Shown here: positions 1 to 64,000 of the stretch, one piece after another
How the letters are laid out: the number at the start of each line of letters is the position of its first letter
How positions within the stretch are numbered: position 1 is the stretch's first letter
DNA from: Candidatus Sericytochromatia bacterium
GTDB taxonomy: Bacteria; Cyanobacteriota; Sericytochromatia; UBA7694
DNA: 64,000 bases
Reading direction: 5' to 3'
Assembly: GCA_963797915.1 (NCBI GenBank)
Contig: CAWCRG010000017.1
Location: 299,074-363,073 of the forward strand
Program-made: the position numbers and the translations under genes
Notes under the pieces: model-generated
Seen by the model: only the letters and a program-made list of their open reading frames with translations
Database searches by the model: none
Told to the model about the DNA's origin: nothing

Positions 1-932
1 TCTTTGACCTGTCTCGCGAAAACGCTGTCATTATTGGACAGGGGAACGTTGCTGTCGATGTCTGTCGTATTTTATCGAAGAGCATTGAAGAGCTTAAAGC
101 GACAGATATTGCCGATCATGCTTTAGAGGCGCTGGCCGAAAGCAAAATCAAAAATATTTATATGATTGGCCGTCGAGGCCCTGCTCAGGCAGCTTTTACT
201 CCTCAGGAAGCCAAAGAGCTGGGCGAGCTCGAACTCACCGAAGTTGTCATTGACGCCGCCGATCTTGATCTGAGTGAAGCCGATGAAGCTGAGTTAGAGA
301 TGAATCCTGCCAAACGCAAAAATGTGGCCATGATGCGCGATCTGCTCTCCAAATCTCAGGCAGGTGAATTTGCTAACAAGCCCCGCAAACTGCATCTGAT
401 GTTTTTCCAAAGCCCTGTCGCTTTGGAAGGGGACAGCGGTAGCGTTGAACACGTTATTTTAGAACGCAACGCGCTGAGTGGCGAAGCTGGCCAGCAGCGA
501 GCCCGCGGCACCGGAGAAAAGACATCTCTGGACAGCGGCATCTTTTTCCGCAGCGTAGGCTATCGTGGCTTGCCGATGCAAGGGGTTCCTTTTCGCGATG
601 ACTGGGGCGTATTTCATAACGAAGGAGGCCGCATTGAAACCGGTATGTACACCGCTGGTTGGATCAAGCGCGGTCCCTCGGGGATTATTGGTACCAATAA
701 GCCCTGCAGTTATGACACCGTAAAAATGTTGCTGGAAGACGTGGATCAGTTAGAGTGTGCGGTGGCCGATACAGAACCTTTGCGTGCTAAGCTTCAAAGC
801 AAAGCCGTTCGTGTGGTGTCTTATGCAGACTGGAAAAAGATTGATGAGGCAGAGGTTGCTGCTGGCGCCGCTAAAGGTAAATCCCGCAGTAAATTTACCC
901 GTGTAGAAGATATGCTGGCAGTACTGACCTAG
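1..932 (+). CDS. NADPH:ferredoxin/adrenodoxin-type reductase (FprA-like), 5' end lies outside the window
   Basis: ORF is open to position 1 in the frame of the 162..932 ORF. The translation (…IGQGNVAVDVCRIL… GWIKRGPSGIIGTNK…) resembles the C-terminal NADP-binding part of adrenodoxin reductase/FprA family flavoproteins. Confidence 0.65.
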   Translation, partial: FDLSRENAVIIGQGNVAVDVCRILSKSIEELKATDIADHALEALAESKIKNIYMIGRRGPAQAAFTPQEAKELGELELTEVVIDAADLDLSEADEAELEMNPAKRKNVAMMRDLLSKSQAGEFANKPRKLHLMFFQSPVALEGDSGSVEHVILERNALSGEAGQQRARGTGEKTSLDSGIFFRSVGYRGLPMQGVPFRDDWGVFHNEGGRIETGMYTAGWIKRGPSGIIGTNKPCSYDTVKMLLEDVDQLECAVADTEPLRAKLQSKAVRVVSYADWKKIDEAEVAAGAAKGKSRSKFTRVEDMLAVLT

Positions 933-947
933 ACAGGTCCGATAGAA

Positions 948-995
948 AACTGCCCCGTTGCAAGCCGTCTGACTTCTTTTGTCAGATGGCTTTTT
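948..995. terminator. Putative bidirectional rho-independent terminator between convergent genes
   Basis: Inverted repeat agccgtctgac / gtcagatggct followed by a T-run (ctttttt), lying between the stop at 932 (+) and the stop at 1002 (-). Confidence 0.4.
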
Positions 996-1001
996 TAGTC
1001 T

Positions 1002-1934
1002 TTAGCATAAGGGAACAAATGCGTTTCTGGCTTCAAGGCGTTCGATAAGTGGGTCGGCTTCGGCTTTGCGTAAAAGATTTTTAAGCAGGCTGAGTTTGCG
1101 CTGGGTTTCTGAAGTTGCGTTGAGTTCTTCGAGAACCCGCTGTCGTTGTGCAAGAGAAAAAGGCCCCACATGTTGGTTAAGGATCTCAAGGGTGCTGACG
1201 GGGCCAACAGCGACCAATTGCAAAAACTGACACAGCTTATCTTCTAAGTAGTCTAAATCCTTGCTGCTTAAGTCTTGAATATCAAAAAGAGACAGACCAC
1301 TGCCGTGATGAGCAGCCTCATCGGCCAAAATGCCGTGCAGGGCTTTACGCGCTTCTGGATGTTGGCAGGTATTGGCCATTTTTGCGTAGTGCTCTACCCC
1401 CCATCCTTCGAGGACCACTTGTACTAACAGCAATAAACAGCTGCGCTCTCCTGTTAAGATCAGATGGTGGAGAAGCTCTACAAAAGGGTTCGTGGTCAAG
1501 TTTTCTGGGTGTCCCATACTGTTATCAATGAAGTGAAAGTGCCGTGCTTCTTCTGCGGCAAACAGAGAATAAAGCTTTTGCTCATTGAGGGTTGGGGCCA
1601 ATAGGCTCATCTTTGCAGCAAAGCTCATGCCCGCCTTTTCAATGGCGTAAGCCTCACTAAAACGGGCGTAGGCCAGATCATAAGCCACCCGCTCCTGCGT
1701 CAGAGGAGACGCCTCTTGTAAACAACTGACGGCACCCACCTCTAAGTCAGCCAGACTCCACAGGGTTTCAAAAGGAAGCGGCTGACTGCTCGATGTGGAG
1801 TGCCCTTCGGTAAACCGGCGACTTAAAATACGCTCGACTTCAGCCGTGCTCAAATGGTGGGCTTTGGCTAAGGATTGTGCCAGCGTTTCCTGAAGGGTGT
1901 TATTGAGACTGCCTCGCAAGCTGTCAACGCTCAT
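1002..1934 (-). CDS. Ferritin-like diiron-carboxylate protein (putative oxygenase, AurF/desaturase-like)
   Basis: Two E-x-x-H motifs (EEARHF… ADEAAHH) at the spacing typical of diiron four-helix-bundle oxygenases. Its start at 1934 overlaps the upstream ORF stop, suggesting an operon. Confidence 0.45.
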   Translation of the reverse strand: MSVDSLRGSLNNTLQETLAQSLAKAHHLSTAEVERILSRRFTEGHSTSSSQPLPFETLWSLADLEVGAVSCLQEASPLTQERVAYDLAYARFSEAYAIEKAGMSFAAKMSLLAPTLNEQKLYSLFAAEEARHFHFIDNSMGHPENLTTNPFVELLHHLILTGERSCLLLLVQVVLEGWGVEHYAKMANTCQHPEARKALHGILADEAAHHGSGLSLFDIQDLSSKDLDYLEDKLCQFLQLVAVGPVSTLEILNQHVGPFSLAQRQRVLEELNATSETQRKLSLLKNLLRKAEADPLIERLEARNAFVPLC

Positions 1935-2721
1935 AGGAGGGGGTTCCTTCGGGCGACTTTTTTTCTTGTGGCGCAGGCGCTCTTTTTTTTCCGCGCTTTT
2001 TAAAGGTCTTTAGGGCATAGGCGAAGGGCATGGCAAAAGTCATTTCTGCGATGCAGGCCAGTTCGTCTCCCTTTTCCCAGTGGGGGTTTTGTTCGGCAAA
2101 AAAGGCAATGCGTTGATTACCGTCACACATGTCTGAGGTAATGGGGGTGACTTCTGCTTTTAAACAGTCCTTGGTTTTGAGCTGTTGGTTCGAAAATTGA
2201 ATGATGCCGCTTTCGGCGTTGTAGTGTTCGGGGTAAAGGGTCTTTCCAAAGGCGTCAATGATCTGCTGCATGGGTGACGGCGTCGGCTTTTCATGGCGAG
2301 GATAGTGTACCGGGAAGTTATTGGCCATCAGCAGATAAGTCTTGTAACCTTTGGAGATCAAAAACCAATAGAGCGGTGTGAAGGGTTTTTTTAATTTGGC
2401 CAAAAACAGATGCTTTAAAAAGGCCACGCCCAGGGTGCCCTGCCCCCAGTAGTCTTCATGCACCACGGTATCTCCGCTGAACATGCCGCGCACGCGTTGC
2501 CCGCTGATTTCTGTTTCCAGACCCACCAGGGTAGAAAACCCTTGAATGCTGTTGTCTTTGCGATCTTTGAGTAAAAAAACGTGGTCTTTGTGTTGTAGAT
2601 CCTGCTGAAACTGAACAAAATCGATATTGCTGTAATACTGAGAAAACAGACGAAACATATCCGCGATGGTGGTTTGTGATAGAGCGTTAACGGCAACGCC
2701 TTCGGCTTTGAGCTTTTTCAT
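1924..2721 (-). CDS. Putative N-acyltransferase (GNAT-like fold, resembles N-acyl amino acid synthase/OlsB-type)
   Basis: 265-aa ORF whose stop overlaps the downstream gene start. The assignment rests on weak overall resemblance to PF13444-like acyltransferases; no catalytic motif was verified. Confidence 0.35.
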   Translation of the reverse strand: MKKLKAEGVAVNALSQTTIADMFRLFSQYYSNIDFVQFQQDLQHKDHVFLLKDRKDNSIQGFSTLVGLETEISGQRVRGMFSGDTVVHEDYWGQGTLGVAFLKHLFLAKLKKPFTPLYWFLISKGYKTYLLMANNFPVHYPRHEKPTPSPMQQIIDAFGKTLYPEHYNAESGIIQFSNQQLKTKDCLKAEVTPITSDMCDGNQRIAFFAEQNPHWEKGDELACIAEMTFAMPFAYALKTFKKRGKKRAPAPQEKKSPEGTPSYER

Positions 2722-2726
2722 GATGA

Positions 2727-3812
2727 TTATCCAGATATTTTTCGTGGTTGACTGCGTTGCAGCAGCGCGTTTAGGTCTTCTTCGGGCAGGGGAGTCGGGC
2801 TGGCATAAGTGCCAAAGCCCCAGGGTGTGGCCACTTGTTTTTCAAGATGCTGAATGAATTTAATAATGGCCTCGTCTTCTTTGATGGGGTGCTGAAAGCG
2901 AAAACGGATGGTTTCGAAAACCTGCGTATCGCCTTTGGCGAAGTAGTTACCCACTTGCTTCGTGGCCCATAAAATCAGGGGATTTAAGGCACTCAACCCG
3001 GGCAAGTTGGGCTTTTGCTTGGGCGTTACCAACAGGGTCAGGCCTTCGGCTTTGCCCTCGGCGGTGGGGCGTAGCGCAAAAATGATGTGGCAATGCAAAA
3101 AATCGGGGCCTACGGTAACGGAGCCGGTGGTGCCTGCGGTATAACACATGGAGTAGGTCAGGTGGCTGGCGTAAAAACGTTTAAAGAAGCGCAAATACCA
3201 TTTTGTCTCAGGAATGAAGGTGATGTTGTTGAATTGAATACTGTGGGCATTGAGCGCCTGGGTGTCAAAGGCCACGTCGACGGGCAGATTGTGCACCGAA
3301 GTGAAGTGATGGGCGTCGATGGCGTTAATCATAACCACATTGGGGTGGCAGCCTTTGACGAACTGATTCCCGAAGATGGTTTCGACTTCAACCCCTTCGA
3401 GTTCAGGAATCGTATGTACGTCGTGGGTCGGGGTCTCGCCGGTGTAAATCCACAGGGTGTCGTATTTTTCTCGCACAGGATGATGCTTAATTTGGGCCTG
3501 AATACCCGGTGATTTGCGGCAGGGAATATCCACCAATGCGCCCTGATCGTCATATTTCCAGTGATGAAAAAAGCAGCGAAGCCCCGTGCCGTCTACTTTT
3601 CCCTCGGCCAGATGCGCTCCCATGTGCGGGCAATATGCATCCACTGCGCGCGCTACACCATCTTCACCGCGATAGACGGCCAATTCTTTCCCCAAAAAAT
3701 TAAGATGTTTGACCTGACCTTTTTTGAGGTCTTTTGATTTCATTGCCCAATACCACGTCTCGACGACGCTCTGGGGCTGATTAAATACTTTTGTACGGGT
3801 GAGTGCGGACAT
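2727..3812 (-). CDS. Rieske [2Fe-2S] non-heme iron oxygenase, alpha-subunit type
   Basis: Rieske motif CPHMGAHL…17 aa…CFFHHW (C-x-H…C-x-x-H) in the N-terminal third. Length and layout resemble PrnD/KshA-like single-component Rieske oxygenases. Confidence 0.8.
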   Translation of the reverse strand: MSALTRTKVFNQPQSVVETWYWAMKSKDLKKGQVKHLNFLGKELAVYRGEDGVARAVDAYCPHMGAHLAEGKVDGTGLRCFFHHWKYDDQGALVDIPCRKSPGIQAQIKHHPVREKYDTLWIYTGETPTHDVHTIPELEGVEVETIFGNQFVKGCHPNVVMINAIDAHHFTSVHNLPVDVAFDTQALNAHSIQFNNITFIPETKWYLRFFKRFYASHLTYSMCYTAGTTGSVTVGPDFLHCHIIFALRPTAEGKAEGLTLLVTPKQKPNLPGLSALNPLILWATKQVGNYFAKGDTQVFETIRFRFQHPIKEDEAIIKFIQHLEKQVATPWGFGTYASPTPLPEEDLNALLQRSQPRKISG

Positions 3813-3887
3813 TCAAACCTCTTTTGGGGCAACTTTTGGGTAGGACTCACGATATATTGTAGTATATAGGCGTTGTTTATGTGAAAA

Positions 3888-5159
3888 TTGCGTCAATGTT
3901 ACCGCTTTGTTAAACAAAGTAAGGATGATGAAAAAATGTTAGAACAAAATGCTCCCGTTCAGACGACTCAGGTGCCTCCAGCGACGCTTAAGGCGCCAGG
4001 GCCTTTTGCTGAGCATCCTAAAACCTATAAAAAAATTGCTTTAAACCTTAAACGTAACCACAAGCAAGACAATACCGATGCCTTAGATGCGCTTTCAGAT
4101 CGCTTTGATTATGCGGCCTGTGCTGATCAGTACTGGAACCCCGAAAAATTCTCATTGCTTTACGGTACGCCCCTTTGGCACGAAGCGACGGCATCTCAGC
4201 GAGTCATTCTCAATCAGCTGTATTGGGTAGGTTATTATTCACAAATTATCTCAGCAGAGATTGCCACTATTTTTTTGAATCAGACCGCCGCTGCCGGTCT
4301 CTACGGCATTGAGGATTTTCGTATCGTCTGCGATACCTTAGACTTTGAGTCCCATCAGGAGCGGGCGCATATTCACGCTTTTAAAACGATTTCAGACGCC
4401 ACTGAAAACGCTATCTTTGGGGAGCGCATGTTTAGCTACCCCATGAAAAACTTTGCCTCTGAAACCATTATTTATCAAAACACCAACCCCTTTAAAAGTG
4501 CCTGGAAAAAATTTCAGCTCCACTACTTTGCCTATCTCTCTTCTTCAAACGCTTTTTTGGCCAGTCAGTATCTCACCGTGAGAGGCATGCGCACGCTAAA
4601 CGGTAAAATTGTACAGCACCAACTCAGTCAGTTTTACGACAAGCATCCCGATCAGGCCAATGCCCCGATTCCGGCTCAAATTAGCTATCATCACTTTTTA
4701 GACGAGTCTTATCACTTTAATAGTTCAACGCTGATCGGTCATGAGGTGGTCAAAAGCCTGAAGCCGCCGACGGCCTTTGAAAAGTACGTTGCCAATTTAG
4801 CAGTCAAAGGCTGTCAGCGGGATCATTATGCCTTCAACTGTTCTGTGAACGGTATTTTTTGGTACGAGCCCGCGGTGTTTGGCACCATTTACAAGATCTT
4901 ACGCAGCCAGGTCTTTGGCTTTTCGCGTGCTGAAGCCCTGGCGATGATGGAGCGTTGCTTTTGCCAGGAAAATGAAGGCGTTCACGAGGCTTTTAGCACC
5001 CATCAGGTCGCGCGTGAGTCTTATGCACAATATCTCTCGGATCTGCCTTTTTTAACCCCTGAAAACCGAGCAGTTACCCTGATGAAGCAATCCGATATTC
5101 CTGGCTATTTGCGTACCAATCGCCGCACTTTTGCGCGATTTAAGCAGGGAGTGGCCTGA
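3888..5159 (+). CDS. Ferritin-like diiron oxygenase, AurF/CmlI-like arylamine N-oxygenase family (putative)
   Basis: Motifs ESHQERAHIHAF and LDESYHFN (E-x2-H / D-E-x2-H) as found in AurF-type diiron enzymes. An alternative start at 3936 (ATG) is preceded by AGGA. The stop overlaps the next start (ATGA). Confidence 0.5.
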   Translation: MRQCYRFVKQSKDDEKMLEQNAPVQTTQVPPATLKAPGPFAEHPKTYKKIALNLKRNHKQDNTDALDALSDRFDYAACADQYWNPEKFSLLYGTPLWHEATASQRVILNQLYWVGYYSQIISAEIATIFLNQTAAAGLYGIEDFRIVCDTLDFESHQERAHIHAFKTISDATENAIFGERMFSYPMKNFASETIIYQNTNPFKSAWKKFQLHYFAYLSSSNAFLASQYLTVRGMRTLNGKIVQHQLSQFYDKHPDQANAPIPAQISYHHFLDESYHFNSSTLIGHEVVKSLKPPTAFEKYVANLAVKGCQRDHYAFNCSVNGIFWYEPAVFGTIYKILRSQVFGFSRAEALAMMERCFCQENEGVHEAFSTHQVARESYAQYLSDLPFLTPENRAVTLMKQSDIPGYLRTNRRTFARFKQGVA

Positions 5160-5452
5160 TGCCTGAGGTGAGACATACCCTGCATTTTAAAAATGCACCG
5201 TCGATGACGGTGATCGAAGGCGAAAGCCTCTCTGAATCCCTGGACGTCATGAACACCCCGATTTTATTTGGTTGTCGCACCGGCATTTGTGCCACCTGTC
5301 TGGTCCGTGTGATTTCAGGCCAGGAATCCCTGCCGCCGCTTTCTGAAGAAGAGTCTGAAGTTTTGGAGCTAGAAACCGATGATCCAGACTGCCGTTTGGC
5401 CTGTCAGTTACACTTGTCGGGAGACGTAACCCTGGAATATGTGGGTAAATAA
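5159..5452 (+). CDS. [2Fe-2S] ferredoxin
   Basis: C-x4-C-x2-C…C pattern (CRTGICATC…C); 97 aa; translationally coupled (ATGA overlap) to the upstream oxygenase gene. Confidence 0.75.
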   Translation: MPEVRHTLHFKNAPSMTVIEGESLSESLDVMNTPILFGCRTGICATCLVRVISGQESLPPLSEEESEVLELETDDPDCRLACQLHLSGDVTLEYVGK

Positions 5453-5462
5453 GTGAATACTA

Positions 5463-6515
5463 ATGAACGCTGAACCTGTTTCTGAACCCGTTAGCCACAA
5501 ACACTTTTGGTATATTGCTTGCCAGTCTCACGAGCTGGGAGAGCAAAAGCCGATTCAACGCACGATTCTCGACGAGTGGGTTGTGCTTTTTCGCGATGAA
5601 GAGGGGCAGGCCGTGGCGCTGCAAGACCGTTGCCCGCACCGAAACTTTAAATTGTCTGAGGGATATTTGCAGCAAGGTCAGCTTCAGTGCGCTTACCACG
5701 GCTGGGTGTTTGACGGCCAGGGGCAAGTCATCGCGATTCCTTCGGAGAGTCATGACTTTAAACCCCGTAAAACCCGCTGTGCTAAATCTTTTGAAGTCCT
5801 TGAACAAGATGACTTTATCTACGTGCGCCTGGCCCGCCACCCGGAAATGGACGCGCCCCCCTTTGTCATGCCCCATTACAAAGAAAAAGGCTATAAAACG
5901 GTACGCCTGTTTAATGTCTTTGAAAATGACGTGACCAATTGTGCCGAAAACTACGTCGATGTTCCCCATACCGTCTTTGTGCACGATAAAATTTTTCGGG
6001 TCAGTCGCGACGAAAAAGTAGAGGCCACGGTGACCCGTAAAGCCGGCTCTGTTTATATTGACTACCGAGATGAAACCGATAATATGGGCTGGTTTTCGTT
6101 TTTTTTAAATCCTAAAAAACAACCCATTGTCCACAAAGACGCTTTTCATAGCCCCAATGTCACGAGTGTCGAATATATTTTTTCTCCGGGCAAAAGTTTT
6201 TACATTAGCTCTCACTGCACACCGGTCAACGATCGCTTAACCCACGTCTATACTGACTTGACCTATCAATTTGGTCCCCTGTTTAATTGGGCCGCCGGCC
6301 CGATTGTTCGCTATCAGGGCCAAAGTGTGATTGACCAGGATATCAAAGTTCTCAATACCCAGATGGAGGTGATTCAAAAGTATGGGGTAAAGTTTAGCCA
6401 TTCTAACGCAGATATTGTTCATATTCTGATTGAATCGCTCCGCCACGCCATTGATAAAGGCCAGAACCCGTTGACCCTGAGCGAGCAAACCCATGACTTC
6501 CGTTTCTGGATTTAG
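5463..6515 (+). CDS. Rieske [2Fe-2S] non-heme iron oxygenase (second, distinct family member)
   Basis: Rieske motif CPHRNFKL…CAYHGW, 350 aa, immediately downstream of the ferredoxin. Confidence 0.8.
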   Translation: MNAEPVSEPVSHKHFWYIACQSHELGEQKPIQRTILDEWVVLFRDEEGQAVALQDRCPHRNFKLSEGYLQQGQLQCAYHGWVFDGQGQVIAIPSESHDFKPRKTRCAKSFEVLEQDDFIYVRLARHPEMDAPPFVMPHYKEKGYKTVRLFNVFENDVTNCAENYVDVPHTVFVHDKIFRVSRDEKVEATVTRKAGSVYIDYRDETDNMGWFSFFLNPKKQPIVHKDAFHSPNVTSVEYIFSPGKSFYISSHCTPVNDRLTHVYTDLTYQFGPLFNWAAGPIVRYQGQSVIDQDIKVLNTQMEVIQKYGVKFSHSNADIVHILIESLRHAIDKGQNPLTLSEQTHDFRFWI

Positions 6516-6524
6516 GGGGCCGTT

Positions 6525-7250
6525 ATGTTAGTCGCGATCACCTTCGGCTTGCTTTTTTTATGGTTATTGACCGCTGCGGCTGAGCGGGCGCAATTGCGTC
6601 AGAAGACCCTGTTTGAGTGGGTCTTAGACAGCAGTAACTTAACCATCCAGGGCACCCTGATTCCGCTATTGCAAACGGGCCTGCTTTTTGGCGCGCTTGC
6701 TTTTATCTGGCCCGAAGGGCGTGGATTCCTGAACATAGAACCCTTTTGGGGCTTCGCTCTCAATTTTTTTATGGTGGACTATTTATACTACTGGAACCAC
6801 CGTCTCTTGCACCAGCGGTCACTGTTTCCCCTTCATGTGGTGCACCATACGGTAAAGCATATGGATGTGTTTGCCACCTCTCGCAATAGTTTGATCACCA
6901 GCTTTTTTATTGTGTACCTCTGGGTGAATGGCTTTTTATTGTACGTGACGGATCTCAACAGGGGCTTGCTATTGGGCATGAGTGTGTCGGCAGCCCTGGA
7001 TATTTGGAAGCATGCCTCGCTCGGCAAGCGTCACCCTCAGCTTCAGCGCCGTTTGTCTCAGGCGGGAATCATGACGCCACTGGATCACGCCTGGCATCAC
7101 GCTCAGCGTTTAAACAAAAATTATGGGGCCAATCTGAACTGGTATGACAAACTTCACGGCACGTATTATGCCAGTGATACCTATCCAGAACGTATGGGTG
7201 TAAAAACCGCCTTAAGGCCCTGGCAGAAGCTCTTGTTTCCTTTCTCATGA
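6525..7250 (+). CDS. Fatty acid hydroxylase / sterol desaturase superfamily membrane protein
   Basis: Histidine boxes WNHRLLH, HVVHH and HAWHH within a hydrophobic membrane protein, typical of the FA_hydroxylase family (PF04116). Confidence 0.75.
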   Translation: MLVAITFGLLFLWLLTAAAERAQLRQKTLFEWVLDSSNLTIQGTLIPLLQTGLLFGALAFIWPEGRGFLNIEPFWGFALNFFMVDYLYYWNHRLLHQRSLFPLHVVHHTVKHMDVFATSRNSLITSFFIVYLWVNGFLLYVTDLNRGLLLGMSVSAALDIWKHASLGKRHPQLQRRLSQAGIMTPLDHAWHHAQRLNKNYGANLNWYDKLHGTYYASDTYPERMGVKTALRPWQKLLFPFS

Positions 7251-7888
7251 CCCTTTTATCTCGGTTATTGGCGCTCTTTCCTGCATCGGTGGTGCTACTC
7301 ACTGTTCTGGCTCTGGGTCTTGCCCTTAGCCCTGTTTCACTGCTGTGGCGAATCGTGGGGGCTTTGACTTTGCCCTTCATTCTCTATCTTTATCCGGTCA
7401 TGGTTTATCGTTTATTGACTTACTTTAAGCCGTTGAACACCCCTTTGCGTGAAGAATTAACGGGCAACCATTACAGCCACTGGTGGGGCAGTCACCAGGT
7501 GCAGCTGATTTATTTGGTGCTGCCTGTGCTGGAGCGCTTTTTACGGGTGATGCCCGGCGTTTACAGTGCCTGGCTAAGACTCTGGGGCGCAAAGATTGGC
7601 CAACAGGTCTATTGGACGCCCAATGTCGAGGTTCATGATCGCGCATTGCTGCAGCTCGGAGACGGCGTATTACTGGGGCACGAAGTCAAGCTGGTGTCTC
7701 ATGTGGTGATGCCTCATCGACAGCATCTAAGGCTTTACGCCAATCCGATTATTATTGGCGATCGGTGTTTTATTGGTGCGGGTTCTGTCCTGGGGCCGGG
7801 CGTGCGAGTTGATGCACAGCAGGTTTTACCCGTGCGCACCGAAGGGCGCATTAATCAGCGTTTCCAACGCTTTGAGAAAACCCCTTGA
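7247..7888 (+). CDS. Membrane protein with a hexapeptide-like C-terminal segment (possible acyltransferase)
   Basis: Two N-terminal hydrophobic helices. A C-terminal IGDRCFIGAGSVLGPGVRV segment resembles left-handed beta-helix hexapeptide repeats. Start and stop codons overlap the neighbouring genes. Confidence 0.3.
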   Translation: MTLLSRLLALFPASVVLLTVLALGLALSPVSLLWRIVGALTLPFILYLYPVMVYRLLTYFKPLNTPLREELTGNHYSHWWGSHQVQLIYLVLPVLERFLRVMPGVYSAWLRLWGAKIGQQVYWTPNVEVHDRALLQLGDGVLLGHEVKLVSHVVMPHRQHLRLYANPIIIGDRCFIGAGSVLGPGVRVDAQQVLPVRTEGRINQRFQRFEKTP

Positions 7889-9525
7889 TCTTAAGTTCTC
7901 TTTTACAGGGCTATACCGGCTACGCTTACCGGCGGTGGCAGCATGCTTTAAAGCACCCGCAACAGGCCCAGCAGCGCACGCTTCAGCAGATCCTTGCCTT
8001 ACAAGCGCGCTTGCCTCAGCGTAAAGGACGCTGGGGTAAACGGCAAAAGCTTCAGGCGCTGCTTGCCCACTTGCGTCAGCTGCCCTTGCAAGATTATGAG
8101 GCCTTGCCAGAGCTGTCCCCATTAACCCATGATCCCCCACTGTTTTATGAGCTCACCAGTGGTTCCAGCGGCGCGAAAAAGCGCATTCCTTACACCCGCC
8201 CCTTGCTCAAGAGCTTTACCCAGATGTTCTTGTGCTGGGCCCATGATATTTTAGTGACCTTACAGCAACAGGGCAGACCTTTTGCCGGCGGACAGGTGTA
8301 CTTTAGCGTGTCTCCTCAGTTTCATGAGCCATCGACCCATGTGGACAGGGGACTGATTGATGACAGTGATTACCTGACCGGGTTGAGTGCGCGACTGTTT
8401 CAGCGCTTTCGGGCGGCTCCCAATACCCTGCGCCACCTACAGCAGCCGGCTCACTTTTGGGATGTGCTGGCCCTGGCACTCTTGCGAGCCCCCCAATTGG
8501 AGGTCATTTCGGTCTGGTCCCCCAGTTTTTTGCGGGTGCTTCAAAGCCATATACGTCAACATGGTGAGCGTTTGTCGGGGTTATTGGCGGAGCCTGAGTT
8601 GCATTATGAAGGCCTTTGTTTTGCCCTGCCCGTGCCCGCGCCCGCTCGACAGCGGCGCTTAAAAGAGACGCTGCTGTGGCTCGCGCATCAAGACCGTCAA
8701 CAACCTCAGCCTCCTGTGCCTGTCTGGGTGTGGGCGCAGTGTTTTCCTCACCTCAAACTGATTTCTGCCTGGGGGGCTGAAAATGCGGCCCGCGACTTTG
8801 CTGCTTTGCGGGCCGACTTTTCGTTTGCGCATGTGCAAGAAAAGGGGCTATTGGCTACTGAGGCTCCCCTCACGATTCCTTCGGAGCAATGTGGGGGGTT
8901 CTTACCTTTACCCCAGGAGGTTTTCTACGAGTTTATCCCTCTTGATGGTCAGGGACAGCCGATACTTTCACGTCAGTCCTCAGAGCAGTCTCAGCCCCTG
9001 CTCTTACATGAGTTGACCCCTGGCGAAGCCTATGAAGTGGTGATTAGCCAAAAGTCGGGGTTGCTGCGCTATCGCTTAAAGGATCGTGTGCGGGTGACTG
9101 CTCTGTGGGGGCTTACGCCCCATTTGCGTTTTGAGGGGCGCAGTGAGGCCCTGTGTGATCTCGTAGGTGAAAAGCTCAACGCCGCCTTTGTGGCGCAGGG
9201 GGTGCAGCAATGTTATCCGACGCAGCGGGTCTGTGTCATTCCTCAGCTGTCCCCAGCGGGCTACGTGTTGGTCGCAGAGCAGGCGCTCAATGCCGCAGAC
9301 CTTGAATCCTATTTTTTGACCTCGCCCCATTATTGCAACGCGCGAAGCTTAGGCCAGCTTCAGCCGCTTCGCTTGCAGGTTATTCCTCAACTCCACAGTC
9401 ATTTACATCAATTTTTTGTGAGCCAACGCCACATGAAGTTAGGGGATATTAAAGATCAGTTGCTTTATTATCGGGAGCAAGACGGTCAGCTGCTGCAATA
9501 CCTTTTGGCAGCGGCGCATCTTTAA
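7885..9525 (+). CDS. GH3-family acyl-acid amido synthetase-like adenylating enzyme
   Basis: YELTSGSSGAKKRIPYT resembles the GH3 (PF03321) phosphate-binding motif. 546 aa; start overlaps the upstream stop (ATGA). Confidence 0.55.
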   Translation: MILSSLLQGYTGYAYRRWQHALKHPQQAQQRTLQQILALQARLPQRKGRWGKRQKLQALLAHLRQLPLQDYEALPELSPLTHDPPLFYELTSGSSGAKKRIPYTRPLLKSFTQMFLCWAHDILVTLQQQGRPFAGGQVYFSVSPQFHEPSTHVDRGLIDDSDYLTGLSARLFQRFRAAPNTLRHLQQPAHFWDVLALALLRAPQLEVISVWSPSFLRVLQSHIRQHGERLSGLLAEPELHYEGLCFALPVPAPARQRRLKETLLWLAHQDRQQPQPPVPVWVWAQCFPHLKLISAWGAENAARDFAALRADFSFAHVQEKGLLATEAPLTIPSEQCGGFLPLPQEVFYEFIPLDGQGQPILSRQSSEQSQPLLLHELTPGEAYEVVISQKSGLLRYRLKDRVRVTALWGLTPHLRFEGRSEALCDLVGEKLNAAFVAQGVQQCYPTQRVCVIPQLSPAGYVLVAEQALNAADLESYFLTSPHYCNARSLGQLQPLRLQVIPQLHSHLHQFFVSQRHMKLGDIKDQLLYYREQDGQLLQYLLAAAHL

Positions 9526-9931
9526 AAAAGACCCAGAGCACGTGGGGATACTTTTGCATAAAGGCGTCTTCATACCCTTTTTGTGAGCCCTCCACGACCC
9601 GCCAGTTCATGATAATGGCTTCGCGATAGGTGGCAAAAAAAGACGTGATCGTTTTCGAAACCTGTCCATCTTCTGTCCAGTGAGCGACAAATCCTGACCC
9701 GTAAAAAAGAGCCGATAAGCCCAAAAATGGCCAGGGGTTCTTTTCTCTCCAGAGTTTTTTTATTCCCCAGGGGAGAAAGGGTATCGCGAGCCAATACCCG
9801 AAGGCGTGAATAACCTGCACCCGTGGGTTCAGGTGCAGGTAAAGAAAATAGTCTGAAAAGTTTTCAAAATCCGCGGGTCCATAATGGTGAAGGTGTGTTT
9901 GTCGAAAGGCCCGAGTGGTGGTGCTTTTCAT
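9449..9931 (-). CDS. DUF962/Mpo1-like small membrane protein (putative)
   Basis: 160-aa hydrophobic protein with overall resemblance to the DUF962 family. It overlaps the convergent GH3 gene by 77 bp. Confidence 0.35.
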   Translation of the reverse strand: MKSTTTRAFRQTHLHHYGPADFENFSDYFLYLHLNPRVQVIHAFGYWLAIPFLPWGIKKLWREKNPWPFLGLSALFYGSGFVAHWTEDGQVSKTITSFFATYREAIIMNWRVVEGSQKGYEDAFMQKYPHVLWVFFKDAPLPKGIAAADRLAPDNKATDL

Positions 9932-9936
9932 GGCGG

Positions 9937-10428
9937 TTATTCTGCAATCACCACTTCTTGCGTCCAGGCGCTTAAGGATAAGCGACAGGTTTTTAAGTAA
10001 TCGATGATCCTGGCTTTGCTAACGCCGCCTTCGAGGCTCAGGTCAAGCTCTAGCACAATACGATCATCGTCAGCGATGTAACTCCGTGAATAGCGTTTAC
10101 TCTGATTCCAGGTATTGACGTGCTGTAAATTGGCCTTGGAGTCTGAAAAAGAAATTTGAAATAGCAGAGACTTCCCATTTTCGTCAATCATGAGCGCGGC
10201 GCTGAGACCGTCGATTTTCCAGATGATATCGTCTTCTTTATCGACGGTGACGCTATACCCTTCGGTTTTCATAATGGCTTCAAGGGTTGTTGTATCGAGA
10301 GCGGTGTAGAGGGGCGCTGTGATCTGACTTGTGGGTTTTGCATCGGCAGCCGCTACAGCTTGCTGAGTCGGAGTGGCTACAAAAAGTAACAAAAGGCTGA
10401 GAAAGAGTGTTGAACAAGAATTTTTCAT
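9937..10428 (-). CDS. Secreted hypothetical protein (YbjN-like?)
   Basis: N-terminal signal peptide (LFLSLLLLFVATPTQQAVA), 163 aa. Confidence 0.35.
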   Translation of the reverse strand: MKNSCSTLFLSLLLLFVATPTQQAVAAADAKPTSQITAPLYTALDTTTLEAIMKTEGYSVTVDKEDDIIWKIDGLSAALMIDENGKSLLFQISFSDSKANLQHVNTWNQSKRYSRSYIADDDRIVLELDLSLEGGVSKARIIDYLKTCRLSLSAWTQEVVIAE

Positions 10429-10513
10429 CGCGATTTCCTTTGGGCTAAGATGAGAGATAGGTCAAAATGATCTTACTATATCAAAGATATTCTTTTTTGG
10501 GGAGAAAGGTGAT

Positions 10514-11204
10514 TTACCGAGATCTCAACGGGTTTTGGGCCTGCACACGGCACGGATTACCGTAGGCAATACTGTTGGCGGGAATATCCTTGGTGACCAC
10601 ACTGCCCATGCCAATCATGCAGTTTTCGCCAATGGTCACATGGTCCCGCACCGAAGCTCCTATCCCAATGCGCGTTCCTTTACCTATGCGTACAAAGCTC
10701 CCTAACATTACGCCTGGATTGAGGGTTACAAAGTCATCAAGAACACAGTGGTGGCCAATACTACAGTTGCTTCTAATATTGATGCCAAATTTTAGTGTGC
10801 TGCAGGCACCAACTGCGGTGAATCGCTCTATTTGAGCTCCAAAGTCCAGGCTTGCAGAGCGAGAAATGATGGCGGAAGGATGAATAAGTCGAGGAAACTG
10901 TTCGTTCGTAAGCTAACGGTAACAGTTTTTTAAAGGCCTGGTACACAATGGCCTTGACCGGGCTGTGGGCCATTGAAAACGCGAACTGTCCGCTCTGGGC
11001 CAATTTTTCTCGCTCTTCAGAGTTTAAGGTGCCGAGGGTATACACGTCGTGTTGCCAATTGGAGTGCGGTTGAAACTCTGCTCCAATGTTTACAGGAATA
11101 TTAAGTAAGATATTGAATTGAGTTATGTCCAGGGCCTCTTCGGCGAGCTCCATCAATGAGTTCAGTAATTTTGGCTCACAGCCGAGAATAGATAAAGAGT
11201 TCAT
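10514..11204 (-). pseudogene. Frameshifted tandem paralog of the NeuD/PglD-like hexapeptide acetyltransferase
   Basis: ORFs 10773..11204 and 10514..10708 together align along the full length of the intact 11386..12072 protein, with about 85% nucleotide identity in the aligned 3' region. The reading frame is lost near 10709-10772. Confidence 0.6.
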
Positions 11205-11385
11205 TTTTCTACTTCTTTGGGGTTGATTGGGTTTCAGCGTCGATGGCGCTATCGCTCAGTTAGCATAGCAAATATGCCCGGTGTTGGTGGCTTTATTGAA
11301 TGCTGACCATCCTTTGGCGTTTGCCCGTTAGTGAGGTTGTTTTGCGAATAGCGTTTCTTTCGTTGCTTTGAAGGCTTTGTTGCGC

Positions 11386-12072
11386 TTATAAAGTTCCCAG
11401 GGCATTTTGCCGCTGCACACGGCATGGATTACCGTAGGCAACACTATTGGCGGGAATATCTTTTGTGACCACACTGCCCATGCCAATCATGCAGTTTTCG
11501 CCAATGCTCACGTTATCTCGCACCACAGTACCTGCGCCAATACGTGTCCCTTTACCTACGTGTACAAAACTACTCAGGGTCACGCCGGGGTTGAGGGTTG
11601 AGAAGTCTTCCAGAATACAGTGGTGTCCCACGCTACTGCTTCTTTTGATATTGACACCAAAGCCCACCCTACTGCAGGCACTTATGGTCACGTTAGGATC
11701 AATGTGTACACCAAACCCGACGTTAGCAGAGCGAGACACCACAGCGGATGGGTGAATAAGTTGGGGAAATTGAGCGTGCTCCAAAGCAAAGACATTTTTA
11801 AAAGCCTCGTATAGAATGGTTTTGACCGGGTGGTGAGATACGGAAAAGGCAAACTGTCCCGCATTGCGCAGACGATCGATATGCTCTGGTGTCAGGGTCT
11901 CCAGGGTGTAAACACGGTGTTGCCAATGGGCGTGTGGTTGGAACTCTGCTCCTATTTTCACAGGAATATTCAGCAAAATGTCAAAGTGAGCCATGCCTTG
12001 AGCGTCCTCAGCCAGTTCCATAAGAACATTGAGTAGGCTTGGATCACAGCCGAGAATGGTTAACGGTTTCAT
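11386..12072 (-). CDS. Hexapeptide-repeat sugar N/O-acetyltransferase, NeuD/PglD-like
   Basis: C-terminal left-handed beta-helix repeats (VGKGTRIGAGTVVRDNVSIGENCMIGMGSVV) and an N-terminal Rossmann-like segment. Start overlaps the upstream stop. Confidence 0.6.
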   Translation of the reverse strand: MKPLTILGCDPSLLNVLMELAEDAQGMAHFDILLNIPVKIGAEFQPHAHWQHRVYTLETLTPEHIDRLRNAGQFAFSVSHHPVKTILYEAFKNVFALEHAQFPQLIHPSAVVSRSANVGFGVHIDPNVTISACSRVGFGVNIKRSSSVGHHCILEDFSTLNPGVTLSSFVHVGKGTRIGAGTVVRDNVSIGENCMIGMGSVVTKDIPANSVAYGNPCRVQRQNALGTL

Positions 12073-12899
12073 CTGGTATTTCTTTTCGTATTATAGATGT
12101 TGAGTGTTTTACTGGGCATAAGGACTCTTTCATGAATCGCCATCAGCTCATGGACACGCTTCAATAAACTTAAATTAGAAGCCTGCTGGGTCCGTTGGGA
12201 GTCAAACCACAAATTATCTTCTAATCCCACCCTTACGCCCAGTCCTTTGGCAATGGCAATGGCGTTGGTTTCTAATTGATAGTTTCCAATGCCTCCCAGG
12301 CTGATAAAGTGATCCTCAGGAAGCTGATCCACCATGGAGCCCAATTGACTCAATTGGGTTTGTGCGCCAAAAATATTGCCAAAGAGCAAATTCCAGTAGA
12401 TGGGATGCTGTAGATTAAACTTTTGAATGAGAAATTTTCCGTAATTGATCATTCCTAAATCAAAACATTCCAGCTCAGGCACAATGCCATAGGCGAGCAT
12501 TTTGGTGAGTAAATCCTGGATCATTTGGGGGGCGTTAACGGAGGGGGTATTTAAAAAATTCAATGAAGAAAGCGTCAACGAGCACATATCTGGATAGAGC
12601 TCCATGACCGCAGAACGCTTTTCCAGCTCGGGAAAGTTTCTGCCCGAAGTACTTAAACAGAGAATAAGATCAGGACAGAATTTATGGAGTCCTGTCATGA
12701 TTTCCTGGTAAATTTCCGGCTCATATGCCGGACTTTCATCGGTGTGGCGGGCATGTAAGTGGGCGATCGTTATGCCTATTTCGTAAGCCTCATGGGTTTG
12801 CTCAATAATTTCGTTGGGCGAAATGGGGACACAAGGGTTTTGCTGTTTGGTGGGAACCATTCCTGTGGGGCAAAAATTTACAATAATTGGGTTAGGCAT
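12069..12899 (-). CDS. BKACE family enzyme (3-keto-5-aminohexanoate cleavage enzyme-like, DUF849)
   Basis: NFCPTGM… motif and a TIM-barrel BKACE-like sequence of 276 aa; translationally coupled to the acetyltransferase. Confidence 0.65.
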   Translation of the reverse strand: MPNPIIVNFCPTGMVPTKQQNPCVPISPNEIIEQTHEAYEIGITIAHLHARHTDESPAYEPEIYQEIMTGLHKFCPDLILCLSTSGRNFPELEKRSAVMELYPDMCSLTLSSLNFLNTPSVNAPQMIQDLLTKMLAYGIVPELECFDLGMINYGKFLIQKFNLQHPIYWNLLFGNIFGAQTQLSQLGSMVDQLPEDHFISLGGIGNYQLETNAIAIAKGLGVRVGLEDNLWFDSQRTQQASNLSLLKRVHELMAIHERVLMPSKTLNIYNTKRNTR

Positions 12900-13049
12900 T
12901 TTTGTGCGACCTATCTTTTATGCTGTCTGGGCTATGCTAATAATATCAAAGTATGCATGTTTTGTTCCCTCCATTTACGTGAAGCAATAATACGGGGTAT
13001 AGTGAGAGTGAGCCAATTGTGACTTCAATAAGAGAGGCAATATCGCGGT

Positions 13050-13460
13050 ATGCAACACATTTATCGGGTCATTATGATTGCTGTCCTTTTACTTTGGTCA
13101 GGCACCGCTGCCGCCTTTTTCGAAGGCACACCCGATCTTGAACTTACGTCAGAGTCTGTACAAGCGGTGCTGTTAAAATTAGCCAATGAAAAAATATGTG
13201 ATCCTGAAAGCGAAATGTATTGCGAAGCCCACACGGCTTTTGTCTTTAAAAACGACGCCGTCGTTTTGCTTTCTGTTCAACCGACAGCGGGTTTGTTTAT
13301 GATCTTTCAAAAAGATGCGGATCGGTGGACGCCCAGAGGCACGTATCCCCTTCTCGACTACGAAAAGACCCTGGTCGATAGTGAACTTTCAAAAGCTGCA
13401 CAGAAGCACTTTATTCAAGCTTTTACTGCTTATGTTGCGTCCAGGGCAAAGTCCAAGTAA
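13050..13460 (+). CDS. Secreted hypothetical protein
   Basis: Signal peptide (IAVLLLWSGTAAAFF); 136 aa; immediately upstream of, and 2 nt from, the Rieske gene. Confidence 0.45.
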   Translation: MQHIYRVIMIAVLLLWSGTAAAFFEGTPDLELTSESVQAVLLKLANEKICDPESEMYCEAHTAFVFKNDAVVLLSVQPTAGLFMIFQKDADRWTPRGTYPLLDYEKTLVDSELSKAAQKHFIQAFTAYVASRAKSK

Positions 13461-13462
13461 AC

Positions 13463-14539
13463 ATGAACGAACCCCGCACAGAGCTTTTGAATCAAACCAC
13501 ACAGCCTCCCGTTGTCCACAAGGTTTTCAACAACTGGCAGGTGGTAACTGAAGGTTGGTATATCTGGGGTGAGGCCAGTCTCCTGGCGCGCAATACGGTA
13601 AAAACCCGCAATATTGGATCCCAAAAGATTTGCGTGTTTCGCGATGATACCGGTGCTGTTCACGCCATGGACGGTTTTTGCCCACATATGGGTGTAGATC
13701 TGGGCATTGGTAAAGTGGTTAATAATCGGGTTCGCTGCTTTTTTCATCACTGGGAATACGGCGCCAACGGTAAATGCCAGCATATTCCCATTCAGCAGGA
13801 GATTCCCAAAAAAGCCTGTTTACGTACCTATGCCTGTCAAGAAAAATATGGGTATATCTGGGTGCACCCCGATAAAGACACGGCGACATCAGTCCTTGAA
13901 ATACCGGGTCTGGCCGGACAAGCAGTGACGGTAAAGCCGGGCAAGGCGTATACCCGCCGTTGCCACCATCATATTACGATGATTAACGGCATTGATCCTC
14001 AGCACCTGAGTACGGTGCACGATATTCATATGAATATGGATGTGGTGATTGAACAAGCCGAGCCGCGATTGGTGGAGATTGTCTTAACAGGACAAATTCC
14101 TGACGTGACCTGGCAAGAGCGGCTGGCTCGTAAAATACTGGGCCCTCAGTACAGCTACGCGATGAAGTATGCCGACGGATGCCTGGCAGGATTGACCCTG
14201 CTTAAAGATGTGCAGTTTTTTGGCCGTAAAAATGGCTTGCCTGAATTGTATATGTTTTTTGCTTACCAGACCGAAGCGCCGGGTAAAACCCGCGTTCAGC
14301 CCATTTTCGTGACCCGTCAGCGCAAAGGCTTCAGCGGTTGGATCATTTCTCAACTGTGTTTGCTTTTTACCCGTATCGGTTTTCAGTCGCTTCAGGGAGA
14401 AGACGGTCAGGTCTATGAAAATATTCGTTTCAGCACCCAAAATCTGCTGGCGGTTGACGCCCCTGTAGCCCGTTATATTCGTTATATTAACCAGCTTAAA
14501 TCTTCTTGCTGGGGTTTTTCTGGCTCAGCTTCACCTTGA
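13463..14539 (+). CDS. Rieske [2Fe-2S] oxygenase, paralog of the 2727..3812 gene
   Basis: CPHMGVDL…CFFHHW Rieske motif. Collinear similarity to the 2727..3812 protein includes the shared CFFHHW(K/E)Y segment. Confidence 0.8.
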   Translation: MNEPRTELLNQTTQPPVVHKVFNNWQVVTEGWYIWGEASLLARNTVKTRNIGSQKICVFRDDTGAVHAMDGFCPHMGVDLGIGKVVNNRVRCFFHHWEYGANGKCQHIPIQQEIPKKACLRTYACQEKYGYIWVHPDKDTATSVLEIPGLAGQAVTVKPGKAYTRRCHHHITMINGIDPQHLSTVHDIHMNMDVVIEQAEPRLVEIVLTGQIPDVTWQERLARKILGPQYSYAMKYADGCLAGLTLLKDVQFFGRKNGLPELYMFFAYQTEAPGKTRVQPIFVTRQRKGFSGWIISQLCLLFTRIGFQSLQGEDGQVYENIRFSTQNLLAVDAPVARYIRYINQLKSSCWGFSGSASP

Positions 14540-14613
14540 TCGATCATTGAAAGGGTGTTGCGTCATTTTGGGGTGAAGGCTTTTTTCTAAAAGAGTGCTA
14601 AGCTGTAAGGCAT

Positions 14614-16629
14614 ATGAAAGCGCGTGTGTTGTTTTGGTGTCTGGGCTTATGTGTGTGGGTGTGTTGTATTGGGTGGAGTGGTTTTGCTGCCTTATCTGCG
14701 TGGTCATCTCCGTTGACAACAGGTACCGTTCGTTTGTATACAGCCCCGGTAGGCACCTCTTTATCGATTCATGAAATTCGCCGCCTGTCAGAAAACCAGT
14801 GGCGTCTGTCAAATCTTAACAAAAGCTTCGGGCTTATTCCTGAACAGGAAGCCTGGCTTCGCGTTCCTGTGTCTTTTGCAACGTCTGGTGCTCCACCCTA
14901 TTATCTGGTGGTGCATCGTGCGAATTTAAAAGAGGTGTGTCTTTTCTCGCAGGCTTTTGAGTCCTGTTCCTCGGCCCGTCATGCTCTGGCCAGGGACTCT
15001 CTCATTTTGGCAACAGAACCTATTTTTTCTTTAGCGCATCTGTTGCCTGAGGAATCGGTCATGTACCTGCGTGTTCGAAGTGCAAATTATATTACTGTGC
15101 CCTTTAGCATTGTCTCTCAGCAGGCCTTAAAGTCTCAGTATTTACTCAAACAGCTGTTGGACTTTAGCGCAATGGGCACTTTTTTTAGCCTGATTTTCTT
15201 AAATCTGGTATTGGCCTTTTGGCTCAAGAAAAGTGTTTATCTTCTACATGCAGGTGCTCTTCTCTGTTGGAGTATTGCCTGGTTCGGGATCGTGATGGGG
15301 TACAGCGCTTTTTTACCTGCGAGCTTTCATGATTTGCTGCTGGGTCAAGGGCCGATTTTTGCACTGCCAGCCATTTTATTTTCTTTGCTTGCTTACCAGC
15401 TCTTTGCGCGTCATGAGTTCAGTCCGAGTTTAAGGCGATGGCTCTGGTTTTTTCCGGTATTTTTGACATTGACCTTTGTCATTTGGCTTTTACCGTTTCC
15501 GCTATTGCACCTGGTACTGATCCGCTTATGGGCGCTGGGCATGATTGTCCTGGTGGTGTTGGGGCTGTTTTTTAGCCTGCGATTCAAGTCGCATTGGTCC
15601 GCGTTTTATCTTTTTTGCTGGCTGGCTTTTTATGGCACAGTATTTGGATTGAATTTATTTCATTTTTCGCTGCTGCCGTTGACGTTGCTTGCTTATAGCT
15701 ATTTTTCGTGGCTGCAGTGCTTGAGTATGTTGACCCTGGTCTTGATTCCGCTGTTGTCGGTGGAAAGCTTAAAGCGTGTCGCCGATGTGTTAATGATGCG
15801 AAACCTTATGTTTGCATTGGATCAGCGGCAAGTTTTAGAAAAGCGAGTAGCAGAACGGACCCTGGCTTTGCAGGCATCTGTGGCGTTGCTAGAAGAAGCC
15901 AATGAGAAGCTCACTGTGCTGAATCGTTCCAAAGCCCGCCTTTTTGTGATCCTGGCCCATGACTTACGCACACCTTTTTTGAGTATGCTAACGCTTCTGA
16001 AGGTGTTTGAGCGGGGGAAAATGAACCAGGCTGGCTTTTTAGAGATGCTGCCGCGTTTAAAAGGTCACCTTGAAAATGTAAGCGCTTCTTTAGACAATAT
16101 GCTCACGTGGATTAAAGCAGAGCTGGAGGGTTACTCTCATCAGCGTCAATCCTTGTCTGTGAAAGATTTGATCACCGAAGTTTATGGCATGTATGAGGAG
16201 CCTGCGCGACAGAAACAGGTTCACCTGAAAATGAAGCAGATCAGTTCAGAGCTGCGGGTGTGGGCCGACCGAAACCATGTGCGGTTGGTGTTGCGTAATA
16301 TTGTGGGCAATGCGCTGAAGTTTACCCCGGCGGAAGGGACGATTGAAATCTGGGCTGAACGGGAAAGCGGCACAGAGATCAGGATCTTGGTTCAGGATAC
16401 TGGAATGGGTTTTTCTGCAGCTGACCTGGAGCGCTTTCACGCCAGAAAGGCTTTAACATCGCAGGCGGGAACTTCAGGTGAAAAGGGGCTGGGCCTGGGA
16501 CTTCAGGCTTGTTTGGCTTATTTAGAAGTCAATCAAGGCACCTTAAGTCTGACGTCTTCCTCGCCGGGCTCCTGTGTTCAGTTTACGCTGCCCTGCACTT
16601 CGGTACGTGATGTCGACACCCAGGACTGA
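14614..16629 (+). CDS. Sensor histidine kinase with 7TMR-DISM extracellular and 7TM domains
   Basis: Signal peptide plus periplasmic domain, seven hydrophobic helices, an H-box (ILAHDLRTPF) and a HATPase_c segment with N, G1 and G2 boxes (NALKFTP… DTGMGF… GLGLGL). Confidence 0.8.
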   Translation: MKARVLFWCLGLCVWVCCIGWSGFAALSAWSSPLTTGTVRLYTAPVGTSLSIHEIRRLSENQWRLSNLNKSFGLIPEQEAWLRVPVSFATSGAPPYYLVVHRANLKEVCLFSQAFESCSSARHALARDSLILATEPIFSLAHLLPEESVMYLRVRSANYITVPFSIVSQQALKSQYLLKQLLDFSAMGTFFSLIFLNLVLAFWLKKSVYLLHAGALLCWSIAWFGIVMGYSAFLPASFHDLLLGQGPIFALPAILFSLLAYQLFARHEFSPSLRRWLWFFPVFLTLTFVIWLLPFPLLHLVLIRLWALGMIVLVVLGLFFSLRFKSHWSAFYLFCWLAFYGTVFGLNLFHFSLLPLTLLAYSYFSWLQCLSMLTLVLIPLLSVESLKRVADVLMMRNLMFALDQRQVLEKRVAERTLALQASVALLEEANEKLTVLNRSKARLFVILAHDLRTPFLSMLTLLKVFERGKMNQAGFLEMLPRLKGHLENVSASLDNMLTWIKAELEGYSHQRQSLSVKDLITEVYGMYEEPARQKQVHLKMKQISSELRVWADRNHVRLVLRNIVGNALKFTPAEGTIEIWAERESGTEIRILVQDTGMGFSAADLERFHARKALTSQAGTSGEKGLGLGLQACLAYLEVNQGTLSLTSSSPGSCVQFTLPCTSVRDVDTQD

Positions 16630-16709
16630 GCCTCACTTCACTTAAGAGAGAGTCAGGTAGCAGTTGAGCAATGAGCGTTTACGAAAAAGAGTGATAGGCT
16701 GTAATACAT

Positions 16710-18704
16710 ATGAGAATGAGCGTTTGGTTTTGTTTACTGGCTCTATATGCTGGGGTATGCACTTTTTCTATGCCATTTGCTTACGGATCCCCTTTTTTGA
16801 GAGATTCTATTGAACTCTATACAGCTCCTGTGGGCTCTCATTTGTCTATTCAGGATATTCGTCAGCTGCCGGACCACCATTGGCGTCCTTCAGATCTCAA
16901 TAAAAGCTTTGGGTTTATTCCTGGACAAGAGGCCTGGCTAAAGATCTCATTGACTGACCCTGGCGCGCAATCCCGCTATGTGGTGGTATACCGAGCCAAT
17001 TTAAAAGAGGTCTGTTTTTTCTCAAGGGGTCCTGCCTCCTGCTTTTCATCCGCTCAGCCCGTTGAGACCTTTCCGTTTTTACCTGCGGCGGAGCCCGTTT
17101 TCTCTCTGGGGAAGCTATGGTCTGGAGAGTCTGTCGTTTACGTCCGCGTTCGCAGTATAAATTACGTTACCGTACCTTTGGCCATTGTTTCTCAGTCGGA
17201 ATTAAGGGCTCAGTTTTTTCTGAAGCGACTATTGGACTTTAGCGCGATGGGCACTTTTTTTAGTCTGATTTTATTAAACCTGATATTGGCCTTGTGGTTG
17301 AAAAAAAATGTGTATGTTCTGCATGCGCTCGCTCTTCTCAGTTGGAGTGTTGCATGGTTCGGTATTCTGATGGGGTATAGCCGTTTTTTACCTTATCCCT
17401 TTCATGGTTTTGCGCTGGAACACATGCCGGTCTTTGCCTTAATGGCAGTGCTCTTTTCTTTACTGGCGTACCAGCTCTTTGCACATCATGAACTCAGTCA
17501 GAAAGTAAGGCGCTGCTTCTTCTTGCTTACCCTGCTTTTGACGTTGACGCTGTTGAGTTTGTCCTTGCCGTTTCCGTTACTGCATCTGTTGCTGGTGCGC
17601 TTATGGGCCTTAGGAACGTTGGCTTTGGTTGTGTCGGGCTTATTTTTGAGCCTGCGGCTAAAAAAGTACTGGTCCGCGTTTTATCTTTTGTGCTGGCTGG
17701 CTTTTTATGGCACCACTTTTGTGCTGATTTTACTTCAGTTTTCAGTGCTGCCCTTCACACTGCTGACCTATAGTTATTTTTCGTGGTTGCAGTGTTTGAG
17801 TATGCTGGCCTTGATTTTGATTCCACTACTGTCCGTAGAGAATCTTCAGCGCATTAAAGAGGTGTTAATGATGCGCAATCTCATGCTTGCCTTGGATCAG
17901 CAGCAAATTTTAGAAAAGCGGGTTGAAGAACGTACTCTGGCTTTGCAGGAGTCTGTGGCATTGCTGGAAGAAGCCAATGATAAATTGACCGTGCTAAATC
18001 GTTCCAAAGCCCGTCTTTTTGTGATCCTGGCCCATGATTTACGCACGCCTTTTTTGAGTATGCTATCGCTCTTGAAGGTGTTTGAGCGAGGGAAAATGAA
18101 TCAGGCCGGTTTTTTAGAGATGTTGCCGCGTTTAAAACGTCACCTTGAAAACGTTAGCGCTTCTTTAGACAATATGCTTACCTGGGTTAAAGCAGAACTA
18201 GAGGGTTATTCTCATCAGCGTCAATCGTTGTCTATAAAGCGTTTACTTGAGGAGGTTTATGGTGTGTATGAGGAGCCTGCACGACAAAAACAGGTGCATT
18301 TGAAAATGCGTGCTGTGGGTGCAGACTTACGGGTATGGGCAGATCGAAACCATGTGCGGCTGGTGTTACGCAATATTGTGGGTAACGCGTTGAAGTTCAC
18401 CCCGGTGGAAGGGACGATTGAAATCTGGGCTGAACGGGAAAGCGACACAGAGATCAGGATCACTGTTCAGGATACTGGAATGGGTTTTTCTGCGGCTGAC
18501 CTGGAGCGCTTTCAGGCCAGAGAGGCTTTAAATTCGCAGGCGGGAACCTCTGGTGAAAAGGGTTTGGGTCTTGGACTCCAGGCTTGTCAGGCTTATTTAG
18601 AAGTCAATCAGGGCAGCTTAAGTATTGCTTCTCTTTCTTCAGGAGCCAGCGTTCAATTTACGCTGCCCTGTGCTTCGGTTTACGATGAAGATATCCTGGA
18701 TTGA
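16710..18704 (+). CDS. Sensor histidine kinase with 7TMR-DISM and 7TM domains (tandem paralog)
   Basis: Collinear, roughly 70% identical to the upstream kinase, with the same domain order. Confidence 0.8.
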   Translation: MRMSVWFCLLALYAGVCTFSMPFAYGSPFLRDSIELYTAPVGSHLSIQDIRQLPDHHWRPSDLNKSFGFIPGQEAWLKISLTDPGAQSRYVVVYRANLKEVCFFSRGPASCFSSAQPVETFPFLPAAEPVFSLGKLWSGESVVYVRVRSINYVTVPLAIVSQSELRAQFFLKRLLDFSAMGTFFSLILLNLILALWLKKNVYVLHALALLSWSVAWFGILMGYSRFLPYPFHGFALEHMPVFALMAVLFSLLAYQLFAHHELSQKVRRCFFLLTLLLTLTLLSLSLPFPLLHLLLVRLWALGTLALVVSGLFLSLRLKKYWSAFYLLCWLAFYGTTFVLILLQFSVLPFTLLTYSYFSWLQCLSMLALILIPLLSVENLQRIKEVLMMRNLMLALDQQQILEKRVEERTLALQESVALLEEANDKLTVLNRSKARLFVILAHDLRTPFLSMLSLLKVFERGKMNQAGFLEMLPRLKRHLENVSASLDNMLTWVKAELEGYSHQRQSLSIKRLLEEVYGVYEEPARQKQVHLKMRAVGADLRVWADRNHVRLVLRNIVGNALKFTPVEGTIEIWAERESDTEIRITVQDTGMGFSAADLERFQAREALNSQAGTSGEKGLGLGLQACQAYLEVNQGSLSIASLSSGASVQFTLPCASVYDEDILD

Positions 18705-18771
18705 CCCTGTTCAGGTCTCTCGATCTATGTTCAACTGATATATATAGCATAAGCAAAAAAAGGAATACACT

Positions 18772-20595
18772 GTGGACATTCAACAACAAGTTAATAATGT
18801 GAATATTCAAATTGCCACGGTCAACGGAACAGGCAGCCAATCGGCCAACCTGATTCTGATGCGCTCTATTTTTAATATGAGTGTACCCGTGGCCGCCAAG
18901 AATCTCTTCCCTTCAAATATTGCCGGGCTTCCCACCTGGTACACCGTCAGAGTGCACGAAAAAGGCTATCAGGCGAACCAGCAAGCTTGCGATATGATCG
19001 TTCTGATGAACCCGAATACCGTTTATGACGATATTCGCGCCCTGCGTCCCGGCGGGGTGGTGATTCACGATCAGGATATGAAAGTCGATCACGCGTTGCG
19101 AGAGGATCATATTAATTATGGGGTGCCCTTTGGCAGCCTGGTGAATGAAGCCACAGATAACGCCAAACTCAAGAAAAAAGTCGTCAATATGATCTATGTG
19201 GGGGTGTTGGCCCATCTGCTCGACATTGACCCGGCATCTATTGATCAGGCGGTGCAAAAGCAGTTCTCAGGCAAAGAAAAAGTGGTCAAGCTGAATGCTG
19301 AAGCGATTCGTATTGGCCGCGACTGGGCTGCCGAGCACTTAACCAAGCAAGATCCCTTTGTTTTGGAATCTGTGCCTGGCGCCACCGAAGGTAAAATACT
19401 CATTGAAGGCAATAACGCCACCGCCCTGGGGGCCTTAATGGGGGGCTGTACGTTCTTGTCCTGGTATCCTATTACCCCTTCGAGTTCTGTGTGTGAAGGT
19501 CTTATCGATTACTTCGGGGCTTTTCGCGTTAAAGACGATAAAAACCTTTATGCAGCGATACAAGCCGAAGATGAGATTGCAGCCATTGGCATGGTGTTGG
19601 GGGCTGGCTGGGCCGGTGCTCGGGCGATGACCGCTACTTCAGGCCCCGGTATTTCTCTCATGTCGGAACTGGCGGGCTATGCTTACTATGCCGAAATACC
19701 CAGCGTGATTGTCAATGTACAGCGCATGGGGCCAAGTACGGGCTTACCCACTCGCAACTCACAAGGTGATTTAACCTCTGCCTACGGTTTGTCTCATGGA
19801 GACACCCAGCATATTGTCTTGATTCCTGGCAATGTCGAAGAATGTTATACCATGGCCCAGGACGCTTTTGACCTGGCAGAACGCTTTCAAACCCTGGTGT
19901 TTTTACTGAGTGACTTGGATCTGGGCATGAACACCTGGATGGCTGAGCCTTTCAGTTATGCCACCCAAAGTCTGGACCGGGGTAAGGTCTTAGATGCTGC
20001 CGCTCTGGAGCAAGTGGAGCAGTTTCACCGTTACGCCGATGTCGACGGTGACGGCATTCCTTACCGAACCCTACCCGGCACCCGTCATGCGAAAGCGCCT
20101 TACTTTACGCGCGGCTCAGGTCACAACGCCCAGGCCAAATACACCGAAAAACCTGACGAATGGAAAGCTGGCCTGGATCGTTTGACCCAAAAATTTGCCA
20201 CGGCAGCAAAAGAGCTTCCTGCTCCTTTACTGCAAGTGGGAGACGGTCATACCGATTTCGCTTTAATTGCCTATGGCTCGACAGATGTTGCGATGCCAGA
20301 GGTTCTCGATATGCTTCAAGATCAGGGAGTCCAGCCCGATTATTTGAGGTTGCGGGCTTTGCCTTTTCATCCTCAAGTGCGCGCTTTTATTGAAGCTCAG
20401 GAACGGGTCTATATCCTTGAACAAAACCGGGACGGACAATTATTGCGTCTGTTGGCTGCGGAGTATCCCGATTTGGCGCCTCGCTTGCGTTCGGTTACCC
20501 ATTATGACGGCACCTTTGTAGACGCTTTGTCTTTAAGTAATGCGGTTCTTACTCATGAAAATATCTCACCAGTGGAGGCTATCGCCCATGTCTAA
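18772..20595 (+). CDS. korA: 2-oxoglutarate/2-oxoacid:ferredoxin oxidoreductase alpha subunit (KorA-type)
   Basis: 607-aa protein with the N-terminal gamma-like region, YPITPSS and TPP-enzyme motifs. A GTG start is preceded by AGGA. Confidence 0.8.
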   Translation: MDIQQQVNNVNIQIATVNGTGSQSANLILMRSIFNMSVPVAAKNLFPSNIAGLPTWYTVRVHEKGYQANQQACDMIVLMNPNTVYDDIRALRPGGVVIHDQDMKVDHALREDHINYGVPFGSLVNEATDNAKLKKKVVNMIYVGVLAHLLDIDPASIDQAVQKQFSGKEKVVKLNAEAIRIGRDWAAEHLTKQDPFVLESVPGATEGKILIEGNNATALGALMGGCTFLSWYPITPSSSVCEGLIDYFGAFRVKDDKNLYAAIQAEDEIAAIGMVLGAGWAGARAMTATSGPGISLMSELAGYAYYAEIPSVIVNVQRMGPSTGLPTRNSQGDLTSAYGLSHGDTQHIVLIPGNVEECYTMAQDAFDLAERFQTLVFLLSDLDLGMNTWMAEPFSYATQSLDRGKVLDAAALEQVEQFHRYADVDGDGIPYRTLPGTRHAKAPYFTRGSGHNAQAKYTEKPDEWKAGLDRLTQKFATAAKELPAPLLQVGDGHTDFALIAYGSTDVAMPEVLDMLQDQGVQPDYLRLRALPFHPQVRAFIEAQERVYILEQNRDGQLLRLLAAEYPDLAPRLRSVTHYDGTFVDALSLSNAVLTHENISPVEAIAHV

Positions 20596-21634
20596 CGTAT
20601 CAGCTAAATCGGCCAAACCGGCCAAAACCAATCACCTCGGATTATCCAAAGCGGATTACCAGGGGGGGCCCACCACCCTGTGTCCCGGTTGTGGTCACAA
20701 CGCGATTTCAAATCATATTATTCAGGCCTGTTACGAAGCGGGTGTCGATCCTGCCATGCTGGGTAAATTTAGCGGGATTGGCTGCTCTAGCAAGACCCCC
20801 GCTTATTTTGTAAGCCAGGCTCACGCGTTTAATTCGGCCCACGGTCGCATGCCCTCTGTAACCACGGGAGCCCTGGTGGCCAACCACAAGCTTGTGGGAC
20901 TGTCTGTCAGTGGCGATGGAGATACCGCCAGTATTGGTATTGGGCAGTTTATTCACGTGATTCGGCGTAATTTAGATATGGTTTATATTATCGAAAATAA
21001 CGGTGTCTATGGCTTAACCAAAGGGCAGTTTTCTGCCACCGCAGATCTGGGTAGTGTCTTAAAAAAAGGCGCAGAGAACCCCTTTGAACCTGTCGACCTC
21101 TGTGGTTTGGCGATTGAGCTTGGATGTGGCTTTGTAGCTCGCTCCTTCTCAGGCGACAAAAAGCAGCTGGTGCCCCTCATTCAAGCGGCCTTATCGTTCC
21201 GGGGAACGGCCGTTATTGATGTGGTGAGCCCTTGCGTCACCTTTAACGATCACAGTGGTTCCACCAAAAGTTATGAGTACGTCAAGGAAAACGATCAGCC
21301 TTTACAAGAACTGGATTTTATTCCTCACTTTGACGAAATAGAAGTCGATTACACCGACGCTGTGGATGTAAAGCTACATGATGGTTCTCACCTCAAACTC
21401 AAAAAACTGGGCAATGATTACGACCCTAAGGATCGCTTAGACGCCATGCGTCAAATTAAGGTGAATCATGAAGCCGGACATTTGCCCACCGGGCTGTTGT
21501 ACTATAACGACGCCAAAACGCCCTTTGATGAGGTTTTAAATCTGTCTGATACCCCATTGTCGTTATTGCCCACCGAGGATTTGCGCCCGACCCAGGCTCA
21601 GTTTGACGCGGTGATGCAGCGTTTTATGGGATAA
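20588..21634 (+). CDS. korB: 2-oxoacid:ferredoxin oxidoreductase beta subunit (TPP-binding)
   Basis: CPGCGH motif, GDGD TPP-binding motif; ATG at 20588 overlaps the korA stop. Confidence 0.8.
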   Translation: MSNVSAKSAKPAKTNHLGLSKADYQGGPTTLCPGCGHNAISNHIIQACYEAGVDPAMLGKFSGIGCSSKTPAYFVSQAHAFNSAHGRMPSVTTGALVANHKLVGLSVSGDGDTASIGIGQFIHVIRRNLDMVYIIENNGVYGLTKGQFSATADLGSVLKKGAENPFEPVDLCGLAIELGCGFVARSFSGDKKQLVPLIQAALSFRGTAVIDVVSPCVTFNDHSGSTKSYEYVKENDQPLQELDFIPHFDEIEVDYTDAVDVKLHDGSHLKLKKLGNDYDPKDRLDAMRQIKVNHEAGHLPTGLLYYNDAKTPFDEVLNLSDTPLSLLPTEDLRPTQAQFDAVMQRFMG

Positions 21635-21643
21635 CCACAGCGG

Positions 21644-22210
21644 GTGATGTTTGAAACCGATCGGCTGATCTTGCGTCCCCTATACGAAGCGGATTATGAG
21701 GCCTGGGTAAGCGGATACGCCCAGGCCTTACCTGCTCAGGGGCCTTTCGACAGTGCTCCGCTGTCTGAAGCGCAATTAACCGAAGACTGCTATAAAAGCT
21801 TACTCTGGTCAGACTGGCAGGCCTTTGAAGCGGGGTGGTCTTTTAATTTTTATGCCTTTCGTAAAGACGCTGGTGATTTTATAGGCGCCTCTCAAGTTTG
21901 GGGGGTACAACGGGGCGACTGTCAACGCGGAACCCTGGGCTTTTGGGTGTTTAATACCCATTGGCGACAGGGTTTGGGTTACGAAATGGCGGCGGCGACC
22001 CTGGCTTATGGTTTTCGTGATTTAGGTCTACATCGTATTGAGGCAGAGGTTTTACCGGAGAATGAAGCTTCTGTAATCTTATGTCACAAACTGGGAATGA
22101 AGCCCGAAAGCCTTCGCAGGGGCGCTTTACGCGTAGCGGGTACCTGGCGAGATCACGCGGTTTTTGCGGCGCTGGCGTCTGACGTGCCCGCGCCAAAGCC
22201 AGGCGTTTAA
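21644..22210 (+). CDS. GNAT family N-acetyltransferase (RimJ/RimL-like)
   Basis: 188-aa protein with the characteristic acetyl-CoA-binding segment (QRGTLGFWVF… QGLGYEMAAA). Confidence 0.7.
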   Translation: MMFETDRLILRPLYEADYEAWVSGYAQALPAQGPFDSAPLSEAQLTEDCYKSLLWSDWQAFEAGWSFNFYAFRKDAGDFIGASQVWGVQRGDCQRGTLGFWVFNTHWRQGLGYEMAAATLAYGFRDLGLHRIEAEVLPENEASVILCHKLGMKPESLRRGALRVAGTWRDHAVFAALASDVPAPKPGV

Positions 22211-22364
22211 ATGCAAAATATAAAAATTTCGAACTTTTTTACTCGCCGCGTCATAAAAAGCCTTGCCTTTTTACGCGCCGTGTTATAAACTAATAATATA
22301 AGAAAAGCGAACACCTCGAAAAGGTCAAAAAGTATCGCAAACGGATAAATCAGGAGATATTAAC

Positions 22365-22772
22365 ATGGATATTCTTAAAAGAGCCAGTCTATTAACCGCG
22401 GAGTTTATTTCTCTAAGCGCAGATAAAGTACAAGAAGTTGCTGACGAGTTTGTGAAAAAAGGAACCCTTCACGATAGCGAAGCCAAAAAGTTCGTTTCTG
22501 AAGTGCGTGATAACCTCGAAAGTCGCGAAAAAGAATTCACCCAGCGTTGGGAAAACATGGTGTCTAGCGTTCACCAATTGGGTACCACCCTCGGTATTTC
22601 CAAGGTCGAAAAAGACAATCTCGACGATCGTATCGATGAGTTAGAGCGTCATGTAGACGAACTTAAAATCCGTCGTACGACCCTGAGCAAAGAAATCGAA
22701 AAAGACGAAGTTTTGGCCACTGCCTCTGCCCAAACTTCAAGCAAAATTGCTGCTTCTACTCCCAAGAAGTAA
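22365..22772 (+). CDS. Hypothetical coiled-coil protein (phasin-like?)
   Basis: 135 aa, highly charged and predicted helical. Followed by a terminator. Confidence 0.4.
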   Translation: MDILKRASLLTAEFISLSADKVQEVADEFVKKGTLHDSEAKKFVSEVRDNLESREKEFTQRWENMVSSVHQLGTTLGISKVEKDNLDDRIDELERHVDELKIRRTTLSKEIEKDEVLATASAQTSSKIAASTPKK

Positions 22773-22796
22773 GCATCTGAAACCCTTGCATTAACC

Positions 22797-22837
22797 CCCC
22801 CGGGGCTCCATGACTTTGTCAGGAGCCCTTTTTTTCA
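22797..22837 (+). terminator. Rho-independent terminator
   Basis: Stem ggggctcc…ggagccc followed by ttttttt, directly after the 22365..22772 ORF. Confidence 0.45.
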
Positions 22838-22931
22838 TGGGGGTTGTCAAAGGAATATTGGCAATTGTTCAAAAAATAGGGCATAATGCCATAAATCACT
22901 CGCGAGATGATCAAAAAGGAACTTTAACCCC

Positions 22932-23249
22932 ATGATACTGCTTACAAATATTGAAACGATTCCCGGTAAAAAGATTGTTGAACATTATGGTGTTGTCAGC
23001 GGAAGCACGGTCAGAGCTAAGCATGTAGGCCGTGACTTTATGGCCTCGCTTAAGAATTTGGTGGGTGGAGAATTGACGGGCTATACTGAATTACTCAGTG
23101 AAGCACGGGAAGAAGCCACGAAACGTATGCGTCAACAAGCTGAGGCGCTGGGGGCCAATGCCGTCGTGAATATTCGCTACTCAACATCTTCGGTGGCAGC
23201 CGGTGCTGCCGAACTTTATATTTACGGCACGGCAGTGCGGATAGAGTAG
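22932..23249 (+). CDS. YbjQ/UPF0145 (DUF74) family protein
   Basis: 105-aa protein with the family-typical GGELTGYTELLSEAREEA and IYGTAV segments. Confidence 0.7.
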   Translation: MILLTNIETIPGKKIVEHYGVVSGSTVRAKHVGRDFMASLKNLVGGELTGYTELLSEAREEATKRMRQQAEALGANAVVNIRYSTSSVAAGAAELYIYGTAVRIE

Positions 23250-23258
23250 GTACTTACG

Positions 23259-23738
23259 ATGGCACTCGTTCTTAATTTAATTATTTTTCTGGGACTCCTG
23301 GCCATTGGCTACTTTTTTGGACAGCAAGCAGAAAAAAAACACTATCTCAGTATTAACGCCCGTGAAAAAGAATACCGCGCCCTGCCTTTGATTAATCTCA
23401 AAAATCCTGATTTTTTAGAGCAAGATGTAGAATTAGCGGTACTGGTCACCGGCAATATGGTGGTGGCCGTGGATTATTTTAAAGTCTTTGTGGCGGCCTT
23501 GCAAAATCTTTTTGGGGGCCATGTTACGCAGTACGAGCCCCTTGTGGATAGAGCCCGCCGGGAGGCGACGTTACGTATGCAGGAAGAAGCGCTGCGTCAC
23601 GGGGCCGACTTGGTTATGAATGTGCGTTTAGATACCAGCTTTTTGGGCGATATGCACAAACGCAAATCGGGTGTGGGCAGTATTGAGTCGATTGCTTATG
23701 GCACCGCCATTCGCTACAAAGCCAAGCAGCTGTCTTAA
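23259..23738 (+). CDS. Membrane-anchored YbjQ/UPF0145-like paralog
   Basis: N-terminal TM helix followed by a YbjQ-like domain (GGHVTQYEPLVDRARREA… AYGTAIR). Confidence 0.6.
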   Translation: MALVLNLIIFLGLLAIGYFFGQQAEKKHYLSINAREKEYRALPLINLKNPDFLEQDVELAVLVTGNMVVAVDYFKVFVAALQNLFGGHVTQYEPLVDRARREATLRMQEEALRHGADLVMNVRLDTSFLGDMHKRKSGVGSIESIAYGTAIRYKAKQLS

Positions 23739-24567
23739 TGCAGTACGTTCCGACACCCCTTCCCGAAGAAAATGTGAATGTCTCCAGGCGCTCGCCGCTT
23801 TGGGATTTGACCACTCTATTGGGTGGTGTGTTATTGATTTTGCTTTTGGTCTACTGGCTGCTTGGTTTTGCGGTGGATTATTATGTGCCGCGTCTTTCCA
23901 TTGAAAGAGAATCCCAGCTGGGGCAGTCTTTTTCAACGGCTTTTGAGCATGAGCTTACGGCGGTTCAGGCTCGAAAACAGGCCTACTTACAAAACCTAAT
24001 GAACGCTCTCGTCAAAGAAAAATACGGGAACACGCCGCATTTGGATTATCGTATTCATCTCAATCCAGAGCCCGAGTCCAATGCTTTTGCTTTTCCCGGG
24101 GGGCACATCGTGGTCATGGAGGGCCTGGTGGATCAGGCCAGTTCTGAAAATGAGCTGGTTTTTGTATTGGGCCATGAAATGGGACATCTGCATCATCGTC
24201 ACAATTTGCGTGCCATGGGGAGAAGCTTGATCTTCTCTATCATGACAGAAGCTGTTTTGGGGGGACCAGCGGCATTAGCAAAAATGTATCCAGCTTTACG
24301 CAGGGCTTGCAATATGGTTTTTCTCGGGCCCAGGAGCTAGAGGCTGACCTCACGGGGATTGATGCGAGTTATGCCCATTATCATCATGTGGGGGGGGCGC
24401 TAGATTTTCTGACGCGCCATCAAAAGGAAGCGGGCTTTGCCGGTTCTCAACTCGGACAGTATTTCGCCTCTCATCCCCATCCTGAGGGCCGCATTGAGCG
24501 ATTAGAAGCGCAGTTTGCCCAAAACCAGTGGACGTTAAAACCCATCAAACCCCTGCCCAATTTTTAG
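23738..24567 (+). CDS. M48-family zinc metallopeptidase, reading frame interrupted near 24290-24305
   Basis: HEMGHLHHRH (HExxH) lies in ORF 23738..24340. The downstream FSRAQELEAD motif typical of M48 lies in ORF 24307..24567 in another frame. A single frameshift joins them. Confidence 0.6.
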
Positions 24568-24579
24568 AGCTTTAGCAGC

Positions 24580-25275
24580 TTAGGTACCGATTACCGTGTC
24601 GGGCAAAATAACAAAAAAGAACACGCTGAGATAATGGCAGAGTGAACCCGCCATGACACACAAATGCCAAATAGCGTGGGCGTATTTAAATTTGTGGTCA
24701 AACAAGTAAAAGAGTGAGCCCAGGGTGTAAAAAATACCGCCTGTGCCTAAAAGGGCCAGGCCCTGCCAGCCAATACTGTAGTAAAGATCTTTCATAAAAA
24801 ACACACACATCCAGCCCATGGCAATATAAGCGAGGGTTGATAAGACGTCGGATTTATAAAAGAAAAAGACCTTGTATAACACACCAATCACCGCAATGAG
24901 CCAGATCAATCCCAACATAATCCATGATTTGGTGCTGTTGAGAGAAACCATTAAATAAGGCGTGTAGCTGCCCGCGATCAGCAAGTAGATGGCGCTGTGA
25001 TCCACAACTTCCAGGGCTTTTTTCCAGGGCACGTCTATGGCAAGTGATGTATGAAACAGGAGCGAGCCAATATACATGACAATTAACGTGGCGCTATAGG
25101 TGCTTGCCGCAAAGATTTTTGTTATCGAGTGGCTTTGCACTGCCAGGCCCACGAGGGTGCCAAAACCAATCAGACTCAACAGCAGCCCAAATCCGTGCAG
25201 GGTAATATTCAAAATTTCTTCTTGAACCTGTGATTCAAGCGGAGGGGTAAGAACAGGTACTGTCGATTTTTTCAT
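24580..25275 (-). CDS. Hemolysin III / PAQR family channel protein
   Basis: Seven-TM protein with LDHSAIYLLIAGSYTP and HAIWH motifs. Probable start is MKKSTVPV at 25275; the ORF extends further, to 25371. Confidence 0.75.
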   Translation of the reverse strand: MKKSTVPVLTPPLESQVQEEILNITLHGFGLLLSLIGFGTLVGLAVQSHSITKIFAASTYSATLIVMYIGSLLFHTSLAIDVPWKKALEVVDHSAIYLLIAGSYTPYLMVSLNSTKSWIMLGLIWLIAVIGVLYKVFFFYKSDVLSTLAYIAMGWMCVFFMKDLYYSIGWQGLALLGTGGIFYTLGSLFYLFDHKFKYAHAIWHLCVMAGSLCHYLSVFFFVILPDTVIGT

Positions 25276-25465
25276 ACTTATCATTTTATGCGTTGCGTCA
25301 TTTTTGTGCAAGTTTTTCTTTTGTAGTGCCCCTTTTAGCCAGATCTTAACCTGAAATGTGATACATTGCACAGTAAGGTTAAGAGAAAGTTATTAACCTA
25401 AAATTAACCTTGCCAGAGAATCCCTCCTATCTCATTAAACACAAAAGAAAGCCCCATGTTTAAAT

Positions 25466-26984
25466 ATGTTTAATCCACTTGTTTCCACGCCTAAAAACAC
25501 CCATACCTCTGACTTTAATGCCCAGGCGCGCGCTCCTTTTTTTGAGGCCTTAAAGGCTTATACCGAAAAAGATATGGTGGGTTTTCATACTCCAGGACAT
25601 AAATATGGAGCCGGTATTGATCCTGAGTTTCTGGACTTTGTGGGGCGAAAAACCTTTGAGATTGATCTTTGTGAACTGCCTGAAGTGGATAATCTCCATG
25701 ACCCGGAGCACGTGTTAAAAGAGGCGATGGAGCTGGCAGCCCAGGCTTATGGCGTGCAGCACAGCTTTTTTCTGGTGAACGGCTCCACCTGTGGAAACAA
25801 CACCATGGTGCTGACGGTATGCGATCCCGGAGACAAAATTTTGATTCCCCGAAATGTTCACAAATCGGTGATTAGCGGCATTTTGCTGAGCGGGGCTATT
25901 CCTGTTTATATTACCCCGACCTGGGATCGCGAGCTTGGAATCGACCATAACCTAACCCCTGAGGCGGTAGAGGCGGCTTTAAATCGTTACCCTGATGTCA
26001 AAGGCCTTTTTGTGGTGAACCCCACCTATTATGGCGTAAGTTCTGATTTGCGGCGCATTGCCGAGATCTGTCATCGCCACGGCAAGCCCCTGCTGGTGGA
26101 CGAAGCCCATGGCCCTCATTTGCACTTTCATGAAGACTACCCCTTGTCTGCAGTGGATGTGGGCGCCGATATGGTGGTGCAGTCTACCCATAAAATTATT
26201 GCGGGCATGACCCAGAGTTCAATGCTGCACATTAACGAAGGCCGTGTTAATCTCAATCGGGCCCGCAAAGTGTTGCAGTTAATGCAGAGTACGAGTCCCA
26301 ATTATTTATTGATGGCCTCTTTAGATACCGCTCGACGCCAGATGGCGCTGCACGGTCAAACCCTTTTGCAGCACGCCTTAGATATTTCTCGCTGGGCCCG
26401 TACCGAGCTCAACAAAATTCCGGGTATTCATTGTTTTGGCACCGAGCGCGTGGGCTTTCCGGGCCTGTTTGCCCTGGATGAAAGCAAGCTTACGATGAAT
26501 GTTTCTGACCTGGGAGTCTCTGGCTTTGATTTTTGTGACTGGCTCAATGAGCGCTATGGCATACAGTCAGAAATGGGCACCCTGACTAACGTTTTAGAAA
26601 TTGTCACTTTTGCCAATACCCATGACGAAATGGTTCGTCTGGTCGAGGCCGTGCGAGGAATTTCTCAGGACATACATACCCAGGGGATTCCCCGCCAGGC
26701 GCTGCCTCTACTTGCAGCAAATGGATCTGCCTGACTTACCTCAAGCTGTTTTAACCCCTCGTGAAGCCTTTTACGCCACGGTAGACACCGTGCCCTTTGC
26801 ACAATCGGCAGGCCGAATCTGTACCGAAGTCGTTTCTCCCTATCCACCAGGTATTCCGATTTTGGTGCCCGGCGAACGCATTACCCAGGAGCTGGTGGAC
26901 TATTTACAGTTGGTGTATCGCCACGGCGGGTTTATTAACGGGCCTGACGATGTCCGCCTCAACACCATTAAAGTGGTGGCTTAG
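25466..26984 (+). CDS. PLP-dependent Orn/Lys/Arg decarboxylase (SpeA/YaaO-like), frameshift near 26720-26730
   Basis: HTPGHK motif and the major domain in ORF 25466..26734. The C-terminal OKR_DC_1_C-like region (AVLTPREAFYA…) continues in ORF 26601..26984 in another frame. Confidence 0.75.
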
Positions 26985-27862
26985 AGCATCCAGCCGATGG
27001 CAAACAAGAAACTATAAATCAGCAGGCATTTGCCCGTTTCCCCCAGCATCGGATTGAGTGCGGGGTCTGCGTCTAAACGAAAGACTTTCAGCAAGTTGGG
27101 TATACAGAGTACAAACGTAAAGCTGGCAGCGAGGGAGTAGGGGTGCTTCTCGGGGGTGAAGTAGAAGATTATCCAGGGAATTAAACACGCGATCAAACAA
27201 CATAAAAAATACTCTATGCGTACGACATTTGCGCCAAAGCGAACCGCCAGTGTGCGCTTATTGCTTTCGGCATCGGTGAGACGGTCCCGCAGATTGTTTA
27301 CCGCCAGAATCGCTGTCGAAAAAAGCCCGGGTCCTAAAGAGGCTAAAAAGATAGCGCTGTTGAGTTGTAAGGTTTGCACATAATAGGTGCCGACGGTGGC
27401 GACCACGCCAAAAAACACCAGTACAAAAATATCGCCTAAACCGAGATAGGCCAGAGCGTAGGGCCCGGCGGTATAGAGCACGCCGCTAATGACCGACAAA
27501 CACCCTAAAATAAAGACCGGCCAGCCCCCGATATAGCTTAAATAGAGGCCTGGAACGGCTACCAGGGCAAACATGAGAATAAAAGCGTTACGCACGGTCT
27601 CAGGCGCAATCAGGCCCGCCTGAGTGACCCGTGTGGGGCCTAATCGCGTGCTTGTATCAGCCCCTTGTACAAAGTCGAAATAATCATTGGCAAAATTGGT
27701 GCCCAGCTGTAGTAGTAGGGACCCCACCAGGCAGGCGAGCATGGCCCACCAGGCAATACCGCTGCTTTTAAAGGCCATCGCCGTGGCAACCACCACGGGA
27801 GCTACCGCTGCACCCAGGGTTTTGGGCCGCGAGGCCATGAGCCAGAGTTTCCAGGTTTTCAT
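26981..27862 (-). CDS. menA: 1,4-dihydroxy-2-naphthoate octaprenyltransferase (UbiA superfamily)
   Basis: 293-aa polytopic membrane protein with NDYFD and DxxxD-like motifs (NNLRDRLTD); overall MenA-like. Confidence 0.7.
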   Translation of the reverse strand: MKTWKLWLMASRPKTLGAAVAPVVVATAMAFKSSGIAWWAMLACLVGSLLLQLGTNFANDYFDFVQGADTSTRLGPTRVTQAGLIAPETVRNAFILMFALVAVPGLYLSYIGGWPVFILGCLSVISGVLYTAGPYALAYLGLGDIFVLVFFGVVATVGTYYVQTLQLNSAIFLASLGPGLFSTAILAVNNLRDRLTDAESNKRTLAVRFGANVVRIEYFLCCLIACLIPWIIFYFTPEKHPYSLAASFTFVLCIPNLLKVFRLDADPALNPMLGETGKCLLIYSFLFAIGWML

Positions 27863-28380
27863 GGGTTGTTACTTTCTATTGAAACGTTATAGACCCATCC
27901 CAAAGCCGGGGTCCAGTTTACTTCGGCCAGACGCTTTGCTGACAAGAGGGGCGGATGCAGGTCAAGTTGTGCAGATAGCTCGCTCAAGAGCATTTCTATC
28001 GCCGAGGGCACAGCTGTTGGCATGGATATTGTCTCCTTGATGACTTGTGTTAAACGGAGCCCCTCGTCGTTGTAGGTCCATTGTTTCTGATCAGCGGCAA
28101 ACGTATACTCCCATTCTCCCCACAGGTTTTTATCCACCCACTGGCCTTGAATACCGATTAGTTGAATCCCCGTGCCGGTGTTTTCTTGCAGCATGCTGTA
28201 ATACGCTCTGGCATAAGCGCTCAGAGCATCTCGCTTCCCGTTTGTGCCTTTGCTTAAAAGGGGGAGTGGTGGGTCGGCGTCTCCTGGGGGATTTGTGTCG
28301 CTGGCATTTGGTAAGGCGCATCCAGAGTTTGCGCAGAGCAAAAGGCCCGCAAGCAGGTGAAAAAATATTTGCTTAATCAT
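27859..28380 (-). CDS. Lipoprotein, hypothetical
   Basis: Signal peptide with lipobox (LLCANSGC); stop overlaps the menA start. Confidence 0.5.
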   Translation of the reverse strand: MIKQIFFHLLAGLLLCANSGCALPNASDTNPPGDADPPLPLLSKGTNGKRDALSAYARAYYSMLQENTGTGIQLIGIQGQWVDKNLWGEWEYTFAADQKQWTYNDEGLRLTQVIKETISMPTAVPSAIEMLLSELSAQLDLHPPLLSAKRLAEVNWTPALGWVYNVSIESNNP

Positions 28381-28542
28381 TGTTTAATAAACTTAAATTG
28401 TTCTTACCTCTCATTTTAACAGGCAAAACAGCTACTTTCATTAACTTTTTTGATAAAGCGTCTAAAAAACGCTTGCAATTTAAGATTAAAAATATTAAGA
28501 TAAAGATAACAAAGTTAAATAAAGATTATGCAGGTTAAATAA

Positions 28543-28998
28543 ATGCGTTTAAGCACCGCCCAGAACACACAAAACTTAGGCACTTTTCACTTTCAGGACA
28601 CCGCTTTTAAATCCGGCGATAGCAGCAAGGACCGCCAGTCTGGTAACGCGATGTATGCGCCTTATGAGCAGGGTGATCAGGTTCATTTTCAAAACCGCAC
28701 TGCGCCTCTGCATTATGCAGCACCGGCTCAACCCTCTGAACTGATGCTTTTTATTGAGCGTTTACTTTCCCTCGATATTCGTTTTTATACCTCTATTGTT
28801 GCCACCGTATTGTTTGCGGTTTTTCTCCAGGCCTTCAGTGGCTTGAGCGTTGTGCTTGTGGCACTCATTGCCGTTCCCTTCTTTTTGGTGTGGTATGTCA
28901 TGAGCTTCTTTAACTTTCAACGGGTGATGGATAATGTAAACCATGCTCAGGCCATGCGATCTCGCCAGCACAGTATGCAGATTCCTGCTACTTTTTAA
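28543..28998 (+). CDS. Hypothetical membrane protein
   Basis: 151 aa with two hydrophobic helices in the C-terminal half; followed by a terminator. Confidence 0.4.
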   Translation: MRLSTAQNTQNLGTFHFQDTAFKSGDSSKDRQSGNAMYAPYEQGDQVHFQNRTAPLHYAAPAQPSELMLFIERLLSLDIRFYTSIVATVLFAVFLQAFSGLSVVLVALIAVPFFLVWYVMSFFNFQRVMDNVNHAQAMRSRQHSMQIPATF

Positions 28999-29021
28999 AC
29001 CCTTTAAACTTTGATTTAACC

Positions 29022-29057
29022 TTGCAAGACCGTTTTTAATAACGGTCTTTTTTTTTG
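29022..29057 (+). terminator. Rho-independent terminator
   Basis: Stem caagaccgtt…aacggtctt followed by a T9 run. Confidence 0.45.
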
Positions 29058-29163
29058 TGTAAAAAAATAGGTGTTTACAATAAGTATTTTGTTGACTTTA
29101 TGTAAACAAATGACTATAATAAAATTAGAACACGAAAAATCGTTTTCAAAGGAGAAATTATTT

Positions 29164-30306
29164 ATGCTATCTCGTCACCTGCTTGCCGTCATTGCTACCA
29201 GTCTATTGCTCAATGCCTGTGTCTCATCCCCTACCCTTACGCCTGCACCTGCTCCCGGCGGTGTGTCGTCGTCAATTACGCCTCAACGTCCTGTATTGGC
29301 TTCTGCGCTCCTTAAGCGTCCATTACGCCTGGGGCGCATTGATGGGCAAGTCGTTCCTCTGGCAGAGATTGCAGGGGCTGACGCTGCTTTTGCCGTTAAA
29401 ATGGATATTGCCGTAGGTGCTGCGATGGCAGAGCCCGCCATTGGCCGCATGCCGATTGCTCCCGGTTATTATTATGGCGGCCATGACTTTAACAGCTACA
29501 GCATTCAGTATGCTGAAGAAAATATTTACCCTGCTGCCCAGGGTAGCGGAATGATTGCCGTTTATAACCAAAGCGTTAAGCCGATTATGGCTGAGTGGGA
29601 TGCCGACGCCCGTTTATTAGAGTCTCGTGCTCAACAAAATGGTGAAAACGAAGAGTATATCCAGTTTCCGGGTAAAGATGAGCCCATTCGATTAAAGCCC
29701 CGCTTTGTTTATCGTCTGGCTTCTAACGCCAAAAAAGAAACCTTAAATGTTTATGTCCTGGATAAAGAGATTCGCGTTCACCGCATGGTTTGGGGCGAAC
29801 AAAACATTGAGATCACTCGCGTGAAAATTGACTCCGATGCTGCGTTAAACATTGCTCGCCGTGCTTTTTCCAATAAGCAAAATCCTTCCGGTATTCCGGT
29901 TTACCCTGAGGCAAATAATCCCGAAGCAACAATGATTATTTATGACATCCCTCAGGATATTCAGTGGAACCTCAATTTAAATCAGCAATCACGGGACAGC
30001 CTGCGTTATTTTGTGAATATTAATTTTGAAATCAAGTCCGAAGCGCTGCCTGAACCCATGCCTTCGCGAGCTGACAATGGAAACGATCCTGAAATTGTTT
30101 ATCCGCAAGAAAATCAGTATCTTTACGGTTCAGTAGAAATTGACGCCATTACTGGTGAGATTAAGTCGATGAATCGCCCGGTGGTTTACCCCATGTACCG
30201 TGGTGGTCCCGTTGCTTATGATGGTGGTAAGCCTATGCCCGTAGACGTTATTGCGTCAGCCGATGCTGATGATGTTGTGTCATCAGCCCCTGCTGATAAA
30301 GAATAA
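29164..30306 (+). CDS. Lipoprotein of unknown function (paralog A)
   Basis: ATG at 29164 is preceded by AAGGAG. Lipobox LLLNAC. The C-terminal half is homologous to the next gene (KKETLNVYVLDKEIRVHRMVWG). Confidence 0.55.
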   Translation: MLSRHLLAVIATSLLLNACVSSPTLTPAPAPGGVSSSITPQRPVLASALLKRPLRLGRIDGQVVPLAEIAGADAAFAVKMDIAVGAAMAEPAIGRMPIAPGYYYGGHDFNSYSIQYAEENIYPAAQGSGMIAVYNQSVKPIMAEWDADARLLESRAQQNGENEEYIQFPGKDEPIRLKPRFVYRLASNAKKETLNVYVLDKEIRVHRMVWGEQNIEITRVKIDSDAALNIARRAFSNKQNPSGIPVYPEANNPEATMIIYDIPQDIQWNLNLNQQSRDSLRYFVNINFEIKSEALPEPMPSRADNGNDPEIVYPQENQYLYGSVEIDAITGEIKSMNRPVVYPMYRGGPVAYDGGKPMPVDVIASADADDVVSSAPADKE

Positions 30307-30317
30307 GGAGTTGTAAA

Positions 30318-31436
30318 ATGATGAATCGTATGTTTTCTATTCAGCCTCTGTTAGTCGCCCTGAGCTTTAGCGTGCTTGTGGCCTGCCAATCGGCACAGAC
30401 CCCCGGGCAAACGCCGGGCCCCTCTCCGTCATCAACGCTTCCTTCACCGGTGGCATCGGCAGGTACAGACACGAATGTCTCTGCTTTATTTCCCAATGCG
30501 CTCAGCAAGCGCAGCTTGTCACCGGCCTCTTTTTCCGAAGGTCAGAACGCGCAGGATACTGCGGCTCCCGCTGCTTCTGAATCCAGTAGTGGCGCCGCTG
30601 CGCCTCGTGCTCCTGGGGCCGCCCCTGCCGGTGATGTCGCTGTGGGTAAAATGATTGCCCCCGGCTATTTTGGCAGCCCTTTTGATCAGGTGGAGCTGAA
30701 GTTTGTCGAGGAACTTCGTTTTGCCGCGCCAGAAGGCAACAGTTTGTTAAGTACCTATAAGCAGGATATGCTTCCCCTGGTGAACAGCTGGGATAGCGAG
30801 GCTCGTTTGCTCATGAGTGCGGCCTCAGAAGGGCAGGAAACGTATTACCTGCCCAATGAAAAGCAAGAATCTGAACAGGTGGCGGTTAACTTTTCGTTTC
30901 AGTGGGTGTCTAACGCGAAACAAGAAACCCTGATGATCTATGTTTTAGACAAAGAAATTCGCATGCACCGTATGGTGTGGGGGCCTCCCAATATCGATAT
31001 CAGTCAGGTAAAAGTAGATACCGCAGATGCGATGGCTCGCGCTAAAAAAGCGTTCTCTGATCGCAGCAAAGATCCGGGGTACCCCGTTTATCCTGAATCC
31101 AACAGTGTGGATCCAAACATTCGTATATTGTATGCTATACCTGAAGATGCTTCCTGGGATATTTCTTTGAACGAGCAACAGGGTAAGCTCCGCTATTTTG
31201 TATCGGTTAACTTTAAAGTGAACGATGCGGCTTCACAGCGGTCAGATATTTATGCAGGGGGTTTTATTGAAATGGATGCCATGACAGGAAAAATAGAGCA
31301 GTTGAATCGTCCCACGTGGTATGAGTGGAGTGACCGTGAACCTCAATTCTCAGAGGGTTCTACCGGCTCAGCCATTTCTTCACCCCCTCTACCTCCTGAA
31401 CCCATGCTCATGACGCCTGCTGAGGGCGTAAGATAG
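30318..31436 (+). CDS. Lipoprotein of unknown function (paralog B)
   Basis: Lipobox VLVAC. A low-complexity Ala/Ser/Pro linker is followed by a domain homologous to paralog A (KQETLMIYVLDKEIRMHRMVWG). Confidence 0.55.
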   Translation: MMNRMFSIQPLLVALSFSVLVACQSAQTPGQTPGPSPSSTLPSPVASAGTDTNVSALFPNALSKRSLSPASFSEGQNAQDTAAPAASESSSGAAAPRAPGAAPAGDVAVGKMIAPGYFGSPFDQVELKFVEELRFAAPEGNSLLSTYKQDMLPLVNSWDSEARLLMSAASEGQETYYLPNEKQESEQVAVNFSFQWVSNAKQETLMIYVLDKEIRMHRMVWGPPNIDISQVKVDTADAMARAKKAFSDRSKDPGYPVYPESNSVDPNIRILYAIPEDASWDISLNEQQGKLRYFVSVNFKVNDAASQRSDIYAGGFIEMDAMTGKIEQLNRPTWYEWSDREPQFSEGSTGSAISSPPLPPEPMLMTPAEGVR

Positions 31437-32623
31437 TGCCCCGAAGAAAAGCCAATGGCGCAGGGAAAACACCGTTTTCTCTGCGCTTGCGGGCCCTGCG
31501 CAAACAAAGTCAGCTGAAAATGGATCAGCTGGCCGAGGCCGTGGGTGTTTCTAAATCCTTTATTTCATTATTAGAGTCGGGGGGGCGACAGCCCTCTCGT
31601 GAAGTGGTCTTAAATTTATCGGAGGCGCTGTTTTCCGCGCTCTCTGATCATGAGGACGATGGACACGATCAACTGCGCGATGAGTTATTAATTTTGGCTG
31701 GGTTCATGCCCGTTAACCCCCGTGCAGTTAGTGCTTATCGTGATACGTTGCTGGTGTATCAACAAGCCCTTGCCGAAAATCCTGACGATTTTCGGTTGTT
31801 TTCGCGTTGGTTGCTGGCCCTGATTCGTGCAGAACGTCAGGAAGAGGCCTACACCCATATTCAAGAGGGCCTTCAACGTTTTCAAGAAACCGCCTATATG
31901 CAGTGTCTTTTGGCACACCTGGAGTTAAGCAAAGGCAATTACGAAGCCGCTTTAATCAATCAAGAAAGTGCGCTCAAGCACGTTCGGCAGCAACCGGCTC
32001 CCCATTTAACCGAAGCAGATCTCATCTTTAATCTGGGTGCTATCCATTTTTTGATGGGCCATAAAAGTATGCGTGAAGGCGATCAAAAAATCGCTTTAAG
32101 TCATTATGAGCAGGCCATTGAAAACATGGAAGCATCGTTAGCTCTGGCTGAATCAGATATTTATGTGCTCGACGAATATGCCCGCCTATTGTTTAACCGC
32201 GCCTACCTCACCCAGGAGAATGCTCATTGGGAACAAACCATACAGGCTTATCGTCGTGTACTTATAGACCCAAAGAAAGCAGCCCTGGGAGTGAGTGCGC
32301 TGCGAGAGTCAGCTGCGTTTTTAGCCCATGCCTATACGCAAAACCAGGATTTTGCTACCGCAGAGCTTACCCTTGGTTTGCTGAGCGCTTTTCAAGCAGA
32401 ATACTGGTTGGTGAACTATTTACAAGCCTGTCTTTATACGGCGATGTTTAAATCTTCACAACAGGACCCCTGGCTAGACCGGGCTTTGCAGGCCTTAGCC
32501 GAGAGCCTGAAGCAGTCACCAGACCGGGTGCGAGAGGAAGCCCTGCACGATCCCGACCTACAGTTGCTTCGCGAGTGCCGCGCCCAAGACTTTAACCGAT
32601 TACTTAAGGAGAAAACCCGATGA
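31436..32623 (+). CDS. XRE-family HTH transcriptional regulator with TPR-like C-terminal domain
   Basis: HTH segment LRKQSQLKMDQLAEAVGVSKSFISLLESG. The C-terminal region is helical and repeat-like. The start overlaps the upstream stop. Confidence 0.6.
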   Translation: MPRRKANGAGKTPFSLRLRALRKQSQLKMDQLAEAVGVSKSFISLLESGGRQPSREVVLNLSEALFSALSDHEDDGHDQLRDELLILAGFMPVNPRAVSAYRDTLLVYQQALAENPDDFRLFSRWLLALIRAERQEEAYTHIQEGLQRFQETAYMQCLLAHLELSKGNYEAALINQESALKHVRQQPAPHLTEADLIFNLGAIHFLMGHKSMREGDQKIALSHYEQAIENMEASLALAESDIYVLDEYARLLFNRAYLTQENAHWEQTIQAYRRVLIDPKKAALGVSALRESAAFLAHAYTQNQDFATAELTLGLLSAFQAEYWLVNYLQACLYTAMFKSSQQDPWLDRALQALAESLKQSPDRVREEALHDPDLQLLRECRAQDFNRLLKEKTR

Positions 32624-34398
32624 ACAAGCACCCTTTAATCGCTACCGCATTCTTACTTTCATTGACCCTCTACACTGCCTGTAGCGCCCAAAACACTCCC
32701 TCTACCGTCAGCCCCAATCCCTCTGTTGATGCCAATGGTAATATTACTCCTTTTCCCAAGGGCCCCAAAGAACTCGACGGTATTATGCTGCCGAATGACG
32801 CATCACTTAACGCTGGTAATGGTCTGGGTAGTCGCAAAAGCAATGACGGCCTCATAAACGATAGCGCCGCAATGGTAGGCATAGAAGCGCCTGCTGCGCC
32901 GCCGATGGCAGAGTTTGCCCCGGGCGACGATGCCGCGGATGATTTCTCTACACCGGCTCCTCAGCCTACACCCACTCCGCAAAGTGAGGAGACTCCTTCG
33001 GATAACTCGCCCGAAACTTCGGTAGTGGAAGCGCAAAACTTTTTTTATTTTTCTTATGATGACTCAGCCAGTACGGCGGGTGTAGAGCAAACCAAGTTTG
33101 CCCTTGAGCGCAGTAGCCCTGTGCTTCCCAATCCTTCCTGGGTAAGGCCCTGGGAGTTTCTCAATTACGAAACCTTTACCCCGCAAAAGCTGACGACGCT
33201 AGGTACTTTTCAAGTGGCCATGGGTGTCTGGCAACACCGTGTACCCGGAAGTAATGATCCCAATACGCTCGCCGAGGAGCAAAGTGCTTATGATCTGGGG
33301 ATTCAGGTGAAAACGCCTGAAGTGAGTAAGGCAGATCGGCAAAATATCGTCTTGACGCTTCTACTGGATGTTTCTGGATCGATGAAAAGCCCCTCGGTGC
33401 AATTGAGTGAGTCGCAGCAGGTTCCTGACCTTTTAGCGGTGGCTAAAGCGGGCTTGCGCAAGTTGCCTGAACAACTCAAAGCCGGTGATGTGGTGAATTT
33501 GGTCACGTTTTCGAATGCGGCGACGACCCGTTTGGAGTCCTGGGCTTATACCGGTGAGGATACCCAGTGGCAATCCGTTGTATCGGCGTTAAATACCGAA
33601 GGGGGCACTAACCTTAATATTGGATTAGAGAAGGCCTACGCGCTGGCGCAGAAAACCTATAACTCTGCCAAAACCAACCGGGTGATGATGTTGACCGATG
33701 CTTTTGCCAACCAGGGGCAGGTGAATGCCGATATTGTGGCGCGCAATACCCAGATTAATAATGCCGAAGGCATTTACTTTTCGGGTCTGGGCCTTGGCGC
33801 TGATTTTAATGAGGGCTTTTTAAACACCCTTACCGAAGCCGGTAAGGGAAGCTATACCGCTTTAATGAGTACCACTGATGCCGAGCGTGCGTTTGGTGAG
33901 CGTTTTATTTCACTCACCCAAATTGCGGCCCGTGACGTGCGCTTTCGCCTGGATTACCCTGCTGCCTTGCAGCGTACGATCTCTGCAGCGGAGCAATCCT
34001 CTCAGGTGGCCAGCGAGGTGGACCCCATCCACTTTGCAGCCAATAGCTCTCAGTTTTTCTTAGAGCGCTTTCAGGCCGATGGTGAGGGTAACGTTAACGG
34101 AAGTATCAAGTTGACGATTGCCTATACCGATCCCGTCACCGGAGCAGAACGCGAAGAGGTGCAGTCGCTACCCCTAAGCGACCTGTTAAATCAGGAGCTA
34201 CCCAGTATTAAAGATGCCCGTATGGTGACGTTGCTGACCCAGCTGATTCAGGGCAAGGTGTCTCCAGCGGCAGCGCGTGTAGAAATGGATGCACTGCTTA
34301 ATACCCATAGCAGTGCATTGGCCAACACCTATAAAAAATATATTGAAACCTGGTTGTCTTTAGCTCAGGGCAATCAAGACACTGTTTCAGAACCTTAA
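32620..34398 (+). CDS. von Willebrand factor A domain lipoprotein
   Basis: Lipobox LTLYTAC. A MIDAS-containing vWA core (VLTLLLDVSGSM… TNLNIGL… MLTD). ATGA overlap with the upstream gene. Confidence 0.65.
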   Translation: MNKHPLIATAFLLSLTLYTACSAQNTPSTVSPNPSVDANGNITPFPKGPKELDGIMLPNDASLNAGNGLGSRKSNDGLINDSAAMVGIEAPAAPPMAEFAPGDDAADDFSTPAPQPTPTPQSEETPSDNSPETSVVEAQNFFYFSYDDSASTAGVEQTKFALERSSPVLPNPSWVRPWEFLNYETFTPQKLTTLGTFQVAMGVWQHRVPGSNDPNTLAEEQSAYDLGIQVKTPEVSKADRQNIVLTLLLDVSGSMKSPSVQLSESQQVPDLLAVAKAGLRKLPEQLKAGDVVNLVTFSNAATTRLESWAYTGEDTQWQSVVSALNTEGGTNLNIGLEKAYALAQKTYNSAKTNRVMMLTDAFANQGQVNADIVARNTQINNAEGIYFSGLGLGADFNEGFLNTLTEAGKGSYTALMSTTDAERAFGERFISLTQIAARDVRFRLDYPAALQRTISAAEQSSQVASEVDPIHFAANSSQFFLERFQADGEGNVNGSIKLTIAYTDPVTGAEREEVQSLPLSDLLNQELPSIKDARMVTLLTQLIQGKVSPAAARVEMDALLNTHSSALANTYKKYIETWLSLAQGNQDTVSEP

Positions 34399-34461
34399 AA
34401 TGCTTGGGAGCATTTTGCCGTATACTATGAGGGTGAAAGGCCTTTCTGGTGATGGCGTGTC

Positions 34462-35160
34462 ATGATCTTTAACTTTTTTCGGCGCAATAAACCTCAGTCT
34501 CCTGCTTCAGCTGAGCAATTTCCTTTTTTTGCTTCTAAAAAAGAGCTAGAAGGCTCTAAGGCCTTGCCTTTGCTGAATGAGGTTGAGGCTGAACTGCTGC
34601 GTTTACAAGGGCTAGGCGAGAAGCAGTTGCTTACACCCGGTGATCAAAATCGCTATACAGAACTTCAGCAGCAGCATCGTGAATTGCTGGGTAGTGGTCA
34701 GCTTAACGCACCCTTATCCACAAGTCTGCTGGTGTCAGAGCAAGTTCAGCCGGGTGATCTTGCCGATGAGTGGATGCGACCTACGGCAGCGGCCCACGTT
34801 TTATTGGTGGAGGACGACCGCGATTTATCTGAAATGCTCAATTTTTGTTTGCACCGTATTACCACTCAGGTCACGGTATTGCACGACGGAAACGCCGCAG
34901 TGGAATGGATCGCTCAAAACGATCCTGTGGATTTAATTTCTTTGGATCTGATGCTTCCCCGAAAAGATGGTTTGCAGCTGCTGCATTATATTCGTGCCCA
35001 GCCCGCCTGGGAAAAAGTGCCGATTTTGGTCATGAGTTCTAAATCTGATGAGTCTACGGTACAGACAGTCCTTAATGCTGGTGCAAATGTTTACCTCACC
35101 AAACCCATTCAGCCCGATGCTTACCTGGCACAGGTTCAAAAGCTGATGGCTGACCAATGA
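34462..35160 (+). CDS. Protein with C-terminal response-regulator receiver (REC) domain
   Basis: LLVEDD acidic pocket, phospho-acceptor Asp in ISLDLMLP, conserved Ser (VMSSKSD) and Lys (YLTKP). The N-terminal ~110 aa are of unknown function. Confidence 0.6.
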   Translation: MIFNFFRRNKPQSPASAEQFPFFASKKELEGSKALPLLNEVEAELLRLQGLGEKQLLTPGDQNRYTELQQQHRELLGSGQLNAPLSTSLLVSEQVQPGDLADEWMRPTAAAHVLLVEDDRDLSEMLNFCLHRITTQVTVLHDGNAAVEWIAQNDPVDLISLDLMLPRKDGLQLLHYIRAQPAWEKVPILVMSSKSDESTVQTVLNAGANVYLTKPIQPDAYLAQVQKLMADQ

Positions 35161-35173
35161 GTAGCTGATCACG

Positions 35174-36235
35174 ATGGGTACGCCATTGCAATGGTTGCTG
35201 GTGGTTGTTTTTTTTGATATTTCCCTCATTTTTGCCTTGTTGCTGTGGCGTTTGGTTTTACGCACGCAATCAAAGCGCAAGCTCGCCTTTATTAAGCAGT
35301 GGCGCTCCGTGTTGATGGGTTATGCCATGGGGCAACCCTTAACCGCTTTACCCCTGCTTAAACCCCGAGATCATAGCTTGTTCTTTATGTTGTGGAACGA
35401 CACACAGCAGCAATTGGTGGGCTCTGCCAGCCCGCGTTTAAACCAGTTGATTCAAGACCTCCAGCTGGTGCCAGAGGTTCTCAGACGTTTGCGTCGGGGC
35501 AATTTGCGAGAGCAGATGGTGGCCTGTCAAACTGTGGGCCATCTCGAAACTTTACAAGAAGCGTGGCCCTCGCTGGTGCATTTGGCTTTTGAAGGCCATG
35601 ATCGACTGGCTTTTTTTGCTTTGCAGGCTTTAATTCAGATGAGTCCAGAGGCTGCGTTACCGGTGATTTTAGATATTATGAGCACCGGTGGAGCAGCGCC
35701 TGCACGACTTTTGGGGCTGTTTCGTCGCTACCCATCTGGCGCTCTGGTGGAACCTCTCCTGGGGTTTCTACAAGAAGCCCTTTATGCGCATGATCTTAAG
35801 CGATCTTTGCATATTATTGCGCTCTTGGAAGTCCTGCCTTTTCCTTCGGTGTTGCCCACCATGCGCCAAATTTTGGTAGAAGCGACGGATCCAGAGCTTA
35901 TTGTCAGTTGTTTGCAGGTGATGACAGATTTACACGACCCCTGGTGTCTTGGCTTGAGCTTGCCCTATTTAAACCATCCTGATTGGCGGGTGCGTCAACA
36001 CGCGGTTGCTGCTCTTGGCAAAGTTGCCCAGGGTCCACAGGTTCCTGTACTGCTAAAGGGTTTAGAAGACGACTCGTCCTGGGTGGCTCAGGCAGCCTTA
36101 GAAGCCCTTTGGGAACTTCCCGGATTTCGCCGAGAGAAGTTACAGCAACTCAGCCGTGAGCATGGAAGTGCTCGGGTCAGAGAGCGTCTTCAGCAGTTTT
36201 TTGCAGAGCAGCAGGTGTTCACCCACCATGCTTGA
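35174..36235 (+). CDS. HEAT/PBS-lyase-like repeat protein with N-terminal membrane anchor
   Basis: N-terminal TM helix, then repeated helical HEAT-like units (…DWRVRQHAVAALGKV…). Confidence 0.5.
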   Translation: MGTPLQWLLVVVFFDISLIFALLLWRLVLRTQSKRKLAFIKQWRSVLMGYAMGQPLTALPLLKPRDHSLFFMLWNDTQQQLVGSASPRLNQLIQDLQLVPEVLRRLRRGNLREQMVACQTVGHLETLQEAWPSLVHLAFEGHDRLAFFALQALIQMSPEAALPVILDIMSTGGAAPARLLGLFRRYPSGALVEPLLGFLQEALYAHDLKRSLHIIALLEVLPFPSVLPTMRQILVEATDPELIVSCLQVMTDLHDPWCLGLSLPYLNHPDWRVRQHAVAALGKVAQGPQVPVLLKGLEDDSSWVAQAALEALWELPGFRREKLQQLSREHGSARVRERLQQFFAEQQVFTHHA

Positions 36236-37607
36236 ATACTTTTTTACCGTCTATTTTGTGTTGCTCAACAGCAGTTACTTACTGCTCAATTTAATTGGGG
36301 CCTGCAGCATCATTCGCCGTCGGCCCACTTATGAGTTATCTCGTTTGCCGATGGACTACGGGCGTTTTGAGCCTGCTGTCAGCGTTTTAGTGCCCGCTTA
36401 TAACGAAGAACAAACCATTGTAAGCGCCTTACAATCGGTATTACAGCTGGAGTATCACTGCTATGAAGTCCTGGTGATTAACGATGGATCGAAGGATCAA
36501 ACCCTCCAGGTATTAACGACTCACTTTGAACTACAGCCCATGCCTCTGCCTCCTGTTGAGGGGTTATCGACGGCGGAGGTCAACGGTTTTTATCGCTCGC
36601 GCCGCTATCCTTTTTTGCGTGTCATAGATAAGGCTAACGGGGGCAAGGCAGACGCATTGAATGCGGGTGCAAATCTCGCCCGGTATCCATTGGTGTGTTG
36701 TCTGGACGCCGACTCGATTTTACAGCGCGATAGCTTACGTGATGTGGTGCAGCCTTTTATTGACGGGGTTGATGTGGTTTGTTCAGGCGGAACGGTGCGG
36801 GTGGCGAATGGCTCTGCGATTCGGGACGGATTTTTAGATGCTGTGGGCATCTCAAATCATCCGCTGGCTTTGTTTCAAACGGTGGAATACCTGCGCGCGT
36901 TTTTGTTTGGTCGCGAAGGCTGGTCGCCTTTTAACGCCTTGCTGATTGTGTCCGGTGCTTTTGGCGTTTTTGATCGCGAAGTTTTACTTGAAGTGGGCGG
37001 ATATCGCCGACAAACCATTGGAGAAGACATGGAGCTTACGGTGCGTTTGCACCGGTTTATGTCCCAACGAAAACGGCCTTACCGAATTCAGTTTTTGGCG
37101 GAGCCTGTGTGTTGGACCGAAGCCCCTGAAGATTTAGGCACCTTACGCAATCAGCGTATTCGCTGGCAGCGTGGTTTGTTGGAGAGCTTATGGCTCAACA
37201 AAAAACTGCTGTTTTCTCCCCGTGGAGGCTTTGCGGGCAATGTTGCCTTTCCCTTCTTTTTGATTTTTGAGGCCGTTGGCCCACTGATTGAAGTCGCTGC
37301 TTATCTCTTTATGTCACTGGGCGTATTATTCGGATATGTTGACACAGACAGCCTGGTGCTGTTTACGATAGCCTCTATCGGTATGGGGATGACCATGTCG
37401 ATTAGTGCGCTACTCATGGAGGAAGTTTGTTTTCATATGTACCCGCGTACCCGTCAGGTCATGGTGCTCATTGCTTTTGCACTCTTAGAAAACCTGGGGT
37501 ATCGCCAGTTGAACTCATGGTGGCGTTTGCTGGGGTTATACCAATGGTTGACGGGCCAACAGCAGCAGTGGGGAGTGATGAAGAGAAAGGGAAATGAGCG
37601 CGCCTGA
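36228..37607 (+). CDS. Family 2 processive glycosyltransferase (PgaC/IcaA/NodC-like beta-glycan synthase)
   Basis: DGSKDQT (DxD-like), LDADS, and QRIRWQRG (QxxRW) motifs with flanking TM helices. ATG at 36228 overlaps the upstream stop. Confidence 0.7.
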   Translation: MLEYFFTVYFVLLNSSYLLLNLIGACSIIRRRPTYELSRLPMDYGRFEPAVSVLVPAYNEEQTIVSALQSVLQLEYHCYEVLVINDGSKDQTLQVLTTHFELQPMPLPPVEGLSTAEVNGFYRSRRYPFLRVIDKANGGKADALNAGANLARYPLVCCLDADSILQRDSLRDVVQPFIDGVDVVCSGGTVRVANGSAIRDGFLDAVGISNHPLALFQTVEYLRAFLFGREGWSPFNALLIVSGAFGVFDREVLLEVGGYRRQTIGEDMELTVRLHRFMSQRKRPYRIQFLAEPVCWTEAPEDLGTLRNQRIRWQRGLLESLWLNKKLLFSPRGGFAGNVAFPFFLIFEAVGPLIEVAAYLFMSLGVLFGYVDTDSLVLFTIASIGMGMTMSISALLMEEVCFHMYPRTRQVMVLIAFALLENLGYRQLNSWWRLLGLYQWLTGQQQQWGVMKRKGNERA

Positions 37608-37623
37608 AGTTTAAGCGGCTCTG

Positions 37624-38154
37624 CTAGGACACCCGTTGTTGCGGCAGTGGCGCGCTTTCCACAAATTGTCGAACGGCCTGCAGGTCTTCTGTTTGGAGAT
37701 CTTCGGTAAAGGCTTGCCCAGCAAATTTGGCCTGTTCTCCGTGCTGTAAGACCAGCAGGAGCGCATTAAGATGATGGGCGCTGAAATGGCGATCATAGGC
37801 CTGGTTGTGAAAAAATTGAGAGAGCTCGCTGCCGGTATAACTGGTGATACTTAACTGGTAATGGTCACTCAGATAAAGGCGTAAAATGTGCTCTAATTTG
37901 ATATAAAAAGATTCCGGGTTATGGGGCTGGGGCTTTAGTTTCTTGAGGGCTTTAAGGGCCTGATCGCGAGGATCTTTTTGAGGGACTGCTTTAACGGGCG
38001 CTGTTTTAATAGCGGACTTTTTACGTTTGAGCAATTTCCAAAGGATAACGCCAATCACGCTGAGCAGCAATAATAAAATGAGCCCAAAAATAGTGACGCT
38101 CAACCACGGGAAGTCCATACCCATCAGCGGTTTTAATCCGTGAATATCTTCCAT
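37624..38154 (-). CDS. Single-pass membrane hypothetical protein (DUF4381-like?)
   Basis: One TM helix near the N-terminus; 176 aa; 1-bp gap to the downstream gene. Confidence 0.3.
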   Translation of the reverse strand: MEDIHGLKPLMGMDFPWLSVTIFGLILLLLLSVIGVILWKLLKRKKSAIKTAPVKAVPQKDPRDQALKALKKLKPQPHNPESFYIKLEHILRLYLSDHYQLSITSYTGSELSQFFHNQAYDRHFSAHHLNALLLVLQHGEQAKFAGQAFTEDLQTEDLQAVRQFVESAPLPQQRVS

Positions 38155-38155
38155 G

Positions 38156-38662
38156 TTACCTCAACCTGTCTGTGTCATTTAATCCCTGCTCAAACAAAGC
38201 CACGTTGGCTGGCCAGGCGGCAATCTCATCTCGCCCTAGCATACGTTTTAATTGCCATACAATGCTGTTGGGCTGGCAGCAGGGAATATGGGCGAGTAAA
38301 ACCCCCAGGGTGAGCATATTTAAGCCTTGCTCAAAGTTAAGTGCACGCGCCTTCTGTAGCCATCCATCGGCATAGGCATCAATCCGTAGCGCATCTTCTG
38401 ATTGAGGGGGGGTTAAATCTCGCACGCCGGGGTGTAGATAAATCAGGGCGTTATAATCCTGGGCTTCGCTCAAGTTAATGCGCTGGGTGTCCATGAGTAC
38501 TGAGGCCACAACCCGGCCACCGCGGATTCCCCACTCCGGGTCACTACGACTCATGGCAAATTTTTGTTCGTGAGAGAGTGCGCGACACAGCAATTGGGCC
38601 ATAAAGCTGACGCCCTGTCCTCCCTGTCCGGCGATCCATAAACGCAGAGGGAGTGAGCTCAT
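38156..38662 (-). CDS. 2-oxoacid:ferredoxin oxidoreductase gamma subunit (POR_G type)
   Basis: IAGQGGQG motif characteristic of pyruvate/2-ketoisovalerate:ferredoxin oxidoreductase gamma subunits. Confidence 0.65.
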   Translation of the reverse strand: MSSLPLRLWIAGQGGQGVSFMAQLLCRALSHEQKFAMSRSDPEWGIRGGRVVASVLMDTQRINLSEAQDYNALIYLHPGVRDLTPPQSEDALRIDAYADGWLQKARALNFEQGLNMLTLGVLLAHIPCCQPNSIVWQLKRMLGRDEIAAWPANVALFEQGLNDTDRLR

Positions 38663-39375
38663 ATAAACGATCTTTCGTGGCGAAAAACGCCCAGGGGAAA
38701 TTTGCGCAGTACTCTTTTTTCGAGTCGCTCGCGAGCCTCTACAGGGCTACAGTCCCAGTAAGGAGGACACCAGCCCAGGACTTCGACAAAGCTAATGCCG
38801 GGGCCGCTACTTTGAAAGTCAAAGGCATTGATGAGCGCTGTTCGGGCTTGCTCGACGGCCTGAGGGGTGTGCAGTGCGACCCTTTGGGCGAATCCTATAC
38901 CGGGAAAGTGAGCCACTGTTTCTGTCAGCTTAAGGGGGGCACCCATGCGAGAGTGCGAGCGGCCTAAGCGCGTGCTGGTGGTGATCTGGCCCGTTAAACT
39001 GGTGGGGCTCATTTGCCCACCACTGCCGGCCATCACCAGATTATTTAAACAAATGACGGTAATGGATTCCTGACGAGAGGCGACACTCATTAAGGTATCA
39101 AGGCCTCTGGCTGCCAGATCGCCATCTCCCTGATACGTAAAGACAAGCCGTTCCGGGCGGGTGCGTTTTAATCCCGCCGCGACCGCAGGAGCTTGTCCTG
39201 CAGTGGCAGATACAAAGGGTATATTAAAGTATTGCCCCATCGCTTCACTACAGCCGCTTCCACTCACGCCAATGGCGGTATTGCGTAAGTCCTGGGGTTG
39301 AAACTGCTCCAGGACTTCTGCCAGTAAGACTTGAAGTTGGCTGTGGGTACAGCCCGCACAGTAAGCAAAACTCAT
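38659..39375 (-). CDS. 2-oxoacid:ferredoxin oxidoreductase beta subunit (TPP-binding)
   Basis: YCAGCTH and GDGD motifs; overlaps the gamma gene start. Confidence 0.7.
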   Translation of the reverse strand: MSFAYCAGCTHSQLQVLLAEVLEQFQPQDLRNTAIGVSGSGCSEAMGQYFNIPFVSATAGQAPAVAAGLKRTRPERLVFTYQGDGDLAARGLDTLMSVASRQESITVICLNNLVMAGSGGQMSPTSLTGQITTSTRLGRSHSRMGAPLKLTETVAHFPGIGFAQRVALHTPQAVEQARTALINAFDFQSSGPGISFVEVLGWCPPYWDCSPVEARERLEKRVLRKFPLGVFRHERSFI

Positions 39376-39418
39376 GGGTCAAGCTCCTCTCGAGAGGGTT
39401 TGATCTGGAGCTGCTCCA

Positions 39419-40372
39419 TTAATGTGAGCTGTAGCCCCACGGGAGCCGAGCGTTCCCAGGGAATTTTGAGGGGGCGCAAAGCATAGTGGGGTAATGTTGA
39501 CGGAGTTGTTCCCAGAGACAGCCGGGTTCAAACTCCACCACATAGAGCGGAAGATCCACGGGGTAATGCTCGGGAAGTGTTAACACTCCGGGATATAAGC
39601 TGTCGAGTACCAGCACCGCATTGTCCTTCCAGTCCATCTCTAATAGCCAGCCGCCCATGGCTCCGGTCGCAATTAAGGCATAGTTTGGCGACGATTCGGG
39701 GCTCCAGTGCCGTAACCAGCGGGAGGCCAGTTGCTGGAGTTGTTGATGCTTTTTCTGGGCTCTGCGTAAGACATTGTTGCCCTGAATGGGGGGCAGCGCT
39801 AATGCTATCCATTCTGCATCTTGTACACTCTGTGTCGTACTGAGGAGCATGGGGTCGAGCAATAAAATAACCGGCTGGCGCAGGTATGCTGCCAGGGCAA
39901 AGGCTTCCTGCACGTTGTTTTGTACATGACTCAGGTGAGAAGGCATTAAATGGGGAAAGGGGAACCCGCTCCCGGGCCAGGCGTTTTGGAAACAGGCATA
40001 GCCGTAAGGGAGGGTAGAGGCACCGCGGTATTCCGGTGCTTGATAGAGCACCACCGCATAAACACAGGGAATCTCCTGCTGAAAAAAGTGAGCTAAGCCA
40101 TGTTGCACACTGAGAAAGTCGCTGTAATTGCTGCTAATAAACGGAATGTCTCCGAGCTGCCCTACCCCCTGAGCCATTGACAGCGCCTCAGTGGGCGTTT
40201 GGGTTTGCAAACAGATCCCGTGATGTTGTTGAAAACGGGTGAGTCCTTCATTGAGGAGCAGTGACTGCATGGGACTGGGACTTCCAAAATAATGGCGACA
40301 GCCGCTTTTAAGGACTGCTTCAATACACATTTGAAAGCCGTTGTAGACGGCAGCGTGTTGTTCAACAATCAT
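39419..40372 (-). CDS. 2-oxoacid:ferredoxin oxidoreductase alpha subunit (divergent, short)
   Basis: N-terminal AVLKSGCRHYFGSPSP resembles the PorA AGCRFFAGYPITP segment. At 317 aa it is shorter and more divergent than typical PorA. Confidence 0.5.
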   Translation of the reverse strand: MIVEQHAAVYNGFQMCIEAVLKSGCRHYFGSPSPMQSLLLNEGLTRFQQHHGICLQTQTPTEALSMAQGVGQLGDIPFISSNYSDFLSVQHGLAHFFQQEIPCVYAVVLYQAPEYRGASTLPYGYACFQNAWPGSGFPFPHLMPSHLSHVQNNVQEAFALAAYLRQPVILLLDPMLLSTTQSVQDAEWIALALPPIQGNNVLRRAQKKHQQLQQLASRWLRHWSPESSPNYALIATGAMGGWLLEMDWKDNAVLVLDSLYPGVLTLPEHYPVDLPLYVVEFEPGCLWEQLRQHYPTMLCAPSKFPGNARLPWGYSSH

Positions 40373-40683
40373 GGGTTAGTAGACTGCCCGTTCCAGAACT
40401 TGTGAAATCTTAGACTCAGACCAAAGACATAACCCTTGATGTTTTTTTGCGGAAAAGCGGGCGCAATAAATGCGTCATCTGGACAAATATCAACGCAATG
40501 CATGCAGTTAATACAATATTCAGGCCACTGCATTTGCACCGGAAGAAAACCCTGAGCATTTGCCTCTGTGTGGACGCCTGCCTCTTCAAAAAGTGCGTTG
40601 GGACAGACATTGATGCACAAGTTACAGCCTTTACATTGTTCGCTGTCTAACTGGACGGTGTTCAGATGTTCTGCAGTTCTCAT
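40369..40683 (-). CDS. 2x[4Fe-4S] ferredoxin (oxidoreductase delta subunit)
   Basis: Two CxxCxxCxxxCP motifs (CKGCNLCINVCP; CINCMHCVDICP). Overlaps the alpha gene start. Confidence 0.7.
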   Translation of the reverse strand: MRTAEHLNTVQLDSEQCKGCNLCINVCPNALFEEAGVHTEANAQGFLPVQMQWPEYCINCMHCVDICPDDAFIAPAFPQKNIKGYVFGLSLRFHKFWNGQSTNP

Positions 40684-40798
40684 AAGGCTATTGTCGCATA
40701 TTTGTCAGGGGGATCACAGTTTTTATGTGCGCCAATGGCTGGTGTTTCATCTATATAAGTGTATATAATACATTTATTAAGTCTCAAGGAGTTTTATT

Positions 40799-43304
40799 AT
40801 GTCAGATCAATCCAGAGAGCGGGATCTTGTATTGGCCCCCAATGAGTATGCCTTTATTTCGGATCAAACCAAAGGCAATATTAATGTGTATGTGGGCCCC
40901 TACAAAACCAGTTTGGCCAATACAGATCAGCCGGTGTTTTTTGATGAGCAGAGCAAACGCTTTGATCGCTGTGGCTTAGAGCAGGCCACGCGGGTTTTTG
41001 CCACCGCCCCTGAAGGATGGTATATCACCCTTAAAAACCCTGCCGGTGACCAAATGCAGCCTAAAAATGGCACGGTTAATAATTTGCCCGATCTGCAGGT
41101 GGGGCATAAGATTAATTTACCCGGACCGGTTTCTTTTGGCTTATGGCCCGGACAAATGGTGAGGGTACTTAAGGGGCATCACCTGCGCTCTAACCAGTAT
41201 TTACTGGTGCGCGTCTATGACGAAGCCTCAGCCCGCAGTAACTGGACACGGGCCGTGATGAAGCTTCAGGGCAATGTGCCCGAAGAGGGGCTGAATCTGA
41301 AAAGCGCTGCTGAAGAAACGTTAAATCTTGGACAGGAAATGGTGATTCGAGGCACCGAGGTTTCTTTTTATATTCCCCCGACCGGTATTGAAGTTGTTAC
41401 TGACAGGCAGGGCGGGTTGGTGAGAGAAGCGGTAACGTTGGAGCGACTTGAGTACTGCATTTTATTGGATGAAGACGGCAATAAACGCTATATTCAGGGG
41501 CCCGATGTGGTCTTTCCTGAGCCCACAGAACGTTTTGTGGAGCGGCAAGTGAGCGGTGTGCTCTGTAAAAAGTTTCGGGCTGTCGAACTCAATGAAAATA
41601 GCGGCATTTACGTGAAGGTGATTGCGCCCTATACGTCTTCTGACGGCGATAAAGTAACCCAGCATGGCGTGGGCGACGAACTGTTTATTACGGGTAAAGA
41701 TCAGATGATTTATTTTCCGCGCCCGGAACATGCGGTGATTAAGTATGGTGCCCAGGATATTCACTATGCGGTGGCCATTCCTGCGGGCGAAGGGCGTTAT
41801 GTGATGGAGCGTAACACCGGGCAGATTAGACTGGTAAAAGGGCCCCACCATGCTGCTGCCTGACCCCCGGCGAGAGGTCATGATACGGCGCGTACTGACC
41901 ACGCCCCAGGTGCGTCTGTGGTTTCCGGGCAATGCCGAAGCGATGGAGTATAATCACCAATTGCAGGAACTCTTAGCCGATGAAAAGGGAGCTTCGGTAT
42001 TGCCCCTTTCTGTACCCCTTGCGCCGACGGGTGGGCCTGCGGATGCAAAATCTCGCAGCGCTGCCAAATCCTCAAAAAGAGAAGTTACTCCCGCGTTGGC
42101 GGGTGAGGACTTTCATCGCAATACGCAGTATACGCCACCTCGGACCATTACCTTAAACACCAAGTATGATGGGGCGGTCGCGGTGTCCATCTGGACTGGC
42201 TACGCGGTGCTCGTGGTAAGTAAAACCGGAGAGCGTAAAGTCGTGGTGGGTCCACAAACCTACCTGCTGGCGTACGATGAAGCCCTGGAGCCCATGGCTT
42301 TATCTACGGGATCTCCCAAAAGCGAGTCTCAATTGCTTAAAACCGTTTACTTGCGGGTGTTGCACAATAAAATCTCCGATAAAATTCGTGTGGAAACGCG
42401 CGATCTGTGCGAGGTAGAGATTCAGCTTTCTTATCGGGTGAACTTTGAGGGCGATTCCCAATACTGGTTTAATGTGGAGAACTATGTCAAGTTTTTGACG
42501 GAGCATATGCGTTCTCGCATTCGCAACGCGGTCAAGCAGGTGGGTGTGGAAGCTTTTTATAGTCAGGCGGCTGATATCTTGCGCGATACCGTGCTGGGAG
42601 TCAGTGACGGACAACGGACCGGCTGCACCTTTGCTGAAAACGGCATGCGGGTGTATGACGTCGAGGTGCTCAATGTCACGCTGGTGGACCAAAGCGTGGA
42701 GCAATTGTTGATTGCCGCGCAACGGCAAGGGGTTGAGCAGACCTTGCAACTCAACGCCGAACGGCGCAAGCTGGACTTTGTGCAGGCTGAAGAGGTCGTC
42801 AAGCGAGAAATGTCTGAAGCCCGCATTCTCACGGAGACTCAGCATCATGATATAGAGCTTGAACGCTTACACCGTCAGCAGGCCTTACAATTGCAGCAGT
42901 TAAAAAGCCAAAGTGAAGCAGAACAAACCCGCCTGCTCGGCGAATTGGCCAATCAAGAGCAAATGAGTGCGGTGCATGAGGCTGAGTTAATGCGAGAGCG
43001 GGTGCGTTTAGAGCAGGAGTTGGCCATGGCTCACGAACGGACGCAGCAGCGTCTGATGCTGATGCAGGGTGAGGTAGAGGCGATGGCCCGCAAAGCAGAA
43101 GCCATTTCACCTGACCTGATTGCTGCTTTACAGGCTTTTGGCGATAAAGCGCTGGCGGAGCGCATGGCGGCATCGATGGGGCCACTCGCCATTCTCGGCG
43201 GCAATAGCGTGGCCGATGTCTTGTCCCAGCTGCTGGGCGGTACCCAGCTCGAACACCTTGTGCGCAAGGCGATGCCCCTCATGGGCCATATTACTGAAGA
43301 CTGA
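40799..43304 (+). CDS. Major vault protein (MVP) homolog, single gene with apparent frameshift near 41845-41865
   Basis: The N-terminus (LVLAPNEYAFISDQTKGNINVYVGPYKTSLANTDQPVFF) parallels the first MVP repeat of eukaryotic MVP ([38 protein letters not shown]). The C-terminal ORF parallels the MVP shoulder/cap-helix region (…VDQSVEQLLIAAQRQGVEQTLQLNAERRKL…). Combined length is about 835 aa. Confidence 0.6.
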
Positions 43305-43390
43305 AACCTCAGAGGCGTTGGGAATCGGGTATAATGGGTAGTCTTCATACATGATGTATGAAAAAGTATACACCACAGAACAGGTATCCC

Positions 43391-44325
43391 ATGACCGACG
43401 TCTCTCCCATTATCTCAATTACGAATTTATCCAAGGTCTACGCCTCAGGCTTTCAAGCCCTTAAAGCCGTGGACCTGGATATTCATCGCGGGGAGATTTT
43501 TGCGCTCCTCGGTCCCAATGGTGCGGGTAAAACCACCCTGATTAGTATTATTTGCGGCATTGTAAATGCTTCTACCGGTGAAGTGCTGGCCGATGGCCAC
43601 TCGGTATTTAAAGACTATCGACAAGCGCGTAGCAAGATCGGCCTGGTACCCCAGGAGCTTACCAACGATATGTTTGAAACGGTGTGGAATACGGTAAAGT
43701 TTAGCCGTGGGCTCTTTGGTAAAGCGCCCAATCCGGCCTTGCTCGAAGATATTTTGCGCCGTTTGTCACTGTGGGACAAAAAAGATCAGCAAATTCGCGC
43801 GCTTTGGGGGGCATGAAGCGACGGGTGATGATCGCCAAGGCGCTGTCTCATGAGCCCATGATTTTGTTTCTGGATGAACCCACTGCGGGTGTTGACGTGG
43901 ATTTGCGTAAAGATATGTGGGAAATGGTGCATCAGTTACGCAAAACCGGTGTCACGATTATTTTAACCACTCACTATATGAAGAAGCTCAGGAAATGGCT
44001 GACCGTATTGGTTTTATTCGCAGCGGTGAAGTCTTTTTAGTGGAAGAAGAAAAAGGCGCTGATGCAAAAATTAGGCAAAAAGCAATTGACGTTGCAATTG
44101 GCTGAACCCCTGTCAGAGATTCCAGCGACTTTACAAAGCCTGCCCCTTACGCTCTCCGAAAATCATATGCAGTTGGTATATACCTTTGATGCCCAAACGC
44201 AAAAAAAGGGCATTGCCTCGCTTTTACGGCAATTGTCCGATGAAGGCATTGATTTTCAAGATCTGTACACCAGTGAAAGCTCCCTCGAAGATATTTTTGT
44301 TAAATTGATTGGAACCTCAGTATGA
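43391..44325 (+). CDS. ABC transporter ATP-binding protein, broken into four frames (three frameshifts)
   Basis: Walker A (GPNGAGKTT), signature (LSGG-like at a G6 run), Walker B (ILFLDEPT) and H-loop (TTHY) are spread over ORFs 43358..43816, 43771..44040, 43917..44105 and 44062..44325. Confidence 0.6.
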
Positions 44326-44331
44326 ACCTTT

Positions 44332-45082
44332 ATGCGGTTAAGGCCATTTACGGCTTTGAATTGGCGCGCTTTTTTGCACCCTTTTTCAGAGCATTGCTTC
44401 CCCGGTGATTTCGACGTCGCTCTATTTTATTGTTTTTGGTTCGGCCATTGGTTCGCGTATGACCGATATCGAAGGCACGACTTATGCCGCTTTTATTGTG
44501 CCCGGTTTGATCATGCTATCGGTGCTGACAGAAAGTCTCTCTAACGCTTCTTTTGGTATTTATATGCCCAAGTATTCAGGAACAATCTATGAAATCCTCT
44601 CTGCACCCATTTCGGCCTTTGAAATTGTATTGGGTTATGTGGGCGCTGCGGCCAGTAAGTCGGTCATGCTTGGCTTTATTATCCTGGCCACCGCGCGCTT
44701 GTTTGTGGATTTTCAGATTATGCACCCGTTTTGGATGCTCGCCTTTTTACTACTGACCGCGCTGACCTTTAGCCTCTTTGGCTTTATTATTGGGGTGTGG
44801 GCAGATGGCTTTGAAAAACTGCAAATTATTCCCCTGATGGTGATTACCCCGCTGACCTTTTTGGGAGGAAGCTTTTACTCGATCAAAATGCTGCCCCCCT
44901 TTTGGCAAAAGGTCACGCTGTTTAATCCGATTGTGTACCTGATTAGTGGCTTTCGCTGGAGCTTTTACGGTGTGGCAGATGTGAGCATTGGACTCAGTCT
45001 TGGCATGACGGCGCTGTTTTTGTCAGTGTGTTTGGTACTGGTGTGGCTGATTTTTAAAACAGGGTATAAGATTAAAAATTAA
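44332..45082 (+). CDS. ABC-2 family permease, frameshift near 44365-44395
   Basis: The N-terminal [18 protein letters not shown]… is in one frame. The remainder (ORF 44405..45082) has six hydrophobic helices. T6 and T5 runs lie at the junction. Confidence 0.55.
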
Positions 45083-45224
45083 AGTGAGCTGACCAGATTG
45101 TGTTACAGCGGTGATTTAAGAGTGAAACCCTGTGAATTGGATTCGTCCGCTTTTATTTTATCTGGTGGGAAAGGAACCGTTGTGGTAAGCGGTAGCCCTG
45201 GAAACGACTTCACTGGTGAGGTGT

Positions 45225-46112
45225 TTAGAGGCTGCGTCGCATGAGTCCATTTAATTGTATAGAGTAATGGGCTTTAACATCCCGAGTCCCGATAAGGGCT
45301 AACCCTATATTTTCTAAGTCTACGGTGACTTGTAATTTGTCACTGGTTTGAACGGTTTTCCAAGCTTGTTTCATGCCTTCCGACCAAAGGATATCGTCAA
45401 AAATAAGTAGGCTATTGGTGTGTAAATAGGGAAGAAATTGTTCAAAGTAAGCCAGGGTGGCAGTATGGTCATGGTGACCATCAATAAATGCGAAATCAAT
45501 GGGCTGGTGGTTCTCCAGCAATGCAGGCAGACAATCCTGAAAACGTCCTTCAATCACGGTGGCATAATCAGAGAGCCCCAGATTTTCGAGGGTGGAACGG
45601 CTTTGCTTAGCCAATACGGGAGAGCCTTCCAGGGTGAAAACTTGGCCTTGTTGTGTTTGTTTTAAAGCGCTTGCCTGATATGCCGCTGAAATGCCGACAC
45701 AGCTTCCCAGTTCGATACTGATCCGGGGCTCAAATGTTTTGGTCAGGTGGTATAGTAAGCTGGCCCAAAATGCAGGTTTGCTCGCGCGAGCCAAAGTGGC
45801 CAGTGATATTTCTGTTTTTATGCCCTGATACATTTCTTCTGTTGTGCGTTGCTTTTCGGGGGAGCCTGCCCCATAATCGATGCTTTCAACGATTTGTGTG
45901 CTTTGGTGAAGTTGTTGGCGATGGGATTCAATGGCCCGTATTGCCAGGGTTTCTTTTGGAGATAAGCGCTGAAAAAAGGTGTCTTCAATGGCTTTTGCCA
46001 GGGCCTGTGTCTGAGGGTTTTTGCTGTGTTTCATTTCTTGTAGAGCGGGTGGAAGCTGAGTTAATGCCACTTGGCGAAGTGCTTTTTTTAATACCTGTTT
46101 TAGTTTGCTCAT
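45225..46112 (-). CDS. Class I SAM-dependent methyltransferase (O-methyltransferase family 3-like)
   Basis: Motif I-like IELGSCVGISAAY and FIDGHHDH are characteristic of CmcI/family-3 O-MTases. Confidence 0.65.
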   Translation of the reverse strand: MSKLKQVLKKALRQVALTQLPPALQEMKHSKNPQTQALAKAIEDTFFQRLSPKETLAIRAIESHRQQLHQSTQIVESIDYGAGSPEKQRTTEEMYQGIKTEISLATLARASKPAFWASLLYHLTKTFEPRISIELGSCVGISAAYQASALKQTQQGQVFTLEGSPVLAKQSRSTLENLGLSDYATVIEGRFQDCLPALLENHQPIDFAFIDGHHDHTATLAYFEQFLPYLHTNSLLIFDDILWSEGMKQAWKTVQTSDKLQVTVDLENIGLALIGTRDVKAHYSIQLNGLMRRSL

Positions 46113-46186
46113 TGCGCCACCTCAAAAATATAATAAGTCAGTATACAGGAGTCATGAAAAAAGTCACCAATCCCTTAGCAATCCGT

Positions 46187-46345
46187 GGCTTTGATCGACT
46201 TCTCTTAAAACGGCTAAAATCTTAAATGTGATGTCCTACAATGTTGATATCGATGATTTTTAGCTGACCGCGCATGTCTTCGTCGAGTACGGTACTAAAG
46301 ATAACGTTGGCGTCGGGGTTAACTGTGTTTTCAATGGCTTCATCA
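46187..46345 (-). pseudogene. 3' fragment of a diverged ftsZ-like paralog (last ~40 codons plus downstream sequence)
   Basis: About 75% nucleotide identity to 50768..50930. It translates to …DEDMRGQLKIIDINIVGHHI*, compared with …[20 protein letters not shown] in the intact gene. Confidence 0.55.
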
Positions 46346-46609
46346 GCTTTGGATAAACCCACTGCGGGTGTTGACGTGGATCTGCGTAAAGATATGTGAG
46401 AAATGGTGTGTCAGCTGTGTAAAACTGGCGTCACGATTATTTTAACCACTCACTATATCGAAGAAGCCCAGAAAATGGCTGACCATATTGGTTTTATTCG
46501 CAGCGGTGAAGTCTTTTTAGTCGAAGAGAAAAAGGCGCTGCTGACCTTTTGGGGGGAAGCTTTTACGGTGTGGCTGATTTTTAAAACCGGCTACAAAACT
46601 AAGAACTAG
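46346..46609 (+). pseudogene. Remnant of the ABC transporter operon (ATPase fragment fused to permease 3' tail)
   Basis: 46346-46545 matches 43870-44060 (…[35 protein letters not shown]…). 46546-46609 matches the permease tail at 44862-44880 and 45040-45082 ([10 protein letters not shown]). Confidence 0.6.
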
Positions 46610-46638
46610 GGTCTGGTCTTGTGGCCTGACCCCGCGCC

Positions 46639-47757
46639 CTAGTTTTGATCCCGAGCGATGCGCGACACTGAGATGTAGGCATTGGGTTTTGACTGGGCCT
46701 GCGCGCCTTTGAAGTTCTGACGGTGTTTAAAAACCGATTCAAACTCCGCAAAAGACACGCTGCTGGAATCATTGGGATTGTAGGGATCCGCCAATAGCAG
46801 GTTATTGTCTTTATCGATGCCTGTTAGCACAACATAATGGCCCGTGTTACCTATTTGATTGGGGTTATTGTCCATAAACTGAGTGAGCAGAATGACTGAG
46901 TTGCCCTGATTCAGCTCGTTTCGCATGCGTTCCAGCATATCGGTGGCGTTACGCATGCCGTCTTTTTTTTCTCGGTGCACTTCTGCTTCAAGCTTACCTT
47001 CCGAGAGTTTCTCTAGACTTTTAGCCATCGGCTCAGGATCGATGGCTCCTGAATTGCTCACACCCATCAGCTTTCGCATTTCGCCGATGCTCTCAATATT
47101 TCCGGCCAGGCCCTGTTCTTTTAGCACCATTAAGGTACTGGTGGGACCACAAGAGGAGCCTGCTTGTTTGTGTAGTCGCGCCTGTTCACCGCTCAGCCTT
47201 CCTGCCTTGGCGGCATCTTTATCCCGGTTATAGCTGCCTTCGCCGTATTTTTTATCGTAATCAGCAAATTGTTTTGTATGCCAATCTTTGTTTGCACCCG
47301 GCTTATAAAAGTCGACGCCCTTTGGATTAAACTTTCCCTGTGCGCGGGCCTGGGCTTCGTTTCGCTCCTGTGGCTCAAGCATCTGCAATGTAGACTGGCT
47401 TAGTTCTCGGGCCAGGGCCTGGTTTTTAACCTGACCTAACGCCTGACTCACTTGTGCATATTCTTTAGGCGAAAGCTTATGGTCTGAAAAAAGCTTTCCC
47501 GTGCGGGTCTTGTCTTCAATGCCTTGAATAAATCCAGCCAGCAGCTGTTTGTCTTCTGGGCTTAAGTTTTCCTGAGCAAGCAATTGCTGTAAATTTTTGC
47601 CCTCGTCTTTTTGCAAGTGTCTGTCCTGAGTTGCCTGCTGAAAGCTTGAGCTTAAACGGGGAGGAATGGTTGTCATGGGTGTTGACGATCTTTCTGAAGA
47701 TATTAAGGGTACGTAGGAATAAACAAAAAAGCGACTTGTCTCAGCTTGAAGATTCAA
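46639..47757 (-). CDS. Peptidase C39-like (papain-fold cysteine peptidase) domain protein
   Basis: The C-terminal domain has a candidate catalytic Cys (QAGSSCGPTSTLMVL) and His (GHYVVLTGID). The N-terminal ~190 aa are charged, low-complexity and coiled-coil-like. Confidence 0.5.
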   Translation of the reverse strand: MNLQAETSRFFVYSYVPLISSERSSTPMTTIPPRLSSSFQQATQDRHLQKDEGKNLQQLLAQENLSPEDKQLLAGFIQGIEDKTRTGKLFSDHKLSPKEYAQVSQALGQVKNQALARELSQSTLQMLEPQERNEAQARAQGKFNPKGVDFYKPGANKDWHTKQFADYDKKYGEGSYNRDKDAAKAGRLSGEQARLHKQAGSSCGPTSTLMVLKEQGLAGNIESIGEMRKLMGVSNSGAIDPEPMAKSLEKLSEGKLEAEVHREKKDGMRNATDMLERMRNELNQGNSVILLTQFMDNNPNQIGNTGHYVVLTGIDKDNNLLLADPYNPNDSSSVSFAEFESVFKHRQNFKGAQAQSKPNAYISVSRIARDQN

Positions 47758-47802
47758 GTCAAAACAAGCCGCTCAATCTACTGATTAAATAACGACGGGT
47801 TA

Positions 47803-48718
47803 CTAATCTATAATTTTTTTGCCGGGATAGATAGTGGCTCCTGGGGGAGGTGTTCCCTCAACGCCCATATTTCCTTTGTCGCCCATAGGAAAGTTAGGCT
47901 TTTGTCCTGGACTGGGCTTCGTTCCGATGGGTGCCTGGCCGGGTTTACCCGTGGGGAAATTGGGTTTATTACCCAGTTCAGGCTTGGGTTTTTGTCCGTC
48001 GTGAATGTGAGCGCCTTGAGGGGGCTTGCCTTCGGTACCCATTTGAGGTTGCGGCTTTTGTCCCTGGCTAATTTGTGCGTCTTTGGGAGGCTTGCCTTCG
48101 GTACCCATTTGAGGTTGCGGCTTTTGTCCCTGTGAATTTGTGCGTCTTGGGAGGTTTACCTTCGGTACCCATTTGAGGTTGTGGCTTTGTGGTAATTTGT
48201 GCGTCTTTGGGAGGCTTGCCTTCGGTACCCATTTGAGGTTGCGGCTTTTGTCCCTGGCTAATTTGTGCGTCTTTGGGAGGCTTGCCTTCGGTACCCATTT
48301 GAGGTTGCGGCTTTTGTCCCTGGCTAATTTGTGCGTCTTTGGGAGGCTTGCCTTCGGTACCCATTTGAGGTTGCGGCTTTTGTCCCTGGCTAATTTGTGC
48401 GTCTTTGGGAGGCTTGCCTTCGGTACCCATTTGAGGTTGCGGCTTTTGTCCCTGGCTAATTTGTGCGTCTTTGGGAGGTTTACCTTCGGTACCCATTGAA
48501 GGCTTGTCGGGAAATTTTTGAGGGGTTTTAAGACTATCACTTTTCACGGGGGTAGATTGAAGGGTGTCTTTCTGGTCAATGGCTGGCTTCTGTGCTTGAG
48601 TGATGTCCTCTTTTTTAATGTCTTTGTCTTTAACTTCTCCCTTTTTCCCGATAGGGAAGGCGTTTGCTGCGCTATTTACTGCTGAAGACAGAGGGCCGGT
48701 ACTCATACTCATACTCAT
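47803..48718 (-). CDS. Lys/Pro/Gln-rich tandem-repeat protein (22-aa repeats MGTEGKPPKDAQISQGQKPQPQ), frame broken within the repeat array
   Basis: ORFs 48068..48718 and 47803..48540 overlap in two frames. The frame changes at a 64-bp variant repeat copy (48100-48163). No signal peptide. Confidence 0.5.
48034..48520. repeat. 66-bp tandem repeat array (about 7.5 copies; one 64-bp and one 60-bp variant)
   Basis: The anchor ggtaccc recurs at 48034, 48100, 48164, 48224, 48290, 48356, 48422 and 48488. Confidence 0.85.
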
Positions 48719-49236
48719 GACATCCTTTGGATTTTTAATGGTTTTAATAAAATAATTTTGTAGGCACTTATCTACGAAGACTTTTTGAGAATAAATCTAA
48801 AGACAAACGTGAAAAGTAACGATTTAAAAAACAATATGCTTCTATTTTAACTTTTTTTTCGTGAACTCTTGCGGAATTTAATCAATTATTAAGATATTTT
48901 AATCAAGCTTAGCTTTCTGCTGACGGTATTTTCTTGAAGGTCTCTTTGGGGCGTGTCCTATCGTTTACACGACGACATTTCAATTTAGAATTCTATTTTG
49001 CATCCAGCACATGCTCTAAGAGGCCGTCCCATTGCCAGGACTGCATGGGAGTATACTCAGCCCCAAGACCAATGGCACCGTTGAATATACCGGAGTTGTT
49101 GACTTCATTGCGTCTGTTGACCGTAACTTCTGTGTCACCTTGATCATCATGGCGCTGGTTCACAAAAACATTTTTATGCCTTTTGACCTTATCATTCTAA
49201 ACCACTTTGCAAACAAGGCCGATTTTTTCTTGACAA

Positions 49237-49839
49237 ATGAATATTTATTCATTTAATATAATGTGTATGAAAAGCAAAGACCCCGAAAAAATTAAAGCGA
49301 TACATTGCGCCACCCTCAAGCTCGCCAGTGACAAAGGTCTCAGTGGCGTTACGATGTCAGGGGTGGCCAAAGCTTCAGGCATGGCTACCGGTACACTGTA
49401 TATTTATTTTGAGAGTAAAGCAGCACTGTTGAACCATTTGTATCAAACCTTGAAGCAGGAGCGAGACGTGTATCTGCAACCGCAATTTGTGGAAGGTCCG
49501 GTAAAAAAACGTCTGCAACTGCTGTTTAACGAATCCATCATTTATCGTTTTGTGAATTATGAAGCCGCGGCTTTTATGGAGCAGTTTTATTACACTGCCG
49601 ATTATGACGCTACCAGCCGCGCGCTTTCAGAACAAATTATGCAGGGTCTTTGGCGTCTGTTTGAGGTGGGCAAGCAAGAGGGTATTATTAAACCGCTGGA
49701 TAACCGGCTATTATTGACCCTGGTATCAGGCTTTATGAAAGAAATTGTGCTGCAATGTAAAGCCCAGGGCACAAATCCTGAAGCGGGCGATCTATTGAGT
49801 CAGAGCTTTGATCTATGCTGGGATGCTTTAAAGGCTTAA
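49237..49839 (+). CDS. TetR/AcrR family transcriptional regulator
   Basis: N-terminal HTH (SGVTMSGVAKASGMATGTLYIYFESKAALL); 200 aa. Confidence 0.7.
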   Translation: MNIYSFNIMCMKSKDPEKIKAIHCATLKLASDKGLSGVTMSGVAKASGMATGTLYIYFESKAALLNHLYQTLKQERDVYLQPQFVEGPVKKRLQLLFNESIIYRFVNYEAAAFMEQFYYTADYDATSRALSEQIMQGLWRLFEVGKQEGIIKPLDNRLLLTLVSGFMKEIVLQCKAQGTNPEAGDLLSQSFDLCWDALKA

Positions 49840-49902
49840 CAGGCCAATCAACGAAAAATTTTTAAATTAAAAATGAATATTTATTCATAAAAAAGAAGGT
49901 GT

Positions 49903-50718
49903 ATGATGACGAAGCGTATTTTAATTACCGGGGCCAGTTCAGGCATTGGCGAAGGCACAGCACATTATTTTGCAGCCCAGGGCTGGCAAGTGATAGCCAC
50001 CATGCGCAATCCAGAAGCGGAACCGTTTGATCACGAAAATATTCGCACACTGGCGCTCGATGTGACCGATAAAACGAGTATTCAAAATGCCGTGGCCTTT
50101 GTCAAAGCGGAGTACGGGGGATTAGACGTGGTTCTCAATAATGCAGGTTATGGTGCGGCAGGGCCTTTAGAAGCCGCTACAGACGCACAAATCAAGCGAC
50201 AGTTTGATGTAAATCTCTTTGGCGTGATTGATATAACGCGGGCTTTTCTGCCGATGTTTAGAGCCCAAAAGTCAGGCCTGTTCATTAACATTTCTTCGAT
50301 TGGGGGTTTAATTACGATGCCCATGTTTTCGCTTTATCATGCCACCAAATGGGGGATTGAAGGCTTTAGTGAGAGCTTACGCTATGAACTCAACGGCCTG
50401 GGGATTCAGGTGAAAATTGTGGAGCCGGGTGGTGTGAAAACGGATTTTTCAGGCCGCTCATTGGATATGTTTGATGTCGGTGAACACGCAGATTATCGAC
50501 CCTTTGTGGAGCGTATGCTCGCTAATTTTACACCCGATCGTCAGGCGGCTTACTCTACTGCTGAAGATATGGCCAAAGTGATTTTTACAGCGGCCACCGA
50601 CAACTCAGATCAAATGCGTTATGTGGCGGGTCCTGATGCCCAGGCCCTATGGGAGCGGCGTCAAGCTGTTCCTGTAGAGACCTTTATGAGCGAAATGCGC
50701 CACAATATGTTGGGTTAA
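49903..50718 (+). CDS. Short-chain dehydrogenase/reductase (SDR) family oxidoreductase
   Basis: TGASSGIG cofactor motif, NNAG, and catalytic YxxxK (YHATK). Confidence 0.8.
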   Translation: MMTKRILITGASSGIGEGTAHYFAAQGWQVIATMRNPEAEPFDHENIRTLALDVTDKTSIQNAVAFVKAEYGGLDVVLNNAGYGAAGPLEAATDAQIKRQFDVNLFGVIDITRAFLPMFRAQKSGLFINISSIGGLITMPMFSLYHATKWGIEGFSESLRYELNGLGIQVKIVEPGGVKTDFSGRSLDMFDVGEHADYRPFVERMLANFTPDRQAAYSTAEDMAKVIFTAATDNSDQMRYVAGPDAQALWERRQAVPVETFMSEMRHNMLG

Positions 50719-50802
50719 CGCTTAAAGGGAAAGCCGCTGGACTTGAGCAAATGCTCTGGAGTCTAGCGGCTTTGATGGGCTCATCTTAAAACGGTTAAGA
50801 TC

Positions 50803-51744
50803 TTAAAGGTGACGGCCCACAATGGCGATGACGGTCACTTTCACCTGATCGCGCATGTCTTCGTCGAGTACGGTGCCAAAAATAACGTTGGCATCGGGGT
50901 TGACCGTATTGTAAATGACTTCGGCGGCTTCGTTAATTTCATGGAGCGAAACATCCTGGCCGCTGGTGATGTTAAAGACCACACCGGTGGCGCCGTCAAT
51001 GGAGTATTCCAGCAGTGGGTTCTCGATGGCTTTTTTGACAGCGTCTACAGCGGGATTTTCCACGTCCATAGAGCTGACGCCCACACCCATGACACCCACA
51101 CCGGCGTCGCTCATAATGGCGCGCACATCAGCAAAATCGACGTTGATCAGGCCGGGGATGTTAATAATGTCAGAAATGCCCTGAATGGCGAGCAATAAAA
51201 CATTGTCGACTTCTTGAAACGCATTTTTGACGGCCAGGCCGCCTTTCATGCTCTGTAATAAGCGATCGTTAGATACCACAATCAGGGTATCTACAGCGTT
51301 CAGCATGCGTTGAATGCCAGCATCGGCCTGTTCTTTACGGCGCTTGCCTTCAAACATAAATGGGCGGGTCACAACGCCTACGGTCAGTGCGCCCATGGAC
51401 TTTGCCATTTCAGCGAGAGCCGGGCCTGCGCCGGTACCGGTACCACCACCCATACCGCAGGTGACAAAAACCATGTCGGTGTCTTGCAAGTAGTGGCTGA
51501 GTTCTTCGCGACTTTCTTCGAGGGCCTTCATGCCCACTTCGGGGTTTCCGCCGGCGCCGAGGCCGCGGGTGCTTTTGCCGCCAATTTGAATGCGTTCCTG
51601 AGCGTCGACCATTGAAAGGGCCTGGGCATCGGTGTTGACAGCAATAAACTCGACCCCTTCAAAGGCGGCAGCGCGCATATGATTAATCGTATTTCCGCCG
51701 CTGCCGCCAACGCCGAAAACTTTAATGCTAACCAGTGGTGTCAT
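50803..51744 (-). CDS. FtsZ paralog comprising only the core GTPase and C-terminal domains (no linker or C-terminal tail)
   Basis: FGVGGSGGN, tubulin signature [12 protein letters not shown] and T7 loop NVDFADV. 313 aa ending …VIAIVGRHL, with 85 bp to the next gene. Confidence 0.8.
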
Positions 51745-51842
51745 GTAACTGATTCCTTATGTGTACAAAAATAGTTGAAAATATTTATTGGAAGTGTGAA
51801 ATAAATATATCGAGTGTCTCTTGCTCACAAGCATAGCACTCC

Positions 51843-53030
51843 TTAACGGGGTTGCTTGGTGTCCAATGCACAGTTCTCACCATTCCACTCGATATCCAGA
51901 GTGCTGGCAGAAAGCAGGTCAGTACCTGCTTTTTTGGCTCGCTGCAGGGTGCGAAAAAGCATGCCAAACTGTTGCCAGAAGGGGCCAGGGTCTTGCCATT
52001 TCATGAGGGGATCCCGCGCTCGCCAGAGGTCCTTTAAAATGCGGGGGGTGTGTAAGAGATCTTGTGGAATGGCGTAGCCTATCATGGCAATACTCAGGGC
52101 CACCGGTTGTCGAGCCAGGGGACGCACCGTGCGGCTTGCGGTTTGCGGCAAAAAGGCCCGTGGTAGTTCATCTTCTTTTTCAAACAAAAAAGTGCCGGTG
52201 GTGGTGCGTGGGTTGCACTCAATGGCGTAATACAGGCCCTTATACAAAATAAAGTCAAAGGAAATTTGACCCGTATAGCCAAAATAGTGCACAATGGCGC
52301 GCACAATATGCTCAATTTCGGGAATATCGACGGATTCAAAGTAAATGGTGGCTCCAGGCCCCGCAGTGTAGACGGTGGGATACACGCTGTGGGCCGTCAG
52401 CTCGCCGTTACGCGCCACGCTATAAGAGCAAAACTGAGGGCCGTCCAAATACTCTTGTAAGACCCAGGGGCTTTGGGGTGTGGGCTGAATATTTTGGTAC
52501 ACCTTATGCATGGGGGCATTAATATACACCGCACTGGCAAAACGAGAAAACTCGGCTTTGAGTACATATTGGCCCCATTCCGGTAAACGGGTTTTGAGTT
52601 GGTCTCGGTTACCAATGCGCTCGGTGGCGGGAGCCGGTAGCTTGAGCCGTTGCAAGAGTTGGTTGAAGCGGTATTTGCTGTGCAGTTCATGGAGACAGGC
52701 CATGTCGGCGGTAAACACTTCACAGCCTTTGCCCGTGCCTTCTAAGGTTTCGCGATGCTGGGCAATATAAAAGGTTTCTTCGCAGGTGGGAATGAGGAGA
52801 TCAATCTCGCGATCCACAATAATTTCTTGTAAAGCCCGAATATAGGCGGCGGTGTGTTGGCGCGGGGCGGGTACGGTAAAGTTTTTAGCGCAGGCCCGCG
52901 AAGCCCCGGCGAGGTTAGGCTGAAGGCTTTCGGCCACATCACAGCGGTGTCCCGCTTCGGCAAAGCGACGAATCAACGCTAAAGTGGCCGGACTGCGCCC
53001 GCCGGTAAACAAAATCTTGTGTGACGGCAT
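51843..53030 (-). CDS. ATP-grasp domain protein (carboxylate-amine ligase-like)
   Basis: 395 aa with ATP-grasp-like central and C-terminal segments (…LQEYLDGPQFCSYSV… ISFDFIL…ECNPR). Confidence 0.5.
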   Translation of the reverse strand: MPSHKILFTGGRSPATLALIRRFAEAGHRCDVAESLQPNLAGASRACAKNFTVPAPRQHTAAYIRALQEIIVDREIDLLIPTCEETFYIAQHRETLEGTGKGCEVFTADMACLHELHSKYRFNQLLQRLKLPAPATERIGNRDQLKTRLPEWGQYVLKAEFSRFASAVYINAPMHKVYQNIQPTPQSPWVLQEYLDGPQFCSYSVARNGELTAHSVYPTVYTAGPGATIYFESVDIPEIEHIVRAIVHYFGYTGQISFDFILYKGLYYAIECNPRTTTGTFLFEKEDELPRAFLPQTASRTVRPLARQPVALSIAMIGYAIPQDLLHTPRILKDLWRARDPLMKWQDPGPFWQQFGMLFRTLQRAKKAGTDLLSASTLDIEWNGENCALDTKQPR

Positions 53031-54073
53031 CAGTACACCAGCACCAGCCCACCCAGCGAGAGCCCGGCACCGGTGCCCAATAAACAGACCCGATCCCCAC
53101 GGGCAATGCGGTTTTGGCTGATGGCGTCATAGAGCGCCATGGGAATGGAGGCGGCAATGCAATTGCCGTGGGTGGCCAGATGATCAATATATTGGTCTTC
53201 GCGCCAGCGAAACAAACGGCGGGCGGTCTCAATGGCTCCTTTGCTGGCCTGATGGGGCACAATAAACTCACAGTCTCTGAGTCCAAAGCCTAAAGGTTTA
53301 AACAGCGTTTTTAAGAACGGCCGCAATTTTTTAAAGGCCATGCCAAGCACTTTGGGCCCATCCATGTGAAAGGTAAAGTCTGTGGGGTTGGCGCCGGCGG
53401 TGGCGATGGCGTTGGGGTGGAGGACGTTACCGCCCCCTTTGACGTAGGTGTACATTGCGCCGTCGCCATAGGTTTCTAAGCGACTCTGCAACAGCGCGCT
53501 GGATTCGCCCTCGGGAGCGATACCCACAATGGCCGCTGCTGCCCCATCGCCGAGCAGGGTGGCACTCTCTTTTTCTGCTGGATTTAACGACCGGGAGGAA
53601 ATTTCGGCAGAGACAATGGCAATGCGCCGATAACGACCCGAAGCCAGAAAGCTGGCCGCCACTTCTAAAGCGGCAATAAAGCTCAGGCAGGTGGCATCGA
53701 CGGTAAAGCTGGGAGTCCCCGAGTTTCCTTTGCCCATGGCCCGTTGAATCAAGCAGGAGGTGTCTGGAATGGGGTAGTCATAAGAGCCAGAGGCGTTAAT
53801 AATCAGGTCGAGTTCTTCGTAAGCTAAACCCGCATTTTGAAGGGCTTCGGTCAGGGCCTGGGCACCGAGATCGGCGTTGCTTTCGTATTCAGCCCAGTGG
53901 CGAACTTCAACCCCCGACTTTTGTAAAATCCAGCCGGGCTTTAGGCCCATCTGGGTCTCCAGGGTCGAAGAATGCACGGTGCGTGGCGGCAGGTACTTAC
54001 CCATGCCAAGAATCTTGAGGGGAATGGACGGTTGCTCGTGGGGGGGCTGTATGCTCATCGTACGCTCAGTCAT
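53030..54073 (-). CDS. 3-oxoacyl-ACP synthase III (FabH-like KAS III)
   Basis: Catalytic Cys (DATCLSFIAAL), His (VPHQAS) and Asn (HGNCIAASIP) triad at the canonical spacing. Confidence 0.75.
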   Translation of the reverse strand: MTERTMSIQPPHEQPSIPLKILGMGKYLPPRTVHSSTLETQMGLKPGWILQKSGVEVRHWAEYESNADLGAQALTEALQNAGLAYEELDLIINASGSYDYPIPDTSCLIQRAMGKGNSGTPSFTVDATCLSFIAALEVAASFLASGRYRRIAIVSAEISSRSLNPAEKESATLLGDGAAAAIVGIAPEGESSALLQSRLETYGDGAMYTYVKGGGNVLHPNAIATAGANPTDFTFHMDGPKVLGMAFKKLRPFLKTLFKPLGFGLRDCEFIVPHQASKGAIETARRLFRWREDQYIDHLATHGNCIAASIPMALYDAISQNRIARGDRVCLLGTGAGLSLGGLVLVY

Positions 54074-55704
54074 TACTTTAGGCGATATACGCTGTAATCA
54101 ATATCAGGGAAGATATTGTCTAAATACTCTACTTTGCCCAACCATTCGGGGTCGATTTCATTGCGGTAAATCCCCTGATAGAGTTGGTTAAAGCGGTGCA
54201 GGTGGGTTTTTACCCGCTTCACCGCATACTCCACCATGGTTCCCGTTTTCATAATAAACGGCCAATCGGAGCTCTGGGCCAGCAAGAGCTCACGGGCGGC
54301 CTGGTTAAGGGCGCGCTCAGTCTTGCCTTCGGTCACCGGGAAGCGGTAGGCCAGTTCGATCATGCGCTCGGTGGCCTTGTGCAGGTGGCGGTAAATTTTG
54401 TCGTTGGTTTCATTGAGCCAGAAGCTATTATACCCGTTGGCTCCCCAGCTCGATGGCGAAGGTTCTGCCATTTGTTGGGTGGGGTTATTGAGTAAATACT
54501 CGTAGGGCGTGGTCATTTTGTAGGTGGACTGGTTATGGGCGGCTTTGCGCATGACCAAATTGAGCCATTCGGGGCCTTCAAACCACCAGTGACCGTAGAG
54601 TTCTGCATCGTAGGGAGACAGTACCAGCGGTTTGTGTCCGTTGAAGACGTGGGCTAAATTGGTGATCTGCTCGGCCCGGCTACGAACAAAATGGTTGGCG
54701 TGGATATCGCTTTTTTGGCGCGCCATTTCGAGATTGTAGGGCTGCTTCTCGGCGGTTTTGCCCGTGATGCGGTAATACTTAATGCCGGTGTTTTTGCGGG
54801 TGCCGTCGGGCTGGACATAATCTTTAATATAGTCAAAGTCAAGATCGTAGCCTATGTCGCGGTAATACTCTCTAAAGTAATGATCGCCAGGGTAGCCTAT
54901 TTCTGAACTCCACACCTGCTCTGAGGACTCACGGTCTCGGCAAAAAACAGCCACACCGGTATCGGGGCAAAAAATGGGGGCGTAAGCGCCGTAGCGAGAG
55001 CGGGGCGTTGAGTTGACCACGCCGTGGGTGTCGGTAAAAAAGAATTCAATGCCCGCCGCTTTAATAAAGCGATCGGCACCGGGGTAAAAGCCGCACTCCG
55101 CCAGCCAAATGCCCCGTGGGCTGCGGTCAAAGTGCTTTGTATAACTCTGGGCCGCCACCTCAATTTGGGCCTGCACGGCCTCAGGGTACATTTGAAACAG
55201 CGGTAAAAAGCCGTGGGTGGCACAGCAGGTGACAATTTCAAGACAGCCGTAATCCTGAAATTTTTTGAAACCGTTGACCAAGTTGCGGTGATAGGTATCG
55301 TTAAACAGGGTATAGGTGGCCTTAAAGCGGTCGGCGTAATACAGCGCCAGCGGGTGAAACTGGCTATCCCCTCGGGTACGCACCACTTCTTTTTCGGCCA
55401 GCTCCACCAGACGGCCAATGTATACGAGGTAGCGATCCTGAAGCAAAGGATCCGCCAGCATGGCCAGCAGTGACGGGGTCATGGTCATGGTTAAGCGAAA
55501 ATCAATGCCGTCTTTGACCAGGTTTTCAAACATCACCAATAAAGGCACGTAGGTTTCGGTAATGGCCTCATAAAGCCAGTGTTCTTCGAGAAAGTAGTCA
55601 TACTCCGGGTGGCGTACATAGGGCAGATGGGCGTGAAGCACCATGGCGTGATAGCCAATGGGATCAATCTCTAAAGCGGGGGATTCAAAGCTTTTCTGTA
55701 TCAT
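54073..55704 (-). CDS. Glycoside hydrolase family 57 protein (alpha-glucan branching enzyme/amylopullulanase-like)
   Basis: N-terminal GYHAMVLHAHLPYVRHP (GH57 HxHxPY region) and a conserved C-terminal helical domain. The likely start at 55704 overlaps the upstream stop (ATGA); the ORF extends further, to 55857. Confidence 0.65.
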   Translation of the reverse strand: MIQKSFESPALEIDPIGYHAMVLHAHLPYVRHPEYDYFLEEHWLYEAITETYVPLLVMFENLVKDGIDFRLTMTMTPSLLAMLADPLLQDRYLVYIGRLVELAEKEVVRTRGDSQFHPLALYYADRFKATYTLFNDTYHRNLVNGFKKFQDYGCLEIVTCCATHGFLPLFQMYPEAVQAQIEVAAQSYTKHFDRSPRGIWLAECGFYPGADRFIKAAGIEFFFTDTHGVVNSTPRSRYGAYAPIFCPDTGVAVFCRDRESSEQVWSSEIGYPGDHYFREYYRDIGYDLDFDYIKDYVQPDGTRKNTGIKYYRITGKTAEKQPYNLEMARQKSDIHANHFVRSRAEQITNLAHVFNGHKPLVLSPYDAELYGHWWFEGPEWLNLVMRKAAHNQSTYKMTTPYEYLLNNPTQQMAEPSPSSWGANGYNSFWLNETNDKIYRHLHKATERMIELAYRFPVTEGKTERALNQAARELLLAQSSDWPFIMKTGTMVEYAVKRVKTHLHRFNQLYQGIYRNEIDPEWLGKVEYLDNIFPDIDYSVYRLK

Positions 55705-57413
55705 GAGCGGAAAACCCCACTTCCTGAGGCCAGAGAGAGGGCCGCGTTGGCTGTGGGGGCTGGAGGCCAGCTTTCCCAGGGGTGAACATGCTGCTGACGC
55801 TGGGGCTGCAAGCTGCCCGACCAGTAGTGTTCTGAGGCACCCTGAGGCCGTAGCCAATGTATTTGTTCACTGCCACCGGGCTGGGTTTGCCAGCGCACCA
55901 TGCGCTCGCTACCGGCCTGTCTAAACCAGCTAAACAGACTTGCACCCAGAAATTTCTGAAGCATGGCGTCACTGGCACCTAAGGGCAGGTACTCTGTGAT
56001 TTCCCAGGGCCAAATGGCATAAGAGATCATCAGGGCCTGATCGTAAGGGTCGGTAATCCATTGCTCAAACATCATGGGCAAGGCATCGGTGGGGAAATCA
56101 CTAAACCAGCGCACATCGTAAGGTAAGCCGAGCCAGTTTTTGATCTCACGGCCTCCGGCTTCGCTGAGCCAGCTTTCGGTTTCTTGCTGATTAAAGCCTC
56201 GGGTGCTCTGATCGCCCTGGGCGTTGACGGTTGCGGGTCTTTCGAACGTCATGGCTTCAGTGCGAGGTGCCTCAGGCTGCTTTAAGAAGACGGCACGGCT
56301 GGGGGCCGGTCTCCAGTTGACCGCTGGAGGCGTGGTGTGTGTGTGTTGCTCTGGCGCAGGGGCTGTGGGGGGCTCCGGTACAAAGGCCCGCGGAGCGGCT
56401 CTTGCTATGGCGGGTGTTGCCACGGGACTTGCCGGTGGCGTGGGGTTAAACTGGATGGATGTGGGCTGATAGGTTTCAAAAAATGCGCCCACCAGAGACT
56501 CGGCAGCTGCGTTCTCGCGGTCCCCAGCGGGTAGGGTGAGTGGGCGATGGGTGTCTTCTAGCAGGCGATCGGTGGCCACCGGACGGGAGGGCACAAACTG
56601 GGCGAATTTGTCTTGACGAATGGGGGAAACGGTGGCGGGTGGAATATAGACGGTGTTGGAGCGGAGCAAGACCTCAAAGCCCTTTGCATGGCGATACCCC
56701 AGCTCAATGCAAAGATTGCGGTCGTGCTGTTGGGTGTTGAGATACCATTCCTTAATGAGGGGGTTACAGGGCTCAAGGGTGGTGGAATGGGCGTTGCTGC
56801 CGTTATACACAATGCCGGTGACGTCAGAGACCCTGAGCATAAACACATCGGGGGCCTGGGCCAAAACGCCTTCGACCTCAACCTGACGGGCGGTGTCAAA
56901 ATCCCAGTAGACATAAAAACGGTACGGGTCAATGGGCAGGGCCACCAGCTCGTTTTCGGCGTAGTAGTCGGGTAGCTCGATCTCTTCGTCTTTTTCTAAG
57001 ATAAAGTCTTCGTGGGTGCCTTTGTGTACAAACCGGGAGGGGCTAAATAAATAGCGGAGTCGGTGTTCTTCAATGGCTTTGCGCTCGGCGGCCTGACGGT
57101 CTTCTACGGCCTCTTCGAGGGCGCGAAGGTTTTTAACCGGCGGGGTAACGGGTGGGGTGACGGGTCTCTCTGGTGTCACAGTAAGCGTAGGCGCTGCACT
57201 TTTGGGAGTGGGTTCAGCCGTGAATTGATTCACCAGGCGTTGAATTTCGGCCTGGGTATTTTCGGGGTGACGCTGGGTACAATCGCGCGTAATGCCACGG
57301 CGCAGTTTGGAGGGGGATTTGCGGTAATAGTGCTTGATTTTAAGGTGACGTGCAATTTGGCGCAGCACCCGACTGCTAAGGGCACGCAATGGATCTTTTG
57401 GTGGGGTGCTCAT
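55701..57413 (-). CDS. DUF4912-like protein with Pro-rich linker regions
   Basis: LPIDPYRFYVYWDF segment typical of DUF4912, which is often adjacent to GH57 genes. A long Pro/Thr/Ala-rich low-complexity region follows. Confidence 0.45.
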   Translation of the reverse strand: MSTPPKDPLRALSSRVLRQIARHLKIKHYYRKSPSKLRRGITRDCTQRHPENTQAEIQRLVNQFTAEPTPKSAAPTLTVTPERPVTPPVTPPVKNLRALEEAVEDRQAAERKAIEEHRLRYLFSPSRFVHKGTHEDFILEKDEEIELPDYYAENELVALPIDPYRFYVYWDFDTARQVEVEGVLAQAPDVFMLRVSDVTGIVYNGSNAHSTTLEPCNPLIKEWYLNTQQHDRNLCIELGYRHAKGFEVLLRSNTVYIPPATVSPIRQDKFAQFVPSRPVATDRLLEDTHRPLTLPAGDRENAAAESLVGAFFETYQPTSIQFNPTPPASPVATPAIARAAPRAFVPEPPTAPAPEQHTHTTPPAVNWRPAPSRAVFLKQPEAPRTEAMTFERPATVNAQGDQSTRGFNQQETESWLSEAGGREIKNWLGLPYDVRWFSDFPTDALPMMFEQWITDPYDQALMISYAIWPWEITEYLPLGASDAMLQKFLGASLFSWFRQAGSERMVRWQTQPGGSEQIHWLRPQGASEHYWSGSLQPQRQQHVHPWESWPPAPTANAALSLASGSGVFRS

Positions 57414-57577
57414 GGAAATGATCTCCTCTTATTTTGAGCCTTATGCTGATAGGTATTGTAACGCATTTATGTGTGTTTTCCCCCGAGAAGTACTGAGACA
57501 AAAAAAAGAACATATGCGACAATACGCTTAACGCCTTTTGAAATCAGTACGTGTACCGAAGGGGAATTTAAAACATC

Positions 57578-58348
57578 ATGTGTTTAGTCGTCTGGGGATG
57601 GAAAGTCCATCCTGAATATCCGCTTATTTTTATCGCCAATCGCGATGAAGCTTATCAACGTGAAACGCAACCCCTGGCTCCCTGGAATACCCAACCCGAG
57701 ATTTATGCAGGGCAAGACAAAGTCGCTGGCGGCACCTGGGCGGGCATGGCGCGCTCGGGGCACTTTGCCGCCGTCACGAATGTGCGTAGCACCACCGAAG
57801 TCAATCTTCCAGAAGATCCACAGCGGCTGAGTCGCGGCATGTTGGTGCGTCAGTTTTTAGAGAGTCGGCAAGATCCCCTCACCTATATCGCCAAAGCCGA
57901 AAACGAGAAACATCGCTACGCTGGCTTTAATCTATTGGTGGGCGATATGCAGCAGCTCATGTATTACTCCAACCACAGCGAGCGCCCGCGCTCTTTGCGT
58001 CGCGGCATTTATGCACTGAGCAATGGGGTATTGAGTGATTCCTGGCCCAAAGCCGAAGAAAGCAAGGTGGCCTTTACCCGTGCTGTCTCTTGCCGCACCC
58101 CGTTTTTTGACGACCTTTTTGCCATCATGCAAAATGAGCGCACCTATCCGACCCATATGCTGCCGAGCACCGGCCTGGCCCCTGAGGTCGAAACCGCATT
58201 GTCAGCGGCCTTTGTTAAAACGCCAAACTACGGTACCCGTTCTACCCTGCTCATGGTGGTCAACCATAAGCAAGAAGTGACGATCGAAGAGCGGGTGTAC
58301 GATGCCGGAGCCGAAGGTCAACAGAGCTATTCTTTTAGTCTGAATTAA
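57578..58348 (+). CDS. NRDE/TANGO2 family protein
   Basis: N-terminal MCLVVWG… and IANRDE motif that names the family (PF05742). Confidence 0.7.
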   Translation: MCLVVWGWKVHPEYPLIFIANRDEAYQRETQPLAPWNTQPEIYAGQDKVAGGTWAGMARSGHFAAVTNVRSTTEVNLPEDPQRLSRGMLVRQFLESRQDPLTYIAKAENEKHRYAGFNLLVGDMQQLMYYSNHSERPRSLRRGIYALSNGVLSDSWPKAEESKVAFTRAVSCRTPFFDDLFAIMQNERTYPTHMLPSTGLAPEVETALSAAFVKTPNYGTRSTLLMVVNHKQEVTIEERVYDAGAEGQQSYSFSLN

Positions 58349-58385
58349 TCCCCTTTTCTAATTAATCTAAATTTAACTAGAAAAT

Positions 58386-58436
58386 GAAAGATCGTAATGT
58401 TATGATTATCGATAATCTGAGTCATTACGATCTTTA
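58386..58436. promoter_or_regulatory. Nested perfect palindromes upstream of the large lipoprotein gene (terminator and/or operator)
   Basis: 13-bp arms aaagatcgtaatg / cattacgatcttt enclose a 14-bp perfect palindrome gattatcgataatc. Located 25 bp upstream of the 58462 start. Confidence 0.4.
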
Positions 58437-58461
58437 CACGTTTTTCTAAGGGGTATTTATT

Positions 58462-61200
58462 TTGATCTGTTTTAAACATTCCGCGTATGCGTTCGTGTTG
58501 TTCTGTTTCGTTCTGGCTGGCTGTCAGCCGCCAACACAACACAACACAACACAACACAACACAACACAACCTTCTCTTTTAAGCTCGATCCCTCAAATAC
58601 GGTTTTCTAAAGATCGTGTGGCCAATCGCAAAGCCATTATGGAGCATATTCGCTCCACTCAGCCCTTTAGCAACCCCATTGGCCCCGATAGTAATATTTA
58701 TCAAGAGTACTTAAAATACCGTTCCGGTGATTTTAATGTGAAATATTCCTGGGGGCCTGACAGCTATACCGGCGAATTTACCTCTAGAGGTTGTCGCATG
58801 AGCTTTGAGGACGATCCCACTGTCTATCGTGATTATTGGAGTATCCCTTATCACCGTCGCTGTCAAGTGCGCGAGACGGCGAGTGGTGATTGGGGAGTAA
58901 TTGCCGCCTGTGACAGCATTAAAGGATATGAAGGCAGTGGTTACCCCATTTACGATGTGCGCTTAACCTGTAGCAAAAACGCGGGGGGTAGCTGTGCGCT
59001 CTTTAACTTTGCCGCTTCTTTTCACACCTGCGAAACCACTGACGATGACGGTAACTCGGGCTGCTTTGCCCCGCTTAAAAACTCAGATGGTACATCGGTG
59101 CTAGATGCTGGAGGCTCACCGGTTTTGACGCAAGTGGCTTGTGACGGTGACGGTGACAATGAACCGACGGATCCCGATAATACCCCCGTTTTATTTGCGA
59201 TTAGAAATCGCAATCCCGTTTACGGCATGGTGCCCGGAGATGAAGATAATCAGCGGGGGAGTGTCTCACCCGCTGATCAAAACGGCGCTTATGACGCTGT
59301 TGACTTAGACGTCATTGACGATCGCAACGTGGGTTGGTTTTTAAGTGTTGATTTTAATGACCAAGAACTGCTGCGTGTTAATGGCACCGGCTCTCAATCT
59401 AGCATTGACTGGAACCCGAATAATCTGGCCATCTCTGATAATGGCATGGCCCGTATTGCTTTGATTCACGCGGTGACCCAGCGGGTCTTTAATTACAAGG
59501 TAAGGGTAGACAATGATCCTCCGGTGATTAGCGATGTGAGCGTGATGCCGACACAAAATGCTGATGTGGGAATCATTCGCGCTAAGGTTTTAGAGCGTAA
59601 CACAAGAAATTATCAGACTGGGATCAACGAGAGTCGTTTTCAGGTGCATTTCGATTCAGAGGCTCAGCAGCTTCTGGCACCCAGCGTCTCTTTTGACAGC
59701 GAAACGGGCGAGTTTAGTGCTGAATTCAGTGGTTACAGTGCCTATCATAGTGGGCAACAGGGCAGCCCCGAAAGTGAGTTTGGTTTTGAGCTGATCGCCG
59801 AAGACTATGTGGGCAACACGGCCTCTAGCCGCCCGCCCAAAGACAATCTCAAGCTTTCGATCCCCGACAACACTTGGTTCTCGCCCCACGAAGACAGCAC
59901 CAAAAAACAGGTAAGCTTTGACGTGCTGGATGTGGACAACACCGGAGCCAGCTGGACCGTTGAAATTCGCAAAAACGGCCAGGTGTACAAAACCTACACT
60001 GGATCCGGCAGCCAAACCCTGAGCTGGGACGGCCTGTTTGAGGGCGCTGCTGTGTCCGAAGGCAAGTACAATATCGTGCTGAAGAACGCGAAGCAGCCGG
60101 GGAGGGAGCGCGAGCGGGATTTTGCGCAGGTGGGTGTGGATATGAGCCCGCCGGAGATCACTTATCAATTACTAAAAACTTCTCAAGACGATCCCACTAA
60201 AGCCAAAATTAAAATTACTGCTCACGATCCCCAAACTGGTGTAAAAGAGCTGACCTTAAATCAAGTTGCTCAAAATATAATTCCTGGAGTTCCTATTATT
60301 CAGGAGTTGGAAACAGAAACGATTCTGGAAAAGAAATATATTGCAATCTATAACATAATTTATCCCACATTCACTCCTACAGAAAACAGTTTTAAAATAA
60401 CCAATACTCCATCTGACTCCATTGATGATCTACTTGATTATTTAGACAAAACACAAGTACTGGGGGAAGTCACTTCTAGGAGTAACATAAATATCCAGTC
60501 TTCTAAACCGATTACTTATAAAGGCTTAAGACCCTTAAAGTGTCAATCATATAAAGCCAACGGTACTTCAGGAAAAAGTCAATTTGAGCTAAGCTTAATG
60601 TATGATTTCGATCCTGAAGGTCCTGATTTGACTGCTATTATTTTACCTACTCAGAGCAACTATCAACCATTGGGACCTGGAGATGTAATGACGAGTGTTA
60701 TAGATGTTCCTGGTGTGAGCTCCGGTACAAATCTCAAATTGCAATTCCCTTTTTCGCAACAAAAGCAAGCAAAAATAAATGAAAAAAGAAATGCTGCAAA
60801 CGCCTTGTTTACGGAAACGAAAATTCTTAGATCTCAAGGGAAAGTAGCAAATGCTTTAGGGAAAGAAAATAGAGCAAACCTCTTGTCTGTAGATGCTCAA
60901 GTTTTAATTAATCTTGCGAACGATGAAGTAATAAGATTTGACCAAGCTACTAATGCTGCTTATTTGACTAATAGAGGTGTTTCATATAATCAAATGTACA
61001 ACCAGTATTTGTCTAATAGTCCAACTTTAGCCAGAGTTATGTCAGATATGTCTAAGTTTAAGCTGTCTTCCAATTTAAAGCTTAACAATAAAGGCTACGC
61101 TCAGTTGTTATTTTCAGGAATAAATTTGGATAGAATAAGAGACTCGCTTCAAGGTAGTGGTTCAGGCTCTTTTGAGAATTACTATAAGAAATGGTGGTGA
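58462..61200 (+). CDS. Large modular surface/secreted lipoprotein (912 aa) with a GC-typical body and an AT-rich C-terminal region
   Basis: Lipobox FVLAGC at residues 16-21. An AACAC repeat lies immediately after the lipobox Cys. Asp/Gly-rich calcium-binding-like segments. A ~105-bp block at 60056-60160 is repeated downstream. GC drops sharply after about 60165. Confidence 0.6.
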   Translation: MICFKHSAYAFVLFCFVLAGCQPPTQHNTTQHNTTQPSLLSSIPQIRFSKDRVANRKAIMEHIRSTQPFSNPIGPDSNIYQEYLKYRSGDFNVKYSWGPDSYTGEFTSRGCRMSFEDDPTVYRDYWSIPYHRRCQVRETASGDWGVIAACDSIKGYEGSGYPIYDVRLTCSKNAGGSCALFNFAASFHTCETTDDDGNSGCFAPLKNSDGTSVLDAGGSPVLTQVACDGDGDNEPTDPDNTPVLFAIRNRNPVYGMVPGDEDNQRGSVSPADQNGAYDAVDLDVIDDRNVGWFLSVDFNDQELLRVNGTGSQSSIDWNPNNLAISDNGMARIALIHAVTQRVFNYKVRVDNDPPVISDVSVMPTQNADVGIIRAKVLERNTRNYQTGINESRFQVHFDSEAQQLLAPSVSFDSETGEFSAEFSGYSAYHSGQQGSPESEFGFELIAEDYVGNTASSRPPKDNLKLSIPDNTWFSPHEDSTKKQVSFDVLDVDNTGASWTVEIRKNGQVYKTYTGSGSQTLSWDGLFEGAAVSEGKYNIVLKNAKQPGRERERDFAQVGVDMSPPEITYQLLKTSQDDPTKAKIKITAHDPQTGVKELTLNQVAQNIIPGVPIIQELETETILEKKYIAIYNIIYPTFTPTENSFKITNTPSDSIDDLLDYLDKTQVLGEVTSRSNINIQSSKPITYKGLRPLKCQSYKANGTSGKSQFELSLMYDFDPEGPDLTAIILPTQSNYQPLGPGDVMTSVIDVPGVSSGTNLKLQFPFSQQKQAKINEKRNAANALFTETKILRSQGKVANALGKENRANLLSVDAQVLINLANDEVIRFDQATNAAYLTNRGVSYNQMYNQYLSNSPTLARVMSDMSKFKLSSNLKLNNKGYAQLLFSGINLDRIRDSLQGSGSGSFENYYKKWW
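58533..58570 (+). repeat. Pentanucleotide microsatellite (AACAC)x7.6 inside the 5' coding region
   Basis: Read directly: aacac aacac aacac aacac aacac aacac aacac aac, encoding (QHNTT)n just after the lipoprotein signal peptide. Confidence 0.9.
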
Positions 61201-61269
61201 AACGCACTATATAGACTTTTTACTAACCAAAATTAGCGATACTGGTACTGGTAAAAATAGAAGAGTAAT

Positions 61270-61906
61270 ATGGGAGCAAACGTGTTTATGAAAGTAATTT
61301 CTTCACTTTGTAGAATGAGTCTGGTTGCAGTTATCAGTTATTTTTGTTTGATTCCGCAGGCAACATCTGAAGTTTTGAATTTGGGGTTTCTTCGATATGA
61401 AAACATTGATCAAACAATAATAGGTCCCCTACCCAATTGTTTATTTCCAGTAGCGGTAGATCTGTCTGTGAGTCAGTTTAAGAAAGGATATAATGATCAT
61501 TATCAGCTAACGACATTTGACCACTACATACAGTTTGTGATCAAAATTTCCATTCTGTTTAGGCGGTGATTCCAAAGGCATTGCTGTTGTACAATCAGGA
61601 AAAATAGCCGGTTATCTTTTACTAGAGCCCGTTGATCTATATCGATATGTTGAAAAACAAAGTATCATCGAATATATTACCCGTCAAACAAATCATTCTG
61701 ATTTTCTGCCTGAAAGTTTAAGAGCATCTTCGGGACAGCCATTAAATTTGTACGTGTTTCCTGAAGGCAATTACATCAAGCAGTACCTGATGTATGGAGA
61801 AGACACTATTTTATATGAGGGTCTTATAAAGTCTGACCTGTCTGCTGAGATAAAAAATATTCTGTTTGACTATGTCACGGAATATATTCAAAGCTTGCCA
61901 TCTTGA
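61270..61906 (+). CDS. AT-rich small protein with N-terminal hydrophobic/signal segment, candidate partner or immunity protein of the preceding C-terminal module (frameshift near 61545-61569)
   Basis: ORF 61270..61569 (MKVISSLCRMSLVAVISYFCLIPQATS…) continues without a start codon in the +1 frame from 61541 to a stop at 61904-61906. About 33% GC. Confidence 0.35.
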
Positions 61907-61989
61907 AGCTTTCTTCTGCCCCATAAAGTTGAGGTTCAATGAGACTTTAATCCACTGCAGGCTTATGCAAGCATAACGAGTTGGTGTGT

Positions 61990-62177
61990 CGCCAACGAAG
62001 AAGCGTTCAGTGTGTAAAACTACACGGTCGCAGCCAAATCCTGAGCTGGGACGGCTGCAAGGACAACTGTACCCGAAGGCAAGTACAACATCGTGCTGAA
62101 GAACGCAAAGCAGCCGGGCAAAGAGCGGGAGCGGGATTTTGCGCAGGTGGGTGTGGATATGAGCCCGCCGGAGATCA
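61990..62177 (+). repeat. Homology block duplicated from the main lipoprotein gene, a candidate recombination junction
   Basis: 62073-62177 is about 93% identical to 60056-60160 (…ccgaaggcaagtacaa…gagcccgccggagatca). Degenerate similarity extends upstream to about 61995 versus 59975. A 5-nt length difference upstream breaks the frame. Confidence 0.8.
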
Positions 62178-63073
62178 GTTACGAGATTGTGCGAACGGCC
62201 TCGGGTCGCAACACGGGCCAGTTAAAGATCGTGGTGACAGACAAGCAGTCGGGTGTTGATGCTGCTGCGACGGTGGCTACAAATGCCAGCGGTCAAATTC
62301 AGCCTGGGGTGCCGGTGATTCAGCAGGTGTTAACGGACAAGGAGAAAGTGGAACCCAAGCGCCAGGTGCGTTTTTATCAGCTGCTGTTTCCTGACTTTTT
62401 ACCCACAGAGACGCAGGCGGGTGGGGGTGATTTTCGGGTGGCGGCGGAAGGGGAAGCCCCTGCGGAGGCTGGCGTGGTTAACTTTGGTTCTGGACAAGTT
62501 CGCGATAATGTAGGGATCCCGTTTCAAATCGCTTACTCTTCACCTACCAATCCTTCGGAAATCGAAATAAAAAATCCTGGCAAATGCGTTTCTGGAAACG
62601 GAACTTTTAAAATTCATAAAATATACGATTTCGATTCTAGAACGGTCAAAAATGACGGCTCTGTAGATGAACGACCGGATCTTACGCTTGTTATTTTACC
62701 CAGTACGAATACCCCACAAGCACGAAAAGCAACAAATTTGGCTAAGCATTGTTTGCAATGTAATGCGCAAATTACGTCCACTCCGATTACCACAAACTTG
62801 AATAGCAATGAGTCTTACTCAGTTAGTACCATATACGATCCCAAAACAGGATTAGGGGGTGTGGCTCCAAACTTCCCGGAGGCTAAACCCATAACTTATC
62901 AAGTTGAGAACAGACAGGGAACAGCAAATTTATTAATTCAATCTGCTTGCAAAGGTAACTTGGGTTGCGCAGAAGGGTTAAAGCGAGATGAGTCTTCTTT
63001 TTACGTAGGAAGCAAAAATATTTTAGCTGGACTTGGACCATCGGCACAAGAAAATATTAGGCGGACTTCCTAA
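62093..63073 (+). CDS. Silent/orphan alternative C-terminal cassette homologous to residues ~545-900 of the large lipoprotein
   Basis: The translation begins inside the shared block (LKNAKQPGKERERDFAQVGVDMSPPEISY versus LKNAKQPGRERERDFAQVGVDMSPPEITY). It then parallels the main gene at about 35% identity (GVPVIQQV versus GVPIIQEL; RPDLTLVILPSTN versus GPDLTAIILPTQSN). It has only an internal GTG start and no RBS or lipoprotein N-terminus. Confidence 0.5.
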   Translation: MLKNAKQPGKERERDFAQVGVDMSPPEISYEIVRTASGRNTGQLKIVVTDKQSGVDAAATVATNASGQIQPGVPVIQQVLTDKEKVEPKRQVRFYQLLFPDFLPTETQAGGGDFRVAAEGEAPAEAGVVNFGSGQVRDNVGIPFQIAYSSPTNPSEIEIKNPGKCVSGNGTFKIHKIYDFDSRTVKNDGSVDERPDLTLVILPSTNTPQARKATNLAKHCLQCNAQITSTPITTNLNSNESYSVSTIYDPKTGLGGVAPNFPEAKPITYQVENRQGTANLLIQSACKGNLGCAEGLKRDESSFYVGSKNILAGLGPSAQENIRRTS

Positions 63074-63252
63074 AAATCATCCTTACAGTAGCACCATCTT
63101 TGTAATGGGGGTCGATCTAGATGTTGCTCTTTCTCTTGGCTATAATCCGACCCTTAATATCAACTTAAATAAACTCAGTCAAAGCAATAATATAAAAGTC
63201 AAACTGATAAGAAACAATCAGGGGCGCTGGCAAGCAGAGTGTCAAGGAGCAA

Positions 63253-63921
63253 ATGGAAATGGGTAAGATATTTATGAGTTCATATGTGGGTAATATGAAA
63301 ATACCGCTAGGTATACTAATGCTTCTAATGGTTTACCTGCCCGCAAGGTCCCAGTCAAATCAGTACCCTTCTCCTATTGTTGAGGTGAAAAGGGAATTGG
63401 GCAATCCTGCTCAAGGGGCAATGGGAGGAGTTTTACTCAATCAAAACTTAAGTGACTCATACGAGTTTTCCCCTTTAGTCAGAGGTTTGGGCAAAACCAG
63501 GGCAGAAATAAAAATACCCGGCTATCTCACAAAGAGCATCGGAGACATTCAGATAAACCAGGAGCTTTTCACTTTGGTTGAACATAAAAACGGTTCTTTC
63601 GTATCTCAGTACTATCTCAAGAACAAAGTAATCTTGGGTTACGTTCTTCATGATTTTTTACCCGTTACATATCACGGTGATGAGCTTTTTTTAAAACAAA
63701 TAGACACCTTTCCGAATGACTGTAGTGAGTATCTGAGTACAAAAATAGTATCTTCTACGGTAAGTTTTGATTGTTTTAAGAAAGAACATGATAATTATGT
63801 AGAAGAGTATATTTTTGAGGTGATAAATGAGCCTGATTACGTGGCCAGAATTTTGATATTAGATGCTTTCTACCGAAAAATCTGGAGCAAAATGCCAAGC
63901 AAAAAATCAATCAAATTATAG
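63253..63921 (+). CDS. AT-rich small secreted protein, candidate partner or immunity protein for the orphan cassette
   Basis: Signal peptide (MKIPLGILMLLMVYLPARSQS), 222 aa, about 35% GC, directly downstream of the orphan cassette. Confidence 0.4.
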   Translation: MEMGKIFMSSYVGNMKIPLGILMLLMVYLPARSQSNQYPSPIVEVKRELGNPAQGAMGGVLLNQNLSDSYEFSPLVRGLGKTRAEIKIPGYLTKSIGDIQINQELFTLVEHKNGSFVSQYYLKNKVILGYVLHDFLPVTYHGDELFLKQIDTFPNDCSEYLSTKIVSSTVSFDCFKKEHDNYVEEYIFEVINEPDYVARILILDAFYRKIWSKMPSKKSIKL

Positions 63922-64000
63922 ATGTCGTTTTATCTGAGTAAGGCTTTATGAGTACTCACAACGGCTTAGATAGTTGCTATGTAAAAAACCTACTTTCGTT

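Follow-up and report, generated by a model that had tools for sequence, protein, structure and literature searches.

The window, a stretch of 64,000 nucleotides from a Candidatus Sericytochromatia bacterium, very probably carries the Sericytochromatia-type copy of the "Rieske-containing CylC-homologue" gene cluster, and the most likely function of this cluster is to oxidise or chlorinate a fatty acid and to join it to an amino acid. Taken jointly, the cluster class and the fatty-acyl-amide mechanism are the best overall explanation, to which we give an even chance of being correct; the mechanism on its own is placed a little short of even. The earlier note held that no such cluster composition was known; the class was in fact catalogued in 2021 by Eusebio et al. 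(PMC8406957) as the most abundant of the CylC-homologue clusters of cyanobacteria (n=36), to which deltaproteobacteria and Melainabacteria add a few, and as an orphan class whose product is not known. In the literature there is likewise no known product, substrate or activity for any member of it.

Organization of the Locus

Two divergent operons start from the intergenic region at 3813-3935 (no strand assigned), delimited by the ORF positions. The leftward operon, with a promoter-like site at 3885-3856 (consensus match only), encodes a Rieske oxygenase, a GNAT-fold acyltransferase and a ferritin-like protein. The rightward operon encodes a CylC-like enzyme, a ferredoxin, a second Rieske oxygenase, a membrane hydroxylase, a left-handed beta-helix (LbH) acyltransferase and a GH3 amido synthetase. 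The overlaps described previously (1924-1934, 5159, 7247-7250 and 7885-7888) were all recovered in the ORF list. Ten genes in two operons had been proposed; all ten identities were sustained, but the operons comprise nine genes, with fprA separate.

This tenth gene (1-932, +) is the 3′ part, 309 codons long, of a gene for an FprA/adrenodoxin-reductase-type NADPH:ferredoxin reductase (PDB FprA 1lqt/2c7g, E=1.4e-57), whose 5′ part lies outside the window. It is convergent with the leftward operon and separated from it by a terminator-like hairpin with a 12-bp stem and a T run (962-992, +). Among 45 related loci that are fully flanked (8 kb or more to either side), a single one has an fprA gene within 10 kb. 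The identity assigned in the earlier note is thus correct and the cluster membership is not: fprA lies next to the cluster and may serve it as a redox partner. Similarly, the gene content given for 1-9525 was right but the right border was not, as an Mpo1-like/DUF962 gene and a third Rieske gene, both of which recur in related loci, extend the cluster beyond 9525.

The CylC-Like Enzyme and the Other Oxygenases

The first gene of the rightward operon (3936-5159, +) encodes a dimetal-carboxylate enzyme of 407 residues from the ATG at 3936, or 423 from the TTG at 3888 where the ORF opens. Homologues up to 94% identical to it carry the Pfam domain PF28091 (CylC-like), while its AurF match is weak (E=3e-4; 20.3 bits against a gathering cutoff of 29.6). 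In its clade (Rieske/PriA), E108, Q141-E142-x2-H145 and H253-x2-D256-E257-x2-H260 are kept in 82 of 82 sequences. Judging by these features, the 423-residue protein, previously taken as AurF-like, is a member of the family of diiron C-H halogenases and not of the N-oxygenases. The canonical second-sphere Glu position is occupied by Q227 in all 82 sequences, followed by His in 78, and the insertion of about 45-65 residues of the canonical, ACP-dependent homologues is missing; both the invariant Gln and this absence are new here. The change from Glu to Gln in the whole clade suggests that its chemistry may differ, and halogenase activity is putative and unproven.

Of the two diiron oxygenases claimed before, the second retains its ligand set. 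It is a soluble ferritin-like diiron-carboxylate protein of 310 residues (1002-1934, −) with invariant alignment columns E94, E129xxH132, E176 and E206xxH209. It scores exactly at the Pfam Ferritin_2 cutoff, a domain matched by 20 of 20 tested homologues, and it corresponds to sll0265 and the "ferritin-like diiron protein" row of Table S4 of Eusebio et al. (PMC8406957).

The Rieske identity of two proteins was confirmed and a third paralogue was added. Rieske A (2727-3812, −; 361 residues; Pfam Rieske E=2.6e-23) is of the alpha-only type, shows the motifs CxH...CxxH and D-x2-H-x4-H in its translation, and has SxtDIOX/SxtT and KshA as closest PDB relatives. Rieske B (5463-6515, +; 350 residues; E=9.6e-26) has a VanA_C-type catalytic domain (E=1e-8), and DdmC is its top PDB relative (E=4e-23), with NdmA also among the closest solved structures. 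Rieske C (13463-14539, +; 358 residues; E=6e-20), which also has the motifs, is set apart from the cluster core by non-conserved genes. No Rieske beta subunit gene is encoded. The top NCBIfam match of all three is the sterol 4beta-methyl monooxygenase SdmA (63-84 bits against 600), and every NCBIfam match lies far below its family cutoff, so that the profile searches place none of them in a known catabolic dioxygenase family; such a placement is what the earlier note had named as refuting. Their nearest solved relatives (DdmC, SxtT/SxtDIOX, KshA and NdmA) are alpha3 monooxygenases that hydroxylate C-H bonds or demethylate, and PrnD-type chemistry is not specifically indicated.

The plant-type [2Fe-2S] ferredoxin (5159-5452, +; 97 residues; Pfam Fer2 E=1.4e-10) is translationally coupled to the CylC-like gene. 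The membrane fatty-acid hydroxylase was also corroborated: it is an integral-membrane diiron hydroxylase/desaturase of the FA_hydroxylase ("sterol desaturase") family (6525-7250, +; 241 residues; Pfam E=7.7e-21) with the His boxes HRLLH, HVVHH and HAWHH and three hydrophobic segments. Its top NCBIfam match, far below cutoff, is OlsE.

Proposed Acyl Transfer and Amide Formation, and the Mpo1-Like Protein

Two putative acyltransferases had been recognized, and both stand. The protein of 265 residues (1924-2721, −) has no match in a Pfam search; by fold match it is a GNAT, with LasI and FeeM among the matches. It is presumed to be the counterpart of the sll0263 "hypothetical" family, and the recognition of its GNAT fold is new. 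The other, of 213 residues (7247-7888, +; Pfam Hexapep), is an LbH (hexapeptide) transferase anchored in the membrane, with about 54 hydrophobic residues at its N-terminus and below-cutoff NCBIfam matches to the WcaF family and the Pls/PosA terminal domain.

The last gene of the operon (7885-9525, +) encodes a GH3-family adenylating amido synthetase of 546 residues, as proposed, with the Pfam domains GH3 (N-terminal) and GH3_M (middle) and PDB matches to JAR1/GH3.x. In the nucleotide-binding motif, T91, S92, G93, K99, T325, E326, Y396 and D400 are each kept in 55 of 55 cluster GH3s and S94 in 54. The top NCBIfam match is OlsH, far below cutoff. OlsH, the only characterised bacterial GH3, links free fatty acids to ornithine at the expense of ATP, with neither ACP nor CoA. 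An OlsI-type alpha/beta-hydrolase is absent from the cluster.

The 3′ end of GH3 is overlapped by 77 nt by the convergent gene of an accessory member, the Mpo1-like/DUF962 protein (9449-9931, −; 160 residues; Pfam Mpo1-like 22 bits against a cutoff of 24). The Mpo1-like family is that of the 2-hydroxy-fatty-acid dioxygenases. It was detected with the family HMM in 20 of 82 loci, and fusions exist with a CylC-like protein (P0172) and with an amidohydrolase (L047:7824-9950). Eusebio et al. 2021 (PMC8406957) also give DUF962 for the cluster of Calothrix NIES-22.

Conservation in Other Genomes

At least six phyla are represented among the 403 species genomes that encode members of the CylC-like clade, and in 35 of the 45 fully flanked loci six genes are collinear in the order CylC-like, ferredoxin, Rieske B, FA-hydroxylase, LbH acyltransferase, GH3; both findings are new here. 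In these loci the ferredoxin is present in 98% (3′ of the CylC-like gene), Rieske B in 96%, FA-hydroxylase in 93%, LbH in 89%, GH3 in 80%, the ferritin-like protein in 78%, Rieske C in 76%, Rieske A in 71% and GNAT in 67%. GNAT and Rieske A are thus missing from about one third of the loci, and in 12 of 58 no GH3 gene lies within 8 kb; part of these absences may reflect dispersal, as in Synechocystis. Unsupervised clustering of all ORFs in the loci returned exactly the families of the cluster as recurrent ones, and contigs of Sericytochromatia and Blackallbacteria have the same genes in the same order. Such repetition of one gene set in different phyla goes far beyond what chance would give. 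Co-conservation, the check suggested in the earlier note, is therefore strong, and the conserved set supports its view of an oxygenase-dense cluster of biosynthetic type with its own ferredoxin.

In Synechocystis, a transcriptional unit containing ssl2559-sll1297, behind pilJ and hik39, is induced 32-fold by phosphate starvation; it begins with these unrelated genes, and the physiological support is weak. The repression of sll0266 under iron limitation argues against a siderophore role.

Proposed Pathway and Alternatives

From the gene identities, the intact metal-binding motifs, the membrane anchoring of two enzymes, the absence of carrier genes and the cross-phylum co-conservation, all obtained by computation, we infer the pathway and its product. 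The substrate would be a fatty acid or fatty-acyl lipid taken straight from primary metabolism, with no carrier protein. Such a lipid substrate is suggested because FA_hydroxylase and LbH are membrane proteins, because Mpo1-like proteins recur, in one case fused to a CylC-like protein, because fatty acyl chains are the substrates of CylC and NocO, which have been characterised, and because the insertion is missing and the cluster has no ACP, FAAL or PKS genes (nor NRPS genes). The oxygenases, which would depend on O2, would receive their electrons from the cluster ferredoxin, itself reduced with NAD(P)H by a reductase that may be the neighbouring FprA. The CylC-like enzyme would activate an unactivated alkyl C-H bond for chlorination or hydroxylation, and the three alpha-only Rieske monooxygenases, the soluble diiron protein and the membrane FA-hydroxylase would carry out further hydroxylation or desaturation steps. 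In loci with an Mpo1-like protein, alpha-oxidation after 2-hydroxylation would be possible. GH3 would adenylate the free carboxylate and couple it, in the manner of OlsH, to an amino acid or amine through an amide bond; this step is argued for by the invariant GH3 motifs, the OlsH precedent and the top matches to OlsH and OlsE, both remote (30 against 620 bits and 58 against 475 bits). The amide-linked acyl-amino acid put forward in the earlier note is then a reasonable reading of the conserved GH3 gene. Taking into account the GNAT fold and the LasI and FeeM matches, the GNAT and LbH enzymes would carry out N- or O-acylation. We expect the product to be a lipoamino acid or aminolipid that is associated with the membrane, heavily functionalised and possibly halogenated.

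In an unlikely variant of this pathway, the chloride would be transient and displaced by another cluster enzyme to give a C-O, C-N or C-C bond (an ester, ring or cyclopropane), leaving a halogen-free lipid, as with CylC/CylK and BrtJ/BrtB. As Eusebio et al. 2021 (PMC8406957) discuss, the two CylC-type systems that have been worked out in full both chlorinate cryptically in this way, and several acyl- or amide-forming cluster enzymes could supply the nucleophile. However, no CylK/BrtB homologue belongs to the conserved set, and this clade, whose halogenase activity is putative, has a different residue close to the proposed halide site.

It is also conceivable, if quite unlikely, that the Rieske and "sterol desaturase" enzymes oxidise a hopanoid, sterol-like compound or carotenoid (e.g., methyl to carboxylate) and that GH3 conjugates the carboxylate to an amino acid. 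The SdmA matches are just as compatible with an isoprenoid as substrate, one of the closest solved structures is KshA, and ERG3/ERG25 belong to the FA_hydroxylase family; 17 loci contain an SDR gene within the cluster, and 6 loci of Sericytochromatia/Blackallbacteria have a 3beta-HSD/epimerase-type gene in the vicinity. Nevertheless, the SdmA-type matches are far below cutoff, the top score of the 3beta-HSD-like protein is to a sugar-nucleotide dehydratase/epimerase, no cyclase, squalene/phytoene synthase or prenyltransferase is recurrent in 80 loci, and the substrates of characterised CylC-family enzymes are fatty acyl chains. In addition, the cluster occurs in Bdellovibrionota, which to our knowledge are not known to make hopanoids or sterols.

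A catabolic or detoxifying module, acting on a lipid or xenobiotic from outside by hydroxylation or demethylation and building no product, would agree with the relatedness of Rieske B to the catabolic O/N-demethylases DdmC and NdmA and with the amidohydrolase adjoining the cluster in 7 cyanobacterial loci. This is very unlikely given that the conserved genes include those for two acyltransferases and an ATP-dependent amide ligase, that thiolase, dehydrogenase, ring-cleavage or transporter genes are not recurrent in the loci, that phototrophs, predators and non-photosynthetic Sericytochromatia keep the same set, and that the conservation of the CylC-like protein is unusually high (the protein in the window is 55-60% identical to cyanobacterial, Myxococcota and Planctomycetota relatives).

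Least probable is a soluble, N-oxidised secondary metabolite, after the possibility raised in the earlier note, in which AurF- and PrnD-type enzymes oxidise an aryl or alkyl amine that GH3 joins to an amino acid: the weak AurF match, the ligand pattern resembling the 3-His type of AurF and the aryl acids conjugated by plant GH3 enzymes are outweighed by the below-cutoff AurF score, the PF28091 assignment with its QExxH and HxxDExxH signature, Gln at the equivalents of AurF Asp135 (in QExxH) and ligand Glu196, the C-H hydroxylases and demethylases nearest to the Rieske proteins, two membrane-embedded enzymes, and the lack of recurrent arylamine-making genes (chorismate/PABA enzymes) in the loci.

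Comparison with Known Systems

The oxidised or chlorinated fatty-acyl amide thus being the preferred reading, the cluster may be set beside its known relatives. QExxH and HxxDExxH, by which the diiron C-H halogenases are recognized, are both present in its CylC-like protein; the canonical enzymes differ in having the second-sphere Glu and the insertion, and canonical CylC loci in having FAAL, ACP and PKS. The GH3 gene, found here in four fifths of the fully flanked loci, is new, Eusebio et al. 2021 (PMC8406957) being silent on it. Otherwise, the class that they described contains a CylC homologue, 2-4 Rieske proteins, a sterol-desaturase-family protein, a ferredoxin, a ferritin-like protein, an acyltransferase and DUF962, without a carrier protein, and the cluster in the window matches it in all of these.

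Organization of the Gene Cluster

The ORF map placed nine genes in two divergent operons, three of them in a leftward operon that runs from 3812 to 1002 and six in a rightward operon that runs from 3888 or 3936 to 9525, with overlaps between ORFs at 1924-1934, 5159, 7247-7250, and 7885-7888. An earlier note had described this layout and these overlaps, which were reproduced with minor corrections, and had counted ten genes in the divergent operons. Nine of these stand; the tenth, fprA (1-932, forward strand), is a neighbor outside the divergent pair, since it is cut at the window start, is convergent with the leftward operon, and is followed by a terminator with a 12-bp stem (962-992). Its 309 translated codons matched FprA of M. 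tuberculosis (E = 1.4e-57).

The leftward operon encodes a ferritin-like protein (1002-1934), a GNAT protein (1924-2721), and Rieske A (2727-3812, reverse strand; Rieske profile, E = 2.6e-23). The rightward operon, on the forward strand, begins with a CylC-like gene and continues with a ferredoxin (5159-5452; Fer2 profile), Rieske B (5463-6515; Rieske profile, E = 9.6e-26, and a VanA_C catalytic domain), an FA_hydroxylase-family protein (6525-7250; profile match, three His boxes, and three hydrophobic segments), a hexapeptide (LbH) transferase (7247-7888; profile match) whose N-terminal ~54 residues are hydrophobic, and a GH3 protein (7885-9525) with N-terminal and middle domains. On the reverse strand there is a Mpo1-like/DUF962 ORF (9449-9931; 22 bits versus a 24-bit cutoff). 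It is convergent with GH3 and the 3′ ends of both share 77 nt (9449-9525), an unusual arrangement that could be due to a mis-set stop or start, or could be a genuine antisense overlap.

A third Rieske gene, Rieske C (13463-14539; profile match), is separated from the Mpo1-like ORF by a YbjN-like gene, a small ORF, a NeuD-like acetyltransferase, and a BKACE (beta-keto acid cleavage enzyme). The last two form an overlapping pair (11386-12899) in which the acetyltransferase is a hexapeptide protein of NeuD/PglB type and the best match of BKACE, under the cutoff, is 3-oxoadipate:acetyl-CoA acetyltransferase. The pair was rejected as part of the cluster because it is absent from the recurrent genes of related loci. 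Directly downstream of Rieske C there are two tandem paralogous 7TMR-DISM sensor histidine kinases of 671 and 664 aa (14614-18704), and no response regulator adjoining them was identified. They are followed by a POR-type 2-oxoacid:ferredoxin oxidoreductase (18772-21634), formed by a 607-aa ORF (POR and POR_N) and a 364-aa TPP-binding beta subunit. A POR-type gene is also located near the cluster in L001, a related Sericytochromatia contig (19871-21599); it is possible that this enzyme is a source of reduced ferredoxin, or that it reflects merely conserved synteny. Among the ORFs scanned, which covered window positions 1-27862, there were no ACP, carrier protein, FAAL, PKS, or NRPS genes. At 60001-62000 the G+C content was 0.38, versus ~0.50 in the rest of the window, and this stretch is possibly an island or of foreign origin.

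Membership in a Catalogued Class and Conservation

Clusters with CylC homologues were classified by Eusebio et al. (2021; BMC Genomics 22:633; PMC8406957). Their commonest class, "Rieske-containing" (n = 36), has 2-4 Rieske proteins, usually a protein of the sterol-desaturase family, and no known natural product; a "PriA-containing" class is also related. According to the same work, no carrier protein is found nearby, the proposed substrates are central fatty-acid intermediates, and the sequence cluster takes in two homologues from Melainabacteria and a few from deltaproteobacteria. The genes listed in its Table S4 are DUF962, three Rieske, a hypothetical, a ferritin-like diiron, a CylC-like, a ferredoxin, a sterol desaturase, and an acyl transferase; the reference example is Calothrix brevissima NIES-22 (NIES22_66770-66890), and the orthologues of Synechocystis 6803 are dispersed (sll0263-0266, ssl2559-sll1297, sll1510-1511, and sll1849).

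All the families of the Calothrix reference cluster were found in the window, with no ACP, FAAL, or PKS: a CylC homologue of the same clade, Rieske proteins (three, within the range of the class), ferredoxin, ferritin-like protein, sterol-desaturase/FA-hydroxylase, acyltransferase, the "hypothetical" (GNAT), and DUF962. Considering this match, and that literature searches on the Rieske-type cluster turned up nothing beyond Eusebio et al. and no function, the window carries another member of a catalogued orphan class. The composition, which the earlier note had taken to be without precedent, was thus already on record. The window differs from the cyanobacterial members in its host, a Sericytochromatia-like nonphotosynthetic relative of cyanobacteria, and in its ferritin-like, GNAT, and Rieske A genes, which are divergent from the CylC operon and co-directional with it in most cyanobacterial loci. 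It also has an adjacent FprA-type reductase gene, unlike the clusters of Eusebio et al., and its operon ends in GH3, which is mentioned neither in the text nor in the text supplement of that work (PMC8406957).

One genome per GTDB species was scanned, and 403 genomes from at least six phyla encoded a member of the clade (the CylC homologues of Rieske and PriA clusters). We fetched 80 related loci from clade-positive genomes; by record titles they include ~40 from cyanobacteria, 9 from Sericytochromatia or Blackallbacteria, 14 from Bdellovibrionota, 4 from Myxococcota, 2 each from Planctomycetota and Gammaproteobacteria, and 1 each from Melainabacteria and Elusimicrobia. The gene families of the window came out as the recurrent ones both when the loci were mapped by tblastn and when all ORFs were clustered without supervision. 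Among the 45 loci whose flanks reach 8 kb or more in each direction, ferredoxin was present in 98%, Rieske B in 96%, FA-hydroxylase in 93%, LbH transferase in 89%, GH3 in 80%, ferritin-like protein in 78%, Rieske C in 76%, Rieske A in 71%, GNAT in 67%, and FprA in 2%. The order CylC-like, ferredoxin, Rieske B, FA-hydroxylase, LbH, and GH3 was collinear in 35 of these 45, which bears out the co-conservation on which the earlier note had made its reading depend.

The closest relatives of GH3 were from Sericytochromatia, Melainabacteria, and Blackallbacteria, followed by Bacteriovoracaceae and cyanobacteria. Contigs from a Sericytochromatia MAG (GH3 identity of 62%) and from Blackallbacteria (43%) carried all nine genes, ordered and oriented as in the window, with a third Rieske gene nearby. 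Conservation is far stronger in the CylC-like protein than in GH3 or GNAT: between the window and cyanobacteria, identity is 55-60% for the CylC-like protein, ~35% for GH3, and ~29% for GNAT. Two taxon labels may result from mis-binning instead of genuine occurrence: L017, a locus labelled Sulfitobacter MAG, has the gene order and spacing of the Halobacteriovorax loci L018 and L020, and in L014, labelled Flavobacteriaceae MAG, the core operon resembles Bacteriovoracaceae/Halobacteriovorax loci.

Accessory genes were an SDR (17 loci, mostly noncyanobacterial), Mpo1-like proteins (20 of 82 loci), an amidohydrolase (7 loci, mostly cyanobacterial), and a 2-oxoacid_dh-like acyltransferase (7 loci, mostly Bdellovibrionota). 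One CylC-like homologue, P0172, is a 562-aa natural fusion of Mpo1-like and CylC-like proteins, and a ~709-aa ORF of an Elusimicrobia MAG (L047:7824-9950) joins the cluster-linked amidohydrolase family to a Mpo1-like HMM match. Through these two fusions the small DUF962/Mpo1-like membrane protein is linked in function to the pathway.

The CylC-Like Protein

The ORF at 3888-5159 encodes 423 aa; considering that the lengths of the homologues agree, the protein probably has 407 aa and starts at the ATG at 3936. Homologues with 57-94% identity to it carry PF28091 "CylC-like"; the named ones belong to cyanobacteria, Sericytochromatia, Melainabacteria, and Halobacteriovoraceae. The diiron enzymes CylC and NocO act on fatty acyl chains bound to ACP, which they chlorinate at unactivated carbons. 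Their signature is formed by a Glu in helix 1, a Glu in the second sphere, QExxH, and HxxDExxH, the second-sphere Glu being the sole signature position reported as variable by the authors (PMC12101540). The window protein has the motifs QERAH and HHFLDESYH. In the alignment of 82 clade members, E108, Q141, E142, H145, H253, D256, E257, and H260 were invariant, so that eight of the nine residues of the halogenase signature are kept in 82/82; the ninth is Gln227, also in 82/82. The residue after it is His in 78 of the 82 and Tyr in the canonical FAAL-ACP-PKS-linked proteins. Judging from these residues, the Rieske-cluster clade, with its Gln227-His228 variant, could have a changed metal site or another reaction outcome.

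Identity to the FAAL-ACP-PKS-linked homologues was 26-30% by tblastn and 28-32% by global alignment. When aligned with two canonical FAAL-ACP-CylC-PKS homologues from cyanobacterial plasmids, the window protein was found to miss an insertion of ~45-65 residues. The canonical CylC loci L084 and L085 have FAAL, ACP, and PKS genes, which the scanned window ORFs do not, and neither these ORFs nor the recurrent gene set included FAAL or ACP genes that would supply an ACP-tethered substrate.

The Accompanying Enzymes

The 310-aa ferritin-like protein matched Ferritin_2 exactly at the cutoff, and 20 of 20 homologues tested matched it as well. Its residues E94, E129xxH132, E176, and E206xxH209 are invariant among the homologues, and by these residues its ligand set reads as that of a classical diiron site of four carboxylates and two histidines. 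The family profile gave nothing significant against PDB sequences (best E = 0.011, a designed diiron protein), and the single-sequence structure model was unusable (pLDDT 46). Profile-profile comparison detected no relationship with the CylC-like family (probability 1%), so the two are not recent paralogues. For the 265-aa protein previously labelled "hypothetical" in the class, the GNAT fold was confirmed; the profile of this family against PDB sequences gave nothing significant (best E = 0.65).

The GH3 protein matched PF03321 and PF23571 (E = 1.9e-10 and 9e-19) and, in the PDB, JAR1 and GH3.x. Of 55 cluster GH3s, 54-55 retain the key residues of its TSGSxGxxK, ATE, and YxxxD motifs. Its best NCBIfam match was OlsH (NF052613), with 30.1 bits versus a cutoff of 620, and that of the FA-hydroxylase was OlsE (NF052566), with 58.5 bits versus 475, which denotes superfamily membership (FA_hydroxylase, His boxes) only. 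With scores so far under the cutoffs, both are analogues at most of these ornithine-lipid enzymes and not orthologues. Neither the cluster nor the set of recurrent genes includes an OlsI-type alpha/beta-hydrolase. The role of GH3 as a core member, the GNAT fold of the "hypothetical," and the Gln-His variant of the clade are among the findings new here.

Proposed Pathway and Alternatives

Mpo1 proteins constitute a family of 2-hydroxy-fatty-acid dioxygenases. Taking into account this family, the action of the CylC family on fatty acyl chains, the membrane nature of the FA_hydroxylase and LbH proteins, and the precedent of OlsH, we favor a lipid chemistry without carrier protein, and propose the following pathway. 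The CylC-like enzyme, driven by ferredoxin, would chlorinate or hydroxylate a C-H bond of a fatty acid; the Rieske and diiron enzymes would oxygenate it further; GH3 would form an amide with an amino acid or amine; and the GNAT and LbH transferase would carry out N- or O-acylation, giving a functionalized lipoamino acid in the membrane.

On the function of the Synechocystis orthologues, a search of the literature yielded two transcriptome tables only. TU679 of Synechocystis 6803 (ssl2559-sll1297 with pilJ and hik39) was induced 32-fold under phosphate starvation and listed as a new phosphate-stress association, with sll1297 annotated as pobA (PMC4195498); ssl2559 is the orthologue of the ferredoxin and sll1297 that of Rieske B. 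In a published transcriptome table, sll0266, the CylC-like gene, was repressed under iron limitation. Both results are weak evidence; they would suit a phosphorus-free lipid but not a siderophore. A bolder reading, which we consider rather unlikely as a whole, is that of an unrecognized, widespread class of phosphorus-free membrane lipoamino acids, which model organisms such as Synechocystis 6803 and Halobacteriovorax marinus SJ would contain and which phosphate starvation would induce. An OlsH-like GH3 would start on a free fatty acid, and a CylC-type enzyme independent of carriers would, with three Rieske proteins and two more diiron enzymes, chlorinate the chain, polyhydroxylate it, or both. 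The clade would then hold the first diiron C-H halogenase or hydroxylase that acts on a free substrate.

A plausible variant of the proposed pathway is cryptic halogenation of the kind known from CylC/CylK and BrtJ/BrtB. The tailoring of an isoprenoid fits the similarities of the Rieske proteins to SdmA/KshA-type enzymes as well as the presence of SDR and 3beta-HSD-like genes among the accessory ones, but those matches are remote and no cyclase or prenyl gene recurs in the related loci. A sphingolipid reading, with the GNAT as ceramide synthase together with the SDR, Mpo1, and a GT21-like glycosyltransferase, was dropped because no serine palmitoyltransferase-type gene recurs, and a siderophore built by N-hydroxylation, GNAT acylation, and amide ligation was dropped because iron deprivation represses sll0266 and does not induce it.

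N-oxidation of the aryl- or acyl-amino acid product, put forward as possible in the earlier note, whose interpretation is on the whole partly supported, finds no support in family assignment, active-site residues, or gene content. The diiron protein belongs to the CylC-like family and its 423-aa ORF matched AurF with 20.3 bits, versus a Pfam gathering cutoff of 29.6; Gln is found at the position of AurF Asp135 and at that of the ligand Glu196; and no arylamine-supplying genes are in the recurrent gene set. The Rieske proteins do not fall in catabolic aromatic families, the placement that the same note had held against itself, as their NCBIfam aromatic dioxygenase matches gave 17-37 bits versus cutoffs of 100-830. 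A catabolic role does not fit, with a ligase and transferases conserved and no downstream catabolic genes in the recurrent set.

The window cluster was thus a correct sighting of a catalogued type and not a new system, and the interest lies in its product and in a possible carrier-independent CylC-type enzyme, a kind sought by biocatalysis groups. The commonest context of CylC homologues in cyanobacteria is an orphan class now traced across phyla, and the findings on GH3, the GNAT fold, and the Gln-His variant turn it into a concrete hypothesis in which a carrier-free fatty acid would be functionalized at C-H and then amide-linked. Synechocystis 6803, in which orthologues occur, is genetically tractable.

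Comparison with Known Systems

CylC, NocO, and BrtJ are ferredoxin-, reductase-, and O2-dependent halogenases, and the window protein resembles them in the PF28091 of its close homologues and in its intact QExxH, HxxDExxH, and helix-1 Glu. The clade departs from them in the Gln that replaces the second-sphere Glu (equivalent to NocO E252) and the conserved His after it, and in being without the insertion and without ACP or FAAL partner; its members are only candidate halogenases. With AurF and CmlI the CylC-like protein shares the ferritin-like four-helix diiron fold and a His-rich ligand set akin to the 3-His type of AurF.

Rieske A, B, and C are similar to alpha-only monooxygenases (DdmC, SxtT/SxtDIOX, KshA, NdmA, and SdmA) in their Rieske and VanA_C-like domains, in D-x2-H-x4-H, in the absence of a beta subunit, and in ferredoxin dependence. 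The similarity is mainly in the N-terminal ~180 residues (E values from 1e-11 to 1e-23) and reaches no equivalog cutoff. Of the traits of catabolic alpha3beta3 dioxygenases, a beta-subunit ORF is missing from the window cluster.

Finally, the OlsH/OlsI pathway of planctomycetes makes GH3-dependent ornithine lipids with OlsE-type hydroxylation (Rivera-Najera et al. 2025, J Biol Chem 301:110634). OlsH, the only characterized bacterial GH3, joins free fatty acid and ornithine at the expense of ATP, its chemistry beginning at the free acid without ACP or CoA (PMC12493201). The window cluster is like this system in having a GH3 with three nucleotide-binding motifs in an operon with lipid-modifying enzymes, including a membrane hydroxylase of the FA_hydroxylase family; it is unlike it in not being orthologous, in having no OlsI, and in placing six or seven oxygenases beside its GH3.

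Follow-up and report, generated by a model that had tools for sequence, protein, structure and literature searches.

Single-base frameshifts in eight genes of a Sericytochromatia contig are probably consensus errors of the assembly rather than gene decay

Host-restricted genomes, such as those of Sodalis, Mycobacterium leprae and Shigella, combine frameshifts with nonsense mutations and larger deletions, an expansion of IS elements and relaxed selection. A second source of split genes lies in sequencing: indels in nanopore consensus sequences fragment the gene calls of metagenome-assembled genomes (MAGs), chiefly below ~40x coverage, and truncated gene calls are the readout of the IDEEL test (PMC9262707, Sereika et al. 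2022). We analyzed a 64-kb window (the whole stretch of DNA considered here, part of a 363,073-nt Sericytochromatia contig), in which about 11 1-nt indels split 8 of ~62 genes, and we consider it very likely, from comparisons of sequence, that these frameshifts are consensus errors of the assembly and not gene decay.

The split genes were established with Pfam matches to the pieces, tblastn with intact orthologs and nucleotide alignments to relatives (Table 1). These approaches agreed that all eight genes named in the first-pass annotation are split between frames, but some of the positions moved: the M48 site, placed at ~24295, was ~40 nt off, that of the decarboxylase shifted from ~26725 to 26711-26714, and that of the major-vault-protein (MVP) homolog from ~41855 to 41840-41842. 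Moreover, three of the eight genes fall outside the range of 23738-45082 that had been assigned to them. In the acetyltransferase paralog, the frame change was read from the paralog alignment, a three-frame translation and an alignment with homologous proteins. A codon-usage scan of the entire window detected frame switches at the eight known genes and no further broken gene among the ~62, and an Rfam scan of the window gave 0 matches.

Table 1. Split genes and other features, in window coordinates
Feature	Coordinates	Strand	Pieces, domains or composition	Lesion
Hexapeptide acetyltransferase paralog	10480-11204	-	71.5% nt identity to copy at 11386-12072 (self-blastn)	Frame changes about 10900-10930 (approximate site); +4 vs paralog, +1 in frame terms
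Intergenic C-run	22795-22801		C7 in window, C9 in same-strain L094, C8 in relative L095	
M48 peptidase gene	23738-24567	+	200-aa and 86-aa ORFs, PF01435 on both	-1 in T4G6 tract 24255-24264; T5G6 in relative L093 (alignment)
Orn/Lys/Arg decarboxylase	25466-26984	+	422 aa and C-terminal-domain piece; OKR_DC_1 and OKR_DC_1_C on separate pieces	+1 at 26711-26714, CTG to CTTG (pinned against L089)
Major-vault-protein (MVP) homolog	40799-43304	+	Split 354 + 484 aa; Pfam MVP_shoulder, Vault_3	+1 at 41840-41842, G2 to G3, inside A4G3C4 at 41836-41846
ABC transporter ATPase	43391-44325	+	Pfam ABC_tran on pieces	Three: -1 at 43803-43806, C of LSGG Ser codon gone, between T3 and G6; -1 at 43979/43980, ATCGAA to ATGAA; +1 at 44043-44056, G within run that is A7/A8 in relatives
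ABC-2 permease	44322-45082	+	Pfam ABC2_membrane	-1 at 44375/44376, C missing after T6 run 44370-44375
Homopolymer conflict	45853-45862		T4-C-G5 in window, G4 in L092	
Relic	46187-46609	+	FtsZ-like 3'-end copy (46187-46349), then ABC ATPase fragment (about residues 161-232) fused to permease scraps	TGG to TGA stop, large internal deletions, many non-synonymous changes
Repeat protein	47803-48718	-	66-nt (22-aa) units at 48023-48497 (Tandem Repeats Finder)	Unit 48109-48172 is 64 nt, not 66, and shifts frame: CCCAAAGAC to CCCAAGAC, TTAGCCAGGG to TTCACAGGG
Immunity-like gene	61270-61906	+	Split 99 + 121 aa, downstream of 912-aa ORF; in low-GC, duplicated toxin-cassette region	+1 within 61537-61562 (alignment to L007), probably at A4T3 tract 61543-61549

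A pseudogene is expected to show a mixed spectrum of lesions and relaxed selection, and the eight genes show neither. Their lesions are exclusively 1-nt indels, with 0 nonsense substitutions and 0 out-of-frame deletions of more than 1 nt. Repaired ORFs ran without internal stops to 505 (decarboxylase), 834 (MVP), 311 (ATPase), 253 (permease), 276 and 211 (immunity-like) aa, and each repaired length equals that of the ortholog, apart from one case of 276 compared to 275 aa. The other within-gene indels relative to close relatives were all multiples of three (30, 9, 3, 9, 3 nt).

As the first-pass annotation had proposed, we compared these genes with orthologs, and all nine independently assembled related contigs were unbroken at every site that each covers. 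These relatives share ~75-80% (L001, L006), ~82% (L004, L005) or 92.6-96% (L089, L090, L091, L093, L095) nucleotide identity with the window. The M48 peptidase is intact, at 272-279 aa, in L001, L006 and L093; the decarboxylase, at 490-505 aa, in L001, L006 and all cluster members among the matches listed; MVP, at 828-834 aa, in L001, L004 and L005; and the ATPase, at 311-316 aa, in L001, L004 and L091. Two further copies are cut at contig ends, and both are unbroken where they cover the sites: MVP in L091, cut at the contig start, reads through the lesion site, and the ATPase in L005, cut at the contig end, spans the first two lesion sites. In other metagenome contigs, the permease was unbroken in 80 of 80 loci and the ATPase in 66 of 66 evaluable loci (146/146 copies together). 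Two homologs, P0241 (211 aa, 89% identity) and P0242 (207 aa), cover both pieces of the immunity-like gene, while the N and C termini of the repeat protein both match the L004 homolog, from different window frames.

Exact look-ups of repaired proteins yielded one match, the permease, which is identical in 253 of 253 residues to P0291 (run SRR26831655); its source is a relative with 92.6% nucleotide identity (~93%), not the same strain. The repaired decarboxylase, MVP, M48, ATPase and immunity proteins had no exact match in the collection, and the M48 query carried L where the close relative has F. An exact DNA pattern over the permease site had no match in JGI metagenome contigs, and a protein-based scan of metagenome contigs returned relatives with at most 86% identity and none of the same species.

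Sequence 3' of each frameshift is under strong purifying selection, with no relaxation in the window lineage. Synonymous and nonsynonymous codon differences downstream of the frameshifts numbered 8 and 3 in the M48 gene, 11 and 2 in the decarboxylase, 44 and 5 in MVP, and 20/1, 7/2 and 24/10 in the three ATPase segments. The permease differs from its P0291 ortholog by 50 synonymous and 0 nonsynonymous codons, 47 and 0 of them downstream of the frameshift. Constraint on these segments equals or exceeds that on the more variable of the intact control genes (synonymous/nonsynonymous 56/24, 38/33, 47/21, 23/10) and is comparable to that on the most conserved controls. With L001 as outgroup, we counted 28 window-specific and 19 L004-specific amino-acid changes, and 277 and 265 nucleotide changes, respectively.

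Same-strain contigs from ERR12040027 (L088, L092, L094) differed from the window by 2 mismatches and 2 indels over 7.1 kb, away from the eleven sites, and both indels concern the length of a G/C homopolymer (G5/G4, C7/C9). One of the two lies within a methyltransferase gene, which is intact in the window (295 aa) and split into 97 + 202 aa by the G4 of L092, a contig otherwise 100% identical to the window over 1484 nt. Homopolymer lengths in these data are thus unstable. None of the ERR12040027 contigs found by look-up covers any of the eleven sites. Six truncated products were found (422, 484, 354, 200, 141 and 225 aa), and these are on record solely for the 363,073-nt NCBI/ENA contig, while several intact window proteins are also present in Logan assemblies. 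For the VWA protein, the truncated decarboxylase and the acetyltransferase, exact look-up gave no encoding contig on record.

Assembly error is therefore favored by three observations together: the lesions are 1-nt indels only, repair yields full-length conserved proteins, and the ERR12040027 contigs conflict with the window in homopolymer length. The frameshifts would be residual single-base consensus errors from an indel-prone read set, probably of long reads at modest coverage (a presumed technology, for ERR12040027 as well), and the affected genes would be functional in the organism. We infer that each of the eleven sites, taken singly, is such an error.

The sequence contexts of the lesions are in part those of homopolymer errors. 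The first-pass annotation had noted that several lesions sit at homopolymer runs, and indeed a run of at least 4 bases lies within or adjoins 6 of the 11 sites (background 14%, P = 0.002) and a run of at least 6 adjoins 3 of 11 (background 2.1%, P = 0.001); 4 or 5 of the 11 are non-homopolymer sites. The window has ~40 runs of 7 or more bases, and no frame break occurs at any of them, so that a simple model of error growing with run length does not fit. The window has 7 junctions of a T-run, with or without C, and a G-run of at least 5, and 3 of these carry 3 of the 13 indel discrepancies, which looks like a k-mer-specific calling error. Two other motifs were considered and set aside. Three deletions have lost the C of a T-C-G (nominal P ~3e-5), but this is a remark on context only, as the window contains 276 copies of TWTCG, nearly all of them undisturbed, and an apparent link to CCWGG (Dcm-type) motifs, based on CCAGG near three sites, was dropped after the sites were pinned elsewhere.

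In one respect the distribution of the lesions departs from what is expected of an assembly artefact, namely an even spread of errors along the contig: 5 of the 11 are packed into the 2.6 kb at 41840-44375, within the vault-protein/ABC operon (P ~0.003-0.005 under a uniform error rate). A local drop in coverage or a mixture of strains is a candidate cause of this cluster, which could alternatively have arisen by several hits to an operon that was dead already.

We considered that consensus errors might account for the lesions in the M48, decarboxylase, MVP, ATPase and permease genes, but that at least one of those in the acetyltransferase paralog, the repeat protein and the immunity-like gene might be real. 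We regard this mixed case as unlikely, although there are grounds for it in each gene. All three are accessory genes, in which real decay would be unsurprising; the acetyltransferase copy is without a close ortholog (best match 68%), and its lesion, at +4 nt relative to the paralog, lies in a non-homopolymer CGAACGAAC context; the repeat protein has two adjacent irregular units, the 64-nt unit and one of 60 nt (48173-48232) that is in frame, which suggest real divergence of the repeats; and the immunity-like gene is located in a low-GC, duplicated region of toxin cassettes. Nevertheless, in all three genes each half is still open, and conserved, in its own frame, and the lesions are again of a single base, with no nonsense mutation alongside.

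A real and very recent burst of frameshifts in a free-living Sericytochromatia, caused by a mutator or a sudden relaxation of selection, centered on the vault-protein/ABC-exporter operon and preceding other signs of decay, appears improbable to us. About equally improbable is genuine, very recent pseudogenisation with a burst of frameshifts as in host-restricted or mutator bacteria, in which the MVP-ABC operon was hit five times after its function was lost. The clustering of five lesions in one operon would be accommodated by such decay, a real relic and a rearrangement adjoin this operon, and real indels favor homopolymers too. Against this, none of the ~11 lesions is a nonsense mutation, the window lineage has no excess of non-synonymous changes (in the permease, 50 changes are synonymous and 0 alter an amino acid), and no transposase-type domain was found among the ORFs scanned against Pfam. 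Furthermore, the C lost between T and G runs, as at 43803, and the G gained in an A-run are not products of slippage, the same read set conflicts in homopolymer lengths elsewhere, and relatives at 93-96% identity are intact. Thus, of the two explanations offered by the first-pass annotation, long-read-type indel errors are supported, and pseudogenisation of the host-restricted type is not, since the genes have 1-nt indels alone, no nonsense mutations and continued selection.

The relic at 46187-46609 is genuinely decayed, and its structure recurs in the independent contig L092. It shares with the frameshifted genes its origin, in the same ABC genes, and its genome, but a stop created by substitution, large deletions and many amino-acid changes are found in the relic alone. 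It had been argued that the ATPase fragment in this remnant, which reads tatatcgaag where the gene has lost a base, was a sign that at least one lesion may be genuine. This does not follow: every ortholog keeps the same ancestral base, and an ancestral C in the remnant is expected under mutation and consensus error alike.

Programmed recoding, by ribosomal frameshifting or transcriptional slippage, or phase variation at contingency loci is effectively refuted by the unbroken orthologs, none of which requires a frameshift at any site (all being single ORFs where covered). Some sites do touch short runs (G6, T6, A5), but the tracts are short and the contexts heterogeneous, with shifts in both directions. 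Three events would have to be invoked for one gene, and the genes belong to metabolism or housekeeping, not to the surface or restriction classes. For the A_AAA_AAG-like run of the ATPase, programmed frameshifting was rejected specifically, as orthologs continue through this run without a break.

Our analysis of the sequence points to an ordinary origin for the frameshifts, which would then not be a real biological feature, and its main value is one of caution. About 1 gene in 8 here would be misannotated, either as a pseudogene or as a pair of short genes, and conclusions that this Sericytochromatia lineage is decaying, is host-restricted or has lost the vault-protein/ABC operon would be spurious. 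Once repaired, the sequences would be usable as full-length proteins, and junctions of T-runs with G-runs may serve to flag other errors in this assembly.

Compared to host-restricted genomes, the window is similar in having many frameshifted genes, some of them at homopolymers, but its interrupted genes show none of the nonsense mutations, larger deletions, IS expansion or relaxed selection found in those genomes. Compared to the errors described in long-read MAGs, for a technology that is itself deduced in our case, the window differs in that several sites are non-homopolymer, long runs (7 bases or more) appear to be correct and lesions cluster within 2.6 kb. It resembles these errors in that single-base indels split conserved genes and are enriched at or near homopolymers, in that assemblies of the same material differ in homopolymer length, and in a density of about one lesion per few kilobases.

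The frameshifts that the first-pass annotation had proposed in eight genes are present in the sequence, with about 11 lesions in 8 of some 62 window genes. For five of these genes, encoding an M48 peptidase, an Orn/Lys/Arg decarboxylase, an MVP homolog, an ABC ATPase and an ABC-2 permease, we found Pfam domain or family halves on adjacent ORFs in different frames, and intact orthologs on the related contigs L001 and L006 match each gene as at least two HSPs in differing frames; the remaining genes shared with these contigs, ~14 kb of coding DNA, match as single HSPs. Both pieces of the immunity-like gene are covered by homologs of 207-211 aa (P0241, 89%; P0242), and the acetyltransferase copy (10480-11204, minus strand), a 71.5%-identical paralog of the hexapeptide transferase at 11386-12072, switches frame near 10900-10930. 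The N-terminus and C-terminus of the repeat protein are both conserved relative to its homolog on the related contig L004, yet are in different frames, and one unit in its array of 66-nt units is 64 nt. Codon-usage segmentation of the whole window recovered the same frame switches and no further ones. Thus, split domains, multi-frame HSPs and segmentation, along with the homolog alignments, confirm the observation. Three of the genes lie outside the range given for them (23738-45082), and some positions were 15-40 nt off.

When the VWA-domain protein (32620-34398) was searched against a single genome from each GTDB species, the best match was L001, from a Candidatus Sericytochromatia MAG (68% aa identity). 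Gene order in L001 follows that of the window over 23687-45079, apart from a difference in gene content at ~34400-37600, where the window has response-regulator, HEAT-repeat and GT2 glycosyltransferase genes and L006 (~78% identical) has TPR and CAP-domain genes. L006 also carries a 404-aa C39_2 peptidase (8571-9785), flanked by the HlyIII gene and the decarboxylase, that the window lacks (24580-25466). Closer relatives were reached via the protein collection: L004 and L005 (~82% nt identity), and a 92.6-96% relative represented by contigs L089, L090, L091, L093 and L095 (runs SRR26831655 and SRR26831685). Lesions were pinned by alignment to these closer sequences, and in this comparison with orthologs, which the first-pass annotation had advised, every one of them was unbroken at each site it covers. 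All remaining intragenic indels between the window and these relatives are multiples of three (30, 9, 3, 9 and 3 nt).

Lesions, same-strain homopolymer conflicts (window vs ERR12040027 contigs) and relic segments
Feature	Position	Detail
M48	24255-24264	T5 to T4, adjoining G6
Decarboxylase	26711-26714	CTG to CTTG
MVP	41840-41842	G2 to G3
ATPase, first site	43803-43806	C of LSGG serine codon lost between T3 and G6
ATPase, second site	43979/80	C of ATCGAA lost
ATPase, third site	44043-56	G inserted within A7/A8 run
Permease	44375/76	C after T6 lost
C-run, intergenic	22795-22801	C7 vs C9
G-run	45853-45862	G5 vs G4; methyltransferase intact in window (295 aa), split 97 + 202 aa in Logan
FtsZ-like gene 3'-end copy	46187-46349	~80% identical to 50768-50930
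Deleted ABC ATPase/permease fragment	46349-46606	TGA stop

Judging from the sequence data, these frameshifts are very probably consensus errors, because of the lesion spectrum, selection, where broken forms occur, a second same-strain assembly and the contrast with a nearby relic. Thus, of the two explanations offered in the first-pass annotation, assembly indel errors are favored over pseudogenisation. The lesions are exclusively 1-nt indels, with no nonsense substitutions or larger out-of-frame deletions in the affected genes, and removing the indels yields open frames at ortholog length (505, 834, 311, 253, 276 and 211 aa). Taking L001 as the outgroup, we count balanced numbers of changes specific to the window and to L004 (28 vs 19 amino acids, 277 vs 265 nucleotides). 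Downstream of the frameshifts, synonymous/nonsynonymous differences from the 93-96% relative are 47/0 (permease), 44/5 (MVP), 11/2 (decarboxylase) and 8/3 (M48), and 20/1, 7/2 and 24/10 after the three ATPase frameshifts. Conservation in these segments equals or exceeds that of the more variable controls among the intact genes and is comparable to that of the best-conserved ones; the repaired permease equals P0291, from the 92.6-96% relative, at 253/253 residues, although 50 codons differ synonymously. Were the eleven events genuine, every one of them would need to be of extremely recent origin.

By exact-sequence look-up, the window proteins are on record (NCBI and ENA) for one 363,073-nt contig; of the truncated products queried, the six with a record are listed for that contig only, and several intact window proteins are present in Logan assemblies too. 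Across 80 metagenome loci, every one of the 80 permease copies is unbroken, and so are all 66 evaluable ATPase copies. Same-strain Logan contigs (L088, L092 and L094, run ERR12040027; 99.9-100% match over 7.1 kb lying outside the eleven lesion sites) show only two indel differences from the window, both in homopolymer length; thus, homopolymer length is unstable in data from this sample, at ~1 conflict per 3.5 kb, close to the frameshift density. Nanopore-type consensus indels are well documented to fragment gene calls in MAGs below ~40x coverage (PMC9262707); the read technology behind this assembly is one that we infer.

Several lesion sites are not in homopolymers, and no frame break falls at any of the ~40 window runs of at least 7 bases. 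The window has only seven junctions of a T-run, an optional C and a G-run (at least 5), and three of these (24255-24264, 43802-43811 and 45853-45862, all plus strand) hold 3 of 13 indel discrepancies, which suggests a context-specific, possibly k-mer-specific, base-calling error. In T-C-G context, the C is removed in three of the deletions.

The relic at 46187-46609 is real: behind a copy of the FtsZ-like gene 3' end, an ATPase piece is fused to permease scraps, a structure reproduced independently in L092. It carries large deletions, many amino-acid replacements and a stop codon created by TGG to TGA, an internal contrast to the frameshifted genes that points to error in the latter. The first-pass annotation had reasoned that an ATPase lesion may be genuine since this remnant retains the missing C; the argument is uninformative, because the C is ancestral, kept by the remnant and all orthologs, and is expected under both error and mutation. 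L004 and L091 have the C39 peptidase directly after the ABC-2 permease; at this junction a class-I methyltransferase gene (45225-46112, minus strand) is inserted in the window, flanked by the two relic segments of the table, and 45083-46609 is a real rearrangement scar that L092 reproduces.

Real lesions could exist in the accessory genes (acetyltransferase paralog, repeat protein and immunity-like gene). Five lesions cluster in 41840-44375 (P about 0.003-0.005 if lesions were spread uniformly); a local coverage drop or strain mixture could account for this, and repeated hits in a dead operon would give the same picture. Genuine genome-wide pseudogenisation is unlikely: lesions of other kinds are missing and downstream changes are almost only synonymous. 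Programmed recoding is excluded because the orthologs are unbroken. In practice, with consensus error preferred, polishing should come first and the affected genes then be annotated as intact.

The 834-aa MVP homolog (MVP_shoulder, Vault_3) lies directly 5' of the ABC ATPase/ABC-2 permease pair (40799-45082), a synteny conserved in Sericytochromatia relatives (L001, L004, L005 and L091). At least 1468 proteins match it at E<=0.001, from many phyla judging from the named matches, and the permease family is unusually conserved (73-86% aa identity over the 80 metagenome loci). The repeat array (48023-48497) has ~7 copies of 66-nt (22-aa, MGTEGKPPKDAQISQGQKPQPQ) units and the L004 homolog has fewer, of ~54 nt (18 aa); therefore repeat unit and copy number vary between close relatives. 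Tandem 7TMR-DISM histidine-kinase paralogs (671 and 664 aa) occupy 14614-18704, with 76.9% nt identity over 1.9 kb.

A low-GC (38-43%) block at 58462-63073 contains a 912-aa ORF with no Pfam match, the immunity-like gene and a second ORF (62093-63073); segment 60008-60164 recurs at 62030-62181 (86% identity). At 61165-61175, 30 nt ahead of the 912-aa ORF stop, the window has T4 and the 87%-identical contig L007 (1-20) has T3, L007 starting too near the site to show which upstream frame is correct. L007 also has a homolog of the immunity-like gene near a Fic-domain gene. The low-GC block resembles a polymorphic-toxin/orphan-cassette arrangement.

Follow-up and report, generated by a model that had tools for sequence, protein, structure and literature searches.

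A candidate phosphorelay-controlled polysaccharide synthase with a HEAT-repeat partner probably lies beside a separate envelope module in Candidatus Sericytochromatia

Introduction

Synthase-dependent exopolysaccharide systems, such as those for cellulose, PNAG, alginate and Pel, have a central place in biofilm biology, and c-di-GMP is the switch of those studied best. In the DNA of a Candidatus Sericytochromatia bacterium (the window: the whole 64,000-nucleotide stretch that was analysed), seven consecutive genes ending in a membrane-embedded GT2 synthase had been proposed, in an initial annotation, to form one polysaccharide or adhesion module. Is this run a single system, and how might its synthase be controlled?

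Results

Organisation of the locus and transcription signals

The seven plus-strand ORFs were tightly packed between 29164 and 37607 (Table 1). The junctions, in gene order, were +11, -1, -4, +63, +13 and -8 nt, the start and stop of the XRE gene overlapping both of its neighbours (-1 and -4 nt). The initial annotation, which had described consecutive same-strand genes with overlaps or gaps of 63 bp or less, was reproduced in its ORFs and junctions (-8 to +63 nt) and, with Pfam, in every domain call for the seven proteins, the TPR only below its cut-off. The GT2 start was set at the ATG at 36228, because the database copy of the protein (P0001) is 459 aa long; the longest ORF would begin at a GTG at 36156. 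The window also holds a longer same-strand run (11 ORFs, 13050-24340), so a seven-gene run is not unusual by itself.

Within 28000-38500, the sole strong plus-strand promoter-like site was the one preceding lipoprotein A, whose ATG at 29164 has a ribosome-binding site (AGGAG) on its 5' side; the same promoter scan found no plus-strand site upstream of the REC gene. The 63-nt spacer between genes 4 and 5 folded with a minimum free energy of -24.4 kcal/mol (z = -2.57; 3 of 200 shuffled sequences folded as well), and neither of its two hairpins has a proper U-run behind it. Co-transcription of the seven genes from the single promoter is plausible.

Table 1. Features of the seven-gene run and its upstream flank (positions in the window)
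Feature	Position	Strand	Details
Membrane protein whose gene has a terminator of its own; neighbour kept on the 5' side of the lipoprotein block	28543-28998	+	151 aa
Intrinsic-terminator-like hairpin and T-run, closing the preceding gene	29026-29056	+	9-bp stem, then TTTTTTTGTG
Sigma-70-like promoter, TTGACT-17-TATAAT	29092-29120	+	11/12 consensus matches
Lipoprotein A (predicted; gene 1)	29164-30306	+	380 aa, lipobox LLNAC
Lipoprotein B (predicted; gene 2)	30318-31436	+	372 aa, paralogue of lipoprotein A
XRE-family HTH regulator, cytoplasmic, with helical-repeat (TPR-like) C-terminal part (gene 3)	31436-32623	+	Pfam
vWA/MIDAS lipoprotein (predicted; gene 4)	32620-34398	+	592 aa, VWA_2 and VWA (Pfam)
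Two adjacent hairpins in the 63-nt spacer, junction of the two modules	34397-34456	+	fold computation
Response-regulator (REC) protein (gene 5)	34462-35160	+	Response_reg (Pfam)
Membrane-anchored cytoplasmic HEAT-repeat protein (gene 6)	35174-36235	+	HEAT_2 (Pfam)
Membrane-embedded GT2 synthase (gene 7)	36228-37607	+	459 aa, Pfam and motifs

The GT2 protein

The GT2 protein matched Glycos_transf_2, Glyco_tranf_2_3 and Glyco_trans_2_3 (Pfam) and carried the motifs DGS86, DAD160-162, GED265-267 and QRIRW309-313; the D, DxD, GED and QRIRW residues were invariant in a 21-sequence family alignment. Hydropathy placed helices at residues 5-23, 336-354 and 376-394, with further hydrophobic sequence past residue 400, giving a single transmembrane helix at the N-terminus and at least two towards the C-terminus. 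The C-terminal half matched BcsA structures weakly (E about 1e-9), the QxxRW/transmembrane region aligning with BcsA residues 318-440, and from this alignment the transmembrane helices could form a translocation channel. Motifs and topology support membership of the processive, membrane-embedded QxxRW class (BcsA/PgaC/NodC/HAS), and the processive type that had been called earlier was borne out by the four motifs and the C-terminal transmembrane helices; a dolichol-phosphate-type transferase was rejected, the protein being of the QxxRW-type membrane-embedded class.

Orthology to the named synthases was not upheld. The best NCBIfam match was PgaC_IcaA (TIGR03937), at 129.3 bits far under its equivalog cut-off of 422.3; BcsA (TIGR03030) reached 59.1 bits vs 699.1, with no PilZ or BcsB Pfam match, and NodC (TIGR04242) 38.2 bits vs 550. 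The absence of standard Pga and Bcs accessory proteins, also noted earlier, was confirmed: neither PgaA/B/D nor BcsB nor PilZ was detected among the seven proteins (Pfam, NCBIfam). No porin, deacetylase or hydrolase is encoded next to the GT2 gene, and the 64-kb window as a whole gave no match to a YaiO-type barrel. Weak hints point to a HexNAc polymer.

The lack of a porin, deacetylase or hydrolase beside the gene, the weak NodC match (38 bits) and the generic GT2 matches would also suit an enzyme making a membrane glycolipid or a short lipo- or chito-oligosaccharide (cf. NodC, monoglucosyl-diacylglycerol synthase), with the HEAT and REC proteins regulating envelope remodelling; XagB-like GT2s of Xanthomonas have been annotated as monoglucosyldiacylglycerol synthases (PMC4643136). 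We consider this very unlikely, however, as the channel-forming part of BcsA aligns with QRIRW, GED and the C-terminal transmembrane region, the best family match is a PNAG synthase, and 39 relatives have a linked outer-membrane barrel (YaiO or TPR), implying that a polymer is exported through the outer membrane.

The HEAT-repeat and receiver proteins

The HEAT-repeat protein has one N-terminal transmembrane helix, followed by a HEAT_2 match (54 bits, above the Pfam cut-off) with an alpha-solenoid fold. It matched HEAT families only, and the generic fold bore no ligand-binding signature.

The Response_reg domain of the REC protein is C-terminal (residues 113-225; 83.8 bits vs a cut-off of 30.2) and retains the residues of a canonical two-component receiver: the acidic pocket (EDD), the phospho-acceptor D162 in SLDLMLP, the Ser/Thr position (SSK) and the Lys of the TKP motif (K214-P215). 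The N-terminal 110 aa had no Pfam match at E up to 1 and are common only to four other loci (L085, L086, L002 and L003). No cognate kinase gene adjoins the REC gene in the window, the closest candidates being two 7TMR-DISM kinases about 15 kb upstream. The initial annotation had suggested checking the HEAT protein and the N-terminal part of REC for PilZ/GGDEF-like c-di-GMP binding; Pfam and the HEAT fold gave no recognisable domain of this kind.

Distribution of the REC-HEAT-GT2 cassette

Relatives of the GT2 protein (41-57% identity) were found in Proteobacteria, Nitrospira, Gemmatimonadota, Myxococcota, Bdellovibrio, Firmicutes, Deinococcus and one haloarchaeon. The HEAT gene lies immediately 5' of the GT2 gene in 79 of the 84 loci with room for it and nearby in the other five; in at least 63 of 78 loci the HEAT stop codon directly adjoins the start of the GT2 gene. 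The HEAT protein, whose solenoid is cytoplasmic, is an obligate neighbour of the synthase. In 64 loci an upstream gene encodes a C-terminal receiver domain, and the pairing of the GT2 with receiver and HEAT proteins that had been read from the window alone is conserved far beyond chance.

Further partners vary. A YaiO-type outer-membrane barrel, a frequent addition in diderm relatives, occurs in 39 loci: Xanthomonadales genomes (L013, L020, L021) carry an HK-REC-YaiO-HEAT-GT2 cluster, and the RefSeq annotation for Mesorhizobium reads HK-RR-RR-YaiO-HEAT-GT2. In the haloarchaeon the order is RR-HEAT-GT, then a nucleotidyltransferase and glmS, a GlmS linkage seen at this one archaeal locus only. 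No deacetylase was found among 34 genes downstream of the GT2 in relatives. The cassette carries generic annotation only, and no published study of it was found.

Among the 24 multi-domain receiver partners, ten carry GGDEF and nine carry Hpt. The GGDEF domains, some of which score weakly and may be degenerate, would fit control by c-di-GMP, in which the HEAT or GT2 protein binds the messenger as PgaC/PgaD do and the receiver protein only tunes a cyclase. This is quite unlikely: the REC protein of the window has no GGDEF and an N-terminal part that matches no family, most proteobacterial relatives have a bare 130-aa receiver, and no PilZ, MshEN or GGDEF domain was detected in the HEAT or GT2 protein.

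The lipoprotein/regulator block

Lipoproteins A and B, 36-40% identical to each other (E about 1e-58 to 1e-61), are paralogues. Together with the vWA protein they are predicted bacterial lipoproteins, each signal peptide ending at a lipobox Cys (LLNAC, VLVAC and YTAC, respectively), and Cys19 was invariant across 31 lipoprotein homologues. The vWA protein contains a vWA/MIDAS domain (VWA_2, 41.6 bits vs a cut-off of 27) with the DxSxS-type motif DVSGS at residues 250-254.

The XRE regulator matched HTH_31/HTH_3 (43.5 bits) and, under the cut-off of 30, TPR_12 (23 bits). RNPP regulators (PlcR, Rgg, NprR), known from Firmicutes, join an XRE-type HTH to a helical-repeat sensor domain on its C-terminal side. 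Gene 3 may be similar in having such an HTH and then a helical-repeat part, but its TPR match is sub-threshold and no peptide gene was identified.

The 151-aa membrane protein upstream matched no Pfam family above cut-off. Its orthologues (147-151 aa) precede lipoprotein A in L087, L088, L089, L090 and the P0160 locus, with identities of 73.5% to L089 and 45.8% to L087. The lipoprotein A/B pair is kept in L085, L087, L088, L089 and L090, and a vWA orthologue follows the XRE gene in L085, L088, L089 and the P0160 locus, as does a divergent one in L087. The four-gene block was seen only in Candidatus Sericytochromatia. Taken jointly with the two-module reading set out below, genes 1-4 (29164-34398) are, with moderate confidence, a lineage-specific envelope module of two PepSY-like lipoproteins, an XRE-HTH regulator and a vWA lipoprotein.

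One system or two modules

If all seven genes were one polysaccharide or adhesion system, the lipoproteins and the vWA protein would serve in export or anchoring, in the periplasm or the outer membrane, and make up for the missing porin, while transcription of the operon would be regulated by the XRE protein. Such a system would agree with the one strong promoter, the close spacing along the whole run and the want of a convincing internal terminator or promoter. It would also supply the other export part that a window without the YaiO-type barrel of many diderm relatives needs, and L085 shares the 4+3 gene order with the window at about 60-78% protein identity.

Each part nevertheless occurs alone. 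The cassette was found without the lipoprotein block in L001-L003, L086 and L005-L084; the block is missing in 80 of 80 loci outside Sericytochromatia (Proteobacteria, Nitrospira, Gemmatimonadota, Firmicutes, Deinococcus and the haloarchaeon) and in L002, L003 and L086. The block was found without the cassette in L087, L088 and L089. L089 has the full block and the same flanking genes as the window, with no REC-HEAT-GT2 within 21 kb, and L090 has no HEAT or GT2 gene in the 10 kb upstream. Protein identity gives the tree (window,(L085,L089)), in which the window and L085 have the cassette and L089 cleanly lacks it; L085 and L089 both carry an extra gene for a 366-aa secreted TPR protein exactly at the position of the window's 63-nt gap. 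In structure comparison the lipoprotein model matched small PepSY/DcrB-like folds only, not Wza, PelC, AlgK or PgaB-like proteins, and nothing export-like.

The single seven-gene module of the initial annotation is accordingly unlikely, and we favour, with some reserve, a run of two separable conserved modules set side by side and split at the 63-nt gap. The two are probably co-transcribed. A looser functional link between them within Sericytochromatia is possible, because three loci (L087, L088 and P0160) have a distant HEAT gene (513-517 aa), with a GT2 gene nearby, 2.5-5 kb upstream of the block, which also speaks for the one-system alternative. In L088 and the P0160 locus this HEAT gene is convergent with a gene for a 465-466-aa GT2 (38% identical to the window GT2 in L088); the nearby GT2 of L087 is a 1110-aa TPR-GT2 fusion with no BLAST match to the window GT2. 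In the two-module reading, the accessory set that looked novel is the neighbouring lineage-specific envelope module, outside the conserved synthase machine.

Discussion

Proposed mechanism

Overall, the sequence evidence makes it reasonably probable that the locus encodes a polysaccharide synthase under phosphorelay control, together with its obligate cytoplasmic HEAT partner, beside an unrelated envelope module. By the homology of its motifs and topology to BcsA/PgaC-type enzymes, the GT2 would polymerise a nucleotide-sugar on the cytoplasmic face and thread the chain through its own C-terminal transmembrane channel. The HEAT protein, tethered to the membrane by a single N-terminal helix and with a cytoplasmic solenoid, would be made in fixed proportion with the GT2 via the abutting or overlapping stop and start codons, and would act as an obligate co-subunit docking the receiver domain; we infer the HEAT-REC and HEAT-GT2 contacts from gene order only. 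An unlinked histidine kinase would phosphorylate the receiver and so turn the synthase on or off post-translationally, a role that PilZ or PgaD c-di-GMP switches have in cellulose and PNAG synthases.

More tentatively, and with rather less confidence than the two-module reading, REC-HEAT-GT2 could be an undescribed synthase class of many bacterial phyla and a haloarchaeon, in which the membrane-anchored HEAT protein, as the synthase's obligate partner, relays the phosphorylation state of the receiver directly to polymerisation. If true, the cellulose and PNAG synthases gated by c-di-GMP would have in this class a counterpart gated by phosphorelay, the receiver being fused to GGDEF or Hpt in some lineages.

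Comparison with known systems

One close parallel is with PgaABCD and IcaADBC: the GT2 is of the same synthase-translocase type (D, DxD, GED, QxxRW), PgaC_IcaA is its top curated family match, and, as with PgaD and IcaD, a gene for a small membrane partner directly adjoins that of the synthase. In relatives there is also an outer-membrane barrel, in some cases with TPR, like PgaA. The partner here is a cytoplasmic HEAT solenoid, however; PgaD, the PgaB/IcaB deacetylase and PgaA are lacking, and relatives have no conserved deacetylase either. Regulation is linked to a receiver domain, whereas in those systems it is by c-di-GMP binding at the PgaC-PgaD interface.

With BcsA-BcsB, the GT2 shares an alignable C-terminal half (GED, QxxRW, interface and transmembrane helices) and the expected logic of post-translational gating of a processive GT2. 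It differs in having no BcsB and no PilZ domain, the protein ending at 459 aa; the CelA model reached 59 bits vs a cut-off of 699.

E. coli NfrB/NfrA combine a synthase-type GT2 with a barrel in the outer membrane and a second-messenger switch of their own. The YaiO-family barrels linked to the window GT2 family in 39 relatives may parallel that arrangement, but there is no MshEN domain and the window encodes no barrel.

In Xanthomonas, xagABCD is a GT2-centred biofilm operon with a polymer that is not named, repressed by DSF/RpfG signalling (PMC3609779). The window's operon is likewise GT2-centred, and Xanthomonadales genomes carry HK-REC-YaiO-HEAT-GT2; set beside Xag by literature descriptions alone, this likeness serves as a lead only. 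The cassette is very widespread, with culturable carriers in Massilia, Stutzerimonas, Mesorhizobium and Bacillus, and its invariant HEAT partner and linked receiver suggest a control logic that is different from that of the c-di-GMP-switched synthases and directly testable.

Gene organisation and transcription signals

The seven same-strand genes at 29164-37607, reported as tightly spaced in the initial annotation, were confirmed as ORFs with junctions of -8 to +63 nt (see table). The first four, encoding lipoproteins A and B, an XRE protein and a vWA protein, are termed here the lipoprotein block, and the last three the REC-HEAT-GT2 cassette. Because an eleven-gene same-strand run is also present in the window, the seven-gene run is unremarkable in itself. 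No promoter-like site was found on the forward strand ahead of the REC gene, and internal terminator-like matches (19, versus 12.9 +/- 3.5 in shuffled sequences) were not clearly above expectation. Folding of the 63-nt spacer that separates vWA from REC gives a pair of adjacent hairpins (-24.4 kcal/mol, z = -2.57) with no U-run; as the second hairpin overlies what is probably the REC ribosome-binding region, the spacer could be a translational or attenuation control point for REC.

Coordinates of the features discussed, with strand and, for the seven-gene run, the junction to the next ORF
Feature	Position	Strand	Remarks
GH3-family protein and two Rieske oxygenases	5463-9525 and 13463-14539	+	
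Tandem paralogous 7TMR-DISM sensor histidine kinases	14614-18704	+	671 and 664 aa; ~15 kb upstream of REC
2-oxoacid:ferredoxin oxidoreductase gene set	18772-21634	+	
Gene preceding the run	28543-28998	+	ends in the terminator-like hairpin
Terminator-like hairpin with T-run	29026-29049	+	
Promoter-like site TTGACT-17-TATAAT	29092-29120	+	after the hairpin; AGGAG ahead of first ATG
Lipoprotein A	29164-30306	+	+11 nt
Lipoprotein B	30318-31436	+	-1 nt
XRE	31436-32623	+	-4 nt
vWA	32620-34398	+	+63 nt
Folded vWA/REC spacer	34397-34456		
REC	34462-35160	+	+13 nt
HEAT	35174-36235	+	-8 nt
GT2	36228-37607	+	database copy 459 aa, from ATG 36228; longest ORF from GTG 36156
DUF4381 protein	37624-38154	-	convergent with GT2, 16 nt from its stop
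2-oxoacid:ferredoxin oxidoreductase gene set	38156-40683	-	
Vault-like protein	40799-43304	+	484 aa; preceded by an ORF of 354 aa
ORF without Pfam family	58462-61200		912 aa
Low-GC segment	60001-62000		GC content 0.38

No GC anomaly was found across the cassette, so composition gives no sign of recent transfer. Elsewhere in the window, GC content drops well below the average of ~0.50 in a segment overlapping the 3' end of the 912-aa ORF.

Separation of the run into two modules

Gene context was examined at loci carrying a relative of either the GT2 or lipoprotein A. Locus L085 (GT2 identity 78%) carries lipoprotein A, lipoprotein B, XRE, vWA, an extra gene for a 366-aa secreted TPR protein (TPR366), REC, HEAT and GT2, and then CAP and DUF4381 genes in convergent orientation. 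Three other loci (L086, L002 and L003; GT2 identity 65-71%) have REC-HEAT-GT2 in unrelated contexts, with the four upstream genes absent. Conversely, L089 shares its flanks with the window, namely an Orn/Lys decarboxylase, UbiA and a 151-aa protein on one side, and DUF4381, a four-subunit 2-oxoacid:ferredoxin oxidoreductase and a vault-like protein on the other; there, the lipoprotein block and TPR366 are followed directly by convergent genes, and no REC, HEAT or GT2 was found within 21 kb. The block is likewise followed by unrelated genes in L087 and L088. The point at which the loci vary coincides exactly with the 63-nt gap of the window, and the two modules are separable. The seven-gene polysaccharide module initially proposed is partly supported, and the run and its domain calls are confirmed.

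Protein identities gave the tree (window,(L085,L089)), so the cassette was either cleanly lost from L089 or gained twice. TPR366 and the CAP-domain gene, which adjoins DUF4381 in L085 and L089, were lost from the window and left no remnant.

Within Sericytochromatia, the two modules may be loosely linked as neighbours. Three loci (L087, L088 and P0160) have a distant HEAT gene (513-517 aa) at 2.5-5 kb upstream of the block; in L088 (3541-6491) and P0160 this gene faces a GT2 of 465-466 aa in convergent orientation, the L088 copy sharing 38% identity with that of the window. The nearby GT2 in L087 (1959-7465) is a 1110-aa TPR-GT2 fusion lacking a BLAST match to the window's GT2. In L090, where the downstream side ends with the contig, neither HEAT nor GT2 was found over 10 kb upstream of the block.

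Domains recognised in the vault-like protein of the window are Major Vault Protein shoulder, Vault_3 and SPFH/Band 7, and an ORF of 354 aa without a family precedes it; the vault-like gene at the same place in L089 encodes at least 828 aa. Vault-like proteins are unusual in bacteria. The window encodes 2-oxoacid:ferredoxin oxidoreductase twice, in one gene set with fused POR/POR_N as well as a TPP subunit and in a separate four-subunit set that includes a ferredoxin subunit of its own; an anaerobic or fermentative lifestyle would fit this. Judged from the lipoprotein family and the closest named GT2, the host is a diderm, non-photosynthetic relative of cyanobacteria.

Distribution of the REC-HEAT-GT2 cassette

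A GT2-alignment scan with one genome per species returned at least 80 loci at 41-57% identity. Taxa among the loci listed were Proteobacteria, Nitrospira, Gemmatimonadota, Myxococcota, Bdellovibrio, Bacteroidota-like groups, Bacillus, Paenibacillus, Clostridium and others, and plasmid records extended the cassette to Mesorhizobium, Deinococcus (as TPR-HEAT-GT) and haloarchaea. The HEAT family was recovered with a profile derived from ORFs at these loci, a word-based search having given only 8 relatives. Among the loci listed, 79 of the 84 with room had a HEAT-family gene directly upstream of GT2 on the same strand, and the remaining 5 had one nearby; in at least 63 of 78 loci, the HEAT stop directly adjoins the start of GT2 or overlaps it. 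Judged from gene order, the HEAT-GT2 pairing is obligate, with the genes abutting or overlapping.

The receiver domain is also linked to the cassette: a receiver-containing protein lies upstream in 64 of the loci listed, and the receiver is always its last domain. Proteobacteria have a bare receiver of ~130 aa, usually followed by a gene for a YaiO-family outer-membrane barrel. In Gemmatimonadota, Firmicutes and others, the receiver forms the C-terminus of REC-GGDEF-REC or Hpt-REC-GGDEF-REC proteins; among the 24 multi-domain proteins in the loci listed, 10 contained GGDEF and 9 Hpt. YaiO calls were made with a strict first-round profile, since the iterated profile drifted into TPR proteins, and at this setting no YaiO-type barrel was found in the 64-kb window.

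Genes downstream of GT2 were heterogeneous (YaiO 5/34, TPR 4/34, kinases 3/34), with no conserved deacetylase or hydrolase among the 34. On a plasmid of the haloarchaeon Halosolutus gelatinilyticus (L092, 3510-9559), the order RR-(86 aa)-HEAT-GT is followed by a sugar-phosphate nucleotidyltransferase and glmS, which hints at transfer between domains of life.

Protein analysis

The GT2 motifs D, DxD, GED and QRIRW are invariant among the relatives (DGS, DAD, GED and QRIRW in the window). One transmembrane helix lies at the N-terminal end of the protein and at least two at the C-terminal end, and the C-terminal half matches BcsA structures over the region forming the catalytic gate and channel. 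The best curated family was PgaC_IcaA, which scored 129 bits where the cut-off is 422, and scores with the CelA and NodC models were far below their respective cut-offs. From these motifs, helices, structural matches and scores, the GT2 is assigned to the processive synthase class without being an orthologue of a named synthase. The closest named GT2 came from a Melainabacteria HGW bin, and no close solved structure was found.

In the HEAT protein of the window, one transmembrane helix precedes the HEAT repeats. The protein's confident AF2 model (pLDDT 87.4) showed a long N-terminal helix and then an alpha-solenoid, and the fold search matched generic HEAT/ARM solenoid proteins only. Across 90 family members, Lys/Arg averaged ~4.7 after the N-terminal helix versus 0.7 before it, a charge bias that places the predicted solenoid in the cytoplasm.

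The remaining domain calls of the initial annotation were largely reproduced. The REC protein has a canonical receiver at residues 113-225; for its N-terminal 110 aa, common to the closest clade only, no Pfam family was found. The vWA protein carries a DVSGS MIDAS motif, and YfbK-like flanking domains, considered for this protein, were unsupported by Pfam at E up to 1. For the supposed XRE-TPR regulator, the XRE HTH was recovered but TPR only below threshold. Lipoproteins A and B are indeed paralogues (36-40% identity) from a tiny family, with 45 word-search matches and 105 clusters among 1.84 billion representatives, all named members being Candidatus Sericytochromatia. The lipoprotein A model (pLDDT 68.8) gave weak PepSY/YpeB/DcrB-like, generic alpha+beta matches, with no polysaccharide export or modification protein among them. 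No specific function was suggested by the HEAT or lipoprotein fold searches.

Proposed mechanism and product

We propose that the GT2, which carries the processive-synthase motifs, would polymerise and translocate a polysaccharide. HEAT would be a stoichiometric co-subunit, its transmembrane helix packing against the synthase and its solenoid docking the receiver, whose phosphorylation would gate synthesis. In lineages where GGDEF or Hpt is fused to the receiver, this switch may be wired to c-di-GMP or multi-step phosphorelays. The two 7TMR-DISM kinases are candidate partners of the orphan receiver protein in the window. In the same upstream part of the window, the two Rieske oxygenases have a 546-aa GH3-family (acyl-acid amido synthetase-like) protein in their vicinity; GH3 proteins are chiefly known for conjugating plant hormones.

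The PgaC-like similarity, together with the one glmS-linked archaeal locus, weakly suggests a HexNAc polymer, and the nucleotidyltransferase and glmS linkage in L092 hints at a UDP-HexNAc substrate. As a substrate clue this linkage, seen at one haloarchaeal locus, with one other nucleotidyltransferase match elsewhere, was too weak to name the polymer.

Relation to known systems

RefSeq labels for the cassette parts are generic only, and no published description of the cassette was found in the literature on HEAT/GT2 synthases, response regulators or YaiO/YaiP. The value of the locus lies in this widespread, apparently unstudied cassette rather than in the seven-gene arrangement. Among synthase-dependent systems, the cassette is likened in its working to Pga, Bcs and Nfr, but by membership tests it falls outside all three. 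It is possibly related to the Xanthomonas xagABCD operon, with which it was compared by literature description only.

What the first reader, a model, noticed from the sequence alone, without database searches (positions are those of the whole stretch)
40799..43304. Bacterial homolog of the eukaryotic major vault protein
The N-terminal ORF aligns by eye with the first MVP repeat of human/rat MVP: spaced P-x-Y, SDQ/LDQ, VxVGPxxY and the short loop before VFF/VLF. The C-terminal ORF matches the MVP shoulder and cap-helix region, including the Gln/Glu/Arg-rich coiled segment. MVP is very rare in bacteria. A combined ~835-aa protein could assemble a vault-like shell. The gene lies between a ferredoxin oxidoreductase operon and an ABC exporter, with no TEP1 or PARP partners.
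Basis: partly seen in the sequence, partly recalled or inferred. Interest (0 to 1): 0.75.

Follow-up and report, generated by a model that had tools for sequence, protein, structure and literature searches.

The report
Frameshifted bacterial major vault protein gene
The two reading frames are one gene for a bacterial relative of the eukaryotic vault-shell protein, split by one extra base in this assembly; it belongs to a large bacterial family already reported from sequence analysis, so it is a real but not a new find.

Summary

It is not a rarity. The 50%-identity library holds 1,691 clusters, at least 434 GTDB species carry a relative, and JGI already names it "major vault protein". Papers from 2013, 2019 and 2023 describe bacterial MVPs in silico. 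The gene sits in a monophyletic Sericytochromatia clade with conserved synteny, so a recent transfer is not indicated.

What this work adds:
- The bacterial type appears to have seven N-terminal repeats, not nine. Equivalents of R4-R5, part of the PARP4 docking site, are missing.
- No partner gene is conserved across 83 loci.
- The frameshift is one of about six 1-nt indels confined to 39.5-44.4 kb, so this is local assembly error or recent decay.

Cage assembly is inferred, not shown. Interest is modest.

The parts
40786..40791 (+). Shine-Dalgarno-like AAGGAG, 7 nt upstream of the ATG at 40799
   Evidence: Read directly from the sequence.
40799..41843 (+). MVP gene, 5' part in the frame of 40799 (codons 1-348, through ...LVKG). 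It encodes repeat units u1-u5 and the start of u6.
   Evidence: ORF list. tblastn with the intact sister-species protein covers 40799-41842 at 94% identity in this frame. AlphaFold pLDDT is above 90 over almost all of this part. Residues 211-349 match MVP 273-404.
41840..41846 (+). Frameshift site: the run GGGCCCC carries one base too many. Removing one C restores ...KGPTMLLPDPR...
   Evidence: Three-frame translation and repair. The junction is conserved in 21 homologues. The same 484-aa downstream product is in NCBI/ENA as a separate protein, P0294.
41844..42365 (+). MVP gene, 3' frame: the rest of repeat u6 (rat R8-like, with helices and a variable disordered loop, aa 399-441) and u7 (rat R9-like, aa 461-522).
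   Evidence: Profile alignments place 454/468 onward against rat/human MVP from 458/465 onward. Vault_3 hits ORF2 aa 125-168. Secondary structure.
42366..42689 (+). Shoulder domain (SPFH/Band-7-like), aa 523-630
42690..43097 (+). Cap-helix: one predicted continuous helix, aa 631-766 (136 residues, rich in E, Q, L, A and R)
   Evidence: DSSP on the model gives H631-766. It aligns to the MVP cap helix up to about residue 816. Composition.
43098..43304 (+). C-terminal region, aa 767-834, plus the stop codon. It is conserved within the bacterial family (AISPDLIAALQAFGDKALAE...PLAILGG.SVADVL), modelled with low confidence, and occupies the position of the cap-ring.
   Evidence: Conservation. pLDDT is 34-53.

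Best explanation
What it is. Window 40799-43304 is a single gene for a bacterial-type major vault protein (MVP) in a Candidatus Sericytochromatia genome. The repaired 834-aa product has four parts:
- a chain of small beta-sheet MVP repeats, aa 8-522; I count seven, not the nine of animal MVP, with the equivalents of R4 and R5 absent;
- an SPFH-like shoulder, aa 523-630;
- one 136-residue cap helix, aa 631-766;
- a family-conserved C-terminal region.

How it most likely works (inferred by homology, not shown). Many copies pack side by side. The cap helices bundle into a cap and the repeats form a barrel wall. Two halves may meet through the very conserved N-terminal domain, giving a soluble, vault-like protein shell that would be shorter than the animal vault. 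The protein has no membrane segment. It has no conserved neighbour gene, so the shell protein appears to act on its own locus. It has no TEP1, PARP4 or vault-RNA partners.

State of this copy. In this assembly the gene is interrupted by one extra base in a GGGCCCC run. The same 5-kb stretch carries about five more single-base indels in four neighbouring genes. The break is therefore either a local consensus error in the deposited contig or very recent decay of this gene block. It is not a designed feature.
For: Homology:
- Pfam MVP_shoulder 5.2e-30 and Vault_3 1.2e-6.
- phmmer against PDB MVP: 4e-5 for ORF1 and 1.5e-14 for ORF2, colinear.
- Family profiles against PDB MVP: 1.2e-26 and 2.2e-40.
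- AlphaFold2 model from 148 sequences: mean pLDDT 83.7.
- Foldseek: the top 12 hits are human, rat and rabbit vault chains, E 8e-35 to 8e-27 over about 900 columns; the R1-R7 crystal fragment scores 8.6e-15.

Single gene:
- The repaired junction is conserved.
- Relatives at 92-93% identity are intact at 834 aa, one of them on 17 contigs.
- dN/dS against the sister species is 0.036 for the N half and 0.043 for the C half.

Seven repeats:
- Sequence motifs and DSSP on the model.
- hhalign self-comparison.
- HMMER maps u4-u7 to R6-R9, u1 to R1 and the end of u3 to the end of R3.

Other points:
- No conserved partner: ORF clustering over 83 loci.
- No membrane segment: maximum Kyte-Doolittle 19-residue mean is 1.3.
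- Local indel cluster.
- Lineage: the best genome match is Ca. Sericytochromatia at 82% with shared synteny, and the clade is monophyletic.
Against: - Assembly into a cage is not tested here, and no solved bacterial MVP structure turned up in the PDB searches.
- Pfam's Vault repeat model PF01505 does not hit the N-terminal half.
- The repeat count rests on sequence motifs, a secondary-structure string and weak HMM alignments. I did not inspect coordinates.
- The gene as deposited is broken, so in this organism it may make no full-length protein.
- The shoulder also resembles membrane-associated SPFH cages, so a half-shell on a membrane is not excluded.
Confidence: 0.85

Rival explanations
1. 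The gene is a genuine recent pseudogene. A 5-kb block (oxidoreductase alpha subunit, MVP, ABC ATPase, ABC-2 permease) is decaying in this strain, next to a rearrangement scar, and no vault-like protein is made.
For: - About six frame-breaking 1-nt indels fall within 39,488-44,376. None is seen in about 17 kb of comparable flanking coding sequence.
- Most indels are not in long homopolymers.
- The adjacent 45.1-46.6 kb holds an inserted methyltransferase and degenerate copies of flanking genes.
- The split product is in the public deposit.
Against: - dN/dS of both MVP halves and of the ABC genes is very low (0.002-0.04), so any decay is too recent to leave a trace.
- Three indels in one 930-bp ATPase gene with 97% protein identity in its intact part looks more like consensus error.
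- The orthologue is intact in every relative seen.
Confidence: 0.4
2. Full-length protein is still made, by +1 ribosomal slippage of tRNA-Pro on the CCC-C quadruplet at 41843-41846. That slip would restore exactly the conserved ...KGP-TMLL... reading.
For: A +1 slip at CCC-C gives the conserved sequence. CCC-C is a known slip-prone context; this rests on general knowledge and was not tested here.
Against: - No relative has the extra base, so the shift is not a conserved programmed signal.
- I did not look for a stimulatory element (rare codon, stop codon or RNA structure) at the site.
- The neighbouring genes carry unrelated indels that slippage cannot explain.
Confidence: 0.03
3. The protein is functionally an SPFH-family scaffold rather than a vault. 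It forms a dome or ring on the inner membrane, as HflK/C, flotillin and stomatin do, with the repeat chain as an extension.
For: - Pfam Band_7 scores 3.8e-5.
- Earlier authors noted the Band-7 signal in the non-cyanobacterial clade (10.1101/872010).
Against: - There is no transmembrane or lipid-anchor segment.
- The full-length match to MVP is more than 25 orders of magnitude better than to any SPFH protein and includes the repeat chain.
- No NfeD or FtsH partner gene lies nearby.
Confidence: 0.12

Closest known systems
Eukaryotic major vault protein (human, rat and rabbit MVP; PDB 4V60, 7PKZ, 9BW5, 9MXV, 9Z4W)
   Same: - Same order of parts: N-terminal chain of small beta repeats, SPFH-like shoulder, one very long cap helix, C-terminal tail.
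- Colinear profile match at 2e-40.
- The LS.G.PK motif at the boundary of the last repeat and the shoulder is shared (S502 and K507 are invariant in 148 bacterial sequences). It lies in the chain next to residues R511 and L517 of the human NAD+/ADP site (PMC12280208).
   Different: - Only 16-21% identical.
- Seven repeats instead of nine by my count. The R4-R5 equivalents are absent; R3-R5 form the PARP4 MINT docking surface in human vault (PMC12280208).
- A helical insert of about 30 residues sits in the third repeat.
- The cap helix is 136 residues, against about 155.
- The C-terminal region is strongly conserved in the bacterial family.
- No TEP1 or PARP4 was found among the neighbouring genes scanned, and no vault RNA in the window.
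- Pfam PF01505 does not recognise its repeats.
Bacterial MVP-like proteins of Myxococcota, Cytophagales/Saprospira and Herpetosiphon, described in silico (Daly et al. 2013, PMC3762200; Sokolskyi 2019, 10.1101/872010; Santos et al. 2023, 10.1101/2023.11.10.566534)
   Same: This is the same family. The window protein is 54-60% identical to Enhygromyxa salina, Microscillaceae, Polyangiaceae and Cytophagales proteins over the full length. Like them it is about 820 aa, carries a weak Band_7 signal and is about 20-25% identical to eukaryotic MVP.
   Different: - The host lineage (Sericytochromatia and relatives) is not among the taxa listed in those papers.
- This copy is frameshifted.
- Those papers do not mention a repeat count.
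- The link to gliding motility proposed there is not testable here.
Oscillatoriales cyanobacterial MVPs (Moorea/Lyngbya F4Y3B4, Oscillatoria, Microcoleus), about 54% identical to eukaryotic MVP
   Same: Also MVP homologues in the cyanobacterial lineage in the broad sense.
   Different: Those group with amoebozoan MVPs and are read as eukaryote-to-bacterium transfers (PMC3762200). The window protein belongs to the other, deeply divergent bacterial clade and groups with Sericytochromatia.
SPFH/Band-7 cage proteins (HflK/C, QmcA, stomatin, prohibitin, flotillin, erlin)
   Same: The fold of the shoulder domain followed by a long helix that bundles into a dome.
   Different: Those proteins are membrane-anchored and lack the N-terminal repeat chain. 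The match covers only about 220-350 residues.

Membership tests
Major vault protein family (Pfam MVP_shoulder PF11978 plus Vault repeat models) | MVP shoulder domain | tested here: met
   PF11978 scores E 5.2e-30, 104.3 bits against a cut-off of 25, covering profile positions 2-118 of 118.
Major vault protein family | N-terminal MVP repeat domains recognised by the Pfam Vault models (PF01505, PF17794-6) | tested here: inconclusive
Major vault protein family | Long single cap helix after the shoulder | tested here: met
   The model has a continuous helix at 631-766, pLDDT 60-88. It aligns with MVP up to about residue 816.
Major vault protein family | Full-length colinear similarity to solved MVP | tested here: met
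Canonical eukaryotic vault particle | Nine repeat domains R1-R9 | tested here: not met
   Seven units were counted from motifs, DSSP and HMM alignments; R4-R5 equivalents are absent. The count is an inference made without inspecting coordinates.
Canonical eukaryotic vault particle | Assembly of 78 copies into a closed D39 cage | not testable with these tools
   No multimer prediction or experiment was available.
Canonical eukaryotic vault particle | Minor components TEP1 (TROVE/NACHT/WD40), PARP4 and vault RNA | tested here: not met
   No such domain appeared in the genes of 29-61 kb that I scanned. The only VWA protein, 32620-34398, lies in a conserved, unrelated HTH/VWA cluster. The window has no Rfam hit. 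No conserved neighbour emerged across 83 loci.
SPFH/Band-7 family | SPFH domain plus membrane anchor | tested here: not met
   Band_7 gives a weak hit at 3.8e-5 and the SPFH fold is present. There is no hydrophobic segment: the maximum KD19 is 1.3.
Known anti-phage defence systems (PADLOC) and phage protein families (PHROGs) | Match to a catalogued model | tested here: not met
   No hit for the intact orthologue P0001.

The most novel reading that the evidence does not exclude
Bacterial-type MVPs, including the Sericytochromatia orthologues of this gene, build true closed vault-like nanocompartments with a seven-repeat, shorter barrel, using a single stand-alone gene and no TEP1, PARP4 or vault-RNA partners. 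They would have been inherited mostly vertically within several bacterial phyla. The vault shell would then be a bacterial invention that eukaryotes later extended by adding R4-R5 as a PARP4 dock, and bacteria would offer a minimal system for finding out what vaults are for.
Probability: 0.4. Interest if true: 0.6.

Novelty: new member of a known kind. Interest (0 to 1): 0.3.

Why it matters
The function of vaults is a forty-year-old open question, and bacterial homologues could give a simpler system for studying it. That opportunity has been recognised since 2013, and it does not depend on this locus, which is broken in the deposited assembly.

This analysis adds four modest points:
- The family is large and phylum-coherent, and the branch holding this gene groups by lineage (Sericytochromatia).
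- Its members are stand-alone genes with no conserved partner.
- The bacterial architecture seems to lack the two repeats that help dock PARP4 in animals.
- The annotation of this contig splits one gene into two proteins and should be checked against the reads.

Tried and rejected
- First AlphaFold run, 22 closely related sequences: unusable for the N-terminal half (mean pLDDT 50). Replaced by a 148-sequence alignment.
- Search for conserved partner genes: ORF clustering over 83 loci found only lineage-local synteny (Fer4/oxidoreductase in six loci, ABC in a few) and antisense shadow ORFs. I rejected a functional link to the ferredoxin oxidoreductase or the ABC exporter.
- Defence-system or phage origin: no PADLOC or PHROGs hit.
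- Recent horizontal transfer: rejected on tree, synteny and composition.
- Attempts to find an independent assembly of the same strain across the junction all failed:
  - exact look-ups of ORF1, ORF2, the Fer4 gene and the methyltransferase found nothing;
  - a DNA pattern scan of JGI metagenomes found nothing;
  - a protein search with a 181-aa junction fragment returned only distant fragments.
- Cluster membership showed only that the split 484-aa product is in NCBI/ENA.
- The afdb50 fold library was not available.
- The promoter and terminator scan was uninformative.

Full report

Two + strand ORFs sit at 40799..41863 (354 aa) and 41850..43304 (484 aa), overlapping by 14 nt in different frames.

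ORF2 matches Pfam MVP_shoulder (E 5.2e-30), Vault_3 (1.2e-6, just above its cut-off) and, weakly, Band_7. It matches solved MVP chains at 1.5e-14 over MVP residues 477-826.

ORF1 has no Pfam hit at E<=1. It does match MVP in the PDB at 4e-5, with residues 211-349 against MVP 273-404.

The frames switch inside the run GGGCCCC at 41840-41846. Removing one C gives an 834-aa protein. Its junction, LVKGPTMLLPDPR, is conserved in all 21 homologues aligned. An AAGGAG sits 7 nt before the ATG.

**2. What is it?**

Sequence profiles. A profile of the repaired protein plus homologues hits only MVP in the PDB, at 1.2e-26 with 22 sequences and 2.2e-40 with 148 sequences. The pieces are colinear.

Structure model. 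The first AlphaFold run with a shallow alignment failed (pLDDT 50). With 148 diverse family members the model reached mean pLDDT 83.7. The repeats and shoulder are above 90. Only a variable loop (399-441) and the C-terminal 70 residues are poorly defined.

Structure comparison.
- Foldseek against the PDB puts human, rat and rabbit vault chains first (8e-35 to 8e-27, about 900 aligned columns, 16-20% identity).
- Next comes the murine R1-R7 fragment (8.6e-15).
- Only then come SPFH cage proteins (1e-7 and weaker).

The protein has no hydrophobic segment. It is therefore a soluble, full-length MVP homologue and not merely an SPFH protein.

**3. Architecture**

Sequence motifs, the DSSP string of the model and an HMM self-comparison define seven repeat units:

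| Unit | Residues | Type and notes |
|---|---|---|
| u1 | 8-52 | A |
| u2 | 53-118 | A |
| u3 | 119-205 | B, with a helical insert of about 30 residues |
| u4 | 206-262 | A |
| u5 | 263-318 | B |
| u6 | 319-460 | A, with two helices and a disordered variable loop |
| u7 | 461-522 | A |

Type A repeats carry "hYChhhDP...hhVGP....h.P.E". Type B repeats carry "hhhKhhh.Y....G.ELFI.G....YhP..E".

HMMER aligns u4-u7 to rat R6-R9, u1 to R1 and the end of u3 to the end of R3. Rat MVP reads A-A-B-B-B-A-B-A-A. The bacterial protein reads A-A-B-A-B-A-A. Two type-B repeats, the equivalents of R4-R5, are therefore missing. In the human vault, the PARP4 MINT domain docks on R3-R5, with key contacts in R4 (PMC12280208).

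After the repeats come the shoulder (523-630), a 136-residue cap helix (631-766) and a C-terminal region that is strongly conserved within the bacterial family.

The repeat count is an inference. I could not inspect coordinates.

**4. How common and how old?**

- The first search scored more than 6,853 proteins at E<=1e-3. The best 120 are 57-93% identical over the full length, and JGI already labels many "major vault protein".
- An exhaustive search of the 50%-identity library gives 1,691 clusters at E<=1e-3 and 773 at E<=1e-30.
- At least 434 of 185,579 GTDB species representatives encode a relative. They include Sericytochromatia, Riflebacteria, Myxococcota (Polyangia, Nannocystaceae), Cytophagales and Microscillaceae, Planctomycetota, Chloroflexota, Vulcanimicrobiota, Desulfonema and others.
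- A neighbour-joining tree of 83 proteins is largely coherent with phylum. It places the window protein inside a monophyletic Sericytochromatia clade.
- The best genome match is a Ca. Sericytochromatia MAG at 82%. A sister species (92-93% protein identity, intact 834-aa gene seen on 17 contigs) shares the gene order of the window over more than 20 kb.
- GC content of the gene equals that of its flanks.

There is no sign of a recent transfer from a eukaryote.

Bacterial MVP homologues have been described in silico by Daly et al. 2013 (PMC3762200), Sokolskyi 2019 (10.1101/872010) and Santos et al. 2023 (10.1101/2023.11.10.566534). Those papers distinguish an Oscillatoriales group that is about 54% identical to eukaryotic MVP from a divergent group (Myxococcales, Cytophagales, Saprospira, Herpetosiphon) that is about 25% identical. 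The window protein belongs to the second group. I found no experimental study or solved structure of a bacterial MVP.

**5. Context**

Upstream, on the minus strand, lie a 2x[4Fe-4S] ferredoxin, three 2-oxoacid:ferredoxin oxidoreductase subunits and a DUF4381 protein. Downstream lie an ABC ATPase and an ABC-2 permease.

Clustering all ORFs of 83 loci found no gene family that accompanies MVP across phyla. The ferredoxin/oxidoreductase neighbours occur only in the six closest loci, and the ABC pair in a few. I therefore treat the neighbours as lineage synteny, not as partners.

No TROVE, NACHT-WD40 or PARP domain appeared in the genes of 29-61 kb that I scanned. There is no Rfam family in the window, no tRNA, and no PADLOC or PHROGs hit for the protein.

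**6. The frameshift**

The 484-aa downstream product is present, letter for letter, in NCBI/ENA as a separate protein on a 363-kb contig. The break is therefore in the public deposit.

It is not alone. Relative to L001, L004 and L087, the window carries further uncompensated 1-nt indels:
- at about 39,488, in the C-terminus of the oxidoreductase alpha subunit;
- at 43,804, 43,980 and 44,049, in the ABC ATPase;
- at 44,376, in the permease.

Every other comparable gene in 31.4-39.4 kb and 49.8-58.3 kb reads in a single frame. If indels fell uniformly, six out of six landing in 4.9 of about 22 kb would have a probability of about 1e-4. This is my own arithmetic.

dN/dS against the sister species is 0.04 for both halves of MVP and 0.002-0.01 for the ABC genes. 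There is no trace of relaxed selection.

Immediately downstream, 45.1-46.6 kb holds an inserted methyltransferase and degenerate copies of the ABC genes and of the FtsZ-like gene's 3' end.

Two readings remain. One is a locally poor consensus in a structurally variable region. The other is very recent decay of the block. I cannot separate them without reads. I rate error slightly more likely than a real pseudogene.

A programmed +1 slip on CCC-C would restore the conserved sequence, but no relative has the extra base, so I consider it very unlikely.

**7. Mechanism**

Shown:
- homology and fold of every part of MVP;
- strong purifying selection;
- solubility;
- no conserved partner gene.

Inferred:
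- side-by-side packing into a dome held by the cap-helix bundle, as in MVP and SPFH cages;
- pairing of two halves through the N-terminal domain, whose first 50 residues are nearly invariant among the 22 closest homologues;
- a shorter barrel, because two repeats are missing;
- no PARP4-type docking.

Cargo and physiological role are unknown. The shared LS.G.PK motif lies in the chain next to R511 and L517 of the human NAD+/ADP pocket, which makes nucleotide binding worth testing.

**8. Verdict**

It is a new member of a family that is already known, widespread and annotated, and this copy is interrupted in the assembly. Interest is modest, at 0.3. The more interesting general question, whether bacteria build vaults, is open, but it is not specific to this window.

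Noticed in passing
window 39,488-44,376: About six frame-breaking single-base indels cluster here: oxidoreductase alpha subunit C-terminus, MVP, three in the ABC ATPase, one in the ABC-2 permease. Comparable flanking genes in 31.4-39.4 kb and 49.8-58.3 kb are all in one frame. This is either a local assembly-quality problem or a decaying gene block.
   Followed up: partly
window 45,083-46,640: A rearrangement scar that is absent from the sister species. It holds a Methyltransf_24 gene (45225-46112, minus strand; weak PADLOC mad2 hit) followed by degenerate copies of three flanking genes: the FtsZ-like gene's 3' end (46225-46356), the middle of the ABC ATPase (46350-46533, 90% identical to 43871-44053, still in the ancestral frame where the main copy has indels) and the permease 3' end (46567-46608).
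   Followed up: partly
window 50,803-51,744 (minus strand): A short (313 aa) FtsZ/tubulin-family protein is 98-99% identical to relatives whose neighbouring genes are only 80-95% identical. That is unusually strong conservation. It sits next to ATP-grasp-like and KAS III genes.
   Followed up: no
window 47,803-48,814 (minus strand): This gene has tandem repeats of about 66 nt and an apparent frame change near 48,135-48,190 relative to the sister species. It has no Pfam family.
   Followed up: no
window 39,419-40,372 (minus strand): A 317-aa protein sits in the alpha-subunit position of the ferredoxin oxidoreductase cluster but has no Pfam hit. It is conserved in the six closest loci. A second, conventional POR/OFOR gene pair lies at 18,772-21,634.
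   Followed up: no
BFVD entry A0A3G5A4K1 (Harvfovirus), not in the window: An 802-aa giant-virus protein annotated as "prohibitin domain-containing" aligns with the model over its full length (Foldseek 6.5e-12, 927 columns). It may be an MVP-like protein in giant viruses.
   Followed up: no
L086 (Logan ERR12040027), L084/L085 (SRR26831655/85): Public short-read assemblies contain the same strain (99.94% nt identity over 1,655 bp) or the same species (95-97%) as the window. Their reads could settle the frameshift question.
   Followed up: partly
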